Source: Gemmatimonadaceae bacterium (lineage in GTDB: Bacteria; Gemmatimonadota; Gemmatimonadetes; Gemmatimonadales; Gemmatimonadaceae). From it: a stretch of 64,000 bases of DNA. Of the stretch, positions 1 to 64,000 are shown one piece after another. Position 1 is the stretch's first letter, and the number at the start of each line of letters is the position of its first letter. The notes under the pieces are model-generated. The model was not told where the DNA came from. It worked only from the letters and a program-made list of their open reading frames with translations, and made no database searches. Where the stretch lies: the NCBI GenBank assembly GCA_036741775.1, contig DAINRQ010000030.1, positions 477 through 64,476 on the forward strand, given 5' to 3'. The position numbers and the translations under genes were made by a program.

Positions 1-473
1 AGAAAGATACCGTCACCGACACGGATTTCGCACGGCGCGGCACCTCCGGACTGCACTGCGCTGAGCACACTACGCGCCACGACGGCTCGCACCAGATCCG
101 CCGGCGCCGCGGTCACCGTTGCGCCCGTGCGGGGGAGATGTTCCGAAACCACGCGCTGGCCTCGGACCGTCAGCAGCTTGCCGAGTCGCTCGACGATATT
201 CGCCACGTCGGGCGGCTCGGGCTCCGCCCTGGCGAAGCCGAGGAGCGCTTCGGTGGCCGCGACGGCCACCTCGAGCTGGGACGACGCCGTCGCCGCGAAC
301 GGGGCGATGGCGGCAGCTTCCGCGCCTCGCGCCGAGCGACCCCTCACGACCTCGAGATTCACCGCGACGGCGTTGAGGGCGTTCCTGAGGTCGTGGGCGA
401 CGTACGCTGCCAGCGCCTGGAGCGTGGCGCTCCAGGCGGCCTCGGTCGGATCGCCAGCCGGCGCCAGGGTCAG
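1..473 (-). CDS. histidine-kinase-like protein, partial (3' end runs off the window start)
   Basis: Absent from the ORF track because the frame has no ATG/GTG/TTG start. The minus-strand frame has almost uniform G/C third positions and reads ...LTLAPAGDPTEAAWSATLQALAAYVAHDLRNALNAVAVNLEVV... (HisKA-type H-box AHDLRN). The only plausible start is CTG 473..471, which overlaps the aldolase TGA (CTGA). Confidence 0.45.
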   Translation of the reverse strand, partial: MTLAPAGDPTEAAWSATLQALAAYVAHDLRNALNAVAVNLEVVRGRSARGAEAAAIAPFAATASSQLEVAVAATEALLGFARAEPEPPDVANIVERLGKLLTVRGQRVVSEHLPRTGATVTAAPADLVRAVVARSVLSAVQSGGAAPCEIRVGDGIF

Positions 474-1897
474 TCGCTCAGATCGGTGTCGTCGGGAGCA
501 GCAGCCACACTCTCGTAGCCGCTGGTACCGGGCATCGGGCGGTGGAGCTTGGTCGCTTTCACGAACGTCCGCACGGGGGCGGCCGTCCCCGCCACGCCGA
601 GCTGCGTGAACAGGAACTCGAACTTCGTGTCGTAGGCCTGTGCCAGGCGCGCCTTTACGTCGTCTGGCAGGTCCCAGATGCGCCGCTTGAATGGGCCGAT
701 CGCCTTCTTCCGCGTCTTGTAGAAGAACTGCTCGTCACTGTCAGTGGCCTTCCGCTCGTCCTTCGCATTCTCGCGGAGCCAGTCGTAGACCTCCTGCCGG
801 AACTGCGCGGGCAGGTGATCGAAGAGCATGTTCTGGAAGTTCGTCGCGAGGTGGATCTCGGCGGTCTCGGTCCGCGGGAAGTTGTTGAACGCGCCGTCGG
901 GAAGCGTGGACGCACCGTGCTGCACCGCTCCGGCGAGCCCGTATTCCTCGCGCGCGACCTTGGACAATCGCTCCAACGTGTCGAGGTCGAGCGCGACCTC
1001 GGCGATGGAACCGTCCGGAAGGACCACGCCGCCGTGTGACGTTCCCGATTGCACGCTGATCTTCGACAGCCCGGCCGTCCCCGGCGTGCAACGCTCGGCG
1101 AGGGTACGGTTGAAGCCGTCCATGAACGCCCGGAGCTCCTCGACCGTGCTGTTGTGCGATCCCACCTCGCCGATCTCACCCCCCACCGAGATCGTCACGC
1201 CCTTGGGCTGCAACTCGCGGATGTAGCGCGTGATATCGACGCAGGTCTCGTAGTTGAGGCGCTGCTGCGCGGCGAGGTCCGGCTGCGACAGGTCCACCAG
1301 CGTGGACGTGTCGACGTCGATATTGTAGAAGCCCGCCGTGATCGCTTCGAGCGCGAGCTGCTTCACCGCCGCGACTTCACCCGTAGGATCCACGGCGAAC
1401 TTCTTCGAGTTGACCTGGAAATGGTCACCCTGGATGAAAACAGGCCCGCGAAAACCCTCACGCAGCGCCGCAGCCACCATCACAGCCACGTACTCGGTGG
1501 GCCGCTGGTCCGTGTACCCGATCTCCGAGCGGGCGATCTCGAGCAGGAACGCGCCGGCGTCGAGCTTCTTCGCGGTACGAAAGATCGAGCGCGCCGTGTC
1601 GTACGCCATGCCACGCACGTTGATCGCGGGTACCGTGAATCCTCGGACCTCGCCGCGCCCGCGTGCCAGATACAGGTCGTTGATCGAAGCCGGACGCACG
1701 CCGACGCTCTGACCGATCTCCCAGATGAGCCATCGGGCGTGGTCGCGCGCTTCGCCGGTACCGAACACGGCCTCGCGAACGAGGGCGTCCATTTTCGGCG
1801 ACGCGAGATCCGCCTCCCGCACCACGGTGACACGGTCGTTTTCGACCTTTATCGCGTCGCCGAGGGGCGACACCCGCGCGCTCACTTGCTCCAACAT
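470..1897 (-). CDS. class II (metal-dependent) fructose/ketose-bisphosphate aldolase, long form
   Basis: ORF 470..2173 trimmed to ATG 1897 (MLEQVSARVSPLGD...), because the upstream part of the ORF lies in a repeat element. Motifs GFTVPAINVRGMAYDTA, PVFIQGDHFQV and QSGTSHGG fit the class II aldolase family. Confidence 0.75.
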   Translation of the reverse strand: MLEQVSARVSPLGDAIKVENDRVTVVREADLASPKMDALVREAVFGTGEARDHARWLIWEIGQSVGVRPASINDLYLARGRGEVRGFTVPAINVRGMAYDTARSIFRTAKKLDAGAFLLEIARSEIGYTDQRPTEYVAVMVAAALREGFRGPVFIQGDHFQVNSKKFAVDPTGEVAAVKQLALEAITAGFYNIDVDTSTLVDLSQPDLAAQQRLNYETCVDITRYIRELQPKGVTISVGGEIGEVGSHNSTVEELRAFMDGFNRTLAERCTPGTAGLSKISVQSGTSHGGVVLPDGSIAEVALDLDTLERLSKVAREEYGLAGAVQHGASTLPDGAFNNFPRTETAEIHLATNFQNMLFDHLPAQFRQEVYDWLRENAKDERKATDSDEQFFYKTRKKAIGPFKRRIWDLPDDVKARLAQAYDTKFEFLFTQLGVAGTAAPVRTFVKATKLHRPMPGTSGYESVAAAPDDTDLSD

Positions 1898-1974
1898 GTG
1901 CAGCCTCGGTAGGAAAGGCCCGTCGTTATCTCGATTTGGGGAAGCTGACCGAGCCCCGCGCGGTGTGCAACCCC

Positions 1975-2340
1975 TGCTCCGAGCTTCTCGTGCCCGCGCG
2001 TGCACCTCGCCTCCGAGCGTCATCGCGCCCTGTACGCATCGCGACCGGTCCGGGAACGGCAGTGGAGACCGGATGGACAGGATGAACAACATGACCAAGA
2101 TGACCAACGCGGCAGCGGCGTCGATCTCCCAACGAGCCGGACATGAATAGGGGAACGCCCGCTCGGGAAGCACCGTCCCCGAGAGCCGTTCCCCTCTGTT
2201 TTTTCAGGCCGCTGGCGCGCGCGACGGCGCCGCCGCGCAGGACATCTTCGTCATCCCGTGAATCCTGTCCATCCTGTCTCTTGCCGTTCAATGACCGGTC
2301 GCGATGCGTACCGGGCGCGATGACGCTCGGAGTCGGGATT
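1975..2340. repeat. structured palindromic repeat, family 1, copy A (two ~160-nt modules in inverted orientation)
   Basis: Left arm 2011..2050 (ctccgagcgtcatcgcgccctgtacgcatcgcgaccggtc) is the near-exact reverse complement of 2293..2332. Symmetry continues inward through 9-nt periodic words (ggatggaca ggatgaaca / aatcctgtc catcctgtc) to a central hairpin ggggaacg...cgttcccc centred near 2172. The same modules recur at 10447 and 61218. Confidence 0.85.
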
Positions 2341-2349
2341 CATCGTGCC

Positions 2350-3135
2350 TCAGGGCTCGTCGATGCGAATCGTCAGTCCATCAAAAGCCGGCGAGACGCC
2401 GCGAGGAAGCTCGGCCTCGAGGTCGGCGTGGAAGTTGTCGTGGGTGAGGTGCGTGAGGTACGTACGATCGGCACCCACCTCACGCGCCACGCGGACCGCC
2501 TCGGGCACGCTGAGATGGGTCGGATGCTCGGTTCGAAACAGGGCGTTGACCACGAGCACCTGTGCTCCGCGCAGATGCGCCATGGCGTCAGCAGGAATCG
2601 TCTTCGCGTCGGTCACGTACGCGAGTGGTCCAATGCGATAGCCGTACACCGTGATCTTGCCGTGCGGGACCGGGACGGCAGTGACATCGACGTCCCCCAC
2701 GGTCACGGTCTCGTGACCGGCCAGCGGGCGCGCGTGCCCCTCGGGCTTCGACGTACCCGCGGCCGGTCGAATGTTCTCGTCGAAGATGTACGGGAAGCGC
2801 GCGGCGAGACTCCGCAGCGTCTCAGGTGGTCCGTACATCGGGAGCGGCGCGTCTCGACGGACGGTGATGGCTCGAATGTCGTCCACCCCGTGCGTATGAT
2901 CGGCGTGCTCATGGGTGAACAGCACCGCATCGACCCGATCGATCCCGTTCGTGACGAGCTGCAGGCGGAGCTCGGGCGGCGTATCGATCAGCAACCGCGT
3001 ACCGCGCTCGGTCTCCACGACGGCGCCGACCCGGCTTCGACGATCTCGAGGGTCGGCCGATCGGCACACCGCACAATGACATCCGATCTGCGGAACGCCA
3101 AAGCTCGTACCCGTCCCGAGGAACGTCAGCTTCAC
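2350..3135 (-). CDS. MBL-fold metallo-hydrolase (PhnP/GPMB-like)
   Basis: HxHxDH motif (THEHADHTHG) and N-terminal LTFLGTGTSFGVPQIGCHCAVC. Start moved to GTG 3135, which overlaps the pyk stop (GTGA); the longer ORF overlaps pyk in another frame. Confidence 0.8.
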   Translation of the reverse strand: MKLTFLGTGTSFGVPQIGCHCAVCRSADPRDRRSRVGAVVETERGTRLLIDTPPELRLQLVTNGIDRVDAVLFTHEHADHTHGVDDIRAITVRRDAPLPMYGPPETLRSLAARFPYIFDENIRPAAGTSKPEGHARPLAGHETVTVGDVDVTAVPVPHGKITVYGYRIGPLAYVTDAKTIPADAMAHLRGAQVLVVNALFRTEHPTHLSVPEAVRVAREVGADRTYLTHLTHDNFHADLEAELPRGVSPAFDGLTIRIDEP

Positions 3136-4652
3136 ACCCGTTCGACTCGCAGCACGTTCGTGGTACCCGGGACGTCGAACGGCACGCCGGCCGTCACGAG
3201 GACACGGTCGCCTTCCTTGGCCAGGCCGCGAGACAGGACGACGTCGCGCGCTTTCGCGACCATCGCCTCGTACGTGGCACAATGCGGCACGAGCGCGGGA
3301 ACGACCCCCCACACGAGCGCGAGCTGACTGTACGTGCGTGGTTCGTCGGTGAGCGCGAGAATCGGAACAGCCGGCCGGTGTGCCGACACGATCCGCGCGC
3401 TGGAGCCGCTCTTCGTGAACACGATGATGATCGGCGCCCCGAGCATCCGCTGCGCGGTGTCGGTGGCCGCCGCGATCGTTTCTTCGGTGGTCGCAATGAT
3501 CTCGGGGGCGCGTTGGCCGTCGCGCGCTCGCTTGAACGGATGTTGCTCGATCTCGGAGATGATCCGCTGCATTGCCTGTACGGCAAGGCGCGGGTACGCG
3601 CCGGCGGCGGTCTCGGCCGAGAGCATCACGGCGTCGGTGCCATCGATGATCGCGTTGGCGACGTCACTCGCCTCGGCACGCGTGGGACGCGGATTCTCGA
3701 TCATCGACTCGAGCATCTGCGTCGCCGTGATCACCGGCCGCCCGATGAGGTTGGCCAGCTTGATGATCCGCTTCTGTGCAATGGGTACTTCCTCGAACGG
3801 CAGCTCGACGCCGAGGTCACCGCGCGCGACCATCACGCCGTCCGATGCGCGGAGAATGCTGTCGATGTTCTCGAGTGCCGAATCCTTCTCGATCTTCGCG
3901 ATGATGAGCAGCGACTTGGGGACGAGCTCGCGAAGCTCCGCGAGGTCGGCCGCCCGGCGCACGAAGCTCAAGGCGAGATAGTCCAGCTTCTGCTCGACGG
4001 CGAACGCCGCGTCCGCACGATCTTTCTCGGTGATCGATGGCGCGGAGACGTTCACGCCGGGCAGGTTGATCCCCTTGTGACTCTTCACCTCCCCGCCGTG
4101 GACGACGCGCGCCACCACGCGCGGCGCCTTCACCTCGAGCGCGACGAGCTCGATCACGCCGTCATCGACGAGGATGCGGTCACCGACGTGCACGTCATCC
4201 GCGAGCGCGGCGTACGTGACGGGCATCTCGCCATCGCGCGCCGTGCCCTCGGGACAGAACACGACATCCTCCCCGGGCTCGACCTGACGCGGTGCGTCGA
4301 GATCACCGATCCGGATGCGCGGCCCCTGCAGGTCGCCAAGGATCGCCACGGGCCGGTGACGTTTGCCAGCGAGCTCACGAACGATCGCGATCGTCTTCGC
4401 GTGCTGTTCGTGCGTCCCGTGGGAGAAGTTGATGCGCGCGACGTCGAGCCCCGCATCCATCAGCGCACCGATCGCCTCTGGGGTTCTGCTCGCGGGGCCG
4501 AGGGTGCACACGATTTTCGTGCGCGGCTGGCGGTTTGGTGCCACGGCGAGTCGCGCGGGGGATGGAGCGGTGCTCGCGGACACGTCGTCAGGCGCGTGCG
4601 TCGGAGCGCCGGCGGTGTCCGCCGGTGAATCGGTCCACGAAGCGTGGCTCAT
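3132..4652 (-). CDS. pyk: pyruvate kinase
   Basis: TKIVCTLGPASR, INFSHG, MVARGDLGVELP and ITATQMLESM motifs. Trimmed to ATG 4652 (MSHASW...); the rest of ORF 3132..5039 overlaps tal. Confidence 0.9.
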   Translation of the reverse strand: MSHASWTDSPADTAGAPTHAPDDVSASTAPSPARLAVAPNRQPRTKIVCTLGPASRTPEAIGALMDAGLDVARINFSHGTHEQHAKTIAIVRELAGKRHRPVAILGDLQGPRIRIGDLDAPRQVEPGEDVVFCPEGTARDGEMPVTYAALADDVHVGDRILVDDGVIELVALEVKAPRVVARVVHGGEVKSHKGINLPGVNVSAPSITEKDRADAAFAVEQKLDYLALSFVRRAADLAELRELVPKSLLIIAKIEKDSALENIDSILRASDGVMVARGDLGVELPFEEVPIAQKRIIKLANLIGRPVITATQMLESMIENPRPTRAEASDVANAIIDGTDAVMLSAETAAGAYPRLAVQAMQRIISEIEQHPFKRARDGQRAPEIIATTEETIAAATDTAQRMLGAPIIIVFTKSGSSARIVSAHRPAVPILALTDEPRTYSQLALVWGVVPALVPHCATYEAMVAKARDVVLSRGLAKEGDRVLVTAGVPFDVPGTTNVLRVERV

Positions 4653-4663
4653 GAGGCGGGCGA

Positions 4664-5809
4664 CTACCGACCCGCGCCGACCGTTCGGCCGAGCGACTTC
4701 GTCTTGCGCTCGAGGCCCGCGATGAGCGAGTCGAACGACTTCTGGAAGCTCGCGAGCCCGTCCACGAGCAGCTTGTCGGTGACGTCGCCAAAGTCGATAC
4801 CCACTTCGGCCAACTGCGCCATGACGCGCTCCGCCTCGCGGACGTTCTCGTCGACCGTGCGCGCGACCACGCCGTGATCGGTGAAGGCGTCGATGGTCGC
4901 GGGCGGCATGGTGTTCACCGTGTCGGGCCCGATGAGCTCCTCCACGTACACGACATCGCGATAGGCGGGATTCTTCGTGCTCGTGCTCGCCCACAGCGGC
5001 CGTTGGAGACGCGCCCCGCGCGCGGCGAGGGCCGCCCATCGCTCGCTCGCGAACATCTCGCGAAAGAGTCGGTACGCGAGCTTCGCGTTCGCGATCGCCG
5101 CGCGCCCCTTGAGCGCCATTGCGCGATCCTTTGCCGAGGCATCGCCCTTCGCGGCGATGGCGTCCAGCCGCTTGTCCACCTCGGTATCCACGCGACTCAC
5201 GAAGAAGCTCGCGACCGACGCCAGCCCCGAGATGTCATGCCCTGCCGCGAGACGGTCCTCGAGCCCGCCCATGTACGCCTCGATGACCCGGCGATGGGCG
5301 TCGATGGAGAAGAGCAGCGTGATGTTGACGTTGACGCCGTCCGCGATGAGCGCGCGCACGGCCTTCGCGCCCTCGATCGTGCCCGGGATCTTGACCATCA
5401 CGTTAGGCCGCCCGACGGTGGCCCAGAGCCGCTTCGCCTCCGCGATCGAGGCCTCCGCGTCGTTCGACACCCCGGGAGAAACCTCGATCGACACGAAGCC
5501 GTCGCCGCCCTGCTCTGCCCGGTAGACATCGGCAAAGATGTCACAGGCGGTTCGCACGTCCGTCGTCTCGACGAGCTCGAATAAGTCCCACGCCGTGAGC
5601 CCCGGCGGCGCGGCGACGATCTGCTCGTCGTACTCCGTACCCTCGGCCAGGGCCTTCTCGAAGATGGTCGGATTGGACGTCATCCCTGTAAGCGCGCTGT
5701 CGCGGATCATGCGAGCGAGCTCGCCGTTGCGCAGGATCGTCCGGTCAATGAAGTCCAGCCAGACCGACTGGCCAGCCTCGTGTAGCGCGTGGAGCCGATT
5801 GGTCGTCAT
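4664..5809 (-). CDS. tal: transaldolase
   Basis: GQSVWLDFIDR, MTSNPTIFEKA and VMVKIPGT regions. Trimmed to ATG 5809 (MTTNRLHAL...). Confidence 0.9.
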   Translation of the reverse strand: MTTNRLHALHEAGQSVWLDFIDRTILRNGELARMIRDSALTGMTSNPTIFEKALAEGTEYDEQIVAAPPGLTAWDLFELVETTDVRTACDIFADVYRAEQGGDGFVSIEVSPGVSNDAEASIAEAKRLWATVGRPNVMVKIPGTIEGAKAVRALIADGVNVNITLLFSIDAHRRVIEAYMGGLEDRLAAGHDISGLASVASFFVSRVDTEVDKRLDAIAAKGDASAKDRAMALKGRAAIANAKLAYRLFREMFASERWAALAARGARLQRPLWASTSTKNPAYRDVVYVEELIGPDTVNTMPPATIDAFTDHGVVARTVDENVREAERVMAQLAEVGIDFGDVTDKLLVDGLASFQKSFDSLIAGLERKTKSLGRTVGAGR

Positions 5810-5987
5810 TCCAGGTGTGCGCTCGAAGTGGTGTGCCTGACAACGGTCAGCCCGCCGGAATGCCGGGGACCTACGCCGAAACATATCACCTGCCGGCGAG
5901 GGGCATAGCCGCTACGCGTGTGCTCGCCTCGAGGCCCTCGAAGCCCTCGACACCGGTCGTGCAGCCACCTCGTACCGACGAAACGAC

Positions 5988-7958
5988 ATGATGGCGGTCC
6001 GCAGGGGCGTTCGCGCCACACTCCGCTGGTGGCGCTCCCTTTCGCTCGCCGCTCAGCTCGTTCTCACGAACGTCGGTGTCTTCGTGATCTGGGCCGTCAT
6101 GACCCAGCAGATTGTCGCGTTCCAGGACGGACGCCGCGAAGACGCCGAGATGGCTGCCGTCCGGGCGGGCTCCGCGGTTCTTGTGGCTGCACAGATCGGG
6201 CCGGCTCTCATCAATCTCGAGAGCGGAGAGCGCGGTTTCGCGGTCACCGGCGACTCCGCTTTTCTCAACGCGTACCAGCTCGGTCGCGGCCAGCTCGACA
6301 TCGCGCTCGACACGCTGGCCAAGCTCGCGGTCGGGAACGAGGAGCTCCGGCTCGCCACGTCTCGCCTCGACGAAACGACGCGCCTCTGGACGCACGCGGC
6401 GACGATTCACATGGCAGCGCAACCGTCCAACGGCGCCGCGTCACCACGTACGCGCACGATGGGACGTCGCGTCGCGGCGCTCATGGACAGCTCGCGTGCG
6501 GCATCCGCCGCCATCGAGCGGCTCACGCGGGTTCAGTCCGAGCTCCGGGCCGCTGAAGCGACGGTGCAACTCGAGCTGGATGCCCGGGAGACGCTCCTCG
6601 TCCGCTTCCTGCTGGTCGCGTTGATCGTTCTCGCCACGGTGGTGAGCCTCCGTCGCGTCACGGGCACGCTGGACGCAATCGTGTTCGATGCGCGCGCGCT
6701 CGCGGCCGGCGACCACCGGGCAGCGACGCGCTCCACCGCGGGCGGGAGCCGCGAGCTGGCGCAGCTCGGCGCGGCGTTCGGAACGCTCGCCGTCGCGGTG
6801 GCCGAGCGCGAAGATGGTCTGCGCGACGACATTCGCCAGCTCAAGGAAGTCGAACGACTCAAGACCGAGTTCGTCTCGACAGTCAGCCACGAGCTGCGAA
6901 CGCCGCTCACGGCGATTCGGGGCGCGCTCGGTCTCGTCCTCGCCGGCACCGCGGGGCCTGTCGCACAAAAGACGCGGGATCTCATGCAGATCGCGTTGCA
7001 AAACACGGAGCGCCTCATCCGGCTGATCAACGACATCCTGGATGTCGAGCGCATCGAGTCGGGGCACCTCGTAGTGCGACGCGAGCCGTGCGAGCTCGCG
7101 GACATCCTGCGCACGACGGTCGACTCACTTCGCACCGTCGCGATGGAAGCACAGGTCACGCTCGCACTCGACGGCGAGCGAAGCGCAGTCGTGACCGGGG
7201 ACCCGGATCGCCTCGTGCAGGTCTTCATGAACCTCATCTCGAACGCGGTGCGGTTCTCGCCTCGGGGCGAGACGGTGACCGTGTCCCTTCGCACCACGCC
7301 GACCAGCGCGGCGGTGTTCGTAACCGACCGCGGTCCGGGAATCCCTCTGGAGTTCCGCCGTCGCATCTTTGGCAAGTTCCAGCAGGCCGATCCGGCCGGG
7401 GCGGCAGGGGGCGCGGGGCTCGGACTCGCCATCGTCCGCGCGATCGTCGAACGCCACGGCGGCTCGATCCGGTTCGACAGCGCGCCCGGGCACGGCACGA
7501 CGTTCATTACCGAGCTCCCCTACACTGCTCCCGCGACATCGACGGCCACGGGCCACGGCGAACACCGCCTTCTTGTCCTCGACGACGACCGCGACATGTT
7601 GAGCGTACTGCGGTCGCTCTGCGAGCCGCTGGGTGCCGTCACCGCGGTCGGTTCGACTGACGAGGCATGGCGCGCGCTCACGAGCGCCGCGTATGACGCG
7701 ATCGTCATCGACCCGAACGCGCCGGAGTCACCGGGCATCGCGCTCGTGCGACGTATTCGCGAGCTCCCCGGCTACGCCGATGTGCCTGTACTCGTGTTCT
7801 CCTCGCGGGAATTCTCGGACAGCGAGCTGTCGGGGGTAACGCTGGCGCCGTCGCACGCATTCGTGAAAACGCGCGACCGTGAGCAGGACCTGCTGCTTCG
7901 CCTCCGAGCCGTGCTCGCGGTACGCCGCCCCCGGCGACCGGTGGCGGTTCCGGCCTAA
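5988..7958 (+). CDS. hybrid sensor histidine kinase (TM, CHASE3-like, HAMP, HisKA, HATPase, C-terminal REC)
   Basis: LESGERGFAVTGDSAFLNAY (CHASE3-like), H-box [13 protein letters not shown]-boxes DRGPGIP and GLGLAIV, C-terminal LLVLDDDRDM...VIDPNAP receiver. Confidence 0.85.
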   Translation: MMAVRRGVRATLRWWRSLSLAAQLVLTNVGVFVIWAVMTQQIVAFQDGRREDAEMAAVRAGSAVLVAAQIGPALINLESGERGFAVTGDSAFLNAYQLGRGQLDIALDTLAKLAVGNEELRLATSRLDETTRLWTHAATIHMAAQPSNGAASPRTRTMGRRVAALMDSSRAASAAIERLTRVQSELRAAEATVQLELDARETLLVRFLLVALIVLATVVSLRRVTGTLDAIVFDARALAAGDHRAATRSTAGGSRELAQLGAAFGTLAVAVAEREDGLRDDIRQLKEVERLKTEFVSTVSHELRTPLTAIRGALGLVLAGTAGPVAQKTRDLMQIALQNTERLIRLINDILDVERIESGHLVVRREPCELADILRTTVDSLRTVAMEAQVTLALDGERSAVVTGDPDRLVQVFMNLISNAVRFSPRGETVTVSLRTTPTSAAVFVTDRGPGIPLEFRRRIFGKFQQADPAGAAGGAGLGLAIVRAIVERHGGSIRFDSAPGHGTTFITELPYTAPATSTATGHGEHRLLVLDDDRDMLSVLRSLCEPLGAVTAVGSTDEAWRALTSAAYDAIVIDPNAPESPGIALVRRIRELPGYADVPVLVFSSREFSDSELSGVTLAPSHAFVKTRDREQDLLLRLRAVLAVRRPRRPVAVPA

Positions 7959-7975
7959 ACTCGGCGGCGGATTCG

Positions 7976-9925
7976 TCAGCGCGTAGCGGCGCGCTCTCGC
8001 CACATCGGGATTTTGCCCGACAGGATGCGGAAGCTCACCGGCTTCGCGACGTAGTCGAGCGCCCCGGCGCGTAACGCGCGTATCTGGTCGCCCTCGGTGC
8101 CGTTGCCGGTAATGAACACGACGGCGAACACGTCGGGCCGCTCTGCACGTAGGCGCTCGTGGACGGCGTGGCCGTCGAGGCCCGGGAGATCGACGTCGAG
8201 CAGTACGAGCGGACGGCGACCATCAGCGCGAAACGAGAGAAGCGCCTCGAGGGCCGGCACACCGTTGTTGAAAGCGCGGAAGGTGAGGCCGGCGGACCGG
8301 AGCACGTACTGCACCATGTCGGACAGCGCCGGGTCGTCCTCGATGAGGATGATGTCGGGCGCGAGCCCGGCCTCGTCACGGCGCCATCGCCTAACGAACG
8401 ATGCTCGGTCCTGGCGTGACATCTCGATCGCCTCGTCGGCACCGCGGCGGAGCGCGATGGGGTCGGCGCCGACATCGGTCGAATCCACCACACCGCAGCG
8501 CCACGCCGGCGCGCCCTCCGAGCGACCGAACACGAGCGCTTCGAACAACGATTCCGCGAGCTCCGCATCGCCATCGAGCACGGCCATGAGCGAGACGCCG
8601 TCGTGATATCCGACGACGCTCGCCGAGCTCGCGACCGCGTTCGCGATGCGCTGGGTCTCACGGAGCCACCCCGTCGCCGCGTCGCCGAGCAGATCATCGA
8701 CGTCCGGTCGCACGATCACCATCGCGACGGAGCGCTGTGCCTCCGCGGCGACCGCCGTGAATCGCGCGACGTCGCTCGCCGTCCGCGGTGGGAGCGGCAA
8801 CCCCGTACCCGGATGACGGCCCTCGCTGAGCCGCACGACACGCTGGCGCTCCAGGTGACGTGCGATGCACGCGCGCAGCTCCTGCGCCGCGATGGGCTTC
8901 GCGAGAAAATCATCCACGCCAGCGCGACGGGCCTGCTCCTTCGTGCGCTCCTCCGTGTCGGCGGAGATGAGCACGATGGGGAGGTCCCGGTATGCCGGCA
9001 GGGTGCGCAACTCGCGCGCGAGGTCGATCCCGGAGATCTCCCCCATCCGCACGTCCATGACGAGCAGCGAGGGGGCCGTTGCGGCGAGCTGCTCGTGCAG
9101 CGCGTGCGGATGGTCGCACGTCATGATGCGAACGCCTTCGCTCTCGAGCAGGAACTGAACGATCGTCAGGATCGAGGGGTCGTCGTCGAGCACGAGGATC
9201 GTGGCGCCGGCGGTGGAGCTGCCGAGCGACAGGCGGTCCGCGATGTCGAACAGCGTTCCAAGCTCGTCACTGATGTCGACGGTCGCGATGCCGGCGGCCG
9301 CGGCGGCTGCGGCGTCGTCCAGCGTCGCACCCTGGGCGAGCGCGATCAGCGGGACGTTCGCGCCGGAACTGAGCTCCCGCAGATCGGCGACCTGTTCGAC
9401 CGATACGACGACGACGTGCGGGGCAAGCTCGCGAAGCCCAGCGGCCGTGAGATCGCCCGCCCGAGCCGCCGTGAGCTGATAGCCTCGCAGCGCGGCCTCC
9501 GACCGGAGCGCGCGCGCGTAATTCGGCGCGACATCCACGAGAAGCATCCGGCGACGCGACGCGGGAACATGCCCGATCGCTGCCTCGGCCGACATCGCGA
9601 GGCGGAGCGCACTGACGAAATGCCCGATGATGGTGGCGCGCTGGGTCCGCTCGAGCGTGGGGTCGTTCTCCCAGTCGCCAACGCGCCGCTCGAGCTTGGC
9701 GGCGAGACGGCTCGCTTCCACGAAGCCATAGCTCCCCGCGGTTCCGTGCACGCGATGGAGCTCGCGACGCAACGCCGCGACCGTGTCCGGCGACGTCGGC
9801 TCGGTTCCGAGCTGACGCGCCAGATCTTCGAGCATCGTGATTGTTCCGGCGCTCGTTTCGCGAAAGCGCTCGCGTAACGTCCGCAGCGCATCGCTCGCCC
9901 GGGCGACGGTTTGGGCGCTCGCCAT
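7976..9925 (-). CDS. multidomain phosphorelay protein (HPt plus two REC domains, with a central region of unclear family)
   Basis: HPt motif HRVHGTAGSYGF. REC 1: ILVLDDDPS...MDVRMGEISG...AKP. REC 2: IILIEDDPA...LDVDLPGLDG...AKP. Trimmed to ATG 9925 (MASAQTV...). Confidence 0.8.
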   Translation of the reverse strand: MASAQTVARASDALRTLRERFRETSAGTITMLEDLARQLGTEPTSPDTVAALRRELHRVHGTAGSYGFVEASRLAAKLERRVGDWENDPTLERTQRATIIGHFVSALRLAMSAEAAIGHVPASRRRMLLVDVAPNYARALRSEAALRGYQLTAARAGDLTAAGLRELAPHVVVVSVEQVADLRELSSGANVPLIALAQGATLDDAAAAAAAGIATVDISDELGTLFDIADRLSLGSSTAGATILVLDDDPSILTIVQFLLESEGVRIMTCDHPHALHEQLAATAPSLLVMDVRMGEISGIDLARELRTLPAYRDLPIVLISADTEERTKEQARRAGVDDFLAKPIAAQELRACIARHLERQRVVRLSEGRHPGTGLPLPPRTASDVARFTAVAAEAQRSVAMVIVRPDVDDLLGDAATGWLRETQRIANAVASSASVVGYHDGVSLMAVLDGDAELAESLFEALVFGRSEGAPAWRCGVVDSTDVGADPIALRRGADEAIEMSRQDRASFVRRWRRDEAGLAPDIILIEDDPALSDMVQYVLRSAGLTFRAFNNGVPALEALLSFRADGRRPLVLLDVDLPGLDGHAVHERLRAERPDVFAVVFITGNGTEGDQIRALRAGALDYVAKPVSFRILSGKIPMWRERAATR

Positions 9926-10078
9926 CAAACGGTCATGGAAACGGATAGGCGGACGCCATGAGGAATACCGGCGAGAAGCCGGCCCGGGGCGCCGTGACGT
10001 CGTACACTCCAAAGACGTCCCAGAGCTGAGGCCGGTCACGCCACACCGCCGGCCAATCACCCCGCACACCGATCGCGG

Positions 10079-10444
10079 ATGAAGCTGCTGTGCGCCGACG
10101 ACGAGCCGGATCTCAGAACGATCCTGGAGCTCGCGTTATCGATCGATCCCGGGTTCGAGGTCGAGATCGTGTCGTCGGGGACGGAGCTGCTCGAGCGGGC
10201 GTCGCGCGGCAGCTACGACGCGTTCGTGCTGGACGGCATGATGCCTGGGCTGGACGGCTACGAGACCTGCCGCCGGCTCAAGGGCGATCCGAGCACGGCT
10301 GGCATTCCCGTGATCTTCCTCACCGCGAAGACCCAGCAGGACGAGATGCGCCGCGCCCTCGCCCTCGGCGCGACGGCGTGCCTGGTGAAGCCGTTCGATC
10401 CGCTCACGCTCGCGATGGAGCTGCGCGCGGCGCTGGAACCGTAA
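10079..10444 (+). CDS. single-domain response regulator (CheY-like)
   Basis: 121 aa with CADDEPD...LDGMMPGLDG...LTAK...VKPF. Divergent from the HPt/REC gene. Confidence 0.9.
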   Translation: MKLLCADDEPDLRTILELALSIDPGFEVEIVSSGTELLERASRGSYDAFVLDGMMPGLDGYETCRRLKGDPSTAGIPVIFLTAKTQQDEMRRALALGATACLVKPFDPLTLAMELRAALEP

Positions 10445-10446
10445 CA

Positions 10447-10616
10447 ATCGGGAATCGGGACTCGCCTCTGGGACGCCACCGTCCCGCGAGCCGTTCCCCT
10501 GGCATTTCAGGCCGCTCGCGAGAGCGACCGTGCCGCCGCCCGAGTCATCTTCGTCATCCGTCCGTCCCGTCCGTCCTCTCCTCCTGCCGTTCCCGGACCG
10601 GTCGCGAAGCTCGGAG
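10447..10616. repeat. structured repeat, family 1, copy B (single module preceded by 2x CGGGAAT-like heptamers)
   Basis: ...gggacgccaccgtcccgcgagccgttcccct..caggccgctcgcgagagcgaccgtgccgccgc..catcttcgtcatcc..gccgttcccggaccggtcgcgaagctcggag aligns with the right-hand module of copy A and with 61244..61390. Lies between convergent genes. Confidence 0.8.
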
Positions 10617-10617
10617 A

Positions 10618-10638
10618 ACCTAACGAGCCCGCCTAACG
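10618..10638. other. two direct copies of the abundant octamer (ACCTAACG, GCCTAACG) 13 nt apart
   Basis: aaCCTAACGagcccGCCTAACGg. The second copy supplies the TAG stop (10635..10633) of the GAF/PAS kinase. See the octamer finding. Confidence 0.9.
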
Positions 10639-12942
10639 GCCAACTACCGAACCAGGGGACTCCGTCAAACCCGACTCGTTCGGAGCCGCAAGGCGGACTG
10701 GCAGCCACGCGGTGAAGGTCGTGCCGACGCCGAAGCTGCTCTCTACCTCCACGCTCCCGCCGAGCCGCTCGAGGAGCTTCCTCGTGATGCTGAGGCCGAG
10801 CCCCGTCCCGCCGAACTCGCGCGTACGCGACTGGTCGATTTGCCGGAAGTCCTCCCAGATCGCGGCGAGGTGCTCGCCCTTGATGCCGATCCCGCTGTCG
10901 CTCACCGCAATGCACACCTGGTCCCCCGTGCGGGTCGCGTTCAGGCGCACCCACCCCGTATGGGTGAATTTGACGGCATTCGAGAGGAGGTTGAGGAGGA
11001 TCTGCTTCAGCTTCGTGCGGTCGGTGTAGACGAACAGGCGGTCGTCATCCACCTGGTATGTCGCCTCGAGCCGTTTTTTCCGGACCATCGGCTCGAGCTG
11101 CTGCGCCACCTCGGTCACGACGTCCGCGAGCGGGATCTCCTCGAGGTGGAGCGGCATCTTCCCGGCCTCGATCTTCGCGAGGTCGAGGATGTCGTCGATG
11201 AGGGCCTGCAGATGCTGCCCGGCAGCGCGGATCCGCTCCAGGCTGTCGATCTGCTGGGTCGTGACGTCGCCGAACAGGCGGTCGAGGAGCAGCGACGTGT
11301 GCCCGAGCACGGCGTTGAGTGGCGTGCGCAGCTCGTGCGACATGCTCGCGAGAAACTCGGACTTGAGCCGGTTCGCGCGCGCGAGTTCCTGCGACTGCCA
11401 TTGCAGCTTGAGGTTCTGCGCCTCGAGGTCCGCCGTGGCGGCGCGGATGCGCTCCTCGAGCTGCGCCGAGAACTTCTTGAGCTCCTCGTACAGCCGCTCG
11501 TTCTCGACCTGTTTCGTCAGGTCGTGCACGACCGACACGATGACGCTCGGCTCGCCGTGCTCGTTGATGATCTTGCCCGACACGACCTCGACTGGGAGCT
11601 CGCGCCCGCTGGACGGGTCGGTGAGCGTCATCCGCGACCGACGCGAGATGGCGGTGCCTAACGTGAACTCCGAGATGAAGGACGTGAACTTCGTGTCGTT
11701 GCCACGGATGGCCTGGATGGCACCGTAGTTTCGTTTGCCACCCTCGCGCACCTGGAACAGCCGCTCTGCCTCCTCGTTCATCATGATGATGTTCGACTGG
11801 TCGTCAGTCACGAGGATGGGGTCGGCGACGTTCTCCAGAATGAGGTTGAGGCGATCGCGCTCGCGCGTGGCTTCGAATTCGGCGAGTCGCACGCGCTGCA
11901 TCTGGCGCTCGAGCTCGTGGCCGGCACGGCGGAGGTCCGTCACGTCTCGCAGCACCGAGAGTACCGCCCCCGCCCCCTGGGCCTCGCCGCCGAGCGGGTG
12001 CGCCAGCACCTCGAACAGCAGGTCGGTGCCCTCGCCCGGGTCGACGAGGTTCAACTCGCGCGGCCCGCTCTGGAGCCCGCCGGTCATCACCGCGCGCGCG
12101 AGGTACGACGTGAACAGCAGGTTATTGACCTCCACGGCGCGGCGGCGCCCTTCGGAGTCCGACTCGCGCGTGTTGAGTAGCCGCTCCGCGCGCGCGTTCT
12201 GGACGATGATGTCGTTCGCGGCGTTCGTGATGACGATGGGGTCGGGCAGCGAGTCGATGATGCTCGTTAGGCGATCGCGCTCCTTCGTCGCCCGGTCCGC
12301 GGTCTGGCGGACCGCGGTCGCCATTCCCATGCGCGCCAGAATGGGCCCGGCAAACATCGCGATGCGTGCCAGCGCTGCGACCACCTCCGGGTCCGCGTCG
12401 CCCTCGATCACGGCCACCCCGGCGGGCGCCTGGCCGAACCACTCCGTGTTGCGTGCCGGGCGCGCCCCGAACGTGAGCCGCAACGGACCCATGAGGTCCA
12501 TCGCGCGCGCGAGCGGAAGGACGGGCGGGCCGGTGCGGTCGTCACCGCGCGGCAGCGGGAGCGCGGTCCAGTGGCGGAATGCCAGCCGCGGGTCACGAGT
12601 CGAATCCGGCCCCGCGACGATCGGGTGGAGCGACAACGCCGACACCACGATGGGGTGCGACAGGTCGCTCACCGACAGCGTCGGAATGCCACGCCCGTCG
12701 AACCCGACGAGCGCGACGACACCGAGCGACTCCATCGCCGGGTCGAGCAGACGAACGAACCCGCGGCTCGAGCCGGACAGCTCCCCGAGCCGCGACAGCA
12801 GGAACGCGGCCGACGACGCGAGGTCGGGTGCCTCGGCGAGTGTGGCGAGCAGCTCGTCGAGGTCCGTCGCACCGCGCGGCGCCGCTTCCGCGTGCGTCAG
12901 ATCACGGACCGACTTGGTCAAGACGCCGGCGTAGCTCGGCAT
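10633..12942 (-). CDS. sensor histidine kinase with long GAF/PAS-type N-terminal region
   Basis: H-box [16 protein letters not shown]; [15 protein letters not shown] and GTGLGLSI boxes. ATG 12942 overlaps the gvpA 3' end by 41 nt, so the start is somewhat uncertain (in-frame TTG at 12921). Confidence 0.85.
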
Positions 12943-13204
12943 TCTCGCGCATCACTCGCTCGAGCTCCGAGTCGGTGTCAGCGACGAGCTCGCGCGGGCG
13001 CGACACGGGCGCGGTGATGCCGACCGCTTCCGAGTACTTCAAATACGTGTCGATCGATGCGACGACGACACGCGCTTCGACCGTAACGAGGTCAATGCCG
13101 ACGAGTGAGACGCGGACCCACGCGTCGATGACGATTCCCTTGTCGAGAACCCGATCCAGAACATCGATGAGGGAACTCCCGCTCGGGGAGCGTTCTACGG
13201 CCAT
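12902..13204 (-). CDS. gvpA: gas vesicle structural protein GvpA (with C-terminal extension)
   Basis: [54 protein letters not shown] is the canonical GvpA core. GGAG lies 9 nt upstream of the ATG. Confidence 0.9.
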
Positions 13205-13232
13205 TAGAGCCTACTCCGCAGGTGAGAAGGTC

Positions 13233-13559
13233 TTACGTCTTCCGGCGCGTCGATCGCTGGGACTCGGCGGTGAGCTGCTCCAGTCCGCGCTCGATGCGCT
13301 CGAGCCGCCGCTCGATTTCGCCCGCAAGAAGCGGGCTCGACGGTGCAGAGGTCAAGCGCGGATCATGGCGCCACCAGTTCAACCCGATCTGCTCCGCTTT
13401 GTCGATCGAGCACACGAGCAGACGCACCTGGATCGTGAGCAGTTCGACGTTCGCGAGATTGATCTTGATGTCACCGGCGATCACCAAGCCCTTGTCCAGC
13501 ACGCGGTCGAGAATCTCGACCAGCCCGTGACCGCGCGATGGTGTAACGAGATCGGCCAA
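13233..13559 (-). CDS. gvpJ: gas vesicle protein GvpJ/M (GvpA family)
   Basis: [48 protein letters not shown] start with GGAG upstream. Confidence 0.8.
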   Translation of the reverse strand: MADLVTPSRGHGLVEILDRVLDKGLVIAGDIKINLANVELLTIQVRLLVCSIDKAEQIGLNWWRHDPRLTSAPSSPLLAGEIERRLERIERGLEQLTAESQRSTRRKT

Positions 13560-13596
13560 GCAGGAACACTCCGACGGCCACTCCCCGCGGCCGTGG

Positions 13597-13956
13597 TTAG
13601 CGTAAGCGACCCAATGGGCCCAAATCGATCTGCAGGTCTTCGTCAGAGAGCCCGAAGACCTCCTTCAACTGCCCCATGCGTTCGTCGAGCTTGAGCAGCG
13701 CAAGCCCCAGCCGCTCGATCTCCTCATCGCTCAAGCCGCCCCCGTCCATCCGCCTGACCGCTTGATGCTCCAAGACCTTACGCACCACTTCAATCAGGGT
13801 CAAGACGAGCCGAGCCAGTCCTTGCTCCACTCGCTCGGGATCCGCGTTGATCCGATCGGGCAACGCGCTCGCGATCTCCGCGAGCTTCGTCTCGAGCTCC
13901 CGCCGAAGGTCGTCACCGGCTGATCCGCTGGTGGGCACCCCTGCTTCGTCAGGCAT
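13597..13956 (-). CDS. gvpK: gas vesicle protein GvpK
   Basis: RINADPERVEQGLARLVLTLIEVVRKVLEHQAVRRMDGGGLSDEEIERLG matches the GvpK family core. Confidence 0.85.
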   Translation of the reverse strand: MPDEAGVPTSGSAGDDLRRELETKLAEIASALPDRINADPERVEQGLARLVLTLIEVVRKVLEHQAVRRMDGGGLSDEEIERLGLALLKLDERMGQLKEVFGLSDEDLQIDLGPLGRLR

Positions 13957-14662
13957 CGCCCGCGAACGAATAGGGTGGAAAGGGTCCCAGGAGCGAGGCC
14001 TCTATGCCGCCGGTCGCAAGACACGACGCAATGGTCGCCTGCGCGGCGTCGAGCTCTGGTCGCCGAACGAGTAGCGGAAAGAACGCGAGCCGGCGCGCGG
14101 CCTCGCATCGCTGCAGCTCCACGATGAACGGCTTGGCGGCCTCGCGCACGGCGTGTCGGATCTCCTCACACCCGACTTCGCGCGCCAGATCAGCGCGCCC
14201 CTCACGAGCGAGACGCCGAAGAAACGCCGTCCCGCGACGCGTCGCCGGGTCTGCGCCGGGTTCGGGCCTGGCCGTTTCGGGCACGGGCGTCGCCGGCTCC
14301 TGTGGCTCGCGGCCGCGCGAGACGACCACCCGCAGCTCGACGCACCCGGCGACGCGGGCGAGGCGCTCGTGAAGGGTCGCACGCCGGGACGCGATCGCGG
14401 ATGCGGCCGCCCCGTCGTCCGCGAACGTCTGCCCGAACCGGATTGGCAACGGGGTTTCGCCGGATTGCATGGCCGCGGCGCACACGGCGTCGTGTGCCTT
14501 CACCCGCTCCAGCGTCGAGGCGACGGGCACATCGGGTACGTCGCTCACCCATGCCGTGAGCCCTGTAGCGAAAAGCGACCGGACCGCAGCGCCATTCAGT
14601 CCGGTGAGATCCGACGGCGCCGGCCGCGGGTCGTTTCGAATGCAGTACAGATATGTGGCCAT
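13949..14662 (-). CDS. gvpL: gas vesicle protein GvpL/GvpF family
   Basis: Trimmed to ATG 14662 (MATYLYCI...). Contains PLPIRFGQTF and ends ...GPFPPYSFAGDA, typical of GvpL_GvpF proteins. Its stop overlaps the gvpK start by 8 nt. Confidence 0.8.
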   Translation of the reverse strand: MATYLYCIRNDPRPAPSDLTGLNGAAVRSLFATGLTAWVSDVPDVPVASTLERVKAHDAVCAAAMQSGETPLPIRFGQTFADDGAAASAIASRRATLHERLARVAGCVELRVVVSRGREPQEPATPVPETARPEPGADPATRRGTAFLRRLAREGRADLAREVGCEEIRHAVREAAKPFIVELQRCEAARRLAFFPLLVRRPELDAAQATIASCLATGGIEASLLGPFPPYSFAGDA

Positions 14663-14675
14663 CGATACCTCGGCC

Positions 14676-14885
14676 TCAGTGATCCGGTTCGCCCGCAGCC
14701 GCTTTCCGCTCCCGCGCGCGCGCCGTCTCGACCGCGGTGAGCACAACGGTCAGGTCGAGCTGAATGAGGTCGATGTCCGCGACCGAGATCGTGACGCTCC
14801 CGGCGATGACGGCGCCTTTGTCGAGAACGCGGTTGATGAGGTCCGAGAGCTCCAGTGGGGCGTTGTCGATCGTCGAGTCCCTCAC
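14676..14885 (-). CDS. small GvpA-fold gas vesicle protein (GvpM/GvpS-like), 69 aa
   Basis: Hidden inside spurious ORF 14676..15524. GTG 14885 follows GGGGGAGG by 5 nt and overlaps the upstream gvpF/L TGA (GTGA). Reads LSDLINRVLDKGAVIAGSVTISVADIDLIQLDLTVVLTAVETA. Confidence 0.75.
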   Translation of the reverse strand: MRDSTIDNAPLELSDLINRVLDKGAVIAGSVTISVADIDLIQLDLTVVLTAVETARARERKAAAGEPDH

Positions 14886-15703
14886 GATGCCTCCCCCTCG
14901 CCGTGCCCCTCGATCGTCGCACCGCGCCTCGCGAAATGGTACGGAGGCCACGGTCCCGTAAACTCGATGCGAAAGCCACGAGCGTCGTACTCCCGCACGA
15001 GGTCCGTAACGGCAGCACGGAAGTTCTCGATGCGATCGTGTGCAACGAGGAACGACGCGTCGAGCACCGCGATGCCGGTTTGCGCGCCGGTTGGCGCTGG
15101 GAGCGGATCTTCCACCGATTCGAGCGCGCACGCCGCGAGTCGCTCGAACGCGCGAGTGCCCACGTCTCGCGAAACAGTCGCGAGCTCCTCTTTCGTCATC
15201 GCCTCGAGCTTCCGGCCGAGCAAATACCCTTGGCCCGGTGCCGAAGCCTCGGTCACCTGCCGCGCCAGTTCCGCGATCGTGGGACTGTACTCGGCCAGGA
15301 CGCTTCGAAGCTCGCCGTCCACGCGAAACATGCGCACGCCGTACTCCCGCCCACGCCCGACGTGCGCCAGCAGCCCGCGAAGCTCGGAGGCGCGAGCGCG
15401 CAGCATGCCGCGCACCGCGTCCTCCGACCGGAAGAGCGAGAGGAGCGGCAACGGCACCAGCGGTCCGGTATCGCTCGCCCAGGTGAGAACCCGGTCGTGC
15501 GCGGCAGCGCGCGGCCCAAGCCACGCAACGTCCGCGAGCCGGTCGTCCAGCCCCTCACCATAGGAGGGGCTCACACGGCTAACGACTGCGGCGAGCTCGC
15601 CTTCCCGGACGAGCAAAACCGGCGTCTCGTCCACGCCCGCCGGCGCGCCGCCGAAATCGGCGTCGCCGGGAACGACGGCATAGATGTACACGAGGTCAGA
15701 CAT
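14882..15703 (-). CDS. gas vesicle protein GvpF/GvpL family
   Basis: Trimmed to ATG 15703 (MSDLVYIYAVV...). Contains PLPLLSLFRS and ends ...FTGPWPPYHFA. Confidence 0.8.
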   Translation of the reverse strand: MSDLVYIYAVVPGDADFGGAPAGVDETPVLLVREGELAAVVSRVSPSYGEGLDDRLADVAWLGPRAAAHDRVLTWASDTGPLVPLPLLSLFRSEDAVRGMLRARASELRGLLAHVGRGREYGVRMFRVDGELRSVLAEYSPTIAELARQVTEASAPGQGYLLGRKLEAMTKEELATVSRDVGTRAFERLAACALESVEDPLPAPTGAQTGIAVLDASFLVAHDRIENFRAAVTDLVREYDARGFRIEFTGPWPPYHFARRGATIEGHGEGEAS

Positions 15704-17612
15704 CTGGGTGGAGCACTCTCCAGCCACCGAGCCAGTCCAGCAGGCGCGCCGGGCCGACGAGTGGCGGCGCGACATCCGGCGCAACAAACTGCCCGAGCGG
15801 TCCCGCGACTGGAAGAGGCAGCGGCGCACACACCGCACGATTCCACACGAGCGCCGGGACGTAGTTGCCGAGCGCTCGCACGCGTTCCACCACGCGAACG
15901 GACTCGCTGCGCACGATCGGCTCGTCGAGCGCCACGACCACGACACCGGCACGCGCCGGGTCGTGAAGCATCTCGCGCACTGAGCGGGTGCGCCGCGCGA
16001 ACGTCAGGAGTTCGGCCGACGTTTCCCCACCTCCGGCGAGCTCACGGTACTTGAGCATCAGTCGCAACAACCGGTGAGACCAGTCGAGCGCGAGTGCCGG
16101 CATCTCGAGCAGCCTGATGAGATGTCCCGTTGGCGCAGGATCGATCACGATTCGGTCGAATGTCCCCTCGGTGATCATGTCACCGAGCCACACGAGCGCA
16201 TAGAGCTCGTCGATCCCGGGGGGAGCGAGCGCGAGGAGATCGCGTGCGACGGCCCGGTCGTGCTGCGCGTCGACGCCGGGGCCGAGGAGGGCGTCGAACG
16301 CGACGTCCACCCGCGCCTGGTACGCGTCGCGCCACCGCCCGAACTCGGCAGTCGCATCGACCTGGCGGGCGACGAGGCCGAAGCCCTTTTTCACCACGTG
16401 ATCGCTGGAGCCGACCGGTCGCTCGAGCGCATCCGCAACGGACGGCGCCGGGTCCGTGGACACGAGGAACGTGCGAGCGCCGGACCGCGCAGCCGCGAGA
16501 GCCAGCGCACAGGAGATCGTCGTTTTCCCGACGCCGCCCTTGCCGCCCACGATGAGTACAGGCGGAAGCGACTCGACGACGGGCCCGGCGGGTGACAGCG
16601 ATGCGAGAGCGCGGGCGCGAGATCGACCCGCCCGCACGCGCGGCTGGCGTGGCCGCGAGCCACCTGGCGCTGCGCTCGCGGCGGCCTGGGTACGCAGCTG
16701 CCGAACGCCAGCGATCCACCGCGTGATGTCATCTGCCCCTCCGCCCAGGCCGGCCAGCTCGGGAACGGCGAACGAGCGCACCCCGGGCGCGACCGCGCGA
16801 ACCCGATCCGCGGCGCCGGTGGCGTCGCCGCTCTGACCGCGACCCACGGCGTTGACGAGCACGACACGAACAGGCACGCCCAGCTCGCCTAACGCGATCG
16901 CGTACCGCTCCGTTTCGGAGACGACGACCGGCTCGGCGCGCGTCACCAGCACGACCCCGGTGCGCTCACCATCGGTCAGCAGGCGGCGGAGCCGCTCGAC
17001 CTTGCCGCGCAGATCGGCGAGAAACGCGTCGGCCTCGTCGGTGCGGTAGCGCCGGAGCAGCGCGGAGACCATGAACCGGTGCTTCGCCTGCATCGTCTCG
17101 AGCAGGTCGATGACAGCGTGAAACGTCTCCGGCAGCGCGAGGAGACGAAGCGTGTGGCCGGTCGGTGCCGTGTCGAGAATCACGCGGCTCCACGTCCCTG
17201 TGTCCGCCAGATCGGCCAACGCGAGCAATGCCATGGTCTCGTCGACTCCGGGCATCGCCGCGGCAACGAGGCCGTCGATGTCATCGCGGTCGAGGTACGT
17301 CCCGCGGTCGATGATGGTGGCGATCACGTCGCCCCACTCGCCGAGAAACGCCGTCCGCGCGGCGTTGGCGTCGAGCTGCGCGGCGGCGAGACCCGTAACG
17401 GTTTCGAGCGCGCGCGGTTTGCCCGCGAGCGCTGTGCCGAGCACGTCGCCGAGCGTGCCTGCCGGGTCGGTCGAGAGGATGAGCGTCGAGCAACCGCGCC
17501 GCGCACTGTGGAGCGCGAGGGCTGCAGCGCAGGTCGTCTTGCCCACGCCGCCCTTGCCACCGACGAGCGTCCACGGGGAAAGCGACGCGAGGAGCGCGTC
17601 GATCCCCGTCAT
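15696..17612 (-). CDS. tandem two-domain ArsA/GET3-family P-loop ATPase embedded in the gvp operon
   Basis: Two P-loops (VGGKGGVGKTTCAAALA; VGGKGGVGKTTISCALA) and two ArsA-type signatures (ILDTAPTGHTLRLL; VIDPAPTGHLIRLL). ATG 17612 overlaps the gvpG stop (ATGA), and its stop overlaps the next gvpF/L start (ATGTCTGA). Confidence 0.8.
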   Translation of the reverse strand: MTGIDALLASLSPWTLVGGKGGVGKTTCAAALALHSARRGCSTLILSTDPAGTLGDVLGTALAGKPRALETVTGLAAAQLDANAARTAFLGEWGDVIATIIDRGTYLDRDDIDGLVAAAMPGVDETMALLALADLADTGTWSRVILDTAPTGHTLRLLALPETFHAVIDLLETMQAKHRFMVSALLRRYRTDEADAFLADLRGKVERLRRLLTDGERTGVVLVTRAEPVVVSETERYAIALGELGVPVRVVLVNAVGRGQSGDATGAADRVRAVAPGVRSFAVPELAGLGGGADDITRWIAGVRQLRTQAAASAAPGGSRPRQPRVRAGRSRARALASLSPAGPVVESLPPVLIVGGKGGVGKTTISCALALAAARSGARTFLVSTDPAPSVADALERPVGSSDHVVKKGFGLVARQVDATAEFGRWRDAYQARVDVAFDALLGPGVDAQHDRAVARDLLALAPPGIDELYALVWLGDMITEGTFDRIVIDPAPTGHLIRLLEMPALALDWSHRLLRLMLKYRELAGGGETSAELLTFARRTRSVREMLHDPARAGVVVVALDEPIVRSESVRVVERVRALGNYVPALVWNRAVCAPLPLPVAGPLGQFVAPDVAPPLVGPARLLDWLGGWRVLHPDV

Positions 17613-17914
17613 TCGTCGCTGTCGGTCTCCCGAGCGACGCGCACGGGGCCGGCCGCCGTAGCCATCCCGAGCCGCGCGCGCCACTCGCGGACCTCGCGGA
17701 GTCGCTGCATGAGTGCGGCCTCGCGACGTGTGTACTCCGCGTCGTCGATGTCGCCGAGCTCGAGCAGCATCTGCAGCTCCATGAGCTCCTGCTTCACCGG
17801 CGCGTCATCCACGAGCTCCTCCTCGACCACGCGCTGGACCTTGCCTAACGACCAGCGGATGCCGGCGACGGGACCGGCGATGGGAAAGAACAGCAGCTTG
17901 GTCAGGAGGCCCAT
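17609..17914 (-). CDS. gvpG: gas vesicle protein GvpG
   Basis: MGLLTKLLFFPIAGPVAGIRWSLGKVQRVVEEEL...LQMLLELGDIDDAEYTRREAALMQRL fits the GvpG pattern. Confidence 0.8.
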   Translation of the reverse strand: MGLLTKLLFFPIAGPVAGIRWSLGKVQRVVEEELVDDAPVKQELMELQMLLELGDIDDAEYTRREAALMQRLREVREWRARLGMATAAGPVRVARETDSDE

Positions 17915-17932
17915 AACGGGAACAGGGAACCC

Positions 17933-18739
17933 TCAGTTGGCTTTCTCCAACTTCAACTTGATGTTGACGAAGTTGTACGGCGGCCACGGCCCCGTGTACT
18001 TGAACTGCAAGAGCTCCTCGTACCGGCGACTCACTTCCTTCACCTTGTCGTCGAACGCGCGCTCCTGGGTCCGCTCGACGAGGAACGCGGCGTTCAGGAT
18101 CATGCGGTCGCCGATGACCTTGTTACTCCGACTAGCCACGGCGACGGGTTTGAGCGCCTCGTGAATGTCGGCGACGTAGCGGCTCTGCACCCCCTCGAGC
18201 GCCGATTCCACGAGCCGGCCGAGCTGCATCCGGGCGAAGTACGTGGACGACGCCGTGTTCCTGCTGATCTCATCCTTGAGACGCCGGATCTCGTCGTTCT
18301 CGCGCTCGAGGTTCGCGATGACTCGCTCTCGCTCCCACAGGACCTTGAGACCGAACTCGATCTTGTCCTGCATCTTGTCGAGCACGTCGCTGAATGCCTG
18401 GTAGGTCGAGCGCAGGAGCTCGGTGACATCCTCCTCCGAGCGGAATACCGTCCCGAACGACATCGGGATCACGGTGAACTCGCGCATGACCGTCTCGTTG
18501 ACGAACTCGTGCGCGAGCACATGCTCGCGCGTGGGGTCGTAGATGACGAGCGGCGTGTCACTGACGATCGCCGCGAGATCGCGGTAGTGGACCGTGTAGA
18601 CGCGCTGCCCACCACCAATCCCTACGCTGCCGAAGTCACGCGGCTTGTCGAGCCGGATGATGCAGTACACGTACTTGCCATCGACCGCGGGTTGCGCGAG
18701 CGACGGTGTATCGGTCCGGACGGTCTGCGGTTCGGTCAT
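17933..18739 (-). CDS. gvpF: gas vesicle protein GvpF
   Basis: Trimmed to ATG 18739 (MTEPQTV...). KYVYCIIR, TVIPMSFGTVFRSEEDV and ...YTGPWPPYNFV. First gene of the operon. Confidence 0.85.
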   Translation of the reverse strand: MTEPQTVRTDTPSLAQPAVDGKYVYCIIRLDKPRDFGSVGIGGGQRVYTVHYRDLAAIVSDTPLVIYDPTREHVLAHEFVNETVMREFTVIPMSFGTVFRSEEDVTELLRSTYQAFSDVLDKMQDKIEFGLKVLWERERVIANLERENDEIRRLKDEISRNTASSTYFARMQLGRLVESALEGVQSRYVADIHEALKPVAVASRSNKVIGDRMILNAAFLVERTQERAFDDKVKEVSRRYEELLQFKYTGPWPPYNFVNIKLKLEKAN

Positions 18740-19092
18740 CGCGGGGGGGTCCCGGTTTGGCGTCGCCTGCACGAAGCCCCCGAATGTGCGGGGAGCGTCG
18801 GCAGAAGGTAGCTCCAGGGCTTGGCGGCGGGAATGGTCCCTGCCATGCAGTAGGACGAAACGACTGTCAGTTCGGACGATAGGAGCCGCGTGCCGCGCCG
18901 TTGCGAGCCCGCCTTGCCCGCAGAACGCACCGGCCGCGAGGGTCGCCGTGCAGGTCAGCATCCGTCTCGCCAGCCAGGCCACGTGGCGTGAGTTGGCCGC
19001 TCTTACAGCCCTGTTCGCCCTCGCCCACCTCGCCGTCACGATCCTCGGATTCGGATTCGGGCTCACGGAACTCTGTGGGGCTCCGACGGCTC

Positions 19093-19455
19093 ATGAATCT
19101 CAATGAGGAGTCGAACCTGCCCACGTTCTACTCCTCCCTTCTGCTGGTCGGCGCGACGCTGCTACTGACGGTGCTTGCGGTTACCGCCTGGCGACGGGGC
19201 GGCGGCGCCGCTGCGATTCCAAAGCCGACGCGGCCGCCGCCCTCGAGGGCCGCGTACCGCACGACAGAGCGATACGCAAGCGAGCAGCTCGTCGGACGTG
19301 ACGCATCGGTGAACACCGAGCTGCGGGCACGGCGAATACGACGGACAGCTCCGATTCGAAAAGCCGAATGTGCCCCAGCCGATGGAAAAGGGGCTGCCGA
19401 AGCAGCCCCTGGAGATTGCTCGCTTTACGACGAGCAGCTCAGCCGCACTCGCTGA
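19093..19455 (+). pseudogene. possible remnant of a membrane-protein gene (only the first ~35 codons look coding)
   Basis: MNLNEESNLPTFYSSLLLVGATLLLTVLAVTAW has GC-rich third positions and one TM helix. After about 19200 the frame loses coding character and runs through the nrdJ terminator. Confidence 0.2.
19384..19410 (-). terminator. rho-independent terminator of nrdJ
   Basis: Minus strand reads AGGGGCTGC-ttcg-GCAGCCCCT followed by TTTTCC, 29 nt after the nrdJ stop. Confidence 0.7.
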
Positions 19456-21934
19456 AGCCACACACGTGGCACTTCACGCACCCCTCGGCGTACTCCAGCT
19501 GCGATCCGCAATCAGGACAGGTTCCAATGAATGACTCAGCGCCCGAGTCGAAGCTCGACTGTGCCTGCTCGCCGGCAGGGGTACTGTGTAGTACGGTGAC
19601 CTCCTCGCGAACCGGCGACGCGGCGGACGGACCGAGGCTCTCACGCAGCAGGTCCTGCTGTACGCCGAGCTGCTTTTCCTGATACCAGTCGTAGAGCGCG
19701 ATACCGATCGCGTCAGGCACCGAGAGAACCTTGTGAGGCCCGAGGCCAACCGCGCGGTCGGACGAAATGCCGCGGAGCTGCTTGTGGATCTCCATGAGCG
19801 GAATCCCCGAGCGCAACGCCAGCGAGATGAGTCGTCCCATCGCCTCGGCGTCCGCCATCGCGGACCCACCGGCCTTGCCGAGGTTGATGAATACCTCGAA
19901 CGGCTGCCCGCGATCGTCCTCGGTGATGTGGACGAACATCGTGCCCAACGGCGTTTCCTTACGGATGGACGTGCCGCGCAGCTTGTCGGGGCGCGACCGC
20001 TTCTGGCGGCGCTGGAGATTTTCCGCCTCGGCATCGTAGAGCGCCTTCTTGAGCCGCTCCACCTCCGCGTCGAGCTCGGCGATGGTGCCCTTGAGCTCCG
20101 CGAGCGCGCGTTTGTCGGTCGGCGCGCCATCACGCTCCGACTTCGCCTTGTCGGTCGCGCCCGTGGAGAGCACCTGGTTGTCGCGCGAGCCGTCGCGGTA
20201 GACTGTGACGCCCTTGCACTTGAGGTCGTACGCGAGCTCGTAGATCGCGCGAACGTCGGCGACTGTGGCGGTGTGCGCGAAGTTCGTCGTCTTCGAGATG
20301 GCCGAGTCGCAGTGCTCCTGGAAGGCTGCCTGCATGCGCATGTGCCACTCGGGGGCGATGGAGTTGGCGGTCACGAACACGCGCTGCCAGCGCTCCGGCA
20401 CTTCGGGGAAGTCCACCCGTCCCTCGCGGGCGATGCGCTCCATGAGCGCGTCGGAGTACCACCCTTCCTTCGTCGCGATGGCGACGAAGTCCTCGTTCAC
20501 GTCCGGCATCATCACGCCGGCCTGGTTGCGCATGAACGCAACAGCGAAGAGCGGCTCGAGGCCCGACGAACAGCCCGCGATGATGGAGATCGTGCCCGTC
20601 GGCGCCACCGTCGTGACGTTGCAGTTGCGGAGCAGCTGCATTGGACGGATGCGCTTCCCCTCGCTGTCGCGCGCGCACGTCTCGTCCGGGCCCCAGATGG
20701 AGCGGGCCCACTCGGGGAACGCACCGCGCTCGTTCGCGAGCCGCTCGCTCTCCTTCTTCGACTCTACGTCGACGAACTGCATGACCTTGCGGCCGAACTC
20801 CACGCCTTCGCGCGAGTCGTAGGCGATCCCGAGCCTGACGAGCGCGTCGGCGAACCCCATGACGCCGAGTCCGATGCGGCGGATCCGCTTCGAGAGCGCG
20901 TCGATCTCCGGCAGCGGGTATTTGTTGACGTCGATGATGTTGTCGAGGAAGTGCGTCGACAGGGCGATGTCGGCCGCGAACGCATCCCAGTCCAGCTTCC
21001 CGTCGCGCACGTAGTAGCCGACGTTGATGGAGCCGAGGTTGCACACGTCGTAGCCGAGGAGCGGCTGCTCGCCGCAGGGGTTCGTGGCCTCGTAGGCGCC
21101 GAGATGCGGGACCGGGTTGTAGCGATTCGCCTCGTCGATGAAGAAGCAGCCTGGCTCACCGGTGCGCCACGCACCGTCGATCATCTTGTCCCAGACCATC
21201 TGCGCATCGAGCTGCTTCACGACCTGCTTCGAGACCGGATCGATCAGGTCGTAGGTCGTGCCGGCTTTCACCGCCTGCATGAACGCGTCGGTGACGGCAA
21301 CGGAGATGTTGAAGTTCGTCACCTGGGTGAGGTCTTCCTTGCAGGTGATGAACTCGAGAATGTCCGGGTGATCGACGCGCAGGATGCCCATGTTCGCCCC
21401 ACGCCGGGTTCCGCCCTGCTTCACGGCGTCGGTGGACGCGTCGTAGAGCTTCATGAACGACACGGGGCCGCTGGCCACGCCAGTCGTGGACCGGACCATC
21501 GAGCCGTTCGGGCGCAGCCGGGAGAACGAGAAGCCGGTCCCGCCCCCGCTCTGATGGATGAGCGCCATCGAGCGCAGCGTGTCGTAAATGCCGTCGCGTC
21601 CGTTGGAGAGCGAGTCGGCGATGGGCAGCACGAAGCACGCGGACAGCTGGCCGAGCGGGCGCCCCGCGTTCATGAGCGTGGGCGAGTTGGGTTCGAACCG
21701 GCGCTCCGTCATGAGCGCATAGAACTGCTGCGCGGCCTCTGTGACGGCTCCCTCGTTCGCTCCGTACCGGCGGTCAGCTTCCGCAACGACCGTGGCCACC
21801 CGCCAGAACATGTCCTCGGGGGTTTCGGTCGGCTTCCCGCTGGAATCCTTCACCAGATAGCGCTTCTCGAGGACTGTGCGCGCGTTCTGGCTGAGGTCAG
21901 CGGGGCCGGCAGGGGGCTTCGAGGGTAGGGGCAT
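19439..21934 (-). CDS. nrdJ: adenosylcobalamin-dependent (class II) ribonucleotide reductase
   Basis: VLEKRYLVKD, NPCGEQPL, TVAPTGTISIIAG and C-terminal CxxC..CxxC (CPDCGSQLEYAEGCVKCHVCG). ATG 21934 is preceded by GGGAGAG 8 nt upstream. Confidence 0.9.
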   Translation of the reverse strand: MPLPSKPPAGPADLSQNARTVLEKRYLVKDSSGKPTETPEDMFWRVATVVAEADRRYGANEGAVTEAAQQFYALMTERRFEPNSPTLMNAGRPLGQLSACFVLPIADSLSNGRDGIYDTLRSMALIHQSGGGTGFSFSRLRPNGSMVRSTTGVASGPVSFMKLYDASTDAVKQGGTRRGANMGILRVDHPDILEFITCKEDLTQVTNFNISVAVTDAFMQAVKAGTTYDLIDPVSKQVVKQLDAQMVWDKMIDGAWRTGEPGCFFIDEANRYNPVPHLGAYEATNPCGEQPLLGYDVCNLGSINVGYYVRDGKLDWDAFAADIALSTHFLDNIIDVNKYPLPEIDALSKRIRRIGLGVMGFADALVRLGIAYDSREGVEFGRKVMQFVDVESKKESERLANERGAFPEWARSIWGPDETCARDSEGKRIRPMQLLRNCNVTTVAPTGTISIIAGCSSGLEPLFAVAFMRNQAGVMMPDVNEDFVAIATKEGWYSDALMERIAREGRVDFPEVPERWQRVFVTANSIAPEWHMRMQAAFQEHCDSAISKTTNFAHTATVADVRAIYELAYDLKCKGVTVYRDGSRDNQVLSTGATDKAKSERDGAPTDKRALAELKGTIAELDAEVERLKKALYDAEAENLQRRQKRSRPDKLRGTSIRKETPLGTMFVHITEDDRGQPFEVFINLGKAGGSAMADAEAMGRLISLALRSGIPLMEIHKQLRGISSDRAVGLGPHKVLSVPDAIGIALYDWYQEKQLGVQQDLLRESLGPSAASPVREEVTVLHSTPAGEQAQSSFDSGAESFIGTCPDCGSQLEYAEGCVKCHVCGFSECG

Positions 21935-22065
21935 GTTTACATCTCTCCCTGGTGAAACGTAGCGTGCGACGACAAGAGCCAACGCACCGAGCGGGGGGCA
22001 CCGGGGAATCCGGCGCGGCGAGAAGAGGAAAGAGGGGCGCAGTTTAGGGAGGTTCGTGAAACCGC

Positions 22066-22112
22066 GCCAGTATCTACGTAAAATACTATGGGATATCTAC
22101 TTACGTAATCGA
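22066..22112. promoter_or_regulatory. AT-rich island with two TACGTA palindromes upstream of nrdJ (candidate operator/promoter)
   Basis: cagTATCTACGTAaaatactatgggaTATCTACtTACGTAAtc. TATCTAC is repeated 23 nt apart, TACGTA at 22075 and 22102, TTACGTAA at 22101..22108. About 130-180 nt upstream of the nrdJ ATG, in a GC-rich genome. Confidence 0.3.
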
Positions 22113-22363
22113 CATCACGAATCTCGGCGAGGTCGTGTGTTTCCACGCGACCGGAGATTACAGCAGTCTCACGCACTGTCATTCCCACGCCCGCGCGCAG
22201 CCTCCCACCGCCGCCTAACGCGGACCCAACATACAAACCGCAGTACGACAACACGTTAGTAGCCAACGACCGCGCCAGCCTGCCAGATACCGCGCCTCGG
22301 CGACCCGGGTCCGACTACTCGAGCGCAAAGCGCCCAGCCATCGAACCATCGCCTGGTTTGCCT

Positions 22364-22386
22364 GGAAACACGTGCATTACACGTGC
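22364..22386 (-). terminator. weak candidate terminator after the gamma-CA-like gene
   Basis: Minus strand reads CACGTG-taatg-CACGTG followed by TTTCC. The stem is short, so support is low. Confidence 0.25.
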
Positions 22387-22451
22387 CGCGGCTCGCGCCG
22401 TAGCACGAATGGGCACAACGACTTAGGCTGAGCCCGTCACACGCGCGCTGC

Positions 22452-22958
22452 TTACGCTCCCGGTCGCACTGGCGGGAACTCGCCTCGCCGATGTCGCTCC
22501 GCGAGCGCGACATACGCCGCCACCGCCGACGTGATCCGTCCGCGGAGCGCCTCGTTGGTCGATCGCACGACCCGGCCCGGTATGCCGAGCACGAGCGAGT
22601 TCGGTGGCACCACCATCCCTTCTCGACACACTGAACCGGCGCCGATGATCGAACCGGTTCCGACGACGACGTGATTCAGCACGATCGCCCCCATGGCAAC
22701 GAGGCAGTCGTCCTCGACGACCGCGCCGTGGACGATTGCGCGATGGCCGATCGCCACGCGCGCCCCGATGGTGCACGGAAGACCCGGGTCGACGTGAATG
22801 ACCACACCATCCTGCACGTTGCTCGACGCACCGATCGTGATGGGAGCGCTGTCCGCACGCACGACAGCCGACGGCCACACCGAGGCCGCCGCGCCGAGCG
22901 TGACGTCGCCGCACACGAACGCCGCCGGATGGATGAACGCGGTCGGATGGACGTTCAC
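22452..22958 (-). CDS. gamma-class carbonic anhydrase / left-handed beta-helix (hexapeptide repeat) family protein
   Basis: Hexapeptide repeats (IGASSNVQDGVVIH, IGARVAIGHRAIVHGAVV, VGTGSIIGAGSV). GTG start overlaps the amidase stop (GTGA). Confidence 0.8.
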   Translation of the reverse strand: MNVHPTAFIHPAAFVCGDVTLGAAASVWPSAVVRADSAPITIGASSNVQDGVVIHVDPGLPCTIGARVAIGHRAIVHGAVVEDDCLVAMGAIVLNHVVVGTGSIIGAGSVCREGMVVPPNSLVLGIPGRVVRSTNEALRGRITSAVAAYVALAERHRRGEFPPVRPGA

Positions 22959-24844
22959 TGCGCGTCACCCCGCGCCCGGAAGTAGGCCTCCAGCCCATCG
23001 GCCACGCCTAACGCATAACGCTCCTGAAATTCCGGCGTTCGTACGGCGGCCTCCTGCTCCGGAATCATGATGAACGCACCCTCACACAACACCGATGGCA
23101 TCCAGGGATGGCGGAGGTCGGACAGGTTGTCGTAGAAGATGCCGAGGTCTCTCAACCCCATGCGCGCCACCATGCCGCGCTGCACCAGGCGCGCGAGCCG
23201 TTCCGACGCCGGATGAAAGTAGTAGCTGCCCGTCCCGTGCGCCGTGAACGGATTCACCCCGTCGGGAAGCGCGTTCAGATGGATCGAGACGAACGCGTGC
23301 GCACCCGCCTGCCGGGCGAGGACCGGGCGGATCGCGAGCGCCAACGGGTCGGCCGTCGTGCGCGTCATGACGACCCGCGCTCCTCGCGACTCGAGGATCG
23401 TCTTCAACCGCTCGCTGATGGCGAGCGTGGGCACGGCCTCGTACAAACCGGTGGGCCCCGTCGAGCCGGCCGGCGGATGACCCGCGTTCACCGCGATGAC
23501 CAGCCCACGAAGCGGCGACGCGCGATCGATGCGCGGTGGCCGCCGCACCCGAAGGCGGAACGCGCCCGCGTCCCACATCGCGAGGTACCCGAACGGGGCA
23601 CTGGCGAGATCGATCTCGTACCGGGCCCGGTCGCTCGTCTCCTGATACCACCGCACGCGCCGCACGAGTGAGTCATCACCGGTGTACCCGAGGATGTCGG
23701 TGTTGGCCTGCACCCCGTAGAGCAGCAGCACGAGCCGCGTTCCTTCCTCTCGGACCTCGAACGCCGGACGTTCGCCGACCGGAATCACGACGTCCACCCA
23801 GGCCGGCCCCGCCGCCACGCGGGCATTCCCCGCGATGCGCCGCGGCCCCGCCGTCCCCGCGGGGAGCTCCGTCACCTCCGCCGCGGACACCCAGGCCTCG
23901 AGCGCCGCATCGAGGCGGACGCGCACCATGTCGCCCACGCGCCCCGTGTGCTCCAGGACTGTCCCGGGCAGGAGGTGCCACTTGTACGTCCCGTTAGGCA
24001 CCGGCCGCAGGTTGATGACGCGGTCGGTGTCCGGAACAGCGGCGCCACCGGTGAGGCGGACCCATCGTACTCGTCCCGGCTCGTCCACGGTCACGTCGCG
24101 AATCGCGAACCGCACCGAGTCCGCCCCCCGCGCCACGACGAGCTCCGCACCGATCGTCAGGAGCGACGCCGGGACGTCCGTCGCCCAGAGGAATGGATCG
24201 CGTCTGGAACTGTCCCCCGGTCCGTTCGTCCCGCCCGGCCGAGCCGCCGCGTTGACGAGCACGCGGTACGATTCGTCCGCGAGCCGGACCACCGCCGTCA
24301 CGTTCCGCGGCGCTCGCACGCTGACGCGTATCCGTTCGTCGGCTCGCGCGAATCGGACGCCGCGCGGTGACACGCTCCCCGAATCGACTACGAGCCGCCC
24401 CGTGTCCGAGAGCGCCACCCGAGGCGACGGCACGCGGACTGGATGCGCGAGCGCAGCGCTGTCGGCGCCCCGCCTCGCGACGATCGTGTAGCTCGGCGCA
24501 CCATTCGGCGGCACGGGCAGGAACGCGAGGAAGCTCCCGTTAGGGAGCACGCGCACGTTCGAGCCGTTGATCGTCAGGGTCGCGTTGCCACTCCCGACGC
24601 TGCCGAAGATGAAGTTCGAGTCGCGCGCCTGAATCAACGCGCCCGCGGGCGGATACACGACGCGAATGACCAGCGGGCCGTCGACGAGCGGAATCGGTGG
24701 GAGCGTCGGTGCCGTCGGCGCTGCCGTGGGACGGGGTTCGAGACGAGGCGTCGCGCGACTGCAGGCCGAGAAAATCAGGGGGCCGGCGGTAAGAATCCAC
24801 AGGGCCTCCACCACCCACCGGGTGGTCGGCGTCGTCCGTTCCAT
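22955..24844 (-). CDS. N-acetylmuramoyl-L-alanine amidase (Amidase_3 domain) lipoprotein
   Basis: Lipobox LIFSAC near the N-terminus. C-terminal VIAVNAGHPPAGSTG...AHAFVSIHLNA...GTGSYYF...LCEGAFI. Confidence 0.8.
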   Translation of the reverse strand: MERTTPTTRWVVEALWILTAGPLIFSACSRATPRLEPRPTAAPTAPTLPPIPLVDGPLVIRVVYPPAGALIQARDSNFIFGSVGSGNATLTINGSNVRVLPNGSFLAFLPVPPNGAPSYTIVARRGADSAALAHPVRVPSPRVALSDTGRLVVDSGSVSPRGVRFARADERIRVSVRAPRNVTAVVRLADESYRVLVNAAARPGGTNGPGDSSRRDPFLWATDVPASLLTIGAELVVARGADSVRFAIRDVTVDEPGRVRWVRLTGGAAVPDTDRVINLRPVPNGTYKWHLLPGTVLEHTGRVGDMVRVRLDAALEAWVSAAEVTELPAGTAGPRRIAGNARVAAGPAWVDVVIPVGERPAFEVREEGTRLVLLLYGVQANTDILGYTGDDSLVRRVRWYQETSDRARYEIDLASAPFGYLAMWDAGAFRLRVRRPPRIDRASPLRGLVIAVNAGHPPAGSTGPTGLYEAVPTLAISERLKTILESRGARVVMTRTTADPLALAIRPVLARQAGAHAFVSIHLNALPDGVNPFTAHGTGSYYFHPASERLARLVQRGMVARMGLRDLGIFYDNLSDLRHPWMPSVLCEGAFIMIPEQEAAVRTPEFQERYALGVADGLEAYFRARGDAQ

Positions 24845-24965
24845 GTGGGGAAGCTAACACGGCCCTCGTTAATTGCCTCTCGTTTTCCCTACCCGTATAT
24901 ATTCGTCAACTTCGTGACCCCTCCTGACCCCGGCACCCCGTCCGTTCCGATCCCCCGGAGCACGT

Positions 24966-26072
24966 TTGACGGTCAACTCGCACCCGACGCCGACGGACCC
25001 GATCACGCCTCCCGGCGCGATCGTCTTTCACGTTTTCGCGCACTCCGATGTTGGCCGGACGCGGGAGCACAACGAGGACGCGTTCGTGGTAGCGGACCTC
25101 GAGCGCGGCGAGCCCCTCCATTTCGAGCACCTCCGCACCGAACGCGCGAGCGCGCGCGGTACGCTGTTCATGGTCGCCGACGGCATGGGCGGCGCCGCTG
25201 CGGGCGAGATCGCGAGCGAGATGGCCGTCGAGGTCGTGCTGCAGCAGATGCGACGTCGGTGGCGGGACGCGTCGACGGTCGAGCCATCGGCGTTCGTCGG
25301 CGCACTGAAGGCCGCAACCGAGGTAGCCAACGCGACCATCCACCATTACGCCGGCGATCACCCCGAGCTGCGTGGGATGGGCACCACCGCGACGATCGCC
25401 GGACTGCTCGGCGACACACTCTACCTCGCGCAGGTAGGCGATAGCCGAGCATACCTCGTGCGCGACGGGGTGGCGTTTCAGATCACGAAAGACCAGTCGC
25501 TCATGCAGAAGCTCATCGAGGCCGGCGAGATCACGGTCGAGGAGGCGGAGATGAGCGACCGCCGGAACATCATTCTGCAAGCGCTCGGGCCGGAGCCGAA
25601 CGTCAAGATCGACCTGACGCACCAGCGGATCCGGCGGGACGATGTGCTGGTGCTGTGCAGCGATGGGCTCTCGGGGCTCGTGAAGCCCGAACAGATCGCC
25701 CGCGCGGTGACCGAGGAGCACAGCCCGGAGCTCGCGGCAGAGCGGCTGGTCGAGCTCGCGAACTCGTCCGGCGGGCCGGACAACATCACGGTCGTCATCG
25801 CCCGGTTTCATGGCACGGGACTCAATGCTGCGGAGGCCGTCGACGAGGTCGGGCACCGCGTGTTCGACTCTCCAGACCTCGTCACGCCGGCATCGACGTC
25901 ACCCGTCGTTCCTGTGGGCGACTTCCCGGAGTCCATCGGCCTCACTCCGCCGGCGCCCAGCCCTGACATGAGCCTCGACGAGCGCCGACGCCGCGGCATT
26001 CTCTACGTGCGCATACTCGCTGCCGTGGGCATCGTCCTGACGCTGCTCTTTCTCTGGCAGGTCCTCACGTAG
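24966..26072 (+). CDS. PP2C-family Ser/Thr protein phosphatase with C-terminal TM helix
   Basis: HSDVGRTREHNEDAF, MVADGMGGAAAGEIAS, LCSDGLSG and DNITVVI. TTG start taken from the track; the exact start is uncertain. Confidence 0.85.
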   Translation: MTVNSHPTPTDPITPPGAIVFHVFAHSDVGRTREHNEDAFVVADLERGEPLHFEHLRTERASARGTLFMVADGMGGAAAGEIASEMAVEVVLQQMRRRWRDASTVEPSAFVGALKAATEVANATIHHYAGDHPELRGMGTTATIAGLLGDTLYLAQVGDSRAYLVRDGVAFQITKDQSLMQKLIEAGEITVEEAEMSDRRNIILQALGPEPNVKIDLTHQRIRRDDVLVLCSDGLSGLVKPEQIARAVTEEHSPELAAERLVELANSSGGPDNITVVIARFHGTGLNAAEAVDEVGHRVFDSPDLVTPASTSPVVPVGDFPESIGLTPPAPSPDMSLDERRRRGILYVRILAAVGIVLTLLFLWQVLT

Positions 26073-26106
26073 CGGCCGCGGCGCGGCAGAACCCGCCTGA
26101 CCCGCG

Positions 26107-27546
26107 TCACACGCGTCGCATCACCCACCGGCCAGCCGCACGCAGCATGGCGTCGCTCGCGGTCCAGCAGGCGACGAGGAGATCGGCGTCCAGCGATGCC
26201 GGCGTGGTGTCGGGATGCCCGCACCAGACGACGGCGATGTCGCGGTGCGCTTTGCGGGCGTCGGCGCACACCGCGGCGAGCTCGCGGGGGACGTGCCCTG
26301 ACGACACGTGGTCCGGCCGAGCCGCACGGGTAGGGGGCGCGGCGACGATCACGAGCGCGGATCGGGGCGAGGAGGCGACGGTATGCACGTGCCTAACGCC
26401 AGCGGGGTCTCCCCCTGCCTGGGCCACGCCGTCGGCGAACGACTGCACGATGGGAGCACGGTCCACACGCCGGTCGCTCGCCACCGCAACGTCGACGGGC
26501 GCACCGATCCGAACCGTGCGGCCCCGGACGACCGCGATCGTACGCTCGGCCAGCTCATCGAGCCACGCTTCGTCCTCGCGCGCAACGTCTGGCGGCGCTG
26601 GTGCACCCGCCAGCTCGGCGCGCTCGCGTCGGCGCCGCGCGGCGTCATGGACGCGCTCGCGATCCACGCGGCCGTCGGTGACGGCATCGAGCAGTCCGCG
26701 GAGGTCCGCATCGAGGCGATCGGTGTGCAGCACGAGGTCCACGCCGGCCGCGACGAGGTCGCAGGCGGCCACCGGCCGCCCCACGCGGGTCTCGAGTAGC
26801 CCCGCGTCCGCGGCCACTAATCCATCGAAGCCGAGTTGCTGGCGGAGCACTCGATCGATCACGGCTGGCGAGAGTGCCGCGGGCTGGGTGCGCGCGTCGA
26901 GCGACGGATAGGCTACCGCCGCCATCATGACCGCTGCCGCTCCGGCATCGATCGCCGCGCGGAACGGGACGAGATCGATGGCATAGAGCGAATCCTCCGT
27001 CGCGCGCACGACGGGGAGCGCGTTCACGTCATCCGTTGCGCGGCCGGTGCCCGGAAAGCTGCCGACGCAACAGAGCACGCCCTCGGCCTGCACGGCATCG
27101 ACCGATTCGGCGACGGCGAGCGCGACGGAGGACGCGTCCGCGCCGAACGATTCGACGGCTGGCGCGGCGGCCACGTCGCACGCCGGACCGAGCATCGCGT
27201 TACACCCGGTGCGGCGTACGGCCCGAGCGGCGAGACGCGCCACGCGGCGCACGACATGCGTGTCGCGAAGGGAGGCGATCGCGGCTGGCGGCGGGAGGGC
27301 CAGCGTCTGCCGCCGAATCGTCCGGTCGCCCAGCGCGACCGGATCCATCACGAGGAGCGGGGCCTCATCCGCGCGGTCGCGGATGGCGGCGGCCAGCTCG
27401 AGGCTCGCCTCCGGCGGGACGGCATCGAGCACGAAGCCGCCGACGCCGGCGTCGAGCGCCCGTTCCACGGCCGGACGCACGGCAGGCATCCCGAGCATCG
27501 GGTTCCAGCGAATGGACGGCAGCAGGAGGCGCGCGATATCGCGCAT
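26107..27546 (-). CDS. glycoside hydrolase family 3 (NagZ-like) protein with diverged catalytic motifs
   Basis: GSFPGTGRATDDVNALPVV...PFRAAIDAGAAAVMMAAVAYPSLD...LRQQLGFDGLVAADAG parallels the NagZ KHFPGHG...LPV...PF...MxAH..YP..D...LR..LGF.G...SDD layout with several substitutions. Confidence 0.6.
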   Translation of the reverse strand: MRDIARLLLPSIRWNPMLGMPAVRPAVERALDAGVGGFVLDAVPPEASLELAAAIRDRADEAPLLVMDPVALGDRTIRRQTLALPPPAAIASLRDTHVVRRVARLAARAVRRTGCNAMLGPACDVAAAPAVESFGADASSVALAVAESVDAVQAEGVLCCVGSFPGTGRATDDVNALPVVRATEDSLYAIDLVPFRAAIDAGAAAVMMAAVAYPSLDARTQPAALSPAVIDRVLRQQLGFDGLVAADAGLLETRVGRPVAACDLVAAGVDLVLHTDRLDADLRGLLDAVTDGRVDRERVHDAARRRRERAELAGAPAPPDVAREDEAWLDELAERTIAVVRGRTVRIGAPVDVAVASDRRVDRAPIVQSFADGVAQAGGDPAGVRHVHTVASSPRSALVIVAAPPTRAARPDHVSSGHVPRELAAVCADARKAHRDIAVVWCGHPDTTPASLDADLLVACWTASDAMLRAAGRWVMRRV

Positions 27547-27580
27547 ACCGCGGGTCGTTATCCGGGCTGCCTAACGACGA

Positions 27581-28732
27581 TCACGCCGGCGTGAGCTGGC
27601 CGAGGATGCGGGGACCGCGCGCGCCGGTGACGCTGGGCAGGTTGCCGGGCTCTCGCTCGAGGAACAGGTATCCGAGCAGCGCGAACGCAACCGCTTCTTT
27701 CGCTTCGCCGTCGAAGAACAGCTCATCGAACCGGCGCACCTCCAGTGATGGCACGGCGGTGCGAATGGCGTCCATGAGCGCCGGGTTCTCCGCGCCGCCG
27801 CCGGACACGACGAGCTCGCGGACGGGCTCGGGGACGAATCGACGAAAGGCGTCGGCGATGCTCGCTGCCGTCAGCGCCACGGCGGTCGCGACGATGTCGC
27901 CCGGCGACGCGGTCCCACGCTCGGCCCGGCAGCGCGCGATGAATTCGGCGATGTACGTCGGATCGAACAGCTCGCGTCCCGTCGACTTCGGCGGCGGCGC
28001 CGCGAAGTACGGGTCCTCGAGTGCCTGTTGAACGACCGGCTCGATCGGCGTACCGCTTCGCGCCAACCGGCCATCCACGTCGTACGACATTCCAGGGGCG
28101 ACGAGCCGAGTGACGCCGTCGATCACGACGACGCCCGGACCGGTATCGAAGGCGCGTGTGGACGCGGCGACGCCGCCAGGCGGCACGACGGTGACGTTGC
28201 CGATACCGCCGAGATTCTGCAGGGCGCGCCACCCACTGTCGTGGGCGAAGAGCAGCGCGTCGGCCACGGGCACGAGCGGAGCGCCCTGCCCTCCGGCCGC
28301 GACATCTCGCACGCGAAAGTCGCTCACGACGTCGATCCTCGTGCGCTCGGCGATCACGGCCGGCTGCCCGAACTGCCAGGTGGAGTGACCGGGCTCGTGC
28401 CACACGGTCTGACCATGGCTCGCGATGGCCGAGACCGACGCGCGGTCGACGCCGGCCTCGGCGATCGCGGTCATCGCGGCGTCCGCAAGCCAATCGCCGA
28501 GGTCGAACGCCAGCCGGCAGTAGTCGCGTGGCGTCATGCCCACGAGCGATTGCGTGAGCCGGTCGCGCTGCGCCGCGTCGTACGGCCGCACGCTCATGCC
28601 TAACAAGTCATACGTGATGCGCCCAGCGGGGGCGCGGTCGAACCGAACGACCGCCGACGAGATACCGTCGAGCGACGTGCCCGACATGAGTCCGACGACG
28701 ATGCGCGGCCCACCTGACGCCGGTCCCGTCAC
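27581..28732 (-). CDS. anmK: anhydro-N-acetylmuramic acid kinase
   Basis: IVVGLMSGTSLDGISSAVV. Start set to GTG 28732, overlapping the murQ TGA (GTGA); the longer track ORF overlaps murQ out of frame. Confidence 0.85.
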   Translation of the reverse strand: MTGPASGGPRIVVGLMSGTSLDGISSAVVRFDRAPAGRITYDLLGMSVRPYDAAQRDRLTQSLVGMTPRDYCRLAFDLGDWLADAAMTAIAEAGVDRASVSAIASHGQTVWHEPGHSTWQFGQPAVIAERTRIDVVSDFRVRDVAAGGQGAPLVPVADALLFAHDSGWRALQNLGGIGNVTVVPPGGVAASTRAFDTGPGVVVIDGVTRLVAPGMSYDVDGRLARSGTPIEPVVQQALEDPYFAAPPPKSTGRELFDPTYIAEFIARCRAERGTASPGDIVATAVALTAASIADAFRRFVPEPVRELVVSGGGAENPALMDAIRTAVPSLEVRRFDELFFDGEAKEAVAFALLGYLFLEREPGNLPSVTGARGPRILGQLTPA

Positions 28733-29688
28733 GCCACCACCGGGGGCGGAGCGTCGCGCACCACGCGGCGAATGACGCCGCCCGCCGCAACGAGCGCCCG
28801 CTCGGCCTCGTCGCGTCCAACGCCGAGCTTCTGCATGACGATCGCGGTCTTCACGCTCCGTCCCGATTGAGCGAGCAGCTCGCGCGCCTCCTCGCGCGAG
28901 ACGCCACACACTTCGACGACGATGCGCTCGCTGCGGTCCTTCAACTTCTCGTTCGTCGCCTTGAGATCGACCATCAGGTTGCCGTACGTCTTGCCGATGC
29001 GGATCATTGCACCGGTCGTGATCATGTTCAGGATCATCTTCGTTGCGGTCCCGGCCTTGAGCCGCGTCGAGCCAGTCACCACCTCGGGGCCGACGATCGC
29101 GATGATCGCTTCGTCGACCGTGGCGAGGAGCTTGTCCGAAATGGGCGTGCAGGCGACGATGGCCGTGCGCGCCCCCCGCGCGCGCGCCCGCTCCAGGGCT
29201 CCGTGCACGAACGGCGTGGTGCCTGACGCCGCGATGCCGACGACGATGTCGCGCTCGACGACGGCGTGCTCGTCCATGACGGCAGCACCGCCCGACGGCA
29301 AATCTTCGGCGCCTTCCTGCGCGCGCAGAATGGCTGGGAACCCGCCCGCGATGATCCCCTGCACCATCTCGGGGTCGCTCCCGAACGTCGGCGGACATTC
29401 GCTCGCGTCGAGGACGCCGAGCCGACCCGAGGTGCCGGCACCGACGTAGAAGAGCCGGCCGCCGCGGCGAAACGCGTCCTCGGTCATCGTCACGACGCGT
29501 GCGATGCCGTCGCGTTGCGTCGCGACGGCATCGGCCACCGTGCGATCTTCCGCATTCATCAGGTCAACGATCTCGAGCGCCGAGGCGAGATCGATGTCGG
29601 CTGTGCGCGGATTACGGCGTTCGGTAATGCGCGGGTCGAGCGCCTGACGAGTCACGAAAGAAACGGTGGAAGAGACCGGCGCAGGCAC
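28729..29688 (-). CDS. murQ: N-acetylmuramic acid 6-phosphate etherase
   Basis: TERRNPRTADIDL, LFYVGAGTSGRLGVLDASECPPTFG and IAASGTTPFV. GTG 29655 is an alternative start. Confidence 0.9.
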   Translation of the reverse strand: MPAPVSSTVSFVTRQALDPRITERRNPRTADIDLASALEIVDLMNAEDRTVADAVATQRDGIARVVTMTEDAFRRGGRLFYVGAGTSGRLGVLDASECPPTFGSDPEMVQGIIAGGFPAILRAQEGAEDLPSGGAAVMDEHAVVERDIVVGIAASGTTPFVHGALERARARGARTAIVACTPISDKLLATVDEAIIAIVGPEVVTGSTRLKAGTATKMILNMITTGAMIRIGKTYGNLMVDLKATNEKLKDRSERIVVEVCGVSREEARELLAQSGRSVKTAIVMQKLGVGRDEAERALVAAGGVIRRVVRDAPPPVVA

Positions 29689-29813
29689 ATCGTGCGCGCG
29701 CCGCGCGCGTTCACCGCGCGATCAGAATGGTTCACTGTCGACGTTGCGGAGCGCGGGCTAACTTATGCCCCGCGCGCGAGCGGTGGCAAGCGATCTCACA
29801 ATGGAGCCGTGCG

Positions 29814-31610
29814 ATGACGGGGCGAATGACGACGTTCTCGAGGATGTCCACGTTCACAGCATCGATCTGCCTGGCCATCGTGGTCGCGGCCGGCGGGTGT
29901 CAGTCGGCGGGGACGGGCGGCGGTTCGGGATCGGGCGCCGCGTCGGCAATTCCTACACGCGAGCCTGCATCGTTCCCGTCTGCGTGGCGGTTCACCCCCA
30001 ACGAGCAGGCGACGTTCGCCGCGTCGACAATGATCGCGAGCAACAGCCTGCTCGCCAGTCAGGCCGGCGACGAGATCCTGCGCCAGGGCGGCAACGCCGT
30101 CGACGCAGCGGTCGCGGTCGGCTTCGCACTCGCGGTGACGTTCCCCTATGCCGGCAACCTGGGCGGCGGTGGATACATGGTGATTCGCATGGCGGATGGT
30201 CGTACCGCGGCGGTGGACTACCGCGAGATCGCGCCGCTCGCGTCGACGCGAGACATGTATATCGGGCCGGACGGAAAGCTCACGGACGAGAGCGTTATCG
30301 GGTACAAGGCCTCGGGCGTTCCGGGCGCCGTCGCGGGAATGGCCGCGGCGCTCGCACGCTTCGGCGCGAAATCACTCCGCGAGGTGCTGCAGCCGGCCAT
30401 CCGGCTCGCGGACGAAGGGTTCATCGTCGACAGCGCACTGTTCGAGTCGCTCCGTGAAGATCAGGCGTACATCAGCCGGTTCGACGGGAAGAACGTGTTC
30501 TTCCCGAACGGGCAGCCGCTCCCGCCGGGTACGCGCTTCCGGCAACCGGCGCTCGCCAGGACACTCCGACTCATCGCTGAGCAGGGTCCTGACGCCTTCT
30601 ACAAAGGCGAGGTGGCTGACTCGATCGTCGCCGGGATGCAGCGCGGCGGTGGAATCATCACGAAAGAGGATCTCGCGCGCTACGCGCCGATTATGCGCGA
30701 GCCCATCGTCTCGACGTATCGCGGCTACCGCCTGTTCACCATGCCGCCGTCGTCATCCGGTGGTACGACGATCACCGAGTCGCTCAACATTCTCGAGACG
30801 TTCGACTCGCTCCCTCGGTTCGGTAGCGTGGGATACACACATGCACTGGCCTCTGCGTACCAGCGCGCGTTCATCGATCGCAACTCGAAGCTCGGGGACC
30901 CGGCATTCATTCAGGTGCCGCTCGCGCGGCTGACGAGCAAGGAGTACGCGCGCGAGCTGCGCAAGACGATCGCGCTCGACAGCGCGACGCCAACGCCGAT
31001 GCTCGAGCGCAAGATGCCCGAGCCCGTGCACACCACGCATTACTCCGTGGTGGACGGGTCGGGGAACGCGGTCGCGACCACGACGACGATCAACAACGGC
31101 TACGGGTCGGGGGTGTATCTCACGGGCCCCGGGTTCTTCATGAACGACGAGATGGACGACTTCGCCGCGCAACCGGGCAAGCCGAACATGTTCGGCCTCG
31201 TGCAGGGCGAGCAGAACGCCATCGCACCGGGGAAGCGAATGCTGAGCGCGATGTCGCCGACGATCGTGGTCGATTCTGTCGACAACGTCCTGCTCGTCGT
31301 CGGCGCGGCCGGCGGCCCGCGCATCATCACGGCGACGTCGCAGGTGATCCTGAACGTCATTCAGCATCGGATGTCGCTCGCGGACGCGATGCGCGCGCCG
31401 CGGATCCACCATCAGGCGCTACCGGACACGTTGCGGTACGAGCGCGACGGGCTCGCTCCGGCCGTCGTTGATTCGCTCACGCGAATGGGCTGGGCCGTGG
31501 CTCCGGTCGGCGGCGTGGCCAACGTGAACGCGATCATGCGCGTCCAGGGCGGATGGGTCGGAGTCACGGAGCCTCGGGATAGAGGACCGAGTCGGGCGGC
31601 TGGACACTGA
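29814..31610 (+). CDS. ggt: gamma-glutamyltranspeptidase (lipoprotein signal)
   Basis: Trimmed to ATG 29814 (MTGRMTTFSRMSTFTASICLAIVVAAGGC). GGGGYMVI, HTTHYSVVD (autoprocessing Thr region) and MNDEMDDF. Confidence 0.9.
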   Translation: MTGRMTTFSRMSTFTASICLAIVVAAGGCQSAGTGGGSGSGAASAIPTREPASFPSAWRFTPNEQATFAASTMIASNSLLASQAGDEILRQGGNAVDAAVAVGFALAVTFPYAGNLGGGGYMVIRMADGRTAAVDYREIAPLASTRDMYIGPDGKLTDESVIGYKASGVPGAVAGMAAALARFGAKSLREVLQPAIRLADEGFIVDSALFESLREDQAYISRFDGKNVFFPNGQPLPPGTRFRQPALARTLRLIAEQGPDAFYKGEVADSIVAGMQRGGGIITKEDLARYAPIMREPIVSTYRGYRLFTMPPSSSGGTTITESLNILETFDSLPRFGSVGYTHALASAYQRAFIDRNSKLGDPAFIQVPLARLTSKEYARELRKTIALDSATPTPMLERKMPEPVHTTHYSVVDGSGNAVATTTTINNGYGSGVYLTGPGFFMNDEMDDFAAQPGKPNMFGLVQGEQNAIAPGKRMLSAMSPTIVVDSVDNVLLVVGAAGGPRIITATSQVILNVIQHRMSLADAMRAPRIHHQALPDTLRYERDGLAPAVVDSLTRMGWAVAPVGGVANVNAIMRVQGGWVGVTEPRDRGPSRAAGH

Positions 31611-31630
31611 AGCAGGACTACAGGAACTAC

Positions 31631-31812
31631 GCTGGTCGCTGTTAGCTGGAACTGGTTGACGCAAACAGCGTCCAACTGCGCTGCAGGGTGAAAAAGGATA
31701 ACCCTCGGGAGGCCCTCGCTATCGTAGAGAGGCTTCCCGAGGGTTCTCGCTTTCACACCCTGCAGCTACCAGCACCAGCTAACAGCGACCAGCGCTGGTT
31801 GCGCTGGTTGCG
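31631..31812. repeat. long imperfect palindrome built from 7-nt periodic words (family 2)
   Basis: gctggtcgctgttagctgg (31631..31649) pairs with ccagctaacagcgaccagc (31775..31793). Inner pairs are ctgcagggtg/caccctgcag and aaccctcgggaggcc/ggcttcccgagggtt. The left arm reads GCTGGTC GCTGTTA GCTGGAA CTGGTTG; the right arm reads CAGCTAC CAGCAC CAGCTAA CAGCGAC CAGCGCT, followed by gcgctggtt x2. Lies between convergent ggt and a lipoprotein gene. Confidence 0.75.
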
Positions 31813-31822
31813 GTCATTCCCG

Positions 31823-32707
31823 TTAGGCTGCCGCCCGAATCGTGAGCGGCGAGGTGAGCGTGATGACGATACGGCCACCGTTGTTCACGCAGCCGTCGTA
31901 GTTCGCCGTCGCGGCGGCGGCGGCGGTACCTGCCGCAGCACCCGTCGCGGCGCCGATCACGGTGCCCTTCGTGTCCTTGCCGATCACCTGGCCGATCACC
32001 GCACCGATCACCGCACCGCCGATCACCTTCTTCGCGTCGTCGCCGCGCGTTGCGCCACGCACGCGATCGACCGCGGCCGAAGTGACGTCGGCATCCACGT
32101 TGTAGGTGTTACCGCCGAACTGGATGCTGCGAACGGCAAAGCCCATCTCGATGTTGTCGTTCGCGTTCTCACTTCTCTTGAGCTTCGTCAACTCGATGAC
32201 GGCGGTCGCGCCGGCCGGGATCACTGCGCCGTTCGTGCCCGTTACCGACTCGTTCAGCGTCGCGGTGAATCGGTCGCCGACCTTGTTCGTGTTCGTGCAA
32301 ACCTTCTGGCCGGACGAGAACGTCAGCGTCGTGCCGGACGCGATCATGCCGACATCGCCGCCGGAGCTCTTCTCACCGGTGGTTACCGTGTTGCCCGAAG
32401 GCGTGCGCACCGGCTCGTCGGTCTTCGGCGCCGGAGCCTTGGGAGCCGGCGCCTTTGGACGCGACGGCGTCGTGGGTCGCGGACGCACAGGCGTCGGCGT
32501 CGCCGCCGGGGGTGGCGACTCGGCGGGAACGTCACTCAACTGCGGCTGTGCCGCGGTGTCCCCCTGCGCCATCTGCAGATCGCGGTTCAGCGCGGAATCC
32601 TGCGCCAGCGCCGTGTCGGTATCGTCTCCACCAGTGCCACACGCCGCGGTCAGCAGCGCAAGCGAGAGCGCCAACGGCGTCCCGATGCGGCGGATATATT
32701 CTGACAT
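31823..32707 (-). CDS. lipoprotein with Pro-rich linker and C-terminal glycine-zipper segment
   Basis: Lipobox LLTAAC, PPPAATPTPVRPRPTTPSRPKAPAPKAPAPK linker, and GGAVIGAVIGQVIGKDTKGTVIGAATGAAAG. Confidence 0.65.
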   Translation of the reverse strand: MSEYIRRIGTPLALSLALLTAACGTGGDDTDTALAQDSALNRDLQMAQGDTAAQPQLSDVPAESPPPAATPTPVRPRPTTPSRPKAPAPKAPAPKTDEPVRTPSGNTVTTGEKSSGGDVGMIASGTTLTFSSGQKVCTNTNKVGDRFTATLNESVTGTNGAVIPAGATAVIELTKLKRSENANDNIEMGFAVRSIQFGGNTYNVDADVTSAAVDRVRGATRGDDAKKVIGGAVIGAVIGQVIGKDTKGTVIGAATGAAAGTAAAAATANYDGCVNNGGRIVITLTSPLTIRAAA

Positions 32708-32791
32708 TTCGTTGCCTCCGATTTGGTGCCGAGAGTCGTACCACTTCGGCTGAGAAAGGTGCCTTCAGCAGGGATAGGGCGGGCAATCCAT

Positions 32792-34585
32792 ATGCCAACC
32801 ATGGGGGCGCTCGGACGGCTCCTGCCATACTACCGGCCGTATCGCTGGCAAGTCATTGCAGGACTTGCGCTTGTGGTGCTTTCGTCGGCGCTCACGAGCG
32901 TCACGCCGTGGCTTCTTCGCCTGGCGCTCGATGCCATCGGTTCGGACGGTCCTGCTCTCCGAATCTGGACGCTCGCGGGCGCCATGGTCGGCGTCGCTCT
33001 CGTAGCCGGGTTGTTTCGCTATGGGATGCGTGAGCTCATCAATGGCCTCAGTCGACGAATCGAATATGACCTCCGCAACGACCTCTTCTCTCATCTGATG
33101 ACGCTCGACGCGGGCTTCTTTGCACGTACCCGCACGGGCGACATCATGGCGCGGCTGACGAACGACCTCAGTGCTGTGCGCCAGGCTGCGGGCCCGGCCA
33201 TAATGTACCTCACCAATACGATCGCCGGTGGGATTTTCGCGCTGTACTTCATGTTACGAATCGACGAGCGCCTGACGCTGTTGGCCCTTACGCCAATGGT
33301 GCTACTCCCGGTGCTGACTATCTGGTTGGGCCGCGCTATCCACGTGCGATTCGAGGCCGTGCAGGAGCACTTCAGCACGCTGACGACGCGCGCGCAGGAG
33401 AATCTCGCGGGGGCGCGTATCGTCCGTGCCTACCGGCAGGAACACGCGGAGCTCGAGCGGTTCGGCCGACTGAACGAGGAGTATCTCGAGAGGAACATGC
33501 AACTCGTCCGGCTCTACGGGCTCATGAATCCGGCATTCGGTCTTCTCGCGGGGCTCGGTGCGGTTACGGTCCTCGGGGTTGGTGGAACGCTCGCGCTCCG
33601 CGGAACGATCTCGGTGGGCTCGTTCGTCGCGTTCGGACTGTATCTGGGCATGCTGACCTGGCCGCTCATTGCGTTAGGCTGGGTGGTGAACCTGTTTCAG
33701 CGCGGGGCAGCGTCGATGGCCCGCCTCGTGGAGATCCTCGACCGTGCTCCGGTGGTGAGCGACCCCCCAGCTGCCGTGGTGCTTGCCGACGCGCCGGCCG
33801 GCCGGTCGGTGGAGTTTCGTCGTGTTGGCTTCCATTACCCCGCGGCACTGGATACCACGCCGCGATGGGTGCTCCGCGACATCTCGTTTCGGATCGACGC
33901 CGGGCAGACGCTCGCCGTCGTCGGCGCGACGGGCAGCGGTAAGAGCGCCCTGCTGGAGCTCCTGGCGCGCGTGTACGACCCGCAGGAAGGCGAGATCCTG
34001 GTCGACGGTGTGCCGATTTCGGCGCTCCTGCTCGCGGAGCTGCGGCGTGAGATCGGGTTCGTGCCGCAGGAGAGCGTGCTCTTCAGCGAGACCATTCGCG
34101 ACAATCTGACGTACGGCACCGATGACGAAGCGTCGGCGGAGTGGGCAGCACGCATCGCCCAGCTCGACGCGACGATCAACGCGTTCCCCGGCGGCTACGG
34201 CACGATGCTCGGCGAGCGCGGGATCAACCTGTCGGGCGGTCAGAAGCAGCGCGCGTCGCTCGCCCGCGCGCTGGCGCGGCGCCCGTCCATCGTCGTGCTC
34301 GACGACGCGCTGTCGGCGGTCGACACCCATACGGAGGCGGACATTCTCCGCGGGTTGCGGGACGCCCTCCGCGGCCGAACGGCAATCATCGCATCACACC
34401 GTATCAGTGCCGTCCGCGACGCGCACTGGATCATCGTGCTGGATGAAGGGCGGATTGTGGAGCAGGGGCGTCACGCCGACCTTATCGCGGCGGGCGGCCG
34501 GTACTGGACGCTGCTGCGCCGCCAGCAGCTCGAGGACGCCATCGAGGACGAGCCGGTCGCTGCGCCAGGGCTGGCCGCGGGCTGA
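32792..34585 (+). CDS. ABC transporter, fused permease/ATP-binding exporter (MsbA/MdlB-like)
   Basis: Trimmed to ATG 32792. Six-TM region, then Walker A GATGSGKS, signature LSGGQKQRASLARAL and Walker B IVVLDDA. Confidence 0.9.
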   Translation: MPTMGALGRLLPYYRPYRWQVIAGLALVVLSSALTSVTPWLLRLALDAIGSDGPALRIWTLAGAMVGVALVAGLFRYGMRELINGLSRRIEYDLRNDLFSHLMTLDAGFFARTRTGDIMARLTNDLSAVRQAAGPAIMYLTNTIAGGIFALYFMLRIDERLTLLALTPMVLLPVLTIWLGRAIHVRFEAVQEHFSTLTTRAQENLAGARIVRAYRQEHAELERFGRLNEEYLERNMQLVRLYGLMNPAFGLLAGLGAVTVLGVGGTLALRGTISVGSFVAFGLYLGMLTWPLIALGWVVNLFQRGAASMARLVEILDRAPVVSDPPAAVVLADAPAGRSVEFRRVGFHYPAALDTTPRWVLRDISFRIDAGQTLAVVGATGSGKSALLELLARVYDPQEGEILVDGVPISALLLAELRREIGFVPQESVLFSETIRDNLTYGTDDEASAEWAARIAQLDATINAFPGGYGTMLGERGINLSGGQKQRASLARALARRPSIVVLDDALSAVDTHTEADILRGLRDALRGRTAIIASHRISAVRDAHWIIVLDEGRIVEQGRHADLIAAGGRYWTLLRRQQLEDAIEDEPVAAPGLAAG

Positions 34586-34607
34586 GCGGGCACGGTACAA
34601 TTCGGCC

Positions 34608-35420
34608 ATGAATCCCGTCGATTCGACGACGACCGCGGAGTTCCGCATTGCGCGCCTCGAGGAGGCGCTCAATGAGGCCGCGCAGGTCAACGCCGAGCTC
34701 CAGTCGCGCGACGCGCTCAAGACGCAGTTTCTCGCGAACATCTCGCACGACCTCCGCACGCCGCTGACCGCGATCATCACGCACGCGGAGATCCTTCGCG
34801 ACGGGATTCTTGGCCCCCTGTCGGAGCGCCAGCGCGAGAGTGTCACGAGCATCATCAGCGGCGGCCGGCAGCTGCTCGAGGCGGTAGGTGAGATTCTCAC
34901 CTACGCCCGCGGAGCAGCCAATCAGCTCACGGTCTCGCCGAGCGAGTTCCACATCGGGGCGGTCATCGCGCAGGTGTCGGCGCTCAACGAGCCGCTCATC
35001 GCGAAGAAGGGCCTTACGCTGAGCGTCGAGGTTCCGGACGAGGTCCCGACACTCGTCGCCGATCGCGAGCAGGTGATGCACGTCATCAGCAACCTGCTCG
35101 GCAACGCGATCGCGTTCACGCCGTCAGGGGGTCGCGTGTGGGTTGCGGTCGCGTGCGTGTCCGAGGACACTTCGCGCTCGGTGCGCGTCGAGGTCGGCGA
35201 CACGGGGATCGGCATCGCGCCCGAGCATCATGACCTCGTGTTCCGCGAGTTCGCGCAGGTGGACCCGTCGCCGTCGCGGCGGCATCACGGTACAGGTCTC
35301 GGGTTGACGATCGCGCGCCGTCTCGTGGAGTTGAACGGCGGGCGGATCTGGGTGGAGAGCAAGCTCGGACACGGCAGCCGATTCTTCTTCTCCCTCCCGG
35401 CCGGCTCGAGCACCCGCTGA
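34608..35420 (+). CDS. cytoplasmic histidine kinase without a recognisable sensor domain
   Basis: ATG 34608 (MNPVDSTT...). H-box ISHDLRTPLTAI; LLGNAIAFT, DTGIGI and GTGLGLTI. The track ORF 34122.. is extended out of frame over the ABC gene. Confidence 0.85.
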   Translation: MNPVDSTTTAEFRIARLEEALNEAAQVNAELQSRDALKTQFLANISHDLRTPLTAIITHAEILRDGILGPLSERQRESVTSIISGGRQLLEAVGEILTYARGAANQLTVSPSEFHIGAVIAQVSALNEPLIAKKGLTLSVEVPDEVPTLVADREQVMHVISNLLGNAIAFTPSGGRVWVAVACVSEDTSRSVRVEVGDTGIGIAPEHHDLVFREFAQVDPSPSRRHHGTGLGLTIARRLVELNGGRIWVESKLGHGSRFFFSLPAGSSTR

Positions 35421-35795
35421 GTGGTGGAGGGGCGCGCGCACGTCCTCATTGTCGACGACAGCGCACTCGTCACGGACGCCCTCCGGCTCCTGTTCGAGGA
35501 AAGCGGGTATGATGTGTCGGTGGCGGGGTCGGTGCGCGAGGCGGTGGATGCAGGCGTGGCGCGCGCGGTGGATGTGATGCTTCTGGACCTCACGCTTCCC
35601 GACGGTGACGGGCTCGTCGCGCTGACGGACCTGCGAGAGCGAGGAGTCGAGCCTCGGGTGACTGCGGCGCTGACGGGGCATGAGGCCGCCGAGGTCACGG
35701 TGCGTTGTGTCGCGGCGGGGTGTCAGGCGGTGCTCGTGAAACCGGTGCCCATTGCGGACCTTCTGAAGCAGGTCCGCGAATGGACGGCCCGGTGA
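35421..35795 (+). CDS. single-domain response regulator
   Basis: VLIVDDSALV...LDLTLPDGDG...VKP. The GTG start abuts the kinase TGA. Confidence 0.85.
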   Translation: MVEGRAHVLIVDDSALVTDALRLLFEESGYDVSVAGSVREAVDAGVARAVDVMLLDLTLPDGDGLVALTDLRERGVEPRVTAALTGHEAAEVTVRCVAAGCQAVLVKPVPIADLLKQVREWTAR

Positions 35796-35828
35796 CCGTC
35801 CCCGCGCCGTTCGCACTTCGCCGTTCGC

Positions 35829-36554
35829 CTAAATCCGATCCCGAATAACGTCCGGCGTCAACTGCTGCAGGTACGTTGCGAGAATCGTGAAGTAGTTCGT
35901 GACCATGAGGATGCCCACCGCGATCATCAGCACGCCGGATGCTCGCGTGACCCACACCATCTGCCGCTTCATGCGCGTGAAGAAATCGAGGAACCGCTCG
36001 ACCGCCACGGCCGACACGAGGAACGGCACCGCAAGGCCAAGGGAGTACGCAAGCAGCAGCCAGAGGCCACGCGACAGGTCCGCGGCGCTTGCCGCGTACG
36101 TGAGAATGGAGCCGAGGATGGGGCCAATGCACGGCGTCCACCCGGCGCCGAACGCAATGCCCACGAGCAGTGTACCCAGGTAGCCGACGGGCTTATCGGC
36201 GATGTGCACGCGTCGCTCGCGAGAGAATAACGACACGTTGAACACCCCGAGCATGTAGAGCCCGAACACGATGATGAGGACCCCACCAATGCGGCTGATC
36301 CAGGCGCGTTGGTAGCCCAGGAGTTGCCCCAGCGCCGTTGCGGTGGCGCCGAGGGCAACGAAGATGATGGTGAACCCGAGGATGAAGAGGAGCGAGTGCA
36401 CGAGGGCCGTGCGACGGGCGTGGCCGACGTCCTCGAGGCTCAGCCCCGTGATGAACGTGACGTAGCTCGGGATGAGGGGAAGCACGCAAGGAGAGAGGAA
36501 GCTCAGCAACCCGGCCGTGAACGCGAGCGCAATGCCTACTGACGCACCTTCCAT
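35829..36554 (-). CDS. ccdA: cytochrome c biogenesis / thiol-disulfide transfer membrane protein CcdA (DsbD TM family)
   Basis: LSFLSPCVLPLIPSY and GAGWTPCIGPILG motifs in a polytopic membrane protein. Confidence 0.85.
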   Translation of the reverse strand: MEGASVGIALAFTAGLLSFLSPCVLPLIPSYVTFITGLSLEDVGHARRTALVHSLLFILGFTIIFVALGATATALGQLLGYQRAWISRIGGVLIIVFGLYMLGVFNVSLFSRERRVHIADKPVGYLGTLLVGIAFGAGWTPCIGPILGSILTYAASAADLSRGLWLLLAYSLGLAVPFLVSAVAVERFLDFFTRMKRQMVWVTRASGVLMIAVGILMVTNYFTILATYLQQLTPDVIRDRI

Positions 36555-38361
36555 GTCCTCTCCTGTGGGCGAGCGCCGGAAACGCCCGCGTGCCGGGCGG
36601 CTCCTGCGCTGGTATTACGCTGTAAAGTATCGGCCGTTTCGCCGGGAGCGGCGAGCGCACGACGGCCGGCGCGGACTCATCGCCCTCCAGATCGACGCCC
36701 TCGCCTACGCCGACCTGCGCCGGGCGATGGAGTTGGGGTATACACCGACCCTGTCGCGGCTCGTCAACCAGGAGGACTTCACCCTCCGTCGCTGGTTTTG
36801 CGGGCTGCCGTCCGCGACGCCGTACTGCCAGGCCGGGATCTTCCACGGGGAAAACGACGGGATTCCGGCGTTCCGCTTCTACGATAAAGCGGCGCGGCGG
36901 GTCGTGACGTGCAACGCGCCGGAGGGAGTGCAATATATCCGCGACCGAATCCAGTCGCCGGGCGCACTCGCCGGGGGGTCGAGCTACGTCAACCTCCTCG
37001 ATGGCGACGCGTCCACGGTCGCGTTCACGGTCGCGACGCGCGAGCGCATGTCCGTCTATCGTCGCCTTGGCGGAACGCGGATGGCGCTGCTCATTCTCCT
37101 GCATCCACTGCGCGTCGTCCGCATGCTGCTGCAGGGCGCGGGCGAATGGCTGCGAGAGGAGTGGGAGCGTGCGCGAGGCGAGTGGGCGGGCCGGGTGACC
37201 CACGCTGAAGGGATTTTCCCATTCCTCCGGATCTTCACGAACGTAGTCGTACGCGAGCTCCAGACGATCGCCATTCTGCTCGACGTGTACCTCGGCGTCC
37301 CGGTCATCTACAGCACGTTCATGCAGTACGACGAGCTCGCCCACCACTTCGGATCCACCAGCCGGTTCGCGCTCGCCGATCTGCGGCGGACGGACGCGCG
37401 CATTGGTGAGATCGTGCGCATGGCGCAGGCGGCGGGCGGGCGCGGCTACGACATCGTCGTGTTGAGCGACCACGGGATGACGCCGTCGGTCAGCTACCGC
37501 GTGCGGTTCAAGGAGTCGCTCGCAACGACGGTGCAACGCATTCTCGATGGCGACGCCTTCAAGACGGGGGAGATGCCGATTCGGTCGCTCGCGAGCTTCG
37601 CGGAGTCGAGCGAGTACGCCGACGTCGGGGCGCGCGTGGTGGACTCCGTGGCCGGCGCTACCCGTTCGCGCTCGCTGGGCCGGACGCTCCGTCGGCTTGG
37701 GGGCTGGGTGAGGTCGCGCTACGGACTTCGTGAGCTCGTTCTCCCGGAGAAGTACCGTGTGGACGCGCGCCACGGGGTGGTCGTGACGTACAGCTCGTGC
37801 CTCGCGCTGCTCTACTTCGCTGACGACGAGGCGCGGCTCACGCTGGAGGACATCGCCCGGAGCGGGCGGCGCGCGGTGTTGTACGACGCACTCCGCGAGC
37901 ACCAGGGGATCGGGCTCCTCGCCGCGCTCGACGCCCACGGCGTGCACGTGCAGAGCCGTACCGGCCGAGCGCGCATCGTGGGCGGCGACGTGACCGTGCT
38001 CGAGGGCGAAAATCCGCTGGCGCCGTATGGCACCGACGCGCTGACCGCACGGGCCGTCGAGGCGCTCGTCAGGCAACCGAATGCGGGGGACCTCGTCCTC
38101 TTCGGCGCGTACGACGGCTACGAGATCATCTCGTTCGACGACCAGGTGGGCGCGCACGGGTCCGCCGGCGGCGACCAGGTGTGGCCGTTCCTCATCGCGC
38201 CGCCATCGTTAGGCGTCGGCGGCGAGCGCATCGACAATGCCCGCGACATTCACCGCGTGATCATGCGGCCGTACGCCCGAGATCCCGTTCCGCCCGCCGC
38301 GCCGGAATCGGCCGAGCCGGACCTGCCCGACGACGTCGTCGAATCTGCTCGGGGAGGCTGA
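36553..38361 (+). CDS. alkaline-phosphatase-superfamily protein (type I phosphodiesterase/nucleotide pyrophosphatase-like)
   Basis: IALQIDALAY...PSATPYCQAGIFHG...YDIVVLSDHGMTPS...GAHGSAGG. Start uncertain: ATG 36553, or GTG 36565. Confidence 0.55.
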   Translation: MSSPVGERRKRPRAGRLLRWYYAVKYRPFRRERRAHDGRRGLIALQIDALAYADLRRAMELGYTPTLSRLVNQEDFTLRRWFCGLPSATPYCQAGIFHGENDGIPAFRFYDKAARRVVTCNAPEGVQYIRDRIQSPGALAGGSSYVNLLDGDASTVAFTVATRERMSVYRRLGGTRMALLILLHPLRVVRMLLQGAGEWLREEWERARGEWAGRVTHAEGIFPFLRIFTNVVVRELQTIAILLDVYLGVPVIYSTFMQYDELAHHFGSTSRFALADLRRTDARIGEIVRMAQAAGGRGYDIVVLSDHGMTPSVSYRVRFKESLATTVQRILDGDAFKTGEMPIRSLASFAESSEYADVGARVVDSVAGATRSRSLGRTLRRLGGWVRSRYGLRELVLPEKYRVDARHGVVVTYSSCLALLYFADDEARLTLEDIARSGRRAVLYDALREHQGIGLLAALDAHGVHVQSRTGRARIVGGDVTVLEGENPLAPYGTDALTARAVEALVRQPNAGDLVLFGAYDGYEIISFDDQVGAHGSAGGDQVWPFLIAPPSLGVGGERIDNARDIHRVIMRPYARDPVPPAAPESAEPDLPDDVVESARGG

Positions 38362-38394
38362 CCCGCCGGCCCACCGCGGTGTCAGCATGGCTCG

Positions 38395-39081
38395 TCAGCG
38401 TTCCAGCGTCGCGAGCGGCGCCTCGAGTGCGTCGCGAAACGCATCGCCATTCAGGCGGTCAGGCTCGGCCCCTTCGCCCGCGCGACGCTGTACGCCCCGC
38501 ACGACCGCGTCCACAGCCGAGAGCGGTGCGTCCGCTTCCGCAACCACGTCAACCTCCCACTTGCCGCGGTCCACGCCTTTGAGCGTGAGCCGATAGCGCG
38601 CCGTGTGTACCGTGAGGCGGACATGCGCTACCGGCTCGGCTTGCACGCTCGCGTCAACGACGTCCACGGTCTCGACGACCTCCGCCACGGCGTCAGTCTC
38701 GACCGGCACATCGGTCGCGATGGCGTCTGCCTCTATGGCATCACCCGATGTGGCATCGGCTTCGACCACCGTGTCGGCATCCGGAGCGACGTCAGACAGC
38801 ATCTCCTCCTGCGCCGCGAATGCCTCGGCCTCCGGAGAGTCCGCCGCCAGGGCCGGCGCGAATTCAGGATCGATGTACGTCGCGTCGCTCGCCGATGGCG
38901 CCTCCGTACCGTTCGCCGCCGCGGGGCTCGCGTCGAGCACTAACGGCTGCTCCGCGACGACCGCTACCCCGGTCTCCACACCACCCTGACGGATGGCCGG
39001 GAACAGGTGCACTTCGACCACCCGCTCCTTCGGCACTCGCTCGGCGATCGCGCGCAGGAAACGCTGTTGTGTCTCGGTCAT
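38395..39081 (-). CDS. hypothetical protein with an acidic Ala/Asp/Glu/Val-rich low-complexity centre
   Basis: High GC3 frame. ATG 39081 overlaps the upstream stop (ATGA). No family recognised. Confidence 0.6.
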
Positions 39082-40238
39082 CCCGCCACCGCTGCGGACC
39101 GGCCGGACGCCAGTCCCGTCGCGCGACCGTCCAGCTCACGTTCCACGAAGAGCCGCAAGATGTGCATGAAGTCCTGAGCGTTGGTAACGACGCCGAACGC
39201 CTGGTGCGTCCCGCGATCCTTGAGCTTCCCGACGACGAACTCCGCCGAGTCCACGCAGATGGTCGGAAGCTCGCGAAGCGTTCCATCGGGATCGGCGACG
39301 AACGCCGGGAGCATGTTGCCAGTGGCAATGGCGTGCAGCGCCGTGGCGATCATGATCGCCATCGTCGCGCGAGCGGTGTGCGCCTTCATCGCGTCCTGCG
39401 CGGCCGACATGTCGGTGTACACGTCAGGCAGCGGACCATCATCGCGAATGGAGCCGCAGAGCACGAACGGCACGCCCTTCCGGACGCACGCGTGCATGAT
39501 GCCGTCGGTAATGACACCCGCTTCCACCGCGCGCTGAATGGACCCGGCCGCCCTCACCTTGTTGATCGCGCGCATGTGCAGGCCGTGCCCGCCGACGGTC
39601 GTCTCACCGCTGCCCGACATGCCGAGCGTCGTGCCGAAGATCGAGGCCTCGATGTCGTGAACGGCGACCGCGTTGCCGGCGAGCAACGCGCTCACGAAGC
39701 CGTTCATGATGAACCACGTCATGTCGGCGCGCGCGCGCGAGTGCACGAGCGCCGGCCCCGTCACCCACACGATGTAGCCACCTCGCTCCCGCTCGTCGAT
39801 CAGCATTCGCGCGAGGTGGACGTAATCCACGGGCTTCTCGCGCGACACCTCGCTGGCCATGAACTTGAACTCGCCGTCGTCGTTTCGCGCGGCAACCTCG
39901 GTGTGGACGAAAATCCCCTCGGTGCCGTCTTCCTTCTTCCCCACAGCGACGAGCTCGCCGGCCTTCACGCGACGCATCTCGCGAACCCAGAGCTCGCCGT
40001 TCGCGTCGAGCACGAGCGCGGCGTCCATCCGCGGCTCGTGCGGCAACGTCCACTCGCCACGCACACGGACGTAGGTGGGAAGGTTGGTCGTCGAGAAGAA
40101 GTCCTCGGGCAGCACGCCGTCGGCCGGCGCGGGCACGAATTGCGCGTCGGGCGCGCTCACCAGGCGGGGCGCGCTGAAGTCGGGAGGCGGTATGATCGGC
40201 ACGATCGAAAGATGCCTGACGGGCGTAGCTCGGGCCAA
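39078..40238 (-). CDS. LOR/SDH conserved-domain (TIGR00300-like) protein
   Basis: [14 protein letters not shown]...[11 protein letters not shown]...[16 protein letters not shown]... recalls the TIGR00300 / saccharopine-dehydrogenase-N-like family. Assignment is from memory only. Confidence 0.45.
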
Positions 40239-40361
40239 GCCCCGGCCTCGGGTGATTCTTTCCCGACAGCCCGTCGGGGATCAACCCCCTGTCATCCGAC
40301 AGTCCCCGGCCGCAGACTGCACCCTGATACCCCTTCCCCACCGGATCCGCGGAGGCCCCGA

Positions 40362-42347
40362 ATGCCATCCATCGCCCGTTACGCTCGCCGGGCCGTCGTC
40401 GCGATCGTCGCGGCCGGCTTCGCTCCCGGGATTGGCGCGGTCGCCCTGGCGCAGCCGACTGTGCAGCGCGACAGTGCGCTCGTGGCGCGCCGAGACTCCC
40501 TCGAGCGCGAGCTTCAGCGCATTGCCGTCGTCGAGCGGAAGCTCATGGTGCCCATGCGTGACGGCGCGCGGATGCAGTTCGACGTCTACCGCCCGAAGGA
40601 GGCCGCCGGACCGGTGCCGGCGATCTTCGTGCGAACGCCGTACAACATGAACTTCTGGGACGTGCAGCTCCGCGCGCCGGCGGACATGAGCGCTCAGCTC
40701 GAGGCGGTGAAGCGTGGGTACGCCTACGTCGGCGCGAACGAACGGGGCCATTTCTTCTCCGAGGGCAACTACGACATCCTGGGTCCGCCGGTCACGGATG
40801 GCGTGGACGAGATCGAGTGGATCGCGTCGCGGCCCTGGTCGAACGGCAAGGTGGGGTTGATCGGCTGTTCGTCCACGGCCGAGTGGCAGATGGCCGTCGC
40901 CGCGCAGGGCCCGCGGGGGTTGGGCACGATCATCCCCCAGGGGTTCGGCGCAGGGGTCGGACGCGTGAAGCCCTACTACGAGCAGGGGAACTGGTATCGC
41001 GGCGGCGCGGTCCAGCAGCTGTTCATCAGCTGGTTGTACGGCCAGCAGAACCAGGTACGGCCGATGTTCCCGCCGAACACGCCGCAGGAGGAATTGATTC
41101 GTGCGGCGAAGTCGTACGACCTCGCGCAGCGACTACCGCCGGTGGACTGGGCGAAAGCGTTCTGGCATCTACCGACGCAGGACCTCATCAAGGCAGTGGA
41201 CGGGCCACGGGGGATCTTCGCCGACTCGATGCCGGGCATCGCCACCGGCGGCGCGATGATCAAGCGCACGCCTAACGACTCGGCGTGGTATCGCGGGGGG
41301 CTCTTCCACGATGACATGAAGATCAACGTGCCGGGGCTCTGGATCATGACCTGGTACGACGTGTCGGTCGGGCCGAATCTCGCGACGTACAACCACGTGC
41401 GGCGCACTGCCGACTCCGCGGTCGCGAATCAGCAGTACGCGGTCATCGCACCGACGCTGCACTGTGCGCAGCGGCGGGCGACCGAGAACACGGTTGTCGG
41501 GGAACGCAGCGTCGGCGACGCGCGCTACGATTACGACGCCCTCACCTACGGCTGGTTCGACCACTTCCTCAAAGGGAAGGACAGCGGGCTGCTCGATACG
41601 ATGCCGAAGGTCCGCTACTTCACCATGGGCTCGAACAAGTGGCAGACGTCGGACACGTGGCCCCCCCGCGGCGCGCAGCCGATGACGTTCTACCTCTCGA
41701 GCAACGGCAGCGCGAACACGCGGAACGGCGACGGCGTGCTGACGACGCGGCTGCCGGCGCGCGATCGGCCCGACACGTTCTCGTACGACCCGAAGAACCC
41801 GGTGCCGTCGCGCGGAGGCAACGTCTGCTGCCAGGGCAACGCGGTGTCGGGCGGCGCGTTCGATCAGCGAGAGATCGAGCTGCGTCCCGACGTCCTCGTA
41901 TACACGACGGAGCCGCTGAAGGAAGGACTGGAGGTGTCCGGTCCGATCGACGTGACGATCTATCTCTCATCCGACCGAAAGGACACGGACGTCACGGTGA
42001 AGGTGCTCGACGTCTATCCCGACGGCCGGGCGTACAACCTCGACGAGACGATCCAACGCGTGCGCTACCGCGAGGGGTACGACAAGCCGCCGACGTGGAT
42101 GGAGCCAGGCAAGGTGTATAAGGTCCAGTTGCAACCGATGACGACGAGCAACTGGTTCGCGCCCGGTCACCGCATCCGGATCGAAGTGTCAAGCTCGAAC
42201 TTTCCGCGATTCGACCGCAACCTCAACACGGGCGGCAAGAACTACGACGAGGTTACCGGGCTCGTGGCGAAGAACAGCATTCACCACTCGAGGCAGTATC
42301 CGTCGCAGATCACGGTGTCCGTGGCAAAGAAGCCACCGGCGATGTAA
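40362..42347 (+). CDS. CocE/NonD-family hydrolase (peptidase S15, X-Pro dipeptidyl-peptidase-like), secreted
   Basis: ATG 40362 with GGAGG 6 nt upstream. Signal-like [17 protein letters not shown]; [17 protein letters not shown] (nucleophile elbow) and [14 protein letters not shown]. The 1199-aa track ORF is an out-of-frame upstream extension. Confidence 0.75.
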
Positions 42348-42424
42348 ACGGGGTCAGAGTCGAATATCATCGTTCCGTTGCGGCCGCAACGGAACGATGA
42401 TATTCGACTCTGACCCCGTTTACA
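42343..42424. repeat. perfect 82-nt palindrome centred on GCGGCCGC; probable bidirectional terminator
   Basis: tgtaaacggggtcagagtcgaatatcatcgttccgttgcggc | gccgcaacggaacgatgatattcgactctgaccccgtttaca. I checked every position from 42343 to 42424 as complementary. It contains the TAA of the S15 hydrolase gene and the TAA of priA. Confidence 0.9.
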
Positions 42425-44672
42425 GCAGGCTCACCGGATCGCGATCCAGCGCAACGCGGAGCTGAGCCCGATCCTTCGGCACGGCAAGGCGCTCGACGAG
42501 AAACCGGCACGCGCGCGTGAGCAACGCCGGGTTCGCGCACTTGAGCAGGAGGTGCCACCGCCAGCGCGTCTTCACCCGCTCGATGGGACAGGGCGCCGGC
42601 CCGACGACCGTGATCTCGTTCCCATACCGCGTGATCGCCTTGCGCAGCCGAGTCGCCGCCGTCATCGCGAGCTGCTCCGTGTCGCTCTCGCGCAGCCCCG
42701 AAAACACCACGTTCGCGAGACGCGTGAGCGGCGGGTACAACGGGTCCGCCCTGCCCTCCATCTCCTCCTCGACGAACGACGCATAGTCGTGCGACACGGC
42801 GCACTTCACCGCGTGATGCGACGGGACGCGGGTCTGCACGAGCACGTGCCCCCCCTTCGGGCCGCGCCCCGCACGGCCCGCCACCTGGCTCAGGAGCTGG
42901 AAGCACCGCTCGGACGAGCGGAAATCGGGAAGGTTGATCCCCACGTCGGCGTCGATCACGCCCACGAGCGTCACGTTCGGGAAATCGAGCCCCTTCGCGA
43001 TCATCTGCGTGCCGAGGAGCACGTCCACTTCCCCGCGGCCGACGCGGTCGAGGATGTCGGCGTGCGCCCACTTCCCGGTGGTCGTGTCCACGTCCATGCG
43101 TGCCACCCGGGCTGACGGAAAACGCTCGGCGAGAAGACGTTCCACCTGCTGGGTCCCGAGACCACGGCGGCGTAGCGTCTCGCCGTCGCAGCGACGGCAC
43201 CGCGGTGACGGCTCCTCCTTGTGAAGACAGTAGTGACACACGAGACGCTCGGGCATGCGATGGTACGTGAGCGAGATCGTGCAATTCGGGCACGTGGACA
43301 CTTCACCGCAGTAGCTGCATTGCACAAACGACGCATACCCGCGCCGATTGAGGAGCAGAATGCTCTGCTCCGAGCGCGTGAGGCGATCACGCAGCGCGCT
43401 CTCGAGCTCGTCGCTCACGACGAGACGGAACGGATCGGGCGGCGCGCTCGACGCCGCGCGAGCGGGGCCACGCATGTCCACGACGTCCACGCGCGGGAGC
43501 TGGCCGCCACCAACGCGGTCGGGCAACGAGAGGCGCCGGTACTTCCCCCCTTCCGCGTTGCTCCAGCTCTCGAGGCTCGGCGTCGCACTCCCGAGGACGA
43601 CGACCGCGCCTTCCTGCCGTGCGCGCACGATCGCGACCTCGCGCGCGTGATACCGCGGCGACTCGCCCTGCTTGTAGCTCCCCTCGTGCTCTTCGTCCAC
43701 GATGATCGCGCCGACGTTCCGGAGCGGCGCGAAGATGGCCGAGCGTGCACCGACGGCAATGCGTTTCTCGCCGCGCCGTAGTGCGAGCCACGCATCGTAG
43801 CGCTCGCCGTCACTGAGCGCCGAGTGTAGAACGGCGATCGAGTCACCGAAGACCTGGCGGAAGCGATCGACCGTCTGCGGCGTAAGCGCGATCTCCGGCA
43901 CCAACACAATCGCCGTCTGGCCGCGCTCCCGCACGACGCGCTCGAGCACCTCGATGTACACGAGCGTCTTGCCGCTGCCCGTGATTCCGTGAAGCAGGAA
44001 CACCTCTCCCGGCGAACCGGACGTTATGGCATCGACGGCGCGCTGCTGGTCACGCGTGGGGGCATGACGCCGCCCGGTCAGCGGCGCCCGCAGGGCAAAG
44101 GGGTCACGCGTGACGATCTCGTCGTCGACCGTCACCAACCCGCGGGCCACGAGCCCCTTGAGCACGGACGGCGAGAAGCTCAGCTGCTCGACGAGGTGTT
44201 CCACCGGAGATCTACCCCCGAGCGACTCGAGCAGCTCGAAGAGCGCGCGCTGTTGCGGTGCCCGGGCGAAGATGCGGTCCCGTCGCATGAGCGACGGGAG
44301 CTCGGCCACGATGGTCGCCACGCGCCGCGTCTTCTGCGACGGGGTCGGCGTATCCGCACCCGTGAGCAGCGTCGGCAGCGCGCAGCGTAGCGCGATGCCT
44401 AACGGCACAACGTAGTACGACGCGATCCACCGGCAGAGCTCGAGCATCGACCCGTCGATGGCGGGCTCGGCGTCGGGAACGTCGGCGACCGGCTTGTAGT
44501 GTCGCGTTGGGTCAGTCGGCTGGGAGAAGCCGACGCAGACGCCGATCTCCTTTCGATTCCGGAACGGCACGAGCACGCGCGTGCCGGGGACGATCGCGTT
44601 CGCGAAGTCCTGGTCGACCTGGTACGAGAACGTGGTGAAGAGCGGGAGTGGTAGCGCGACTTCGACCAGCAC
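42420..44672 (-). CDS. priA: primosomal protein N' (replication restart helicase PriA)
   Basis: Walker A GITGSGKT, DEEH box, Zn-binding CxxC repeats (CSYCGEVSTCPNCTISLTYH...CHYC...CRRC). Start set to GTG 44672, one nt after the epimerase stop. Confidence 0.9.
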   Translation of the reverse strand: MLVEVALPLPLFTTFSYQVDQDFANAIVPGTRVLVPFRNRKEIGVCVGFSQPTDPTRHYKPVADVPDAEPAIDGSMLELCRWIASYYVVPLGIALRCALPTLLTGADTPTPSQKTRRVATIVAELPSLMRRDRIFARAPQQRALFELLESLGGRSPVEHLVEQLSFSPSVLKGLVARGLVTVDDEIVTRDPFALRAPLTGRRHAPTRDQQRAVDAITSGSPGEVFLLHGITGSGKTLVYIEVLERVVRERGQTAIVLVPEIALTPQTVDRFRQVFGDSIAVLHSALSDGERYDAWLALRRGEKRIAVGARSAIFAPLRNVGAIIVDEEHEGSYKQGESPRYHAREVAIVRARQEGAVVVLGSATPSLESWSNAEGGKYRRLSLPDRVGGGQLPRVDVVDMRGPARAASSAPPDPFRLVVSDELESALRDRLTRSEQSILLLNRRGYASFVQCSYCGEVSTCPNCTISLTYHRMPERLVCHYCLHKEEPSPRCRRCDGETLRRRGLGTQQVERLLAERFPSARVARMDVDTTTGKWAHADILDRVGRGEVDVLLGTQMIAKGLDFPNVTLVGVIDADVGINLPDFRSSERCFQLLSQVAGRAGRGPKGGHVLVQTRVPSHHAVKCAVSHDYASFVEEEMEGRADPLYPPLTRLANVVFSGLRESDTEQLAMTAATRLRKAITRYGNEITVVGPAPCPIERVKTRWRWHLLLKCANPALLTRACRFLVERLAVPKDRAQLRVALDRDPVSLL

Positions 44673-44673
44673 G

Positions 44674-45720
44674 TCAGCCGTCGTACGCGGCAGCCGCGTC
44701 CCTGCGCGTGACGCCGAGGCCGGGCGCCTCGGGAAGGACGATCGTGCCGCCGTCGATCGTCGCGCCGACGAAGGGGTCGTGCGCAAGCAGCGCCGCCCCA
44801 TCAAGGTCCGCGTAGTCGAGCAGCGCGGCGAATTGCGCCGCCGCCGTGATGCCGAGACTCGTCTCGACCATGCAGCCCGCCATCACCGACATGTCGTGCG
44901 CGCGGGCGGCCGCGATGATCCTCAGCGCTTCGCGAATCCCGCCACACTTCGCGAGCTTGAGGTTGATCCCGTCCACGGCCCCGGCCAGTCGCGGAATGTC
45001 AGTAGCCACGAGGCAGGATTCGTCAGCGATGATCGGGAGTGGCGATCGGTCGCGAACGAATCGGAGTCCCTCGATGTCATGCGCCGCAACAGGCTGCTCG
45101 ACGAACTCGACGTCGTAGTCGAGGAGCACGTCGATCATGTGCAGGGCATGTTTGGGCGTCCACGCGGCATTCGCATCCACACGGAGAATCTTATCCGGCG
45201 CGGACGCACGGACGCCGGCAATCGTGTCCGCGTCTCGTGGGCCTCCGAGCTTGACCTTGAGGACCGGGTACGGCGCGGCGTCGTCGAGCGCGCGGCGGAG
45301 GGCGTCGTCGTCGGCCGTGATCGGGATCGTGAAGCTCGACGGCGGCGCCTTCGCCGGATCGAGCCCCAGCATCCGGTGCAGCGCGACGCCGAGCCGTTTG
45401 GCGGCGAGGTCGTGGAGGGCGGCGCTCACCGCCGCTTTCGCGGACGCGTTGTACCGAAGCGTGCGGTGCATCTCCGCCTCGATTGCCTCGAGCGACCACG
45501 CGTGTGCCTCGGCCAGCACCGGCGCGAGCCGATCGAGCGCGGCGATGACGGTTTCCGTCGTCTCGCCATAGAATCGGCTCGGCGCCGCCTGGCCCCACCC
45601 TTCCGCTCCATCGTCGTCGACGACGCGTACCCAGACCAGACGCCATTCGCTCGACCCGCCGCGCGCGATCACGAACGGGGTCCGCGTGCGCACGGTGACG
45701 ATCTCGTGGAACAATCTCAT
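44674..45720 (-). CDS. dipeptide (L-Ala-D/L-Glu-type) epimerase, enolase superfamily
   Basis: KVKLGG..., RVDANAAW, VEQP, IIADES and LKLAKCGG follow the MR/MLE-family pattern. The specific substrate is inferred from cell-wall recycling genes elsewhere in the window, not from adjacent genes. Confidence 0.7.
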   Translation of the reverse strand: MRLFHEIVTVRTRTPFVIARGGSSEWRLVWVRVVDDDGAEGWGQAAPSRFYGETTETVIAALDRLAPVLAEAHAWSLEAIEAEMHRTLRYNASAKAAVSAALHDLAAKRLGVALHRMLGLDPAKAPPSSFTIPITADDDALRRALDDAAPYPVLKVKLGGPRDADTIAGVRASAPDKILRVDANAAWTPKHALHMIDVLLDYDVEFVEQPVAAHDIEGLRFVRDRSPLPIIADESCLVATDIPRLAGAVDGINLKLAKCGGIREALRIIAAARAHDMSVMAGCMVETSLGITAAAQFAALLDYADLDGAALLAHDPFVGATIDGGTIVLPEAPGLGVTRRDAAAAYDG

Positions 45721-46727
45721 AGCGGCGTGGCGGGCGCGCCACCGCCGCGGCGGGCGAACCAGGCCGAGCGCGTCTCGCCGGGAGCGTTGAGGGTGAGGAC
45801 GTATGCGAGCAGGGCGTCGGCGAGCTCGGCGCCCGTCTGGTAGCGAGCGTCAGCCGGCTTCGCGAGACACCGCATGACGAGCGCCGAAAGCTCGGGAGGC
45901 ACGCGCGAGTCCACGACATCGGGCGCCGCGGCCGTCTCGTGCACGTGCTTGTAGCCCACCGAATACGAATCGGCGCCATCGAACGGCGGGAAGCCGAGCA
46001 GCATCTCGTAGAGCATCACGCCCACGGCATAGATGTCGCTCCGTCCGTCGACCATCTTCCCCATGGCCTGCTCGGGCGACATGTAATGCGGCGTACCCAT
46101 GGCGCGTCCCGTCCCCGTTAGGCGGCCGTGAAAGCGGGCCGTCGCAATGCCGAAGTCGGTGATGAGCGCGTGACCGTCCTCGTCGAAGAGCACGTTGTCG
46201 GGCTTGACGTCGCGGTGGACGACCCCGCGCCGGTGCGCGTAGTCGAGGGCGCTCGCCACCTGCGCGCACACGGTGGACGCCGGCCCCGGCGCGACGGTGC
46301 GCTCCTTGACCAGCACGTCGGCGAGCGACCCGCCAGCCAGGTACGGCATGACGATGAACACCGCCTCCGCCGCCTCCGCGTAGTCGATGATGGTGCAGAT
46401 GTGCGGGTGCACGAGCTGACTCGCCGCCTCGGCTTCACGCCGGAAGCGCTCGCGCATCTCGGCGTCGCGCGCGAGGTGCGTGTGTAGCACCTTGATCACG
46501 AGCGGACGCTCGAGCAGTTGATGCTCGGCGTAGTACACGTTCGCCATCCCGCCGCTGCCGAGCCGGCGGATCACGCGGTAACGGCTTCCCGTGATGCGCC
46601 GCAGGGCGGTCAACTCCTCGTCGGGCCGTTCGCGCGGAGCGTCCGGGACCTCTGGTAGCTCGGTCGCGCACCGGGTGCAGTGCACCGCCCGCGTCCGGTT
46701 CCACGTCCCACAGTCTGGACAGAACAC
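45717..46727 (-). CDS. Ser/Thr protein kinase with N-terminal zinc ribbon
   Basis: Start GTG 46727 (FCPDCGTWNRTRAVHCTRCATEL), 2 nt after the gvpF-like stop. Kinase motifs LGSGGMANVY, VIKVL, HRDVKPDN, DFG and SPEQ. Confidence 0.85.
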   Translation of the reverse strand: MFCPDCGTWNRTRAVHCTRCATELPEVPDAPRERPDEELTALRRITGSRYRVIRRLGSGGMANVYYAEHQLLERPLVIKVLHTHLARDAEMRERFRREAEAASQLVHPHICTIIDYAEAAEAVFIVMPYLAGGSLADVLVKERTVAPGPASTVCAQVASALDYAHRRGVVHRDVKPDNVLFDEDGHALITDFGIATARFHGRLTGTGRAMGTPHYMSPEQAMGKMVDGRSDIYAVGVMLYEMLLGFPPFDGADSYSVGYKHVHETAAAPDVVDSRVPPELSALVMRCLAKPADARYQTGAELADALLAYVLTLNAPGETRSAWFARRGGGAPATPL

Positions 46728-46729
46728 CG

Positions 46730-47368
46730 TCAGGCTCCGAACTGCATGCGGACGAAGTCGTACGGCGGCCACGGTCCCGTGCACTCCACGCGCATCTCGC
46801 GCAGGCGTCGCTGCTCCTCCCGCACGATGTCGTTGAACACCTCCCAGCGGTCGCGCTCCACGAGGAACGACGCGCGGGCGATCGGCATGATGATGCCGGA
46901 GTGGTTGCTCACGACGAGCGATGCAATGGCGTGGCGGCGGAGCAGTCGAAAGCTCTCGTCCGCCGCCGTGTCGAGGAGGTCCGCGTCGATCGCCATCGCC
47001 ATCGTGTTGTCCGGCTCCTGGCCGTACGACACGCTGACCCGCGCCATCGCGCGATCGGTCACGAACGTGAGCGCCTCGAGCAAGGTGAAGTAGTGCAGCT
47101 CGAGCCACCGCAGGAGCGAATCGCGACTGCGAAACACGGTTCCGAACGGCGCCGGCACGATCGTCTGGCGGCCGAACACGCCCTCGATGACGCGCCGATA
47201 TTCCGCGACGTGTTGGGCGGTTGCCGACGGCGCCGCATACGGCGAATCGGCCACGAGCGCGCCGAGGTCGCGAAACGAGACGACGTTCACGCCGCGCATG
47301 GGCGTCGTCCCGGAGATGTCGAGCGAGATGATCCCGAACAGCTGCAGCGCGTGCTGGGCCGGCGGCAC
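46730..47368 (-). CDS. orphan GvpL/GvpF-family protein
   Basis: IVPAPFGTVFRSRDSL and C-terminal CTGPWPPYDFV, as in the three gvpF/L genes at 13.9-18.7 kb. Confidence 0.75.
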   Translation of the reverse strand: MPPAQHALQLFGIISLDISGTTPMRGVNVVSFRDLGALVADSPYAAPSATAQHVAEYRRVIEGVFGRQTIVPAPFGTVFRSRDSLLRWLELHYFTLLEALTFVTDRAMARVSVSYGQEPDNTMAMAIDADLLDTAADESFRLLRRHAIASLVVSNHSGIIMPIARASFLVERDRWEVFNDIVREEQRRLREMRVECTGPWPPYDFVRMQFGA

Positions 47369-47369
47369 G

Positions 47370-48188
47370 TCAGCTCTCCTGTCTGGCGTGAGGCCACTTC
47401 ACTCCCTTCAGCAGCTGAAATCCAAGTGCACGCTCTCGCGTCAGCTCCTTGAGCAGCGCGCGTTCGCGCGCGACTGCGCCGCGCGCCCCCTTCCATCCGA
47501 GCTGGCGCCACGCTCGACCAGCGATTTGTACCTTCTGCTGCCACGTGAGCACCGGCTCCTCTTCCTCGGCCGCCGCTTTCGCGCCGGCCTCGGTCCAGTC
47601 CTGGACCTGGATCTCGACGAGCCCCGCCTCGCGCATCATCTGCTTCCACTCGATCAGCAGGCGAGGTCGAAGTCCGAGCCGTTCCACGAGCATCTCGCGG
47701 GCGGACTCGCTCATGTCGGAGCTCCAGGTCAACTCCAACAAGACGACGGGCCCCATCGGCTTGGTCACGCGGGCCAGCTCCGCGACGGCACGCTCGGGGT
47801 CCTCGGCCGCGGAGAGGAGCGGTTCGGCCAGCGCCGCGTCGAAGACGTTGGTCTCGTGCGGCAGGTCATCGAGCTGGCCGTGTTGGTAGGACAGCGCCAG
47901 CGGTGTCTTCAGGACGCGCGCACGCGCTTCGGCACGTTCTACGCGCGCTTCGTCGGCATCGACGCCCGTGACCGAGGCACCGGTGCGGGCTGCCAACCAT
48001 TCGCTCGTTTCACCCTCGCCCGCTCCCGACACGAGAATCTCCTTGCCGGGTTGCGCCTCCATGAGGGAGGCGACCTCGCGGTACAGCTCTTCCCCCGTCG
48101 CGCGCCAGCGTCCGAGTACCATCATCTGGACGAGCCGCAATACGGCAGGCACTGGCGGAACGCGCGGCGGGGCGCTCATGACGGCCAA
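47370..48188 (-). CDS. class I SAM-dependent methyltransferase (putative)
   Basis: Motif I-like ILVSGAGEGETSEWLA and post-I VTGVDADE. Its stop lies 1 nt before the gvpF-like start. Confidence 0.55.
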   Translation of the reverse strand: MAVMSAPPRVPPVPAVLRLVQMMVLGRWRATGEELYREVASLMEAQPGKEILVSGAGEGETSEWLAARTGASVTGVDADEARVERAEARARVLKTPLALSYQHGQLDDLPHETNVFDAALAEPLLSAAEDPERAVAELARVTKPMGPVVLLELTWSSDMSESAREMLVERLGLRPRLLIEWKQMMREAGLVEIQVQDWTEAGAKAAAEEEEPVLTWQQKVQIAGRAWRQLGWKGARGAVARERALLKELTRERALGFQLLKGVKWPHARQES

Positions 48189-48335
48189 AGTATATCTGGG
48201 TACCGTGACTCTTGGGAGGACGTGCCAGGTGCGTCGGAGGACGCGCCGGGTCTCGTCGGGCGTGGTCGGACCGCGACAGGGCAGCCAGCACGACAGGCTC
48301 GGCGGCGCGGCTGGGCAGCAAGCAGTCGTCGGTTG

Positions 48336-48435
48336 TCAGTCGGGAGTCGTCAGTTCCCAGTCATCCAGTCGTGAGTTCGGAGTACGTACTCACAACTCAT
48401 GACTGGATGACTCGGGACTGATGACTGCCGACTCA
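48336..48435. repeat. ~100-nt imperfect palindrome made of AGTCNNN heptads
   Basis: AGTCGGG AGTCGTC AGTTCCC AGTCATCC AGTCGTG AGTTCGG AGTAC | GTACT..., then the inverted complement, centred on gtac|gtac at 48385/48386. About 40 of 50 positions pair. Sits downstream of the HDAC-family gene. Confidence 0.8.
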
Positions 48436-48510
48436 ATACTGACCACTGATCACTGCGCCGGCCGTGCCGCGCACCATGACCGTCCGATATCGCCCCTGGA
48501 TGCGTAGGGC

Positions 48511-49443
48511 TCACCGCCCCAACAGCTGCCGGAGATGGGCAACCGCCGCCGCCGCCATCCGTTCCGGCGCATACCCACCTTCCAGTGCGCTCACGAGCCG
48601 TCCCCCGCACCACGCCTCGGCCCGCGCGACCAGATCGACCGTCATGGCGACGAAATCCTCGATCTCCAGCGTGAACGCCCCGAGCGGGTCGCCGCGAAGC
48701 GAGTCGAACCCGGCGGACAACAGGAGCAGGTCCGGTTGCCAACCGGTCGTGGCAGCGTCGATCGCCCGCATCCAGGCGTCGACGTAGCGTTCGCGCGGTA
48801 AGCCCCCCGCCATCGGGACATTCCAGATGGTACGGAACGGTCCTCGATCCTCGGCCGCCCCGGTCCCCGGATACCACGGCCACTGGTGCATCGACACGAA
48901 ACGGATGTCGCTTTCGCGCTCCACGAGCGCCTGCGTGCCGTTACCGTGGTGGACGTCCCAGTCCACAATGAGCACTCGACCGATCCCATGCCGAGTACGG
49001 GCGTAGTGAGCCGCGAGGGCTACGTTCCCGAACAGGCAGAACCCCATTCCCCGCGCGGCGAGCGCGTGATGGCCGGGTGGTCGTACGGCGCTGAAGCTAC
49101 GCAGCGCACGTCCGTCGAACGCCATGTCGACGGCGTCGAGGACACATCCGGCACCCGCGGTTGCCGCGGCCCAGCTGCCCTCGCTGACCATCGTGTCGGG
49201 GTCGAGCTGGCCCCCACCGTGACTGGAGAAATCCTGGACGTGGCGGACGTATGCGGGGTCGTGCACGAGCGCGAGTTCTTCGGGGGTCGCGTGGCGCCCT
49301 TCGACGTGCGTCAGGGCGTGAAACAGCTCGGGATCCTCGCGCAACGCGCGCGGGAGCGCGCGCAGTCGGCCGACGTGTTCGGGATGTCCCCAGCCCGTAT
49401 CGTGCCGGCCGCAATCCGAGTGGGAGAGGTATGCAACGGTCAT
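48511..49443 (-). CDS. histone deacetylase-family (acetoin utilisation / acetylpolyamine amidohydrolase-like) enzyme
   Basis: Trimmed to ATG 49443, which overlaps the upstream stop (ATGA). RPPGHHA, VDWDVHHGNGTQ and EGGY motifs. Confidence 0.85.
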   Translation of the reverse strand: MTVAYLSHSDCGRHDTGWGHPEHVGRLRALPRALREDPELFHALTHVEGRHATPEELALVHDPAYVRHVQDFSSHGGGQLDPDTMVSEGSWAAATAGAGCVLDAVDMAFDGRALRSFSAVRPPGHHALAARGMGFCLFGNVALAAHYARTRHGIGRVLIVDWDVHHGNGTQALVERESDIRFVSMHQWPWYPGTGAAEDRGPFRTIWNVPMAGGLPRERYVDAWMRAIDAATTGWQPDLLLLSAGFDSLRGDPLGAFTLEIEDFVAMTVDLVARAEAWCGGRLVSALEGGYAPERMAAAAVAHLRQLLGR

Positions 49444-50738
49444 CGTGCGCCGCGGAGCCGTCGGGCTACCCACTCGAGCAGCAGTGGTCCGACGACGAGC
49501 AGGAACAGGATTCGTGTAATGGCAGCTGCATTACGCGGCTCCGCCGGAGCAACGTCGAGCGACGACGGCGCGCCTAACGCTGAATAGAGTGCCGCGAGCG
49601 GTGCAGGGTCGACGACGGCGCTCATCGGCGGCGACACGGGGACGAGTGGTGCGTATGCGACCGACGAGACGAGACGCGACCACCACTCGCGGTGCGCGCG
49701 AACCGCCTCGTCCCCTCCGCCCATGCGCCAGCGCCAGGTCTCGTCATACCCAACCTGAACGACGCGGCCTGCGGCGACGCGGCGCGCCGCGACGACCGGC
49801 GTGTCATCACGCGCCTCGAGCACGACCGCGTCCGCGCGAGCTGACGCCACCGGGAACGCGCCGAGGCCGCCGCGCGGTGTGGCGCCGCCGATCGCGCCCG
49901 CGACGCCCGCGATTCGCCGGCCGACGCCTCCCGGCGCCACCGCCGCAAGCGACGGGAGACGAGCCGCGCCGCCAGCGAGCACGACCCCACCGCCGTCTCG
50001 CGCATAACGAGCAATGGCCCCAGCCCACGAGGCCGCCGTGCTGTCGAGGACGACGACGGCCGAGTACTGCGCCGTGTCGATCGGCGCGAGCACGCCTTGC
50101 GTCACATCAACGCCGGGCGCGACGCGGAGTCGCGCGGCGACACGCCATCCGCGCTCCTCGAGCGCCGCGATGGTGAACTTCGGTTCCCACCCGGCTGCCC
50201 CGAGCACGAGCACCGGGCGAAGCACGACGCTGTCGCGCGTCGTCGTCCGCGCCACGAACGTCGAACCGCGCGCACGCACGTCACCAGCCACGACGCCGAG
50301 CTCGAACTCGACGTTGCCGCCTTCGGGGAGGGTGTCGATCATTCCGGCGGCATCGATGAGCGCGACTGGCTCCCCGGTGTGCGACGCCACGCGCACCCGC
50401 GTCGTGCCGTACGGGTCCGCGGCGGGCTCGGCCACCATCGCCGACGGCGTGAGGGGTCGCGACGTCGACCAGCGCATCGTCGTTCCTGCTCGCGCGAGCG
50501 CGCGCATCCAGTCTCGCGTCATCGGGTCAGGCGCCGCATCGAACACGACGTGCGCGTCCGCGGGCCTGCTGGACGTCCATGCCGCGAGGGCCGCGCCGAC
50601 GTCGCGCGCGGCGACGGCGGTGTGTGTTTGAGACGCAGGGCGAACCGCGCGCCAGAGCAAGACCGCCAGCGCCGCGAGCGCTATACCGCGGAGGACGAGC
50701 TCCGCCGCCACCCGCGCGCGTTCAACGCGTGAGCGCAT
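49440..50738 (-). CDS. hypothetical membrane-anchored protein (N- and C-terminal TM helices)
   Basis: High GC3 frame inside the MoxR-type operon. No family recognised. Confidence 0.6.
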   Translation of the reverse strand: MRSRVERARVAAELVLRGIALAALAVLLWRAVRPASQTHTAVAARDVGAALAAWTSSRPADAHVVFDAAPDPMTRDWMRALARAGTTMRWSTSRPLTPSAMVAEPAADPYGTTRVRVASHTGEPVALIDAAGMIDTLPEGGNVEFELGVVAGDVRARGSTFVARTTTRDSVVLRPVLVLGAAGWEPKFTIAALEERGWRVAARLRVAPGVDVTQGVLAPIDTAQYSAVVVLDSTAASWAGAIARYARDGGGVVLAGGAARLPSLAAVAPGGVGRRIAGVAGAIGGATPRGGLGAFPVASARADAVVLEARDDTPVVAARRVAAGRVVQVGYDETWRWRMGGGDEAVRAHREWWSRLVSSVAYAPLVPVSPPMSAVVDPAPLAALYSALGAPSSLDVAPAEPRNAAAITRILFLLVVGPLLLEWVARRLRGAR

Positions 50739-51333
50739 ACACGATCACGTTCACGCCGAACTTCGTGTTGTCCACGGCCAGGAACCGCTTGTTGTCGGGA
50801 TGATACCCCCACTCCGAACTGTAGTCCTTGTTGCTGTACAGGACCGCGATGCGATCGCCACGCATCACGGCCTGGAGATGCGTATGTACGAGGTTGTCCC
50901 CCCACCCGTTCAGCTCGTGCGACGTGTTCGGCGGTCCGTCCGGAAACTTGAAGAACGAGGAGTAGAGCGAGTGGGTGTTCGGCAGTCGCACCAGCGGGCC
51001 GACCGAGCGGGTCAGCTCTTCCACCGCGGTCTTGTGAAAGGCGCCATCGATGTCGTGGTTGTGATCGTCCACGAACAGGAGACCGCCACGGTCCGCGAAC
51101 CGCCTGACGTTTCCACGCTCGGCGTCGGTGAAACGCACGGGGAGGTGCCCGGTGAAGAACACGAACGGATAGCGGAACAGATCGTCGCTCGACAACGCGA
51201 CGATCACTCCGGTGGGCGCCACGGGGAGACTCGTGTAGCGGGCGATGGAGTCGATGAGGTTCGCCGGCACGAGCGGCGCGCTGTCCCAATCGCCGGACTC
51301 GTACTGCGCGGTCGCGAATACGAACTCGCTCAC
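50722..51333 (-). CDS. DUF4159 domain protein
   Basis: TAQYESGDWDS...YPFVFFTGH...LLFVDDHNHD...LYSNKDYSSEWG pattern. GTG start overlaps the upstream stop (GTGA). Confidence 0.7.
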   Translation of the reverse strand: MSEFVFATAQYESGDWDSAPLVPANLIDSIARYTSLPVAPTGVIVALSSDDLFRYPFVFFTGHLPVRFTDAERGNVRRFADRGGLLFVDDHNHDIDGAFHKTAVEELTRSVGPLVRLPNTHSLYSSFFKFPDGPPNTSHELNGWGDNLVHTHLQAVMRGDRIAVLYSNKDYSSEWGYHPDNKRFLAVDNTKFGVNVIVYALTR

Positions 51334-53423
51334 CAGACCCCGCTCCAGGAACCGAGCGAGCTTCCCCCACGCACCGTACCGTCGGCCGCTCGGCGCGCTC
51401 GCGCCAGCAGCGACGACGCGTCACGCCCGCTGCGAAGGGCGTCAACGACGTCACCAAGCGCGGCCGCGAGCGCCGGCGCGGCGTCGAGCGCCTCGACCCG
51501 CAGCAGCACGAGCGAATCGATGGCGGCGGCAGGCTCGTGCGCCGCGAGCGCCATCGCGGCAGCCAAACGCTCGGTGCGACGGGCGGCGTTCGGATCCGCG
51601 GGGGCGCGCGCCGACCGCGTGCTCGGACCGCCGGAATCCTTCCCCGTTAGGCGCACGCGCGCGAGATCGACGACTACCGCCGGTGGTTTCCCGCGCAGGT
51701 AAATCCGCTCCGCCTGACGTGCGCGCTGAATGGCGGCGAGGGCCCGGCGCATCGGCGGCAACGCGCGCGCCGGCTCGCCCTGATCGAGCTCGCGTCCAGC
51801 CTCCCACATCGCGTTGTACGCCTCGAGGAGCGGCCGATTGATCGCGACGATGGGAGTCTCGTCGCCCTCGAAGTCGAGGATCTCGTCCCCGCCAGTCGTG
51901 GCCGCTTCGGCGGCGCGCAGCAGCGCGGCCCGCGCCGAATCGGCGGACGAGTCGGCGGGTGTGCCGACCGGCTCGTCGTGTGGTTCTTCGTCAGGTCCGT
52001 GCACGTGCTCACCGGTCGGGTCGTCACCAAGGCGCGCGAAGATGATATCGCCGACCCGCTTCCGAAGTCGCGTCTGGTCGCGCCCGATCGCCCGCGACTC
52101 ACCAAGTACGGTTTCTCGCGCGAGGCGCGGCCGCCGCCGCTCGAGCGCCTCGGTCATGATGATCAGCATGCGCTGGCTGATCAGCGACTTGTCGGCCTCG
52201 GGCGGTGCGGCGCCTTCGACGGCGATCGAGTCGTACTCGCTCGCGCGAGCGATTCGTATCACCCGCGTCTCCGATGAGCCGGCGCCAGGCCCCGACACCG
52301 TGTTGCCATCGCGTGCGACGGCGCGGAGGTGCAGGATGTCACCGGGTTTGAGACCGAGCGACGTCAGCCTCAACACCCCCGTGAGCGTCCCGGTCAGAGT
52401 CCGATTGCCGTCCGTGGCGAAGCGCCTGGCGCCCAGCGTCCCCGAGCGGAACTCGAAGCTCTCCCCCTGGCCCGAGCTGACGATGTACTCGAACGCGCCG
52501 CTCACGAGGCCGATGTCATCACGGACCTCAGCGGCCAGCGGCACGTTGCCTTCGGCAGCGCGAAGAACGGTGTCGCGCGCCGGGCGTGTGAGCCGCACGA
52601 CCGGCGCGGAGTCGGGACGCGGCTCGAGTGCGACCATCCGCTCGCCTAACGAATGGCGCAGTCGTACGATCGCCGGCCGGTCCCCCATCGTGAGGCCGAC
52701 ATGCCATTCCCCACCGGTGCGCCGTACCGCGACCTGTCGTCCCGCCACGTCAGCGGATATGCCAGCGCCGGTTCCCGGCGCTCGCAGCGTGATGGCGCTT
52801 CCACCGAGCGATGCGATGGAGACGGGCGACTCGATGGTCACCTCTCGGCCGCCCGCGTACGCGGGCGGCCGCACGTCAGCGGCGAGCCCCGCAAAGGGCG
52901 CTGGCGGCGAGCGCCCCGCCGCGGACGTCCCGGTCACGCGGACGGCTATCGCAGGGACCGCGCCGAGGTCGGCACGTCGGACGGCGAGGAGTGCGACGAG
53001 CGCGACGGCTGCAGCGATCGCAGGACGCGCGAGCGCGCGCAGGATGGCGCGGCTCGTCTCGGCAGACCAGCTGACGCGCGCGATCTGGTGTTCGAGATCT
53101 GGCGTCACTGGCGAATTCTCGTAGCGCGGATCGACCGCCGTGACGAGCGCGTAGCCGAGTTGCGGTACGCGCTCCTCGATCCACAACGCGACGCGGGGAA
53201 CCGTAAGCCGCCGAGCCGGCGCGGCCGCGAGAGTGAGCGCGAGGATCGCGGCGAGTACCCCGGCTGTCCAGGTGGCGATGTCGGTGGCGCCGAGGCGCCC
53301 AACGATGACAGTCGTGAGCGCGGCCGCGCCGAGCCCCGCCGCCACCGACCACATTACCGCGCGCGTCGCAACCGCCGCCGCCAGCGCGCGCCGCGTGCGC
53401 CGGACGCGCTCAAGCGGTCGCAT
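51330..53423 (-). CDS. large hypothetical membrane protein of the MoxR/BatA-type operon
   Basis: Trimmed to ATG 53423 (MRPLERVRRTRR...). Two N-terminal TM helices, then a long soluble region. Confidence 0.6.
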   Translation of the reverse strand: MRPLERVRRTRRALAAAVATRAVMWSVAAGLGAAALTTVIVGRLGATDIATWTAGVLAAILALTLAAAPARRLTVPRVALWIEERVPQLGYALVTAVDPRYENSPVTPDLEHQIARVSWSAETSRAILRALARPAIAAAVALVALLAVRRADLGAVPAIAVRVTGTSAAGRSPPAPFAGLAADVRPPAYAGGREVTIESPVSIASLGGSAITLRAPGTGAGISADVAGRQVAVRRTGGEWHVGLTMGDRPAIVRLRHSLGERMVALEPRPDSAPVVRLTRPARDTVLRAAEGNVPLAAEVRDDIGLVSGAFEYIVSSGQGESFEFRSGTLGARRFATDGNRTLTGTLTGVLRLTSLGLKPGDILHLRAVARDGNTVSGPGAGSSETRVIRIARASEYDSIAVEGAAPPEADKSLISQRMLIIMTEALERRRPRLARETVLGESRAIGRDQTRLRKRVGDIIFARLGDDPTGEHVHGPDEEPHDEPVGTPADSSADSARAALLRAAEAATTGGDEILDFEGDETPIVAINRPLLEAYNAMWEAGRELDQGEPARALPPMRRALAAIQRARQAERIYLRGKPPAVVVDLARVRLTGKDSGGPSTRSARAPADPNAARRTERLAAAMALAAHEPAAAIDSLVLLRVEALDAAPALAAALGDVVDALRSGRDASSLLARARRAADGTVRGGSSLGSWSGVW

Positions 53424-54735
53424 GAGACTCTCCCCGTCGCAGCAACAATTCCCCGACGGCCAGAGCGAACGCGATCCCGAGCAACCAGGCGGCGAGGCGC
53501 GGCGCATCACCGGGCTCAGTATCGCGGTCCAGCACAGGTGCTCGTGCGCCACTGGGCGCGGCAGGAAGTACGCGGTCGACGACGCTGTCAGGCGCCACCG
53601 CCCCCGCGTTGCTGCCACATCGCTCCGCCATGCGTCGAGCGAAGTGGCGGAATGCCGGTGTCAGTGCGAGATCGCCGACCGTCGGCACCGGAACGGCAAC
53701 TGAACGCACGCAGCCGCTGCCTAACGGGTTCTCCGTCGCCGCCGTTGAGCCGTCACCCCAGTACGCAATCGCGCGGCCGGCCGGAGGGTCGAACGCGCGG
53801 TCGAACGGCGCAACGACGGTCGCCGCGGTCGAGCGGCCAAACCCCTCCGATGCGCCGCCCGCTACGACGGAGAAGGCAGTGTCTGGATCAGGACGCGCAT
53901 CCCAACCTGTGGCTGGTGGTACCGGCCACGCGACGAGCGTCCCCCCTTCCCGCACCCACGCACTGTCTGCCGGCGTCACGCCGTCGCGCCGCACGCGAAC
54001 CGTCGCGCCGCCGACCACAGGTCCAACGAGCGAGAGCGCGGCGGCAACCGGGTCACCGGCACTCGCGCGGACCTCCGGGCGCACCGACGCGAGCGTATCA
54101 CTCCGCACCGAGCCCGCCCGGATGACCCGCACCGAACCAGGCCATTCGTCTCGAATCGCGGCGGTCGCCGCGTCGATCTCATCGAGCGTGACCGGAGAAA
54201 CGATCGCGATCTCCACCGAATCTCGCTCGCGAGCCAGCCGCTCGGCCGCCCGCAGCGCAGCAACGAGCGCGGCGGACAGTGAACCAGGTGCACCCGGTGC
54301 TCGTCCGGCGTCCCGCGGGGTCGCGATGGAGTCCGCCACGGGGCGCGCCACCTCTCGCGCCGACGAATCGAAGACCACGAGGGCGTCGCCCGGGCGGAAC
54401 ACCGCGCGCGCGGAGTCGGACACGGCCTCAGCGTCACCAGCCGAGCGGGACCGGTCGATCACGACCACGCGACCCTCGCCGCGCCGTTCGCGCGCAAAGC
54501 TGGGGCGCGCGAGCGCCAACCCCACGAGCATCACCATCGCGACGCGCACCGCCAGCAGCAGGAGGTCCGTGGGCCTGACCGCGCGCGACACGACGCGGGC
54601 GGGTCGTTCTGGAGCGAATCGCGCCGTCGGAAGCGGCGACGACGGCGGCCGGCGCCAGGCAAGCAGATGCGCCGCAACCGTCGCAATCGCGACAGCCGAC
54701 GCGATCCAGAGGAAGAACGGAGCGGCGATGCTCAC
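53410..54735 (-). CDS. BatA N-terminal double-TM domain protein (TIGR02226-like)
   Basis: MSIAAPFFLWIASAVAIATVAAHLLAWRRP...LLLLAVRVAMVMLVGLALARP. GTG start overlaps the DUF58 stop (GTGA). Confidence 0.65.
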   Translation of the reverse strand: MSIAAPFFLWIASAVAIATVAAHLLAWRRPPSSPLPTARFAPERPARVVSRAVRPTDLLLLAVRVAMVMLVGLALARPSFARERRGEGRVVVIDRSRSAGDAEAVSDSARAVFRPGDALVVFDSSAREVARPVADSIATPRDAGRAPGAPGSLSAALVAALRAAERLARERDSVEIAIVSPVTLDEIDAATAAIRDEWPGSVRVIRAGSVRSDTLASVRPEVRASAGDPVAAALSLVGPVVGGATVRVRRDGVTPADSAWVREGGTLVAWPVPPATGWDARPDPDTAFSVVAGGASEGFGRSTAATVVAPFDRAFDPPAGRAIAYWGDGSTAATENPLGSGCVRSVAVPVPTVGDLALTPAFRHFARRMAERCGSNAGAVAPDSVVDRVLPAAPSGARAPVLDRDTEPGDAPRLAAWLLGIAFALAVGELLLRRGESHATA

Positions 54736-55649
54736 CGGGATTCCCCGCGAGCGCGGGCGGCCGCCCCGGCACCGGCACCAGCCACACGCCTAACGACACG
54801 AGACGCGGGCTCCGAGGTCAGCGCCTGCGTGAAGGTGAGCCCTTCGCCACGCCAGCCACTCGCGAGCGCCTCCCGCCACGCCGCGAAGTTCGCCAGGTAC
54901 GCGGCACGAGCGTCACCCACGAACGGCCGAGCGATCGCCTCGTCCTCCGGGTCCACCGCGAGCATGGCACGCCCCGGAGGATCGAGCTCCTCCTCGGCCA
55001 CCACGTGCACCGCATGCACCTCTCCACGGGCGGCGGCGATCTCGCCCGCGCGTCTCCGCACGTCGTCCGCATCGCCGAGGAAGTCGCTGATGATGACGAC
55101 GCGCGAGCGCGCCCGCGTGCCGGCCAGCGCGGCGGTGATCGAGGCACTCCCCTCCGCGCGACTCGCGTCGAGTGCGCGCGCGATCTCCCCCACGATACCA
55201 CGTCGCGTCCGGGGCGGCAGGTGCCTGACGCCGGCGCCGCTCACGAGCAGTAAGCCCACCGGGTCACGCGCCGTGTGCGCGACCGCGGCGAGACCCACAG
55301 CAACGTCGCACGCGAGCCGCCATTTCCCGAGCGAATCAGGCGGAAACGCCATCGACGCCGTCGCATCCACGACCACGATCGTCGGGACGATCGACCGGTC
55401 CTCGGCCAGGCGGATGTAGGCGCGGTCGCTCCGTGCGAGGAGACGCCAGTCGATCCGCTTCGGATCATCGCCCTGACGATACGCGCGGTATTCGCTGAGC
55501 TCCGGCGCCGCCCCGCGCAATCGCGAGTGGTGCGCACCGGGCATGGCGCCAGCCACGGGCCGAAGCGCCGGCCACTTCACGCCACGTATCGCGTCGAGGA
55601 GCGCTCCCCGCGACTCGGCTCTCAGTGTGTCCGAGCGTCCGTCCCGCAT
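54732..55649 (-). CDS. DUF58 domain protein (vWA-like, MoxR partner)
   Basis: GAHHSRLRGAAPELSEYRAYRQGDDPKRIDWRLLAR...VVVDATASM. Confidence 0.8.
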   Translation of the reverse strand: MRDGRSDTLRAESRGALLDAIRGVKWPALRPVAGAMPGAHHSRLRGAAPELSEYRAYRQGDDPKRIDWRLLARSDRAYIRLAEDRSIVPTIVVVDATASMAFPPDSLGKWRLACDVAVGLAAVAHTARDPVGLLLVSGAGVRHLPPRTRRGIVGEIARALDASRAEGSASITAALAGTRARSRVVIISDFLGDADDVRRRAGEIAAARGEVHAVHVVAEEELDPPGRAMLAVDPEDEAIARPFVGDARAAYLANFAAWREALASGWRGEGLTFTQALTSEPASRVVRRVAGAGAGAAARARGESR

Positions 55650-55657
55650 CGCGGCCG

Positions 55658-56725
55658 CTACACGCGGATGCCGCTCGATGGCGGGTGCACGTGCTTCACG
55701 ACGGCAGCAACGATCTGCTCCGCCGTCACGCCGTCCGCATCCGCCGCGAAGTTGGGGAGCACCCGATGGCGCAACACCGGCAGCGCCACGCGACGCACGT
55801 CCTCCGGCGCAACGGCCGCCCGTCCGGACAACAGGGCGTGGGCCTTCGCGCCAAGCACGAGCGCTTGCCCCGCTCGCGGCCCCGCGCCCCAGCGCACGTA
55901 TCGCTTCACGATCTCGGGCGGTCCGCCACTCTGGCCGTTCCCGGCGCCGTCTTCCGTCGGCGGTCGCGTCGCTCGCGCCAGCGACGCCGCGTACCGCAGG
56001 ATGGGATCAGCGGCGGGCAGCTCGCGTGTGAGGCGCTGCAGCGCGCTCGTCTGACGCGCGTCCAGCACTGGCGTCAGATCCACTTCGCTCGCACCGGTGG
56101 TCGAGCGCAGAATCCCGACTTCCTCCTCCTCGTTCGGATACCCGATGCGTATGTCGAAGAGAAACCGGTCGAGCTGTGCCTCAGGCAGCGGGTACGTGCC
56201 TTCCTGCTCGATGGGGTTCTGCGTCGCCAGCACGAAGAAGGGCTCGGGCAGCCGCATGGTCTCACCAGCCGCGGTCACCCGATGCTCCTGCATTGCCTCG
56301 AGCAACGCCGCCTGCGTTCGAGGCGGCGCGCGGTTGATCTCATCGGCCAGCACGATGTTCGCGAACACGGGCCCGCGCACGAAGCGGAACGTCCGCGCCC
56401 CGGTGGCCGCGTCTTCCTCGAGCAACTCCGTCCCCGTGATGTCGCTCGGAACGAGGTCGGGGGTGAACTGGATGCGGCGGAAGTCGAGCCGCATCGACTC
56501 CGCCACCGAGCGCACCATGAGCGTCTTCGCCAGCCCGGGCACGCCGACCAGGAGCGCGTGACCGCCGGCGAGGACCGCCATCAGGATCTCCTCGAGCACG
56601 TCGTGCTGGCCGACGATGCGTCGAGCCACCTCGTTGCGCAGCCGGACGGCCGCGGCGAGCAGGGCGTCGCGCTCCGCGGGCGGCGTGGACGCGCCCGCGT
56701 TAGGCGTCGGGCGCGTGGTCGTCAG
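55658..56725 (-). CDS. MoxR-family AAA+ ATPase (N-terminus extended to a putative CTG start; first canonical start is GTG 56629)
   Basis: Walker A GVPGLAKT, Walker B LADEINR, FFVLATQNP. The 32 codons upstream of GTG 56629 (...TPPAERDALLAAAVRLRNEV-ARRIVGQ) keep 33/34 G/C third positions and encode the N-terminal helix typical of MoxR. Confidence 0.85.
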   Translation of the reverse strand: MTTTRPTPNAGASTPPAERDALLAAAVRLRNEVARRIVGQHDVLEEILMAVLAGGHALLVGVPGLAKTLMVRSVAESMRLDFRRIQFTPDLVPSDITGTELLEEDAATGARTFRFVRGPVFANIVLADEINRAPPRTQAALLEAMQEHRVTAAGETMRLPEPFFVLATQNPIEQEGTYPLPEAQLDRFLFDIRIGYPNEEEEVGILRSTTGASEVDLTPVLDARQTSALQRLTRELPAADPILRYAASLARATRPPTEDGAGNGQSGGPPEIVKRYVRWGAGPRAGQALVLGAKAHALLSGRAAVAPEDVRRVALPVLRHRVLPNFAADADGVTAEQIVAAVVKHVHPPSSGIRV

Positions 56726-57045
56726 CGGACCGGCCGCCGACGGCGGTAGGTGAGGAGGAACGTGGACCCGTCTTTCGCGCCGGCGTCCGTGAGCGACGCG
56801 CCCTCGTCGAGCACCTCGAACCCGTTCAGCTTCATGACGAACGCGTGGGCGGGGTCTCCGTCGGGCATCAAGGCGTTCAGCGCGGCGGCCTTCACGGAAA
56901 GCACCGGTTCACTGGGCGGAGCTTCCACGCGAACGAGGTCCCACACCTCTGGGCTCTGCACACGCACCGTGATGCGCTCGCCGTTATCGCCGAGGCGTAC
57001 GACACCGGGCCGAGCTCGGAGCTGGGTGACGAACGGCGCGGTCAC
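56722..57045 (-). CDS. hypothetical small protein (107 aa)
   Basis: GTG start overlaps the upstream stop (GTGA). High GC3. The C-terminal ...LTDAGAKDGSTFLLTYRRRRPVR is faintly ubiquitin/beta-grasp-like, which is speculative. Confidence 0.55.
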   Translation of the reverse strand: MTAPFVTQLRARPGVVRLGDNGERITVRVQSPEVWDLVRVEAPPSEPVLSVKAAALNALMPDGDPAHAFVMKLNGFEVLDEGASLTDAGAKDGSTFLLTYRRRRPVR

Positions 57046-57344
57046 GGCGCGACCTCGCTCGCGACGGGCGGCAACGTGTCCAGGAAACGGGCGAGCTGCT
57101 GATCGAAGAGATACGTCGATCCGGTCACGCGGGTCCCCTGCCCGTCCTCGGCCGCAGTGGCAGCAACGAGAACCTCCTCGCCGCCCTGCCCGCGTAAGCT
57201 CACGTAGTTCGGCCCCTCTTTCTCCGCAAACGCCGAGTAGATGCTGTTCCGCCGCACGAAGAAGCGCTTGGCGGCGGTGATCACGTCTGACACGCCGAGG
57301 CTCGTCCGAGCTTCCTGCAGCGTGCGGCCGCTCTGAATGTTCAT
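57042..57344 (-). CDS. hypothetical small protein (100 aa)
   Basis: Trimmed to ATG 57344 (MNIQSGRTLQEA...). The longer track ORF overlaps the kinase gene. Confidence 0.5.
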   Translation of the reverse strand: MNIQSGRTLQEARTSLGVSDVITAAKRFFVRRNSIYSAFAEKEGPNYVSLRGQGGEEVLVAATAAEDGQGTRVTGSTYLFDQQLARFLDTLPPVASEVAP

Positions 57345-57366
57345 CCGGTCCGTTAGTGTCAGGTCG

Positions 57367-58734
57367 TCAGTCGTCTCCCGGCGACATGACGGGAGCCTCG
57401 TACTCCAGCGGCAGCTCGACCGTGAACGTGGACCCCTCGCCGACCGTCGAGTGCATCTCGATGGTACCGCCGAGGAGTCCGGCAAGACGCCGGGCGAGCG
57501 CCAGGCCGAGCCCCGAGCCGCCATACCGGCGCGTCGACGAGCCGTCGGCCTGGCGAAACTCATCGAATACGAATTGCTGCGCGTCCGGTGCAATGCCAAT
57601 ACCGGTGTCTCGTACGCGATAGACCACCCGGTCGTTGGCGAGGCCGACGCTCGCGACGATCTCGCCCTGTTCAGTGAACTTCGCCGCGTTGCCGAGTAAG
57701 CTAACGAGGATGCGGAAGATTTTCTTCCGGTCGGTCGTGATGGTGGGGAGAAGGGTCGGCGGTTCGTCCAGTCGCACCGTCACCCCGGGATTTGGCGGTG
57801 GCATGGAACCCACAGCCTCCCGCAGCGGGTCGCGCGGGTCGACGTCCTCGATGAACAGGTCGAGGTCGCCCTTCTTGAGAGTCGTCAGCTCCAGCAGGCT
57901 CTCGATGAGGTCGAGTAATCGCTCACTCGCGCGCCTCACGTGTGTGAGGTCGTTGCGCTGCCCTTCGGTAAGCGGGCCGGAAATGCCCTCCTGCATGATC
58001 GAGATGTACCCGAGGACCGCCGTGAGCGGCGTCCGCAGCTCGTGGGAGATGTTCGCGAGGAACTCGTCCTTGAGCCGCCGAGCCTGGACAACGGCAGCGT
58101 ACTGCTGTTCGAGCTCCTCATTGGCCTCGAGCAGGGCAGCGTTGGAACGACGCAGCTGGTCGATCAGCAACGCCTTCTCCGCCGTGGCAGCCATCTGGTC
58201 CGCGACAATCCGCAGCAGGCCACGTTTCTCCGTGGAAAACGACTCGGCGTCGGCGAAGTAGAACGTCAGCGCGCCGAGGACTCGGCTTCCCGTCTGAAGC
58301 GGCAGGGCGATCAGTGCCCGAAAGCCGAGCTCGGACGCGACTTCCTGCCAGTCTTCGAGATCGTCGTCCGCGAAAACGTCCGACACTTCGATCGTGCGCC
58401 GTTCGCTTGCCGCCTCACCGCTCGGGCCGAACCCGAGCCGCACTCTCGTTTCGCTCAACCACGGGCGGAACTTCTCGGGCCAGTTGTGCGCGGCGCCGAG
58501 ACGCATGAGCTCCGACGCTCCGTCCACGAGGTAGACCGACGCGAACGTTGCGCCGACGAGTGGACTCACGCGGTCGAGCGCGAACTGATAGACGTCCTCG
58601 GGCCGATCGGCCGTGAGGAAGGCGTGGATGACCTCGCGGACGGCAACGAGCTCACGCATCGCCTGGTCCGGGGGGGCCACAGGCGCGCGGAAGCGATCCC
58701 TGCGCGATACGGATGATCTTGGCACCGGCGGCAA
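57367..58734 (-). CDS. GAF-domain sensor histidine kinase
   Basis: GAF-like N-terminal half, H-box [15 protein letters not shown]; LLGNAAKFT, DTGIGI and GSGLGLAL. Confidence 0.85.
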   Translation of the reverse strand: MPPVPRSSVSRRDRFRAPVAPPDQAMRELVAVREVIHAFLTADRPEDVYQFALDRVSPLVGATFASVYLVDGASELMRLGAAHNWPEKFRPWLSETRVRLGFGPSGEAASERRTIEVSDVFADDDLEDWQEVASELGFRALIALPLQTGSRVLGALTFYFADAESFSTEKRGLLRIVADQMAATAEKALLIDQLRRSNAALLEANEELEQQYAAVVQARRLKDEFLANISHELRTPLTAVLGYISIMQEGISGPLTEGQRNDLTHVRRASERLLDLIESLLELTTLKKGDLDLFIEDVDPRDPLREAVGSMPPPNPGVTVRLDEPPTLLPTITTDRKKIFRILVSLLGNAAKFTEQGEIVASVGLANDRVVYRVRDTGIGIAPDAQQFVFDEFRQADGSSTRRYGGSGLGLALARRLAGLLGGTIEMHSTVGEGSTFTVELPLEYEAPVMSPGDD

Positions 58735-58825
58735 TTTAAAGGGAGGACGTCACTTGCGCGACCAACAGCCGAGCTTTGGACGCGCCGGCCACCAGATGTT
58801 TGTGCGAGCGGCCTCATTTGTTCCT

Positions 58826-58865
58826 ACAAAAGGACGACGCCGGCGCCGATTCGGCACGCCGTCCC
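58826..58865 (-). terminator. candidate rho-independent terminator after the SDR gene
   Basis: Minus strand reads GGACGGCGTGCCG-aatc-GGCGCCGGCGTCGTCC (imperfect stem) followed by TTTTG. Confidence 0.45.
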
Positions 58866-58886
58866 GCGTGCGCCCGTGCGTCCTGA

Positions 58887-59582
58887 CTAGCGCTTCTTTG
58901 GCGCTGCGGCCCGAACCTCGATCCGGTGCATCAACACGCGCGGTGGCGTGTCGATCGCGAACGCGACCGCGTCCGCGACGTCATCGGCCACGATCATCCA
59001 GCTCGTGTCGCGCGGGTCGCGGAAGAAGTCCGTGGCCACCGAGCCGGGATTCACGACGCTGACCTTCACCCCCTGATCGCGCACCTCGAGCATGAGTGAC
59101 TCGGCGAACCCCATGACGGCGTGCTTCGTTCCGCCGTAGCAGGTCCCGCCCACGAATGCGCTTCGGCCCGCTATCGAACCGATAATGACGATGTGCCCGC
59201 GCCCCCGCTCGACCATGCCGGGCAGGACCACGCGCGTGACGTGGTACAGCGCATTGAAGTTCACGTTCACCATCGTGTGCCACTCCTCGGGCGTGAGCTC
59301 GAGGAACGGCTTCAGGAAGCCGATGCCGGCGTTGTTCACGAGCACGTCGGCCCGCACGTCGCGCAGCGTCCGAGCTACGGCAGCCGAGTCGGCCACATCG
59401 ACCACGAGGGCATCGCAGCTACCCCCACGGCTCCTGATCTCTGCAGCGAGCGTCTCGAGGTCCTCGGCCGAGCGGGCTGCGGCGACAATGTGGTGATTCG
59501 AGCTCAGGCGTAGCGCTGTCGCTCGGCCGATCCCGCGCGAGGCGCCCGTAACGAGGGCGATGTCCCTGGATTCAGTCGTCAT
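58887..59582 (-). CDS. short-chain dehydrogenase/reductase (SDR) family oxidoreductase
   Basis: TGASRGIG, NNAG and YGGTK motifs. ATG overlaps the M20 stop (ATGA). Confidence 0.85.
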   Translation of the reverse strand: MTTESRDIALVTGASRGIGRATALRLSSNHHIVAAARSAEDLETLAAEIRSRGGSCDALVVDVADSAAVARTLRDVRADVLVNNAGIGFLKPFLELTPEEWHTMVNVNFNALYHVTRVVLPGMVERGRGHIVIIGSIAGRSAFVGGTCYGGTKHAVMGFAESLMLEVRDQGVKVSVVNPGSVATDFFRDPRDTSWMIVADDVADAVAFAIDTPPRVLMHRIEVRAAAPKKR

Positions 59583-61042
59583 CGCGTCACCCGCAGCATC
59601 GTGCCGTAGATGAGGCGCGTGCCGAAGTCGAGCGAACGGAGTGGAATGCGCTCGTCGTTCCCGTGCATGCGGTCCTCGTCGTCCTGGTTCATGGGAAAGG
59701 GGAGCACGCCGAACGCCTGCATGCCGAGCTGACGGAGCCGGGCGCTGTCGGTGGCGCCTGTGCTCAGGTACGGTACGGTGACCATGTCGGGGGCCAGCTC
59801 CTTCACACTCTCCGCGATCGCGCGGAAGAGCGGCGATGAGAAGTCCGACGGGGGCGCGTCCTCACCGCGGTCGGTGATCGTGAGCTGCACCATCGAATCG
59901 TTCACGACGCGCCGGAGACGCGCGACGACCGAGTCAATGGATTGCCCGGGCAGCGTGCGGATGTTGAGCGTCGCGGTGGCCTCCGTGGGAATCACGTTCG
60001 ACCGGATGCCTCCGTTCACGATGGTCGCGGAAATCCCGGTGCGAAGGACGGCGTCGAAGACCGGCGTGGACGCAAGCACGCGAGCGCCACGCGCGATGCG
60101 CGAGGAGTTCCGCGACGCAACGTCAGCCATCGCGCGGCGCTCCGACGCGTCCGGCCACACGGTCGCGAGCTCGCCGAAGAAGGCCCGCGTAGTGGGGTTC
60201 ACTTGCGTAGGCTCGCGATGTCGCCCGATCGCGGCCAGCGCTCGTCCAAGACGCGTGATCGCGTTCCCCGCGAGCGGGATGGACGCGTGTCCCCCAGGCC
60301 CGCGCGCCGTCACGGTGACGGTGTGCGGGACTTTCTCTGTGTTCTGCACGGCGACGTAGAGCGGCTTACCGCGCACGATGCGCGTGCGTCCACCCTCGTT
60401 CAGCGCGAACTCGGCGTCGATGAGATCGCGGTGGTTGGAAATGAGCCACCCCATGCCGTAATCGCCGCCTGCCTCTTCATCCGAGTTCGCCACGAAGATC
60501 ACGTCGCGGGACAGCTTCCCTCCCGCGTCGAGCACGTGCTGTTTCAGCAGCAACATCGTTTGCAGGTTCGCCGCGAGCATCCCCTTGTCATCGATGGCGC
60601 CGCGCCCGTACAGGTACTCGCCTTTGATCTCCGCGGCGAATGGATCGACCGTCCATTTGTCCGGTTCGACGCCGACGACGTCCATGTGCCCCATGATGAT
60701 CACCGGGCGTCGCGACCCGTCCCCGCGCAGCCGGGCGACGAGCGCCGCTCGGCCCGGCGCCGGCTCGAAGAGATGCGTCTCGATGCCGGCGGCCTTGAGG
60801 GTGCTGTCGAGGTACCGGGCGACGCCGATCTCGTTACCCGGCGGGTTCACGGTATTGATGCGGATCATGCGCTGCAGATGCGCGAGCGTCTCCCGCGAGA
60901 CGGCGTCCCAATCGGGAGCTTGCGCGCCTGCGGGCGCGGCAGCGGTCGTCAGCGTCATGAGCAGGGCGTACCGGAATGGTCGGCGAGCAATTCGAATCAT
61001 GCGTCGGGTGCGTAGGTGTGAGCCGAGCATGAAGAGTCGCAT
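59579..61042 (-). CDS. M20/M25/M40-family metallopeptidase, secreted
   Basis: Signal-like LLMTLTTAAAPAGAQA, IIMGHMDVV, GRGAIDDKG and SDEEAGG. ATG 61000 is an alternative start. Confidence 0.8.
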   Translation of the reverse strand: MRLFMLGSHLRTRRMIRIARRPFRYALLMTLTTAAAPAGAQAPDWDAVSRETLAHLQRMIRINTVNPPGNEIGVARYLDSTLKAAGIETHLFEPAPGRAALVARLRGDGSRRPVIIMGHMDVVGVEPDKWTVDPFAAEIKGEYLYGRGAIDDKGMLAANLQTMLLLKQHVLDAGGKLSRDVIFVANSDEEAGGDYGMGWLISNHRDLIDAEFALNEGGRTRIVRGKPLYVAVQNTEKVPHTVTVTARGPGGHASIPLAGNAITRLGRALAAIGRHREPTQVNPTTRAFFGELATVWPDASERRAMADVASRNSSRIARGARVLASTPVFDAVLRTGISATIVNGGIRSNVIPTEATATLNIRTLPGQSIDSVVARLRRVVNDSMVQLTITDRGEDAPPSDFSSPLFRAIAESVKELAPDMVTVPYLSTGATDSARLRQLGMQAFGVLPFPMNQDDEDRMHGNDERIPLRSLDFGTRLIYGTMLRVTR

Positions 61043-61091
61043 CCCCTAGAGAGCAGATCAAATGCCGCAACCGCCGGTGCGATCAGCGGCG

Positions 61092-61129
61092 CAGCGCTGG
61101 TTGCTGTTCGCCCGGTTGGTAGCTACAGG
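61092..61129. repeat. partial family-2-like repeat (GCTGGTT-type words)
   Basis: cagcgctggttgctgttcgcccggttggtagctacagg resembles cgctggtcgctgttagctgg... at 31629 and agcgctggttgcgctggttgc at 31791. Confidence 0.4.
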
Positions 61130-61217
61130 GTGAACAACCACGCGTATAGGGCCCGGCGCGCGCGGGCCGGTCGGAACGGCGATGGGCGCGGATGAGGCGG
61201 AAATGGCGGGATCGTGT

Positions 61218-61680
61218 CGGGAATCGGGAATCGGGAATCGCTTCCGGGACGCCACCGTCACTGGGAGCCGTTCCCCTCTTTCTTTCAGCCCGCTGGGGCG
61301 AGCGACCGTGCCGCCGCGCAGGGCATCTTCGTAATCCTGTTAATCCTGTCCATCCTGTCTTTTGCCTTTCGTCTTTTGCCTTTCCCGTTCTTCGCTCCGA
61401 GCGTCGGCGCGCGAGTCCGCATCGCGACCGGTCCCGGAAAACGGCAGGGGAGACAGGATGAACAGGATGGACAGGATGACGAAGATGACTCGGGCGACGG
61501 CACCGTCGCTCGCGTCAGCGGCCTGAAGAGAAGAGGGAACGGCTCTCCGGGACGGCACCGTCCCCGAGAGCCGTTCTCGCGCTCCTCCCGGCTCGTTGCG
61601 CGAGGAGTCGTCACGGCCGAGGAGCCATCCCGTTCCACCGGTCACATCCTGCCATCCTGTCTCTGCCCATACTGTCCATC
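61218..61680. repeat. structured repeat, family 1, copy C: (CGGGAAT)x3 followed by three modules in alternating orientation
   Basis: 61244..61390 aligns with the right-hand module of copy A. 61391..61576 aligns with the left-hand module, forming a hairpin around 61395..61435. 61577..61680 is a diverged third module. Conserved blocks: gagccgttcccc, catcttcgt(c/a)atcc, (a/c)atcctgtc x3, gcatcgcgaccggtc, ctccgagcg. Confidence 0.85.
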
Positions 61681-61733
61681 GCGTTATGGTGCGGCTCGAG
61701 CCACACGCTGCCTAACGACGCTACCAGCCAGTA

Positions 61734-63254
61734 TCAGGCGGAGAGACCGTGCTCGATAGCCTCGACCAGCGGCCCGAATGACAATCCAGCAGTACCCACC
61801 CGGCGACCAAGCTCGGAGGCGAGTTCGCGCTGCCCCTCCCCGAACAGCTCGCGGACGACCCACGGGCCCGCTCGCGGGTTTCGGTACCAATCGTCGTCGA
61901 ATGTCGATACGAGCACATCCCGCAGCGCCGCCTGCAGCTGCCACGCGCGGAGGTACCGCGCGGCGTAAAAGCGGGGATCCACATCCACGAACGCGTCCGA
62001 TGGCCGGTACCGGAACAGCGTGGCCCCACTGAGGATGTCGACGTACGCATCCGGCAACGAGGACCATGACACATCGCCGCCGTACAGCCGACGCTCGTAC
62101 AGAAGCTTCGCCGCGTAGCGCCGCAGGAACTGCAGCTCCTCGAATGCCGCGGCGCGCCGGTAATCCCCGACCCGCGCCCCGCCTAACGCCGAGTAGCGGA
62201 GGAGCCACCCGGTGTCGTGCATGAGATGGTCGAAGAGCATGGCGTACCCCTCGGTGATCGAGTTGTCGCCGAGCCACCGGAACTCGAACGGGAGGTCGTC
62301 GCGCATGTACGCGAAGTGCAGCGTGTGCCCGAGCTCGTGCAGGAGCGTCCGGTAGTCGGTCGCGCCGCCGTGTGGGAGCAACACCAGGTAGACCTCGTGG
62401 GGGATGCGCACGGGCGCACAGAAGGCGCGCGACCGCTTCCCTGGCCGCTCCCCGAGGTCGAAGATCGCGCGTCCGTTCGCCGTTGGATCGATCCCCATCT
62501 CGCCAACCTGCCGTCGAACGACCGACTCCATGTCGGCCGCCGGAAAGTAGGGGTCGAACCGCGGCGCACGGAGCAGCGCGAGCGCGTCGGCCCGCGTGGC
62601 TTCGGCCGGGAGAATGCCAAGCTGCTTCCGCACCTGCTCACGATGCACCTCGGCCCACATCGCCTCGGTGTCCTTCAGGAAGCGGTCGCAGTCCGCCGCC
62701 AGGGCCTGAAGGTCGATCCCGCTCAGCGCCTCGAACGTCGCAAGGTATCCAGGCGCGATCTCGAGCGACTCGATGAGGTCGCGCTCGCGCTGGAGCCGCT
62801 CCGACCTCAACGGCGACAGTTCGCGGGTGACGAGCGCCGAGCGTGCTTCGTCGAGCGCGAGACGCTCGTTCCGGTCGGGCAGGGTGGCGAGGTCCACCGC
62901 AACGCGCTGATACGGCACCTGCCGACCATCGGCGAGCTGGACGACCGCGCTCGCTTCCCAGGCGATGATCCGCTCGTCCAGCTCCGCGAGTGTTCGCGAC
63001 GCGTGCGCCTCGACCTGCCAGTCGAGCAGCGCCCGGGCCGCGCGCCACTCCTCGGTGCCCTCGGTCGCCCCACGAAACGCGTCACGCGTCAGCTCGAGCG
63101 CGCCCGGCCCCAGCACGTGAGAGAAGCGGTCGTAGATCGGGCGCAGCTCGGCGTTAGGCTTGTGCCCGGCGAGCGCCAGATGTTGTTCGCGAGACAGCGC
63201 CTCCATGAATCGCTCGCCGTCGGTCCGGAGCGCCGTCAGCGTGAGATCGGCCAT
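61734..63254 (-). CDS. M3-family oligoendopeptidase (PepF-like)
   Basis: Zinc motif LLHELGHTLHF in a roughly 500-aa cytoplasmic protein. Confidence 0.75.
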   Translation of the reverse strand: MADLTLTALRTDGERFMEALSREQHLALAGHKPNAELRPIYDRFSHVLGPGALELTRDAFRGATEGTEEWRAARALLDWQVEAHASRTLAELDERIIAWEASAVVQLADGRQVPYQRVAVDLATLPDRNERLALDEARSALVTRELSPLRSERLQRERDLIESLEIAPGYLATFEALSGIDLQALAADCDRFLKDTEAMWAEVHREQVRKQLGILPAEATRADALALLRAPRFDPYFPAADMESVVRRQVGEMGIDPTANGRAIFDLGERPGKRSRAFCAPVRIPHEVYLVLLPHGGATDYRTLLHELGHTLHFAYMRDDLPFEFRWLGDNSITEGYAMLFDHLMHDTGWLLRYSALGGARVGDYRRAAAFEELQFLRRYAAKLLYERRLYGGDVSWSSLPDAYVDILSGATLFRYRPSDAFVDVDPRFYAARYLRAWQLQAALRDVLVSTFDDDWYRNPRAGPWVVRELFGEGQRELASELGRRVGTAGLSFGPLVEAIEHGLSA

Positions 63255-63436
63255 CAGTGCAACCTCGGGTTATCGTCGCCCGGTGTTTCGACGTCAGTAT
63301 GGAACCGCCCCGGCACCCTACGAAAAAACGAAGGGCACCGTGCGCTCGCCGGCTGCGCGTGTCCCCGTACGTCGCGCCTTCTCGCGACGGCGGCTCACTC
63401 AGGAGCCTCCCCCGCGCCGCCGCGGTGCCACGCTCG

Positions 63437-64000
63437 TTAGGCCGGCGTGATTCGCTCGCCGATGTACGCGCGCAGCTGTTCCGCCGCGACGCGGACCTGC
63501 TGCAGCGTATCGCGGTCGCGGACCGTCACCGTCCCGTCCTGCGTCGATTGCCCGTCGATCGTGATCCCGAATGGCGTCCCGACCTCATCTTGCCGGCGGT
63601 ACCGCCGCCCGATCGCGCCGCCGTCATCATAGAACACGGCGAGGTCGCGGCGCAGATCGCCGGCGACGCGCTGCGCCATCTCCGGCATCCCGTCTTTCTT
63701 CACGAGCGGGAATACACCGGCCTTGATCGGCGCGAGCGCTGGCGAAAGCGCGAGAACCGTACGCCCTTCGCTCTCGCCCGGCACCTCCTCTTCGCGATAC
63801 GCGTTCACGAGCACGGCGAGCGTCGTGCGGTCCGCCCCGACCGAAGTCTCGATGACGTATGGCACGAACCGGCGATTGTTAGGCTGATCGAAGTAATCGA
63901 GCTTCTTTCCCGAGTACTCCTGATGGCGGCCGAGGTCGTAGTCCGAGCGGTTGTGGATCCCCTCGATCTCCTGGAAGCCGAGCGATCCGCCGAAGTCGAA
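63437..64000 (-). CDS. glyQS: glycine--tRNA ligase (dimeric class II type), C-terminal part; 5' end beyond the window
   Basis: The frame stays open to 64000: ...FDFGGSLGFQEIEGIHNRSDYDLGRHQEYSGKKLDYFDQPNNRRFVPYVIETSVGADRTTLAVL..., then the anticodon-binding domain (IKAGVFPLVKKD...RYRRQDEVGTPFGITID). Confidence 0.8.
   Translation of the reverse strand, partial: FDFGGSLGFQEIEGIHNRSDYDLGRHQEYSGKKLDYFDQPNNRRFVPYVIETSVGADRTTLAVLVNAYREEEVPGESEGRTVLALSPALAPIKAGVFPLVKKDGMPEMAQRVAGDLRRDLAVFYDDGGAIGRRYRRQDEVGTPFGITIDGQSTQDGTVTVRDRDTLQQVRVAAEQLRAYIGERITPA

Follow-up and report, generated by a model that had tools for sequence, protein, structure and literature searches.

In the window (the whole stretch analysed, 64,000 nt of Gemmatimonadaceae bacterium DNA), the exact 8-mer GCCTAACG and its complement CGTTAGGC occur 28 times, 17 on the plus strand and 11 on the minus strand, against about one copy expected, and the excess over chance is real. 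This word is genome-wide, conserved in position and confined to certain lineages of Gemmatimonadaceae, where it is near saturation on every replicon examined. To judge from codon comparisons, it is imposed at the DNA level, even forcing rare codons into conserved genes. We tentatively read it as an orientation-blind double-stranded DNA recognition signal resembling USS and DUS, with DNA uptake as its probable role. The searchable literature contained no description of the word, and the preliminary description knew of none for GC-rich soil lineages.

Abundance of the word

Our recount gave the same copy numbers as the preliminary description and the same coordinates for all copies but one (49572 instead of 49573). 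Dinucleotide shuffles of the window gave a mean of 1.15 copies and a maximum of 5, and Markov models of orders 0-3 predicted 0.7-2.4. Unmasked models of orders 4-6 predicted 13.8-28.1 and seem to reach the observed number, but only since 28 of the 30-36 occurrences of each 6-7-mer sub-word belong to copies of the full word. Once these were masked in the background, orders 2-6 predicted 0.25-1.3 copies, which makes the excess about 25-100-fold; the excess first proposed was thus real, while its size (tenfold) was set too low. Within the window, one-mismatch neighbours as a class were not enriched (45 vs 41 expected), and the five variants listed earlier were all present. The edges of the word were sharp (8-9 bp) and, as reported before, the sole flank preference was a pyrimidine at -1. 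With this weak flank the consensus is written Y-GCCTAAC-G.

The excess is not limited to the window. A near-identical contig shows it again in the 9 kb that follow the end of the window, and it is also found in related metagenome-assembled genomes and on two megaplasmids of a cultured Gemmatirosa. The 1.1-Mb plasmid 1 of the type strain G. kalamazoonensis KBS708 carries 778 copies (1 per 1.42 kb) vs 4-39 expected, and the first 50 kb of plasmid 2 carry 20.

Copies in the window and their reading frames

The frame tallies given earlier, TTA-GGC (Leu-Gly) 11, CCT-AAC (Pro-Asn) 5, CTA-ACG (Leu-Thr) 3 and GTT-AGG (Val-Arg) 3, were reproduced when ambiguous ORFs were counted. TTA-GGC is read at 11656..11663 (+) in a histidine-kinase gene (10633-12951, -), where the orthologous site of locus L004 is identical; at 16887..16894 (+) in an ArsA-like ATPase gene (15696-17804, -) of the gas-vesicle cluster; at 17843..17850 (+) in gvpG (17609-17932, -), as TCG-TTA-GGC, identical in L001, L002, L004 and L005; at 23006..23013 (+) in an amidase gene (22955-24853, -), identical in L001-L004; at 33672..33679 (-) in an ABC-transporter gene (32705-34585, +); at 38207..38214 (-) in a phosphodiesterase-like gene (36466-38361, +); at 44397..44404 (+) in priA (42420-44882, -); at 52644..52651 (+) in a gene for a hypothetical 697-aa protein (51330-53423, -); at 53719..53726 (+) in a BatA-like gene (53410-54735, -), as CCG-TTA-GGC; and at 62181..62188 (+) in an M3-like peptidase gene (61734-63254, -). 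The copy 49572..49579 (+) reads GCG-TTA-GGC in ORF 49440-50744 (-), which is without a family match, so that this copy may be intergenic.

CCT-AAC is read at 5401..5408 (-) in a transaldolase gene (4664-5911, -), at 23992..23999 (-) in the amidase gene (identical in L001-L004), at 41270..41277 (+) in an S15 peptidase gene (38616-42347, +) and at 63152..63159 (-) in the M3-like peptidase gene. The copy 56698..56705 (-), once placed in a putative N-terminal extension of MoxR, is intergenic according to the genes called on contig L185, which is 99.97% identical; its neighbours there are MoxR (55658-56581) on one side and a small gene (56722-57045) on the other. CTA-ACG is found at 12265..12272 (-) in the histidine-kinase gene (identical in L004), at 51645..51652 (-) in the 697-aa gene and at 46116..46123 (-) in a region of uncertain coding status, where the copy is so read if ORF 45717-47369 (-) is real and is intergenic if not. 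GTT-AGG is found at 8389..8396 (+) in a response-regulator gene (7976-10135, -), at 26391..26398 (+) in a GH3 gene (26107-27570, -; identical in L001, L003 and L004) and at 54788..54795 (+) in a DUF58 gene (54732-55649, -).

Three genes take their stop codon from the word, as had been proposed: the histidine-kinase gene (TAG at 10633; copy 10631..10638, +), the gene 31823-32764 (-) (TAA at 31823; copy 31821..31828, -) and a class-II aminoacyl-tRNA-synthetase gene that continues past the window end (TAA at 63437; copy 63435..63442, -). The copy 27569..27576 (+) lies at the 5' boundary of the GH3 ORF, where its TAG ends the upstream reading frame, and is identical in L001-L004. Two further copies are intergenic, 22213..22220 (+) upstream of nrdJ (identical in L001) and 61710..61717 (+) just past the M3-like peptidase stop codon. 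Two decayed copies lie in nrdJ: GCCCAACG at 19943..19950 (+), read CCG-TTG-GGC, where L001-L005 have the perfect word at this codon, and GCCTGACG at 20833..20840 (+), read GTC-AGG, where L002-L005, L009 and L010 have it. The AGG of the latter is a rare codon left as a relic.

Conservation and codon cost

In genomes 79-87% identical to the window, 22 of the 23 aligned copies are unchanged, whereas arbitrary 8-mers in the same comparison are identical in only 18-36% of cases and the flanks of the conserved copies are conserved no more than background. The single exception is the copy 16887..16894, in place of which L001 has GCCGAGCG. The word is dense, at 0.2-1.5 per kb, both in the nearest relatives and in a distinct Gemmatirosa clade; 13 related loci average 0.55 per kb, and 67 other Gemmatimonadaceae loci hold 4 words in 1.01 Mb, essentially none. 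The identical 8-mer is found in clades that are split by many word-free lineages and have no sites in common. This speaks against an uptake signal, as DUS and USS diverge into dialects and none was found among the loci compared here.

A synonymous-codon shuffle that kept proteins and codon usage fixed lowered the window total from 28 to 9.7 +/- 1.2 and so abolished the majority of copies inside genes; the survivors correspond approximately to copies that it leaves wholly or partly untouched (intergenic DNA, uncalled genes, stop codons). TTA, scarce as described before, is the scarcest Leu codon in the called genes of the window (20, of which 8 lie in the word), and on the KBS708 plasmid 254 of the 357 TTA codons fall inside the word. 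The rare codons follow the word: at the invariant RPLGQ and TPLGT of NrdJ the word lineages use CCG-TTA-GGC and all 67 others CTC, CTG or CTT, and relatives without the word have CTC/CTG, not TTA/AGG, at the same invariant peptides. Even amino acids differ at word sites, with Leu in the Gemmatirosa clade vs Met in the window clade at one (M/V/I/L across relatives) and Thr in L009/L010 vs Asn in most relatives at another. Imposition at the DNA level and conserved positions agree with the earlier proposal that the DNA word itself is selected or spread. The compatible peptide sites on plasmid 1 are filled to 55% for CCT-AAC, 25% for TTA-GGC, 8% for CTA-ACG and 4.5% for GTT-AGG, an occupancy limited by cost that likens the word to USS.

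These costs bear on a rather unlikely alternative, that the word is bound by an abundant protein which recognises this sequence on double-stranded DNA and acts across the whole chromosome (for example in nucleoid organisation, segregation, or coordination of repair or replication), the word being kept by ordinary selection for coverage and not by uptake drive. The very strong conservation of each site and the sharp edges of the copies fit such a protein. With thousands of redundant sites, however, selection per site would be too weak to hold the rarest Leu codon at 25% of compatible sites or to change an amino acid, and drive explains both better than binding-site selection. Moreover, most close relatives are without the word, and we know of no nucleoid protein that has an exact 8-mer site about every 1.4-2.3 kb.

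Orientation, spacing and near-matches

The G-rich strand is mildly favoured, by 17:11 within the window and at about 55-60% of the plasmid 1 copies. Orientation relative to the gene was alike in leading-strand (63.5%) and lagging-strand genes (57.6%, P=0.23) and non-coding copies split 93:76, showing no significant replication polarity, in line with the earlier contrast to polar Chi/KOPS-type signals. Copies avoid one another within about 400-800 bp in either orientation: opposite-orientation pairs at 20-400 bp reach 0.36-0.47 of expectation and same-orientation pairs at 100-400 bp 0.54-0.67. Each orientation taken singly is nearly Poisson, whereas both combined are more even (CV 0.85; in the window CV 0.67, P=0.016). 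A single copy in any orientation per about 0.5-1 kb appears to be sufficient. On plasmid 1 the longest stretch free of the word, 10.9 kb, is the ori/par region. Such even, orientation-blind spacing with repulsion at short range would also fit the footprint or coverage of a binding protein, as would the position of this gap.

It is very unlikely that the word is a Chi-like single-stranded signal for RecBCD/AddAB, which would slow degradation, stimulate recombination and mark self DNA. Known Chi densities span a range that includes an exact 8-mer at 1 per 1.4-2.3 kb, and the slight bias to the G-rich strand is of the expected kind, but replication polarity is gone after allowing for gene strand, and repulsion between opposite orientations is at least as strong as within one, where independence is expected if the orientations serve different travel directions. 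The more than 100-fold over-representation against codon usage is far above any known Chi, and the word is missing from most of the family despite the usual conservation of recombination machinery.

We give still less credence to the word as a by-product of modification or biased repair at specific sequences, such as an m5C methyltransferase paired with a mismatch endonuclease of the Vsr kind that turns near-matches into the word, an origin of the kind proposed for cyanobacterial HIP1. The patchy, lineage-restricted spread would suit mobile restriction-modification or repair genes, and copies are kept or restored precisely in place. The published KBS708 SMRT methylome, however, reports three m6A motifs only (RGATCY, ATGCAC and CCAGN7TCA), none matching the word, though m5C is poorly detected by SMRT and may have escaped notice. 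Furthermore, the word is non-palindromic, creating a copy (CTC to TTA, for instance) can take as many as two or three substitutions, transversions among them, which single-mismatch repair would not provide, and orientation-blind repulsion is unexpected. Transition-type one-mismatch variants on plasmid 1 are enriched 2.6-6-fold, not depleted, as expected if driven sites decay.

The word as a probable uptake signal

USS and DUS are evenly spaced, balanced in orientation, placed in the least costly frames and accumulated by drive. Like the uptake signals of Haemophilus and Neisseria, our word lies far above chance in some soil Gemmatimonadaceae genomes, even at a rare-codon cost in conserved genes. 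We infer that DNA-uptake machinery may be its reader. A surface or periplasmic DNA receptor would favour word-bearing fragments, and those of conspecifics would be imported and recombined more frequently, so that word-carrying alleles would be over-transmitted (molecular drive). Decayed copies would be restored from the population, and gain would halt once the translational or protein cost exceeds the drive. Against uptake, the literature searched held no report of natural competence in any Gemmatimonadota, and our analysis identified no competence receptor. The repulsion scale (below about 0.8 kb) is short beside typical recombination tracts, and per-site conservation exceeds that expected for weak drive. 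The word showed neither DUS-like inverted-repeat terminator pairs nor USS-like AT-rich flanks. The earlier, hedged interpretation (an uptake-like or dispersed binding word) held in each testable part: the excess stayed high above the masked Markov expectation and beyond the window, and word-free relatives did not share the rare codons.

Identity with the integron core site

The word contains the canonical integron core site, which had escaped the preliminary description: GTTAGGC matches GTTRRRY and the inverse GCCTAAC matches RYYYAAC (consensus in PMC3053210, PMC12901181). This identity hints at another possible reader, which counts against uptake, and together with the KBS708 integron it is a lead of its own. 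An integron-integrase-type tyrosine recombinase is an unlikely reader; in that case IntI half-sites would saturate the genomes, for example as attG-type landing sites (cassette insertion at genomic attG sites is cited in PMC12901181) or as sites bound by an IntI/Xer-like protein that has been domesticated. The match to the R-box is exact, and universal IntI specificity would account for one word in separate clades with non-overlapping sites. By our estimate a random 8-mer includes any RYYYAAC heptamer with about 0.4% chance. The dispersed words, however, lack an L-box, a palindromic partner and flank conservation, and are thus not attC or attI sites. Their 8th base is strongly required (G 778, A 77, T 21, C 16 after the first seven on plasmid 1), whereas it varies in attC boxes. 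With an active IntI, perfect core sites in essential genes should be a hazard, not an advantage, and we know of no recombinase mechanism that multiplies its own site.

The window and the related loci showed no integron, whereas KBS708 plasmid 1 carries a complete one, with intI at 856827-857810 (TIGR02249, 423 bits). Its complete attC sites read GCCTAAC-GAATC-GTTGCAGCTGAC...CAGCTGAAC-TCCAG-C-GTTAGGC, and metagenomic attC sites adjoining IntI relatives have the same GCCTAAC/GTTAGGC boxes, which favours the integrase as reader. The conserved attC start occurs 22 times on plasmid 1, with 21 copies making up the main array (810-853 kb) and the remaining one at 881.8 kb.

Abundance of the octamer in the window and in related genomes

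There are 28 copies of the octamer GCCTAACG in the window (68% G+C) when both strands are counted, 17 of them on the + strand and 11 on the - strand. This count agrees with the preliminary description, whose coordinates all held except one (49572 instead of 49573) and whose reading-frame tallies, three stop-codon cases and five listed one-mismatch variants were correct. Dinucleotide shuffles of the window retained 1.15 copies on average and 5 at most, and Markov models of orders 0-3 predict 0.7-2.4 copies. Orders 4-6 predict about 14-28 copies, but this apparent explanation was rejected as a circular artefact, because the octamer itself accounts for 28 of the 30-36 occurrences of each 6-7-mer sub-word. 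With the octamer masked from the background, orders 2-6 predict 0.25-1.3 copies, so that the excess claimed earlier survives the higher-order check in its masked form. A synonymous-codon shuffle, which keeps protein sequences and codon usage, left 9.7 +/- 1.2 copies, roughly those that the shuffle misses or only partly touches.

To collect relatives, we used NrdJ (19439-21934, - strand) as a query and obtained 80 public-genome loci, nearly all labelled as Gemmatimonadaceae, Gemmatimonadales or Gemmatimonadota MAGs. PriA had no relevant match when it was compared with the plasmid collection by tblastn, and the leftmost gene of the window had none in an exact-protein look-up. A 97.8-kb metagenome scaffold 99.97% identical to the window (L185) carries two further copies in the 9.25 kb past its right end. 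The density is 0.45-0.98 per kb in the five closest relatives (L001-L005) and reaches 1.45 per kb in L009/L010; L007 and L008 are also dense. A separate clade of three loci (L069, L078 and L070, of which L070 carries the label Gemmatirosa sp.) has 0.23-0.49 per kb, and the remaining 67 loci have only four copies in 1.01 Mb, as many as chance would give. Plasmid 1 of the cultured type strain Gemmatirosa kalamazoonensis KBS708 (1,106,233 bp, 72.7% G+C) carries 778 copies, of which 374 are forward and 404 reverse; this corresponds to one per 1.42 kb. Markov models of orders 0-3 predict 15-39 copies there, and orders 2-3 with the octamer masked predict 4-6.5, so that the excess ranges from roughly 20-fold to over 100-fold between models. 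In plasmid 2 of the same strain, 20 copies were counted in the first 50 kb. Therefore, the octamer is present on all replicons examined within certain lineages and is limited to those lineages, and the excess extends well beyond the window.

Other hyper-abundant words were sought in the 67 word-free lineages as possible dialects. The words that ranked highest came from tandem arrays with heptamer or 13-nt units or were noise due to codon usage, and no other RYYYAAC variant was enriched anywhere in the loci checked. One exception is ACGGCTAC, dispersed in L011 and L015, close relatives without GCCTAACG, with 6-7 copies in 18-20 kb where about 0.3-0.5 are expected (in L011 at 872, 2395, 3136, 8551, 11327, 16105 and 17545). 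Its sites in the two loci mostly have the same flanking sequence. Its excess may stem from codon usage (GGC-TAC), or it may be another word specific to a lineage.

Selection or drive on the octamer as DNA

It is evident from nrdJ that rare codons are imposed by the DNA word, as the preliminary description had proposed. Word-bearing lineages with a copy at the invariant peptides RPLGQ and TPLGT all encode them with CCG-TTA-GGC, and the same sites use CTC, CTG or CTT in all 67 word-free lineages. The peptide ALVRL is encoded with GTT-AGG in the word lineages; others mostly use GTG or ATC followed by a CGN codon. Even residues vary at some sites: one copy of the Gemmatirosa clade encodes Leu where the window clade has Met (Met, Val, Ile or Leu among relatives), and one copy in L009/L010 encodes Thr where most relatives have Asn. 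Copies lost from nrdJ in the window and in L001 left relics in the form of CGTTGGGC at 19950 and GTC-AGG at 20840, the latter retaining the rare AGG codon.

Conservation between genomes leads to the same point. In L001-L005, whose genomes are 79-87% identical overall, 22 of the 23 aligned window copies are identical, compared with only 18-36% of arbitrary 8-mers in the same alignments; in L004 alone all seven aligned copies are identical (0.178^7 = about 6e-6). Hitch-hiking was rejected, since conservation in the flanks of shared words within +/-200 bp does not exceed the background; it is thus the word that is constrained. The copies also turn over: L002-L004 carry copies absent from the window, L069 and L078 have in common only two of ten aligned sites, and the window clade and the Gemmatirosa clade have no word site in common. 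The octamer is thus selected or driven as DNA.

The costlier the codons of a frame, the smaller the share of its compatible peptide sites that is occupied. The window copies fill 5 of 12 x-Pro-Asn-[VADEG] sites, 8 of 44 [SPTA]-Leu-Gly sites, 2 of 28 CTA-ACG contexts and 2 of 53 GTT-AGG contexts. On plasmid 1 the corresponding values are 154/281 (55%) for Pro-Asn, 254/1020 (25%) for Leu-Gly, 8% for CTA-ACG and 4.5% for GTT-AGG, and the two costliest frames become rarer at higher gene GC3. As many as 254 of the 357 TTA codons on this plasmid (71%) lie within the octamer, and 49 copies supply the stop codon of a gene. Tandem copies, read in the cheap Pro-Asn frame, also occur within low-complexity coding repeats of 12 or 15 nt. 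This pattern is the trade-off expected if a DNA-level benefit or drive opposes translational selection. The saturation, with half of the compatible Pro-Asn sites and most TTA codons taken, shows that a DNA-level signal here conflicts unusually strongly with translation.

The boundaries of the octamer are sharp in the window, and the only flank information is a pyrimidine at -1, in line with the preliminary description. Plasmid 1 likewise has near-zero flank information except at -1 (C 360, T 263, G 131, A 24), so that extended flanks such as the AT-tracts of Pasteurellaceae uptake signal sequences (USS) are absent from both. Position 8 on plasmid 1 is G in 778 cases, A in 77, T in 21 and C in 16; therefore, the core is GCCTAAC, and G is strongly preferred as the following base. 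Among the one-mismatch variants on this plasmid, those of the transition type are enriched 2.6-6-fold (GCCCAACG 151, GCCTGACG 132, GTCTAACG 35 and ACCTAACG 14 copies), which is consistent with decay of former copies. No conserved sequence or hairpin continues past the core, as would be seen in REP, MITE or other repeat elements.

Orientation and spacing

To place the copies relative to replication, we located the origin of plasmid 1 at about 1.027 Mb and its terminus at about 0.350 Mb by cumulative GC skew. The origin lies at the skew minimum inside the largest word-free gap (1,021,207-1,032,069; 10.9 kb), which encodes ParA-like, ParB-like and replication-initiator-like (Rep-like) ORFs and is the origin and partition module of the plasmid. 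Other long word-free gaps on plasmid 1 contain SusC/SusD-type TonB receptor pairs with GC3 of 0.96-0.98.

The orientation of the octamer tracks the gene rather than the replication fork. In leading-strand genes 63.5% of copies have CGTTAGGC on the coding strand, vs 57.6% in lagging-strand genes (P=0.23), non-coding copies are split 93:76 (P=0.22), and no strong skew in orientation switches at the origin and terminus of plasmid 1. The 17:11 split in the window is likewise explained by gene orientation. Moreover, the spacing is more even than Poisson in the window (CV 0.67, P=0.016). On plasmid 1 the CV is 0.85, only 79 gaps of 50-400 bp are observed vs 140 expected, and no gap exceeds 10.9 kb. 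Opposite-orientation pairs 20-400 bp apart reach only 0.36-0.47 of the expected number there, and same-orientation pairs 100-400 bp apart reach 0.54-0.67, while each orientation alone is near Poisson (CV 0.94 and 0.98). Because this repulsion is blind to orientation, one copy in either orientation appears to be enough per segment, and such a pattern argues for recognition of duplex DNA and against a strand-specific signal of the Chi or KOPS type.

Chi (GCTGGTGG) and KOPS/SRS do resemble the octamer as exact 8-mers dispersed through genes at kilobase-scale spacing. On the other hand, they are strand-polar with respect to replication, and opposite-orientation sites should be independent of each other, whereas the octamer is non-polar and its two orientations interfere. 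A Chi-like signal is thus very improbable, and the preliminary description rightly placed the octamer nearer to uptake sequences or a dispersed binding site than to polar signals. A relation to XerCD/dif was also rejected, as no dif-like site (ATAATRTAYATTATGT, up to 3 mismatches) was found around the terminus of plasmid 1, out to a distance of about 50 kb.

Identity with integron core sites

The octamer contains GTTAGGC/GCCTAAC, the R-box recognized by the integron integrase IntI, plus one base. Canonical integron sites have an inverse core RYYYAAC and a core GTTRRRY (PMC3053210, PMC12901181), R'' and R' respectively. Compared with integron core sites and genomic attG sites, the octamer is identical in sequence to the most canonical core site, GTTAGGC/GCCTAAC. 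Plasmid 1 (NZ_CP007129.1; loci L097 and L098) carries a complete sedentary integron (810,295-857,810 and 881,829). Its intI (856827-857810, - strand, the same strand as the array) matches TIGR02249 with 423 bits, and the attC start (GCCTAACGAATCGTTGCAGCTGAC...) is found in 22 highly similar same-oriented copies, of which 21 belong to the main array at 810-853 kb; the other lies apart, at 881.8 kb. The complete attC sites read GCCTAAC-GAATC-GTTGCAGCTGAC...CAGCTGAAC-TCCAG-C-GTTAGGC (or GTTAGAC, GTTAGCC), with the terminal sequence ...CAGCTGAACTCCAGCGTTAGGC. Boxes of GCCTAAC/GTTAGGC are also present in attC sites beside IntI relatives on unrelated metagenome contigs.

The dispersed copies were rejected as attC, attI or attG sites. 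They have no L-box, palindromic partner or adjacent intI (only the 810-853 kb array qualifies), their 8th base is far stricter than in attC sites, and they lie inside essential genes. Convergent word pairs outside the integron were similarly rejected as attC-like, the few folded pairs being generic GC-rich folds without conserved attC-like boxes. We know of no genome-wide over-representation of integron core sites or their conservation inside housekeeping genes. The match could be a coincidence of two systems that favour an AT-cored, stop-containing word, which is otherwise very rare in GC-rich DNA, and a mechanistic link between them seems improbable. Still, a reader of universal specificity would explain why separate clades use the same word. 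It is a conceivable, if unlikely, alternative that the identity is no accident, and that either the R-box serves as a genome-wide self or uptake signal or an IntI-family protein reads thousands of chromosomal half-sites. If the former were true, soil integron cassette DNA would be preferentially imported, coupling natural transformation to the cassette pool; if the latter, the integron recombination code would have a new genome-scale role. The match might connect two major pathways of horizontal gene transfer. No paper on integrons together with Gemmatimonadetes was found in the searchable literature.

Comparison with uptake sequences and possible readers

The octamer matches the uptake sequences of Pasteurellaceae (USS; AAGTGCGGT / ACAAGCGGT) and Neisseriaceae (DUS; AT-GCCGTCTGAA and dialects, read by the minor pilin ComP) in every sequence-level property testable here. 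Like USS, it is a hyper-abundant short non-palindromic word at about one per 1-2 kb, uses both orientations equally with more even spacing than random, lies mostly in genes in the least costly reading frames with changes at the DNA level, is restricted to a single lineage and has a halo of decayed variants. Like DUS, it is comparably dense, shows no strand polarity and keeps its positions between species, and it would similarly be a lineage-specific marker of self-DNA.

Three departures should be noted. First, USS has a 9-bp core with helically phased AT-rich flanks and DUS often forms inverted pairs acting as terminators, whereas the octamer is a bare 8-9-mer, such pairs are absent, and convergent pairs are depleted on plasmid 1. 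Second, DUS splits into dialects between clades, whereas the identical octamer is used in separate clades with no dialect seen, which is atypical for uptake sequences. Third, it coincides with the integron core site. Moreover, it is AT-cored in genomes of 68-73% GC and made of the rarest codons, unlike USS, and its hosts are soil Gemmatimonadaceae without reported competence. USS function was shown experimentally; the uptake role of the octamer is putative.

Taken together, we tentatively favour an orientation-blind signal for recognition of duplex DNA that would be spread by drive, most probably for DNA uptake. The main rival is a chromosome-wide DNA-binding protein as the reader of the word, which the orientation-blind spacing would also suit; we regard it as possible but rather doubtful. 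An IntI-type reader, suggested by the R-box identity, is improbable given the strict 8th base and the isolated half-sites. Modification or repair bias as the source of the word appears the least probable of these. In this respect, HIP1 of cyanobacteria (GCGATCGC) is also an extremely over-represented octamer imposed on coding sequence with a debated function, but it is palindromic and linked to methyltransferases, whereas GCCTAACG differs from its own reverse complement. The published SMRT methylome of KBS708 describes only three m6A motifs, RGATCY, ATGCAC and CCAGN7TCA, and the octamer is not among them (PMC3974934). RNA-based explanations were rejected, as the window has no Rfam family or tRNA and none overlaps any copy.

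No prior description of the octamer, nor of uptake sequences or competence in Gemmatimonadota, was found in the searchable literature. The finding is real and strong and, as far as this literature shows, undescribed. To our knowledge, genomic words of this kind, hyper-abundant and non-polar, have been described in only two bacterial families, Pasteurellaceae and Neisseriaceae, both of them host-associated Proteobacteria. The octamer would be a third, independent case in an abundant but rarely cultivated soil phylum, and would imply sequence-biased gene flow or a chromosome-wide DNA reader in soil bacteria. It would also provide a self-DNA marker for binning and for detection of horizontal transfer in Gemmatimonadaceae MAGs. 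The function of the octamer is directly testable, because the cultured KBS708 carries it at very high density.

Gene context and other repeats

The window encodes ordinary chromosomal genes: a transaldolase, two-component systems, a gas-vesicle cluster, nrdJ, priA, a peptidoglycan-recycling group and a MoxR/DUF58/BatA cluster. No competence genes were found in its 64 kb. A PF00437 ATPase gene (T2SSE; PilB/PilT-type), located at 1545-2717 of L185, about 6.5-7.7 kb past the right end of the window, is the only pilus- or competence-related gene seen nearby. The gas-vesicle cluster (13233-19090), in a soil-type Gemmatimonadaceae genome, comprises gvpA, gvpK, two gvpL/F, an ArsA-like ATPase gene and gvpG, with an additional gvpL/F paralogue at 46730-47398.

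Short intergenic tandem arrays of lineage-specific 7-8-nt repeats (AATCGGG, CTAGTCA, CTAATCA and CTGACTCA) were also observed, in the window at 10446-10460 and 61222-61236 and in related loci (L048 12166-12187 and 17342-17370, L014 15381-15450, L018 43-125, L022 9248-9536). They often consist of two inverted blocks; the unit differs between related genomes and the arrangement persists. On plasmid 1, GGACTGAAG recurs about 111 times within 11-nt tandem triplets, arranged as inverted blocks round a short spacer beside a conserved CTCCACGTACG motif (for example, 167294-167313, 183402-183495, 197572-197666 and 218307-218390), which looks like a MITE-like or regulatory family unrelated to the octamer. 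Finally, L009, the relative with the highest density of the octamer, has a 13-nt tandem repeat (GCTCTGACCCCGG/GCTCTGACCCCCA) in two mutually inverted blocks, at 4752-4880 and 5734-5825, with about 10 and 7 units.

Follow-up and report, generated by a model that had tools for sequence, protein, structure and literature searches.

A gas-vesicle operon with an embedded two-domain Get3/ArsA-like ATPase in a soil Gemmatimonadaceae genome

Introduction

The presence of ArsA-like genes among gas-vesicle (gvp) genes was reported by Castillo and Saier in 2010, who found two-domain ArsA homologues of ~637 aa within gvp operons of four phyla (PMC2963123). Examples from their Clusters 4 and 6 are Acidobacteria bacterium Ellin345 'Aba1', Geobacter uraniireducens, Pelodictyon luteolum and Nostoc PCC 7120 (PMC2963123). 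They noted that the arsenite cysteines were missing from these homologues, described one acidobacterial gvp cluster that had an ArsA homologue and no gvpN, and proposed that the protein energises a step of gas-vesicle (GV) biogenesis (PMC2963123). Energy is also thought to be spent by GvpN, on shell-protein handling or elongation, and GvpF and then GvpG bind the hydrophobic GvpA2, which has been read as chaperoning (PMC11445434).

Here, we analyze a compact gas-vesicle operon with an embedded two-domain Get3/ArsA-like ATPase in the genome of a soil Gemmatimonadaceae bacterium. The stretch of DNA analyzed is 64 kb long and is referred to as the window. The initial annotation of this stretch took ArsA/Get3 genes to be no part of the gvp sets described so far, which the 2010 report contradicts: the pairing has been known since then, and is now seen to be widespread. 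As in Clusters 4 and 6, the ATPase has two domains (~634–637 aa there, 638 aa here), is encoded inside the gvp operon without arsR, and does not conserve Cys113/172/422; a Cluster 6 protein has G in place of C422, as the window protein does. The acidobacterial cluster of 2010 comprises arsA, two L/F genes, J, K and M, with gvpN unlisted, as in the window. The window differs in its phylum, Gemmatimonadota, which is new to the set, and in its permuted gene order. The 2010 description mentions no kinase and receiver module, extended GvpA, coupling of gvpG to the ATPase gene or Get3-type CxxC (lost in the window lineage), and it framed the ATPase as an energiser rather than as the Get3-like chaperone considered here.

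Operon organization

The nine genes of the operon, overlapping or spaced closely, occupy 18739 to 12902 of the minus strand in the order gvpF, gvpG, ATPase, gvpF/L, gvpS, gvpL/F, gvpK, gvpJ and gvpA, followed by a PAS histidine kinase gene (Table 1). We re-read the sequence and found the coordinates, strands and overlaps to be as initially annotated. Three metagenome contigs have an identical locus, and their public gene calls match those in the window. The gas-vesicle core set is complete and contiguous, consisting of gvpA and homologues of gvpF, G, J, K, L and M/S.

Table 1. Features of the gas-vesicle locus and its surroundings (positions in the window).
Feature	Length	Position	Strand	Evidence
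gvpF, first gene of the operon	268 aa	17933..18739	-	Pfam GvpL_GvpF 9.5e-81; called on all three metagenome contigs
gvpG	101 aa	17609..17914	-	Pfam GvpG 2.1e-20
Tandem Get3/ArsA-fold P-loop ATPase	638 aa	15696..17612	-	Pfam ArsA_ATPase 3.2e-90, two stretches
gvpF/L paralogue 2	273 aa	14882..15703	-	Pfam GvpL_GvpF 1.1e-51
Small GvpA-fold protein, GvpS/GvpM-like	69 aa	14676..14885	-	Pfam Gas_vesicle 6e-15
gvpL/F paralogue 3	237 aa	13949..14662	-	Pfam GvpL_GvpF 5e-36
gvpK	119 aa	13597..13956	-	Pfam GvpK 8e-33
gvpJ-like, TTG start	108 aa	13233..13559	-	Pfam Gas_vesicle 1.2e-16
gvpA, major shell protein	100 aa	12902..13204	-	NCBIfam PRK09371 GvpA 117.7 bits (cut-off 100); Pfam Gas_vesicle
Sensor histidine kinase	769 aa	10633..12942	-	Pfam PAS_4, PAS, HisKA, HATPase_c
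Receiver-only response regulator, convergent with the kinase	121 aa	10079..10444	+	Pfam Response_reg; NCBIfam receiver matches
Hpt and double-receiver protein	619 aa	7976..9835	-	Pfam Hpt, Response_reg
CHASE3 hybrid histidine kinase, neighbour	656 aa	5988..7958	+	Pfam CHASE3, HisKA, HATPase_c, Response_reg
Presumed promoter/regulatory region, non-coding, upstream of gvpF	700 nt	18740..19438		

The gvpG stop codon (TGA) overlaps the ATPase start (ATG) in an ATGA at 17612-17609, and the ATPase stop overlaps the start (ATG) of gvpF/L paralogue 2 in ATGTCTGA at 15703-15696. The translational embedding described in the initial annotation can be read directly from the sequence, and the ATPase gene belongs to the gvp operon as an integral part that is translationally coupled to its neighbours. 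Further overlaps connect gvpF/L paralogue 2 with the gene of the small GvpA-fold protein (GTGA at 14885-14882) and gvpL/F paralogue 3 with gvpK (ATGCCTGA at 13956-13949). At 12942, the ATG of the kinase gene is 41 nt inside gvpA, and the previously noted overlap with the gvpA 3' end holds.

The gvpG product has a hydrophobic helix at its N-terminus, followed by an acidic coiled region. The top NCBIfam match of the small GvpA-fold protein is halo GvpM, under the cut-off of that model. The gvpJ-like product is 42% identical to an Octadecabacter GvpJ-like protein, and the window GvpA shares 71% identity over 66 aa with Octadecabacter GvpA. The presumed regulatory region sits between gvpF and a gene for a class II ribonucleotide reductase (19439-21934); we searched it for a sigma-70 consensus and an Rfam match and found neither.

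To the extent of the 64 kb, the window contains no detectable gvpN, gvpC or gvpO, in agreement with the initial annotation. Using Octadecabacter and Halobacterium seeds for GvpN, O, C, H, I, D and E, tblastn returned nothing better than E = 0.003 across the 64 kb; this best match (GvpD) falls inside the PriA gene. Besides the ATPase, the same stretch has Walker-A ORFs for PriA and an ABC transporter alone, neither of them GvpN-like, and it holds no repeat array of the 33-aa type and no detectable hsp20/gvpH.

Kinase and neighbouring genes

The gene following gvpA had been described as a co-transcribed GAF/PAS kinase. Two PAS domains, HisKA and HATPase_c were indeed found directly after gvpA, but GAF was not: the N-terminal 225 aa have no Pfam match at E <= 0.05, GAF included. 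Orthologues of the kinase (E 1e-122 to 0) lie directly 3' of gvpA in 10 of the 12 type I loci (window counted) and in 10 of the 11 type II loci, and the kinase is conserved in this type of cluster. The receiver-only regulator is likely to be its partner; a receiver-type ORF is located between the kinase and gvpF in all nine type II loci examined, and just upstream of gvpF in locus L040. The Hpt/double-receiver protein is a possible phosphorelay component. Its gene and that of the CHASE3 hybrid kinase are conserved beside the gvp cluster only in the nearest relative, locus L006.

A kinase and a receiver are likewise encoded among gvp genes in the Methylocella tundrae plasmid cluster and in clusters of the Serratia gvrB/gvrC type. 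Compared with both, the window kinase is of a cytoplasmic PAS/PAS type, directly follows gvpA and is not accompanied by a sigma-54 activator.

Identity of the ATPase

Profile searches of the ATPase gene (Table 1) upheld its assignment as an ArsA-type two-domain protein. With 310 bits, it passes the cut-off (135) of NCBIfam TIGR00345, the GET3/TRC40/ArsA subfamily, whereas its 183.5 bits against the ArsA equivalog TIGR04291 are far below the cut-off of 650. In both halves the GKGGVGKT (deviant Walker A), STDPA (switch I) and D(T/P)APTGH (switch II) motifs are intact, and these motifs are invariant. The equivalents of E. coli Cys113, Cys172 and Cys422 are V116, A184 and G442; in the alignment, Cys occupies the three metalloid positions in none of 64 GV-clade sequences (0%) and in all 17 true ArsA sequences (100%). 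Although source annotations label the protein an arsenite-transporting ATPase, no arsD, arsB, acr3 or arsR is among the genes called within about 10 kb, and the operon consists of gvp genes and the kinase. In four outgroup loci, by contrast, ArsD adjoins ArsA, and some also have ArsR, ArsC and Acr3.

A sequence search of the PDB ranked Chlamydomonas reinhardtii ArsA1 (5zme, 2e-51, both halves, ~24% identity) ahead of the E. coli ArsA (1f48, 3e-31). For a gvp-linked relative (L021), ArsA1 or Get3 likewise ranked over ArsA pumps; for a cyanobacterial-type relative (L034), ArsA1 ranked first and Leptospirillum ferriphilum ArsA second. The AF2 model (pLDDT 81) has exclusively ArsA and Get3 as structural neighbours in Foldseek, with target-normalised TM-scores of 0.60–0.75 against tandem ArsA/ArsA1 structures. 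The helices of its helical subdomains are present and of Get3-like length in both the alignment and the model: the subdomains have ~14 and ~19 residues more than true ArsA, and no large gaps against Get3.

The ATPase shares with ArsA1 (5zme/5zmf) the covalent pseudo-dimer, the two P-loops and the lack of an arsenite Cys triad; the TM-score of 0.60 compares an open crystal form with a closed-like model. In ArsA1 the helical inserts are longer and there is no gvp linkage, and its clients are true tail-anchored membrane proteins, which the putative clients of the window ATPase are not. With yeast, human and archaeal Get3/TRC40 the window ATPase shares the TIGR00345 match, DTAPTGHT, the switch I Asp and the deviant Walker A, and its helical subdomain is of comparable length. 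Most other GV-clade ATPases keep the zinc motif CxxC at the Get3 position in both halves, while it is deleted from both halves of the window ATPase and its Gemmatimonadota relatives. Unlike Get3, the ATPase is a fused tandem rather than a homodimer and lacks Get1/2/4/5 partners; its putative clients are not tail-anchored, and their target would be a protein shell instead of a lipid membrane. The ArsA pumps (E. coli R773 1f48; L. ferriphilum 9nbo) resemble it in their tandem fold (target-normalised TM-score 0.62–0.75), P-loop and DTAPTGHT, but differ in their Cys triad, their ars neighbours, the equivalog match and their clade. Judged from its sequence, the ATPase is a pseudo-dimer formed by internal duplication, has both nucleotide sites intact, and belongs to the Get3/TRC40/ArsA family as a member dedicated to GVs.

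Distribution of the ATPase across gas-vesicle clusters

The neighbourhood survey proposed in the initial annotation, of ArsA-like genes within gvp clusters, covered 80 genomic loci, 63 of which belong to the clade of the window ATPase. This GV-linked clade is separated from true ArsA with full support (NJ bootstrap 100/100). Of its 63 members, 57 are linked to gvp genes; they span many phyla and include archaea and one Doudnabacteria genome. Three of the six members without gvp linkage are on truncated contigs. In ~46 of the 57 gvp-linked loci, gvpG is directly upstream of the ATPase gene, and the two genes overlap at stop and start by 4 nt or 1 nt in 16 of 48 loci from distant phyla, the window included. 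Within the Gemmatimonadaceae, where the ATPases are 51–65% identical, gene content and order are kept, as they are across several phyla. Many functional GV clusters, such as those of the Halobacterium, Octadecabacter and Methylocella type, do without such an ATPase, which is therefore an accessory factor.

Clusters without gvpN

Thirty-three loci from several phyla, with gvpN absence judged within the available flanks (about 10 kb on each side for 17 of them), form a coherent cluster type with the ATPase, a C-terminally extended GvpA and, in many cases, a kinase and a receiver embedded in the cluster. They comprise at least three ATPase lineages, also without gvpO and hsp20; three lineages have no NTPase in the cluster other than the ATPase. 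The lineages without gvpN are not monophyletic in the ATPase tree (bootstrap 13). In the window, GvpA consists of the canonical 66-aa core and a 34-aa C-terminal extension with an SRP motif and an amphipathic helix (...ENAELRRRL...). Among the loci compared, this extension is found in all clusters without gvpN and is missing from those with gvpN. An extended GvpA combined with the lack of gvpN, gvpO and hsp20 points to a distinct mode of assembly.

At least 16 surveyed clusters hold gvpN together with the ATPase, and a Rhodococcus cluster has neither. All four combinations of presence and absence occur, so the idea of the initial annotation that the ATPase substitutes for GvpN does not hold as a general rule, and the survey lends that idea little support.

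Discussion

With moderate confidence, we read the locus, from its sequence, as a complete GV operon whose GV-dedicated Get3-like ATPase would aid GV biogenesis. A role of the ATPase in GV biogenesis, and not in arsenic metabolism, is very probable. The opposing explanation, that a true arsenite-stimulated ArsA pump subunit sits among gvp genes by chance, is close to refuted: the Pfam family name, the source annotation and a tandem fold alike to that of the pumps (Foldseek E = 1e-25 to 1e-31) speak for it, and it is at odds with the substituted cysteines, the low equivalog score, the lack of ars genes and a gvp linkage kept in 57 loci. The pump alternative raised in the initial annotation is thus not borne out.

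ParA-type ATPases position other bacterial organelles, and a ParA/MinD-like ATPase might space GVs or choose their start site, acting in positioning or nucleation control and not as a chaperone. Both groups have the deviant Walker A KGGxGK[ST], and the window ATPase has weak Pfam/NCBIfam matches to CbiA, ParA and MinD. These matches, however, are confined to ~40 residues around the P-loop; the Get3/ArsA models span both halves in full, and the structural neighbours are of the ArsA and Get3 kind only. As the ATP-driven monomer-dimer cycle of ParA/MinD is also impossible for a covalently fused pseudo-dimer, we regard this explanation as improbable. We give equally little credence to a cluster that is a non-functional relic, or yields a product unrelated to buoyancy, with an ATPase of no dedicated role. 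Most loci without gvpN belong to MAGs from soil or sediment, habitats in which buoyancy has no obvious use, our literature search found no cultured gas-vesiculate Gemmatimonadota, and gvpN is missing although it is needed elsewhere for elongation. All ten genes, on the other hand, are intact and tightly coupled, and the conserved gene order (in several phyla beyond the Gemmatimonadaceae) and invariant catalytic motifs form the pattern expected of purifying selection. Unlikely, but less so, is that the ATPase replaces GvpN in the lineages without it, supplying energy for the elongation of bicones into cylinders; this partly overlaps with the reading we favour. Like GvpN, the ATPase is an NTPase encoded in the gvp cluster, it is the only one where gvpN is lacking from the available flanks, the clusters concerned point to a distinct mode of assembly, and loss of GvpN blocks elongation in the systems studied (PMC11445434). 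Yet the folds are unrelated (SIMIBI for the ATPase, AAA+ for GvpN), the two co-occur in the clusters counted above as well as in the Polaribacter, Pelodictyon, Geobacter and Anabaena clusters of 2010 (PMC2963123), a Rhodococcus cluster has neither, gvpN could sit elsewhere in the genomes concerned, and the lineages are not monophyletic.

Returning to the Get3-like ATPase as an aid to GV biogenesis, we tentatively suggest, by analogy, that its most likely function would be that of an ATP-driven holdase or hand-over factor for hydrophobic Gvp clients. The closed, ATP-bound form may shield a hydrophobic stretch of a freshly synthesized Gvp protein, as in Get3/ArsA1, and release it at the growing vesicle upon ATP hydrolysis. 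Candidate clients are GvpA, GvpJ or GvpS, in which the hydrophobic part is central, or GvpG, in which it is the N-terminal helix. The analogy with Get3 is loose because no Gvp protein is tail-anchored, and our literature search found no paper joining gas vesicles and Get3. The ATPase could act in the GvpF–GvpG chaperoning stage, where the start/stop overlap would have it made in a fixed ratio to GvpG. The kinase and the receiver-only regulator, in turn, may tie expression of the operon to a signal.

A compact gvp operon with a translationally coupled ATPase

The initial annotation placed nine consecutive minus-strand gvp genes between 18739 and 12902, and their coordinates, Pfam matches and public gene calls bear this out. 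Every assignment is supported (Pfam E-values of 1e-15 to 1e-90), no unassigned ORF lies between the nine genes on that strand, and the identical locus on three public metagenome contigs yields the same gene calls. The overlaps said to embed the ATPase between gvpG and gvpF/L are exact in the sequence: the gvpG stop and the ATPase start share ATGA, and the ATPase stop and the gvpF/L start share ATGTCTGA. Further start/stop overlaps in the operon are GTGA and ATGCCTGA, and the gene for the histidine kinase (769 aa) has its ATG within gvpA, 41 nt in.

Features of the window and their coordinates
Feature	Position	Strand	Support or remark
gvpF	18739-17933	-	Pfam
gvpG	17914-17609	-	Pfam
Tandem ATPase, 638 aa	17612-15696	-	Pfam
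gvpF/L	15703-14882	-	Pfam
GvpA-fold protein, 69 aa	14885-14676	-	Pfam
gvpL/F	14662-13949	-	Pfam
gvpK	13956-13597	-	Pfam
gvpJ-like gene	13559-13233	-	Pfam
gvpA	13204-12902	-	Pfam; NCBIfam above GvpA cut-off
GvpA extension	12902-13003		C-terminal 34 codons
Receiver-only gene, 121 aa	10079-10444		convergent with kinase
ORF, 184 aa	18740-19438	opposite to operon	no Pfam match; called in one contig annotation; position is that of the gap
Ser/Thr protein kinase	45717-46658	-	downstream of orphan gene
Orphan GvpL/GvpF-family gene, 212 aa	46730-47368	-	Pfam 7e-30; 28 kb off gvp operon
SAM-dependent methyltransferase	47370-48188	-	directly upstream of orphan gene

Homologues of other gvp products were sought in the window by tblastn with seed sequences, by scanning for P-loops and by targeted searches against Pfam; a GC3-based gene filter proved too noisy. 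With Octadecabacter and Halobacterium seeds, tblastn found nothing significant for GvpN, O, C, H, I, D or E in the 64 kb. The only Walker-A ORFs apart from the operon ATPase encode PriA and an ABC transporter, and the window holds no GvpC-like repeat array. The absence of GvpN, GvpC and GvpO from the window, noted earlier, is thus confirmed by tblastn, Walker-A and repeat scans. Two further window proteins had no exact database record, probably through start-codon choice.

The ATPase belongs to a Get3-like clade

Both halves of the ATPase contain GKGGVGKT, STDPA and D(T/P)APTGH, which are invariant in relatives down to 52% identity. The protein passed the GET3/arsA/TRC40 subfamily model (310 bits, cut-off 135) and failed the ArsA equivalog (183 bits, cut-off 650). 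Its top solved-structure match by sequence was Chlamydomonas ArsA1, a tandem Get3-type factor (PDB 5zme, 2e-51), with E. coli ArsA (3e-31) and single-domain Get3 behind. Along its whole length, an AlphaFold model (pLDDT 81) matched the tandem structures of ArsA and ArsA1, and each half matched Get3 from archaea and eukaryotes. For L021, a gvp-linked relative whose cluster contains gvpN, archaeal Get3 and ArsA1 ranked first and both ArsA pumps far below; for L034, a cyanobacterial-type relative, ArsA1 was followed by L. ferriphilum ArsA, with E. coli ArsA much further down.

Among the best 120 clusters listed, homologues were 51-76% identical and metagenomic, the named ones being Gemmatimonadaceae. 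The best genomic relative was a Gemmatimonadaceae MAG (L006, ATPase 65% identical). Its ribonucleotide reductase gene and second gvpF/L (5289-7849 and 11787-12825) are interrupted by frame changes, a pattern that suggests indels introduced by long-read assembly rather than true pseudogenes.

We aligned 81 sequences, the window and 80 genomic loci. All 17 outgroup proteins have cysteine at the positions of E. coli Cys113, Cys172 and Cys422, and none of the other 64 sequences has cysteine there (V116, A184 and G442 in the window). ArsD precedes ArsA at all four outgroup loci inspected, with ArsR, ArsC or Acr3 nearby at two. Neighbor joining (NJ) separated true ArsA, the arsenite-pump ATPase, from the remaining sequences with a bootstrap of 100/100. 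Compared with true ArsA, the gvp-linked ATPases have about 14 and about 19 more residues in helical subdomains after switch II, which align along archaeal Get3 without large gaps. Most of them also have a CxxC after a 'VN' motif in both halves, at the position of the zinc-binding motif of Get3; both are lost in the window ATPase and its Gemmatimonadota relatives. The earlier interpretation is right in part: the window ATPase is Get3-like and very probably dedicated to gas vesicles, and a true arsenic pump is close to refuted.

Most homologues lie in gas-vesicle clusters

Our survey comprised 80 loci obtained by means of the ATPase alignment, and 63 of them fall in the non-ArsA clade. Gas-vesicle genes accompany the ATPase at 57 of these 63. 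Of the other six, three are on truncated contigs and three are cyanobacterial-type loci whose flanks are complete but free of gvp genes. The ATPase lies directly 3' of gvpG at about 46 loci, and the two genes share a 4-nt or 1-nt stop/start overlap at 16 of 48 measurable loci, from Gemmatimonadota, Thermoanaerobaculia, Desulfobacterium, Verrucomicrobiae and Planctomycetota. We distinguished four architectures, of which the type II order is a circular permutation of the two type I modules.

Architectures of ATPase-containing gvp clusters (HK, histidine kinase; RR, receiver)
Type	Gene order or content	Lineages	ATPase tree bootstrap
I	F-G-ATPase-F-S-F-K-J-A-HK	Gemmatimonadaceae, Longimicrobiales	100 (core)
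II	J-A-HK-RR-F-G-ATPase-F-S-F-K	Terriglobia and other Acidobacteriota, Methylomirabilota, Rokubacteria, Labilithrix, a Planctomycetota MAG	92
III	F-G-ATPase-F-S-K-J-A, kinase absent	Thermoanaerobaculia	100
IV	diverse; gvpN, usually gvpO, hsp20	Desulfobacterota, Chloroflexota, Geobacteraceae, Spirochaetaceae, Verrucomicrobiae, Planctomycetota, a Gemmatimonas, a Doudnabacteria MAG, two archaeal MAGs	83 (with cyanobacterial group)

We found gvpN at 16 type IV loci. At L021, from an uncultured Desulfobacterium, the order is gvpF-G-ATPase-J-K-A, and gvpN is present. The gvp cluster of Desulfobacterium vacuolatum DSM 3385 (FWXY01000008:1268-24724) yields gas vesicles in E. coli at 30 C (PMC10344784). 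Neither gvpN, gvpO nor hsp20 occurs at any of the 33 type I-III loci within the available flanks, which reach about 10 kb on each side in 17 of the 33. MAGs with clusters of these types include CAWHHI01 (L006), CAWGEI01 (L041), CAVSLA01 (L053) and CAVVEL01 (L010). A single origin of the gvpN-less clusters is unsupported, because its NJ bootstrap is only 13.

The structural protein itself differs between the two groups. GvpA has a C-terminal extension in every gvpN-less cluster (loci L006-L078) and in no gvpN-containing one. The extended proteins are 91-123 aa long with a conserved SRP motif, and those of gvpN-containing clusters have the canonical 66-73 aa. An amphipathic helix is present in types I and II, the latter having a basic tail as well.

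The cyanobacterial-type tandem Get3-like proteins (L025, L034 and L035; match at 10001-11941 and equivalents) form a clade with a bootstrap of 100 that nests with the gvp-linked ATPases; they lack the CxxC and have no gvp genes within 10 kb. Kinship with ArsA1 and a housekeeping role as tail-anchor factor are possible for these proteins. As to whether they are direct orthologues of ArsA1, their score against it (5zme, 9e-56) does not exceed the level to be expected of the clade as a whole.

Clusters of gvp genes, near-complete or partial, that include both ATPase and gvpN occur in genomes labeled Candidatus Doudnabacteria (L036), archaeon (L038) and Altiarchaeota (L043). Gas-vesicle genes are unexpected in the Doudnabacteria-labeled genome, a candidate-phyla-radiation MAG. 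In two Dehalococcoidia-labeled MAGs, two gvpN copies flank the ATPase-containing cluster (L030, 2678-3635 and 13455-14441; L071, 1188-2153 and 9220-10179). Each L030 copy is split over two frames, which may reflect frameshifts or assembly errors.

A two-component module accompanies types I and II

The kinase had been described as a GAF/PAS protein. Its two PAS domains stand, and the GAF domain was rejected at the Pfam level, since residues 1-225 match no family. The gene lies directly 3' of gvpA at 10 of 12 type I loci (window counted) and 10 of 11 type II loci, and the PAS/PAS kinase is a genuine conserved member of this cluster type. Its sensor region is poorly conserved (13-33% column identity). 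At all nine type II loci examined (L010, L014, L042, L051, L053, L055, L062, L067 and L078), a receiver-type ORF occupies the interval of about 300-600 nt between kinase and gvpF on the same strand, and the gvp operon thus holds a complete two-component pair. In the window, the companion of the kinase is a receiver-only protein, the product of the convergent 121-aa gene. The Methylocella gvp cluster, with two-component genes inside, is a precedent for the window kinase and receiver, as is that of Serratia. Further on lie the genes for an Hpt/receiver protein and a CHASE3 hybrid kinase; their conservation is confined to the closest relative, which makes a link to the gvp cluster doubtful.

The ATPase and GvpN

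Although ArsA/Get3 genes were initially thought to be absent from described gvp sets, the association was published in 2010. Castillo & Saier (PMC2963123) reported two-domain ArsA homologues of ~637 aa, in which the three cysteines are not conserved, within gvp operons of Bacteroidetes/Chlorobi, a Geobacter, cyanobacteria and an acidobacterium. In the acidobacterium, the cluster had arsA, two L/F genes, J, K and M, with gvpN not listed, and the authors suggested that the ATPase may energize a biogenic step other than that of GvpN (PMC2963123). The window is a Gemmatimonadota example of this system, which has been overlooked since that bioinformatic note. Our literature search found no paper tying gas vesicles to Get3 and none with an experiment on these ATPase genes. 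Synonyms of the ArsA annotation returned nothing relevant; Hurt et al. 2023 has no 'ATPase' in its main text and no arsA or arsenite in its supplements. The breadth of the linkage, the coupling to gvpG, the Get3-type CxxC, the gvpN-less architecture with extended GvpA and the embedded two-component module appear to be new, and together they make the ATPase question experimentally approachable.

A general anticorrelation between the ATPase and gvpN, raised earlier as a check, did not survive the neighborhood survey. Both genes occur together in type IV and the 2010 examples, the ATPase alone in types I-III, gvpN alone in Halobacterium, Octadecabacter and Methylocella, and neither in Rhodococcus. 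Because all four combinations occur, ATPase and GvpN are not simple alternatives. In three lineages, the ATPase is the sole NTPase of the cluster alongside a modified GvpA, which leaves room for a lineage-specific takeover of the GvpN role; we consider such a takeover rather unlikely. An ambitious extension of this idea, which we put forward only as a long shot, is a distinct gas-vesicle 'genotype' of soil and sediment phyla (Gemmatimonadota, Acidobacteriota, Methylomirabilota/Rokubacteria, Myxococcota and Planctomycetota). Here delivery or insertion of a GvpA with its own C-terminal helix would be driven by the Get3-like tandem ATPase in place of the AAA+ GvpN, the helix might also stand in for GvpC/GvpO-type functions, and the whole would be under a dedicated PAS-kinase/receiver switch. 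If true, a lipid-free protein shell would be built by a recruited membrane-protein-targeting machine.

In gvp operons, the ATPase occupies a conserved position beside gvpF and gvpG with translational coupling; both of its nucleotide sites are intact, and its sequence features are Get3-like rather than pump-like. Besides a GvpN replacement and a true arsenic pump, we considered a ParA/MinD-like positioning factor and a decaying gvp cluster, both improbable. A regulatory NTPase with a GvpD-like role seems very improbable. Hydrophobic GvpA2 is bound first by GvpF, which GvpG then supersedes, a sequence read as chaperoning, and loss of GvpN arrests vesicles as bicones (Iburg et al. 2024, PMC11445434). 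Produced in step with GvpG, the ATPase would fit naturally in the GvpF/GvpG stage, where an ATP-driven open/closed cycle could shield a hydrophobic Gvp segment and then hand it over. The Get3 analogy, which predicts nucleotide-dependent capture of specific Gvp segments, is imperfect: no Gvp protein is tail-anchored, the CxxC clamp is missing in the window lineage, and the many working gvp clusters without an ATPase gene count against it.

The ATPase bears on how the extremely hydrophobic GvpA stays soluble and enters the growing vesicle, and on the nature of the energy-consuming step attributed to GvpN. Both points are relevant to the use of engineered gas vesicles in ultrasound reporting, and a conserved, coupled Get3-like ATPase in dozens of gvp clusters is a concrete handle on them. 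The compact nine-gene clusters without gvpN, gvpO and gvpC could be minimal systems. Should the ATPase prove dispensable, the finding would shrink to an annotation correction, 'arsenite-transporting ATPase' being a misnomer for the clade.

Surroundings of the operon

Between 10000 and 19600, promoter and terminator signals did not exceed what shuffled sequence would give. The 700-nt gap 5' of gvpF (18740-19438), where a single contig annotation calls the 184-aa ORF, contains no sigma-70-like promoter, and the whole window, this gap included, has no Rfam match and no tRNAs. Elsewhere in the window, the orphan GvpL/GvpF-family gene between the methyltransferase and protein kinase genes could represent a fourth, separately controlled F/L paralogue.

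Follow-up and report, generated by a model that had tools for sequence, protein, structure and literature searches.

A perfect palindrome beside priA in a Gemmatimonadaceae genome belongs to a dispersed family of hairpin repeats associated with a RAYT-type transposase

TIRtrons and their TIRYT transposases (PMC3733652) have been equated with the TnpA-REP subclass 2.1, that is, with RAYT Group 1 (PMC6006769), and their TIR motif is given as GGGGWSAS, or GGGG[AT][CG]A[CG] (PMC3733652, PMC6006769). An HTH-like C-terminal extension (Bac_DnaA_C, HTH_23 or HTH_28) is ascribed to proteins of subclass 2.1, and Group 1 RAYTs have been described as not associated with REPIN populations. A REPIN is defined as a repeated seed that occurs twice, in inverted orientation and within 130 bp, and is capable of forming a hairpin (RAREFAN preprint 10.1101/2022.05.22.493013; PMC3116915). 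Gemmatimonadota find no mention in the TIRtron and subclass 2.1 surveys (PMC3733652, PMC6006769). The palindrome characterized here, from a Gemmatimonadaceae genome, is very probably a copy of a dispersed, non-autonomous REP/REPIN-TIRtron repeat that is tied to a RAYT.

The palindrome at the priA junction and its relatives

The window, i.e., the whole stretch of 64,000 nt that was analysed, is derived from a Gemmatimonadaceae MAG (G000; 7.2 Mb, 263 contigs, 92% complete). A repeat finder located an 82-nt perfect palindrome at window positions 42343-42424, the two 41-nt arms of which (42343-42383 and 42384-42424) are 100% complementary and meet with a spacer of 0 nt at the centre GCGGCCGC. The features of the site are as follows.

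38748..42347, plus strand: S15/X-Pro dipeptidyl-peptidase gene, left convergent neighbour (Pfam Peptidase_S15 2.2e-39, PepX_C 1.2e-51)
42343..42424, no strand: 82-nt perfect palindrome (41 + 41 nt), from sequence, repeat finder and folding
42345..42347, plus strand: TAA stop of the S15/PepX-type peptidase, straddling the repeat edge
42346..42349, plus strand: left 4-nt flank AAAC, family consensus AATY (logos, flank lists)
42350..42417, no strand: 68-nt core shared by the family, GGGGTCAGAGTC...GACTCTGACCCC, a REPIN-type or TIR dimer, with the same 68-mer at G000:C15:29615-29682
42350..42383, plus strand: left arm, beginning GGGGTCAG, which fits the TIRYT TIR motif GGGGWSAS
42384..42417, minus strand: right arm, exact reverse complement of the left arm
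42418..42421, plus strand: right 4-nt flank GTTT, common to the sister copy on contig C15
42420..42422, minus strand: TAA stop of priA, reading TTA on the plus strand
42420..44804, minus strand: priA (primosomal helicase), right convergent neighbour (Pfam PriA_3primeBD, DEAD, PriA_C, Zn_ribbon_PriA)

The first-pass annotation had claimed a perfect 82-nt palindrome that takes up the entire intergenic space together with both TAA stops, is devoid of a T-tract and has no further copy inside the window, and each of these points was borne out, by the ORF ends at 42345-42347 and 42420-42422, by the sequence and a terminator scan, and by a search of the window, respectively. Its GC content of about 51% also agrees with our value of 51.2%, while the figure of about 70% for the surroundings was slightly high (64.5% and 67.8% in the 1-kb flanks, 68% in the window). 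The palindrome is predicted to fold into a very stable hairpin as RNA (-79.1 kcal/mol, z -13.7) and as DNA (-52.4 kcal/mol, z -15.6); none of 200 shuffled sequences folded this well. An intrinsic (Rho-independent) terminator was rejected, as the U-tract after the hairpin is absent: there is no T-run at the palindrome on either strand, and the scan returned no terminator at the site. Rfam gave only a chance match of the site to a viral CRE (25 bits vs a 100-bit threshold). Another palindrome in the window, built of AGTC heptads (48336-48435), belongs to a different family.

To present the palindrome as a curiosity of this locus was the wrong emphasis, since a BLAST of the element against its own genome yielded 80 matches. 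It is not locus-specific, because about 64 hairpins and about 160 single arms are spread across G000; they fall into two subfamilies (A and B), all beginning GGGGTCAGA. The core motif matches 407 sites in G000 vs 64 in a reversed-genome control, among which 148 family-A and 143 family-B arms were assigned. Of the 64 tight hairpins, 41 are AA, 22 are BB and 1 is mixed; their length is 66-75 nt with a mode of 68 (n=64), 35 are perfect and 60 have distinct sequences. The first-pass annotation had allowed that a dispersed REP-like family with ordinary imperfect copies would overturn its reading; the dispersal was found, but with more than half of the hairpins perfect the copies are not of the ordinary imperfect kind. 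The core of the window palindrome consists of two family-A arms of ~34 nt (GGGGTCAGAGTCGAATATCATCGTTCCGTTGCGG) placed head to head with mirrored 4-nt flanks; by the operational definition, such a dimer of arms counts as a REPIN. Inverted arms in 64 doublets, exactly complementary in the window copy, strong over-representation and extragenic location of the units, and a single flanked RAYT were all observed. An identical sister copy of 75 nt, which includes the 68-mer, is present at G000:C15:29612-29686.

In the family, the flanks read AATY or CGTWA, and a GTAG/CGTC tag is absent. The predicted fold of a lone family-A arm is no more stable than that of shuffled sequences (z 0.04 and -0.12), whereas the family-B arm contains a small hairpin, CGTTAGG/CCTAACG (z -2.2), also without the GTAG tag; no credible Rfam match was obtained for the family-B module. 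The ~160 single arms are incapable of forming the large hairpin. Because the family-A arm lacks a hairpin of its own and the tag is missing, a canonical REP was rejected as identity of the element.

The orthologous priA 3' region, which the first-pass annotation had proposed to compare among relatives, was examined in six congeners. The element is absent from the junction in five of them (G001, G002, G004, G005 and G006), all of which keep the adjacency and the convergent order of the peptidase gene and priA. In the sixth, G003, an independent assembly, another variant of the family-A palindrome abuts the same priA stop. The position of this stop is the same in the congeners, with TAG or TGA as the codon there and TAA in G003, where the repeat copy is present. 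The peptidase ends in ..PPAM* here vs ..PAADN* in the congeners. Copies of the family also differ in presence or absence between species that are 90% identical.

An assembly artefact, either a fold-back chimera or a false contig join at a repeat, deserves mention in a MAG of 263 contigs, as contigs often break at repeats of this family, including the G003 contig at the priA site. We consider it most improbable: a fold-back would leave an inverted duplicate of one flank, whereas different genes lie on the two sides of the palindrome and are kept adjacent and convergent in five congeners, G003 carries its family-A palindrome at the same stop, and the same hairpin architecture recurs 64 times in G000 and is also found in five other genomes. 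A scan of metagenome contigs for the exact junction gave 0 matches, so that a second assembly of this species is lacking from them. A functional site that evolved in place, for example a protein-binding site or a replication signal tied to priA, might be suggested by the perfect symmetry and by the neighbouring replication-restart gene. Such a site is scarcely credible and can be regarded as refuted, because copies are dispersed genome-wide beside unrelated genes and the junction lacks the element in five congeners.

Sites of the copies and the bracketed transposase

Copies of the family are intergenic and lie at the 3' ends of genes. Hairpins are found between convergent genes in 27 of 51 cases (genome 18%, p 2e-8), with only 1 of 51 between divergent genes. 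Among the stop codons adjoining hairpins, TAA accounts for 36 of 66 (genome 15%, p 7e-14), and 17 stops at hairpin edges have the form TAAnnGGGG.

The left 4-nt flank of the window palindrome is mirrored on its right side, and there is no target-site duplication. The same holds for the family, in which informative flanking 4-mers gave 0 direct vs 20 inverted repeats, and other offsets revealed no excess of direct repeats beyond the palindromic AATT. Duplication of TA or of other target sites fits the window copy (TA...TA) but not its C15 sister, and these models were rejected family-wide. As a candidate reading, the left flank may come from the target and the right flank from the element; the C30/C15 copy pair and one G003 empty site that already reads TAATC speak for this, while other empty sites read TAG.

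The only PF01797 match in G000 (E 3e-12) is located between inverted family-A arms 896 bp apart. It corresponds to the single intact Y1/HUH transposase gene of this genome (G000:C1:46209-47104), which is of the RAYT/TIRYT type. The encoded protein of 234 aa carries an HSH motif (residues 60-62) and Tyr120 within YRYIELNP, neither of which varies among sets of 10 and of 40 homologues. Among NCBIfam entries, REP_Tyr_transpos matches it best (7e-19), with a score of 68 bits that falls below the equivalog cut-off of 80 bits. While a single-sequence search of the PDB (phmmer, 0.01) gave no match, a profile of 10 genus paralogues retrieved TnpA-REP (4ER8) as best match (2.8e-5), and 4ER8 was also the best fold match of the AF2 model (pLDDT 81.5; E 2.4e-8, TM 0.72). 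The protein is only distantly related to the E. coli Group 2 TnpA-REP, whereas the operational REPIN definition asks of a RAYT close homology, at tblastn e < 1e-30, to the Group 2 enzyme of E. coli or the Group 3 enzyme of P. fluorescens. Its C-terminal extension of ~95 residues is conserved and mostly helical, and no HTH Pfam family was detected in it at E <= 1. The fit of the arms to GGGGWSAS and the long protein with its C-terminal extension speak for the TIRYT type, and the RAYT probably falls in Group 1/subclass 2.1.

The association extends across the genus: inverted arms of the GGGGTCAGA type, or GGAGTCAGA in G006, enclose 9 of 10 full-length RAYT paralogue loci, and every locus has a variant of its own. 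A partial RAYT locus in G000 is likewise flanked by inverted arms, and a scan found none at the G005 locus L038.

Inverted repeats of about 38 bp that also start with GGGG are known from the Tn3 family. The arms of ~34-38 nt, their GGGG start, their occurrence as inverted pairs and the adjoining AT-rich flanks of 4-5 nt could accordingly recall a MITE that goes back to a DDE transposon bounded by terminal inverted repeats and is moved by a DDE transposase. We deem this origin very unlikely. It is largely refuted because the direct duplications are missing (0 direct vs 20 inverted, without signal at other offsets) and because the bracketed gene, at the 9 full-length genus loci as well as at the partial G000 locus, is a Y1 transposase; moreover, the segments between distant arm pairs encode ordinary genes, and no DDE parent was found there.

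Concerted change of the arms and proposed mechanism

In the arm alignment, 95% of the cells are paired, vs 31-46% in slid controls. Of 38 pairs, 25 have changed on both sides, and double-changed cells outnumber one-sided ones by 157 to ~12. Stem positions comprise 2020 paired and 26 mismatched ones, with G:T at 8 of 2046, and many of the double changes are transversions that have no wobble route. Among the 40 copies of even length, 21 are self-complementary at the loop centre, vs 9.5% in the background. At the C15:77595 locus, the orthologous copies of G000 and G003 differ at 5 positions per arm, all of which are mirrored in the other arm.

The family might now be immobile and kept by the host as RNA 3'-end structures, with the transposase irrelevant today, and REPs have been reported as mRNA stabilisers or bidirectional transcription barriers (PMC3733652; PMC6006769). 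The marked preference for gene 3' ends and for spacers between convergent genes, the near avoidance of divergent (promoter) spacers and the stability of the RNA hairpin would be in keeping with this. Yet G:U pairs are nearly absent, the transversions would lack a wobble intermediate, the symmetry includes loop bases, which cannot pair in RNA, and identical copy pairs together with presence/absence differences indicate recent turnover at the DNA level. Exclusive maintenance by the host is thus unlikely, whereas a side function in RNA 3' ends is compatible with a mobile repeat.

The sequence comparison rather suggests that one arm is copied from the other at the DNA level, because copies are often perfect, the two arms invariably change in concert and many loops are part of the symmetry. 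The concerted change could instead reflect replacement by other copies, not an intrinsic symmetrising step. As to the chemistry, we tentatively consider, without holding it to be the likelier case, that the symmetry is made during mobilisation, when fold-back or hairpin-templated synthesis at a self-complementary centre might rebuild the dimer from a single arm; short centres of this kind that were seen are GGCC, CGCG, GCGC, CATG, GATC and GTAC. Fold-back regeneration would explain the symmetry of the loop, the mirrored changes between orthologues, the near absence of G:T and the hypervariable palindromes at the apex. If true, it would offer a route from single TIR/REP units to REPIN-type doublets, whose origin from single units is a step left open by PMC3116915 and PMC3733652, and a Group 1/subclass 2.1 RAYT would be driving a large doublet population.

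The first-pass annotation reasonably took perfect symmetry to imply recent origin or active maintenance, in view of the identical sister copy, the absence of the element from the junction in 5 of 6 congeners and the concerted arms. The argument from SbcCD-type instability behind this statement is weak for an 82-bp palindrome, as severe instability in E. coli concerns palindromes that are far longer. An SbcD_C domain was not found in G000 (genome 92% complete).

Taking the repeat as a mobile, RAYT-tied element, we surmise the following course. In its single-stranded hairpin form, the repeat would be a substrate on which the transposase acts in trans, moving or copying dimers, by analogy with E. 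coli TnpA-REP, which cleaves and rejoins REPs. The common ancestor of G000 and G003 may have acquired a copy directly at the priA stop, or the copy may later have been replaced by the present variant. The old spacer would have been lost in this event together with the final 2-3 codons of the peptidase gene, and both genes would now end at TAA triplets formed at the element edges. Both convergent mRNAs would then end in the same very stable hairpin, which should block 3' exonucleases and read-through and would place each stop codon at the foot of the stem. The symmetry would be kept either by copying of arm from arm, through fold-back or hairpin-templated synthesis in mobilisation, or by replacement of whole copies, and not merely by selection on the stem.

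Comparison with described systems

For annotation, the palindrome and ~220 related arms are to be treated as one repeat family and not as unique regulatory sites, and the family explains many contig breaks in these MAGs. The recurrent TAA at the element edge means that the repeats reshape the C-termini of genes, as is seen in the loss or change of the final 2-3 residues of the peptidase. With neither spacer nor asymmetric loop, and with mirrored divergence between species, the dimers constitute a clean natural data set on how the arms are kept identical.

Like canonical REP/BIME elements, the copies are extragenic, downstream of genes and preferentially between convergent or co-directional ones. 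In contrast, they carry AATY or CGTWA flanks in place of the GTAG/CGTC tag, and a perfect stem of 34-38 bp in place of an imperfect palindrome of 20-40 nt. Termini of canonical REP/BIME elements also sometimes supply the stop codon of a flanking ORF (PMC3733652), but the stop supplied here is TAA, not TAG. With IS200/IS605 elements (IS608, ISDra2), the system shares the catalytic fold and motifs, the lack of target-site duplication and the conserved 4-5 nt beside the element end, which may act here as a cleavage/target tetranucleotide; it differs in having one transposase gene, which is not itself multiplied, and ends that repeat a single sequence in inverted orientation instead of distinct left and right hairpins.

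The likeness to REPINs is closer. Inverted unit pairs form a hairpin, doublets are better conserved than singlets and show compensatory changes, and one cognate transposase flanked by repeats accompanies a diverse population confined to one genus-level lineage. Unlike REPINs, however, the family-A units are not small palindromes and are without a GTAG tag, the arms are spacer-less, whereas P. fluorescens REPINs have spacers, and the transposase, distant from Group 2 (profile E 2.8e-5 to 4ER8), fits Group 1/subclass 2.1 and not Groups 2/3.

TIRtrons share with this system a Y1/HUH RAYT-like gene between long inverted repeats of the GGGGWSAS type (here GGGGTCAG), one of which overlaps the 3' end of the gene, a protein longer than E. 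coli TnpA-REP with a conserved C-terminal extension, and TIRs that are dispersed as singles, dimers and groups with a patchy taxonomic distribution. An HTH in the extension was not detectable by Pfam here. The systems differ in that TIR families were described as 'moderately abundant', whereas 64 dimers and ~160 singles in two subfamilies are present here, the dimers being spacer-less and mostly perfect palindromes. A large population of hairpin doublets is thus found beside a TIRYT-type transposase, a class described as lacking REPIN populations. The element itself is very probably of a known kind, REP/REPIN-TIRtron.

The palindrome between the S15 peptidase and priA genes

The perfect palindrome described in the first-pass annotation was borne out at window positions 42343-42424 as two inverted arms of 41 nt each that adjoin without a spacer, are 100% complementary and are centred on GCGGCCGC, and the stop codons of both convergent genes were confirmed to lie within it:

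TAA at 42345-42347, plus strand: S15 peptidase ORF, 1199 aa, Peptidase_S15 and PepX_C
TAA at 42420-42422, minus strand: priA ORF, 794 aa

Its GC content is 51%, as annotated, whereas the surroundings measured 65-68% and not the roughly 70% first given. In agreement with the earlier reading, no T-tract follows the palindrome on either strand, the terminator scan calls none at the site, and a search of the window found no second copy. Folding energies are -79 kcal/mol as RNA and -52 kcal/mol as DNA, far past those of shuffles. An AGTC-heptad palindrome at window 48336-48435 belongs to another family.

That the palindrome might be an assembly artefact is argued against by several observations: it connects two different genes, whose adjacency is kept in five relatives; the independently assembled congener G003 also carries a member of the family at this priA stop; and the same architecture recurs 64 times. 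A scan of metagenome contigs found no match to the exact junction.

A dispersed family with mirrored arms

The palindrome is one member of a dispersed repeat family. The source genome G000 (7.24 Mb, 67% GC, 263 contigs), in which the window is C30:477-64476, contains 80 matches of the 82-mer, in answer to the genome-wide BLASTN proposed in the annotation, and 407 matches of the core GGGGTCAGAKTC with at most one mismatch, compared with 64 in a reversed-genome control. Among the repeat units, or arms, two subfamilies are prominent, A (...TCGAATATCATCGTTYYNNNNGC, n = 148) and B (...TCCTAACGCATCG..., n = 143), and conservation beyond GGGG extends for 4-5 nt (A: AATY; B: CGTWA) and then ends. Arm pairs form 64 tight hairpins (41 A-A, 22 B-B) with a GGGG-to-CCCC length of 66-75 nt (mode 68), and about 66 A and 98 B arms lie outside them. 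The annotation had set its palindrome against a dispersed REP-like family with ordinary imperfect copies; dispersal was indeed found, but 35 of the 64 hairpins are perfect. Of the six other genomes of the genus, five contain the repeat family, which the search did not detect in any of 34 genomes from other genera of the same taxonomic family and order.

Single family-B arms also head a GC-rich, non-palindromic repeat of ~190 nt without an Rfam match (in G000 at C27:41737-41930, C74:8464-8643 and no fewer than 20 further positions). BLAST of the family-B region further returned a short (~47 nt) high-identity repeat family at C27 ~42039-42085 and on at least 10 other contigs.

Across the 64 hairpins, which comprise 60 distinct sequences, 2020 stem positions are paired and 26 mismatched. 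Arm co-variation was measured on 31 copies aligned without gaps, where 95% of cells pair, compared with 31-46% when the partner is slid; both sides have changed in 25 of 38 pairs, with 157 double-changed cells against ~12 one-sided, and many double changes are transversions, which have no wobble route. The central four nucleotides of a hairpin are unable to pair. Here this centre is self-complementary in 21 of the 40 copies of even length (background 9.5%); with each sequence counted once, the figures are 16 of 32 for apices and 6 of 17 for central 4-mers. At C15:77595, the orthologous copies of G000 and G003 differ at five positions per arm, all mirrored, and both stems are perfect; mirrored changes are likewise seen at C22:69607. 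An RNA stem under selection would not by itself give such symmetry, as the symmetry extends through the loop and G:T pairs are scarce (8 among the 26 mismatches). For these same reasons we infer that symmetry arises either by DNA-level templating of one arm on the other or by replacement of the whole copy. Compensatory change in REPINs has been noted (Bertels & Rainey 2011, PMC3116915).

Placement at gene ends and turnover

With genes called approximately by a GC-frame ORF caller, convergent genes flank 27 of 51 hairpins (18% genome-wide, p 2e-8), and divergent genes flank 1 of 51, where 18% would be expected (p 5e-4). Of 86 gene ends that face a hairpin, 66 come to within 30 nt of it, and 36 of these 66 stops are TAA, versus 15% genome-wide (p 7e-14). 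Seventeen family-A ends read TAAnnGGGG, and at least three loci, S15-priA included, have both stops in the element flanks. REPs are reported to show the same bias, and their termini to supply stop codons (Di Nocera 2013, PMC3733652). The hairpins may well have consequences at the RNA level.

Synteny at the S15-priA junction holds in all six congeners. The orthologous priA 3' comparison suggested in the annotation revealed no family copy in five of them (G001, G002, G004, G005 and G006), which have other spacers of ~19-125 nt, and a different variant (..ATGCGAATATCATCGTTTCGCCGCGGCC..) in G003 (~90% identical), whose family-A palindrome adjoins the priA TAA and whose contig ends inside it. In those five congeners the PriA reading frame stops at the same codon (..SLL*), written as TAG or TGA, and the peptidase C-terminus is ..PAADN*; the G000 peptidase ends in ..PPAM*, with its TAA arising at the element edge. 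Over 75 nt the S15-priA palindrome of G000 matches C15:29612-29686 without a difference; G003 carries a different variant, slightly shifted, at its orthologous C15 site, and the G000 copies at C16:21027 and C35:29604 are missing from G003. Judged from these sequence comparisons, turnover has been recent, and convergent-gene spacers are recurrent landing or replacement sites.

In G003, synteny with the C35:29604 region stops exactly at the repeat (locus L060, G003:C51), which reads ...GACACGCTAATC and then unrelated sequence, so that the element sits at a rearrangement breakpoint. The S15-priA spacer holds an unrelated ~90-nt palindrome in G002 (L028, C483) and another hairpin, GGAAGGAGGCC...GGCCTCCTTCC, in G006 (L025, C16); convergent-gene spacers of the genus are repeatedly taken by different palindromes. 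A heptad-type palindrome occupies another convergent spacer in G001 (L058, C185).

The associated transposase and comparison with known elements

The sole PF01797 (Y1_Tnp) match in G000 (C1:46552-46878) is bracketed by inverted family-A arms at C1:46209 and 47104, 896 bp apart. The REP-associated tyrosine transposase (RAYT) ORF (C1:46216-46917 region) encodes 234 aa with an HUH motif (HSH) and YRYIELNP, and its TGA stop falls within an arm. Its best family matches were to Pfam Y1_Tnp (1.6e-12) and, at 7e-19 and 68 bits, below the 80-bit cut-off, to the NCBIfam REP-associated tyrosine transposase. E. coli TnpA-REP (4ER8) was the top PDB match of a profile from ten genus paralogues (2.8e-5) and the best fold match of the AlphaFold model (pLDDT 81.5; E 2.4e-8, TM 0.72), above the IS200, IS608 and ISDra2 transposases. 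Inverted arms starting GGGGTCAGA stand on both sides at 9 of 10 full-length paralogue loci in the genus, those of G006 start GGAGTCAGA instead, and the variant differs paralogue by paralogue; no flanking arms were found by scan at the G005 locus L038. A second RAYT-like gene, 51% identical across its 85 C-terminal residues, is bracketed by inverted family-B arms (C135:4039-5393; L043 1128-2482); its 5' part is missing at a 100-N scaffold gap, and congeners have intact paralogues. We infer that the RAYT mobilises the dimers.

The ~190-nt repeat also occurs directly 3' of this C135 remnant (L043 ~1780-1900). The G006 RAYT (L037, C20) is flanked by GGAGTCAGACTCGAGTCTGACTCC arms with AGTC periodicity, as in the heptad palindrome of the window. 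Small hairpins in tandem, CAAGGGGTCAGAGCCCTTGA, flank a third, ~50% identical paralogue (L041, G004:C108; L042, G005:C263); they resemble canonical REP stems around a GTCAGAG core common with the arms.

The RAYT clade is rare in the phylum (2 of 120 other Gemmatimonadota genomes sampled), yet it has >8000 metagenomic homologues, some annotated as REP-associated tyrosine transposases and thousands at 60-70% identity; an Acidiferrobacterales protein, at 59%, is among the homologues. This distribution suggests that the genus gained the RAYT horizontally.

The hairpins are not DDE-type MITEs, because target-site duplication is absent (informative flanks: 20 inverted, 0 direct) and distant arm pairs enclose no transposase. 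Nor are they canonical REPs, since a family-A arm alone forms no hairpin and the arms lack a GTAG or CGTC tag. They do fit the operational definition of REPINs, inverted seeds within 130 bp together with a cognate flanked RAYT. RAYT-like genes with long terminal inverted repeats (TIRs) on both sides have been described, with GGGGWSAS common to many TIRs, some of which overlap the gene end, and with TIRs scattered as singles, dimers and groups (Di Nocera 2013, PMC3733652). Such TIRYT/TIRtron elements have been equated with TnpA-REP subclass 2.1 (RAYT Group 1), whose proteins are long and extended at the C-terminus and whose TIR consensus is GGGG[AT][CG]A[CG] (Quentin 2018, PMC6006769). The arms here, GGGGTCAG, fit this consensus exactly, and the protein is likewise long, with a conserved helical C-terminal extension in which no HTH Pfam family was detected. 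The element is thus a dimer of two arms joined head to head and belongs to a TIRtron/REPIN-type family linked with a Y1 transposase, a known kind of element that is unusually clean here in having no spacer, loop-spanning symmetry and TAA-bearing edges.
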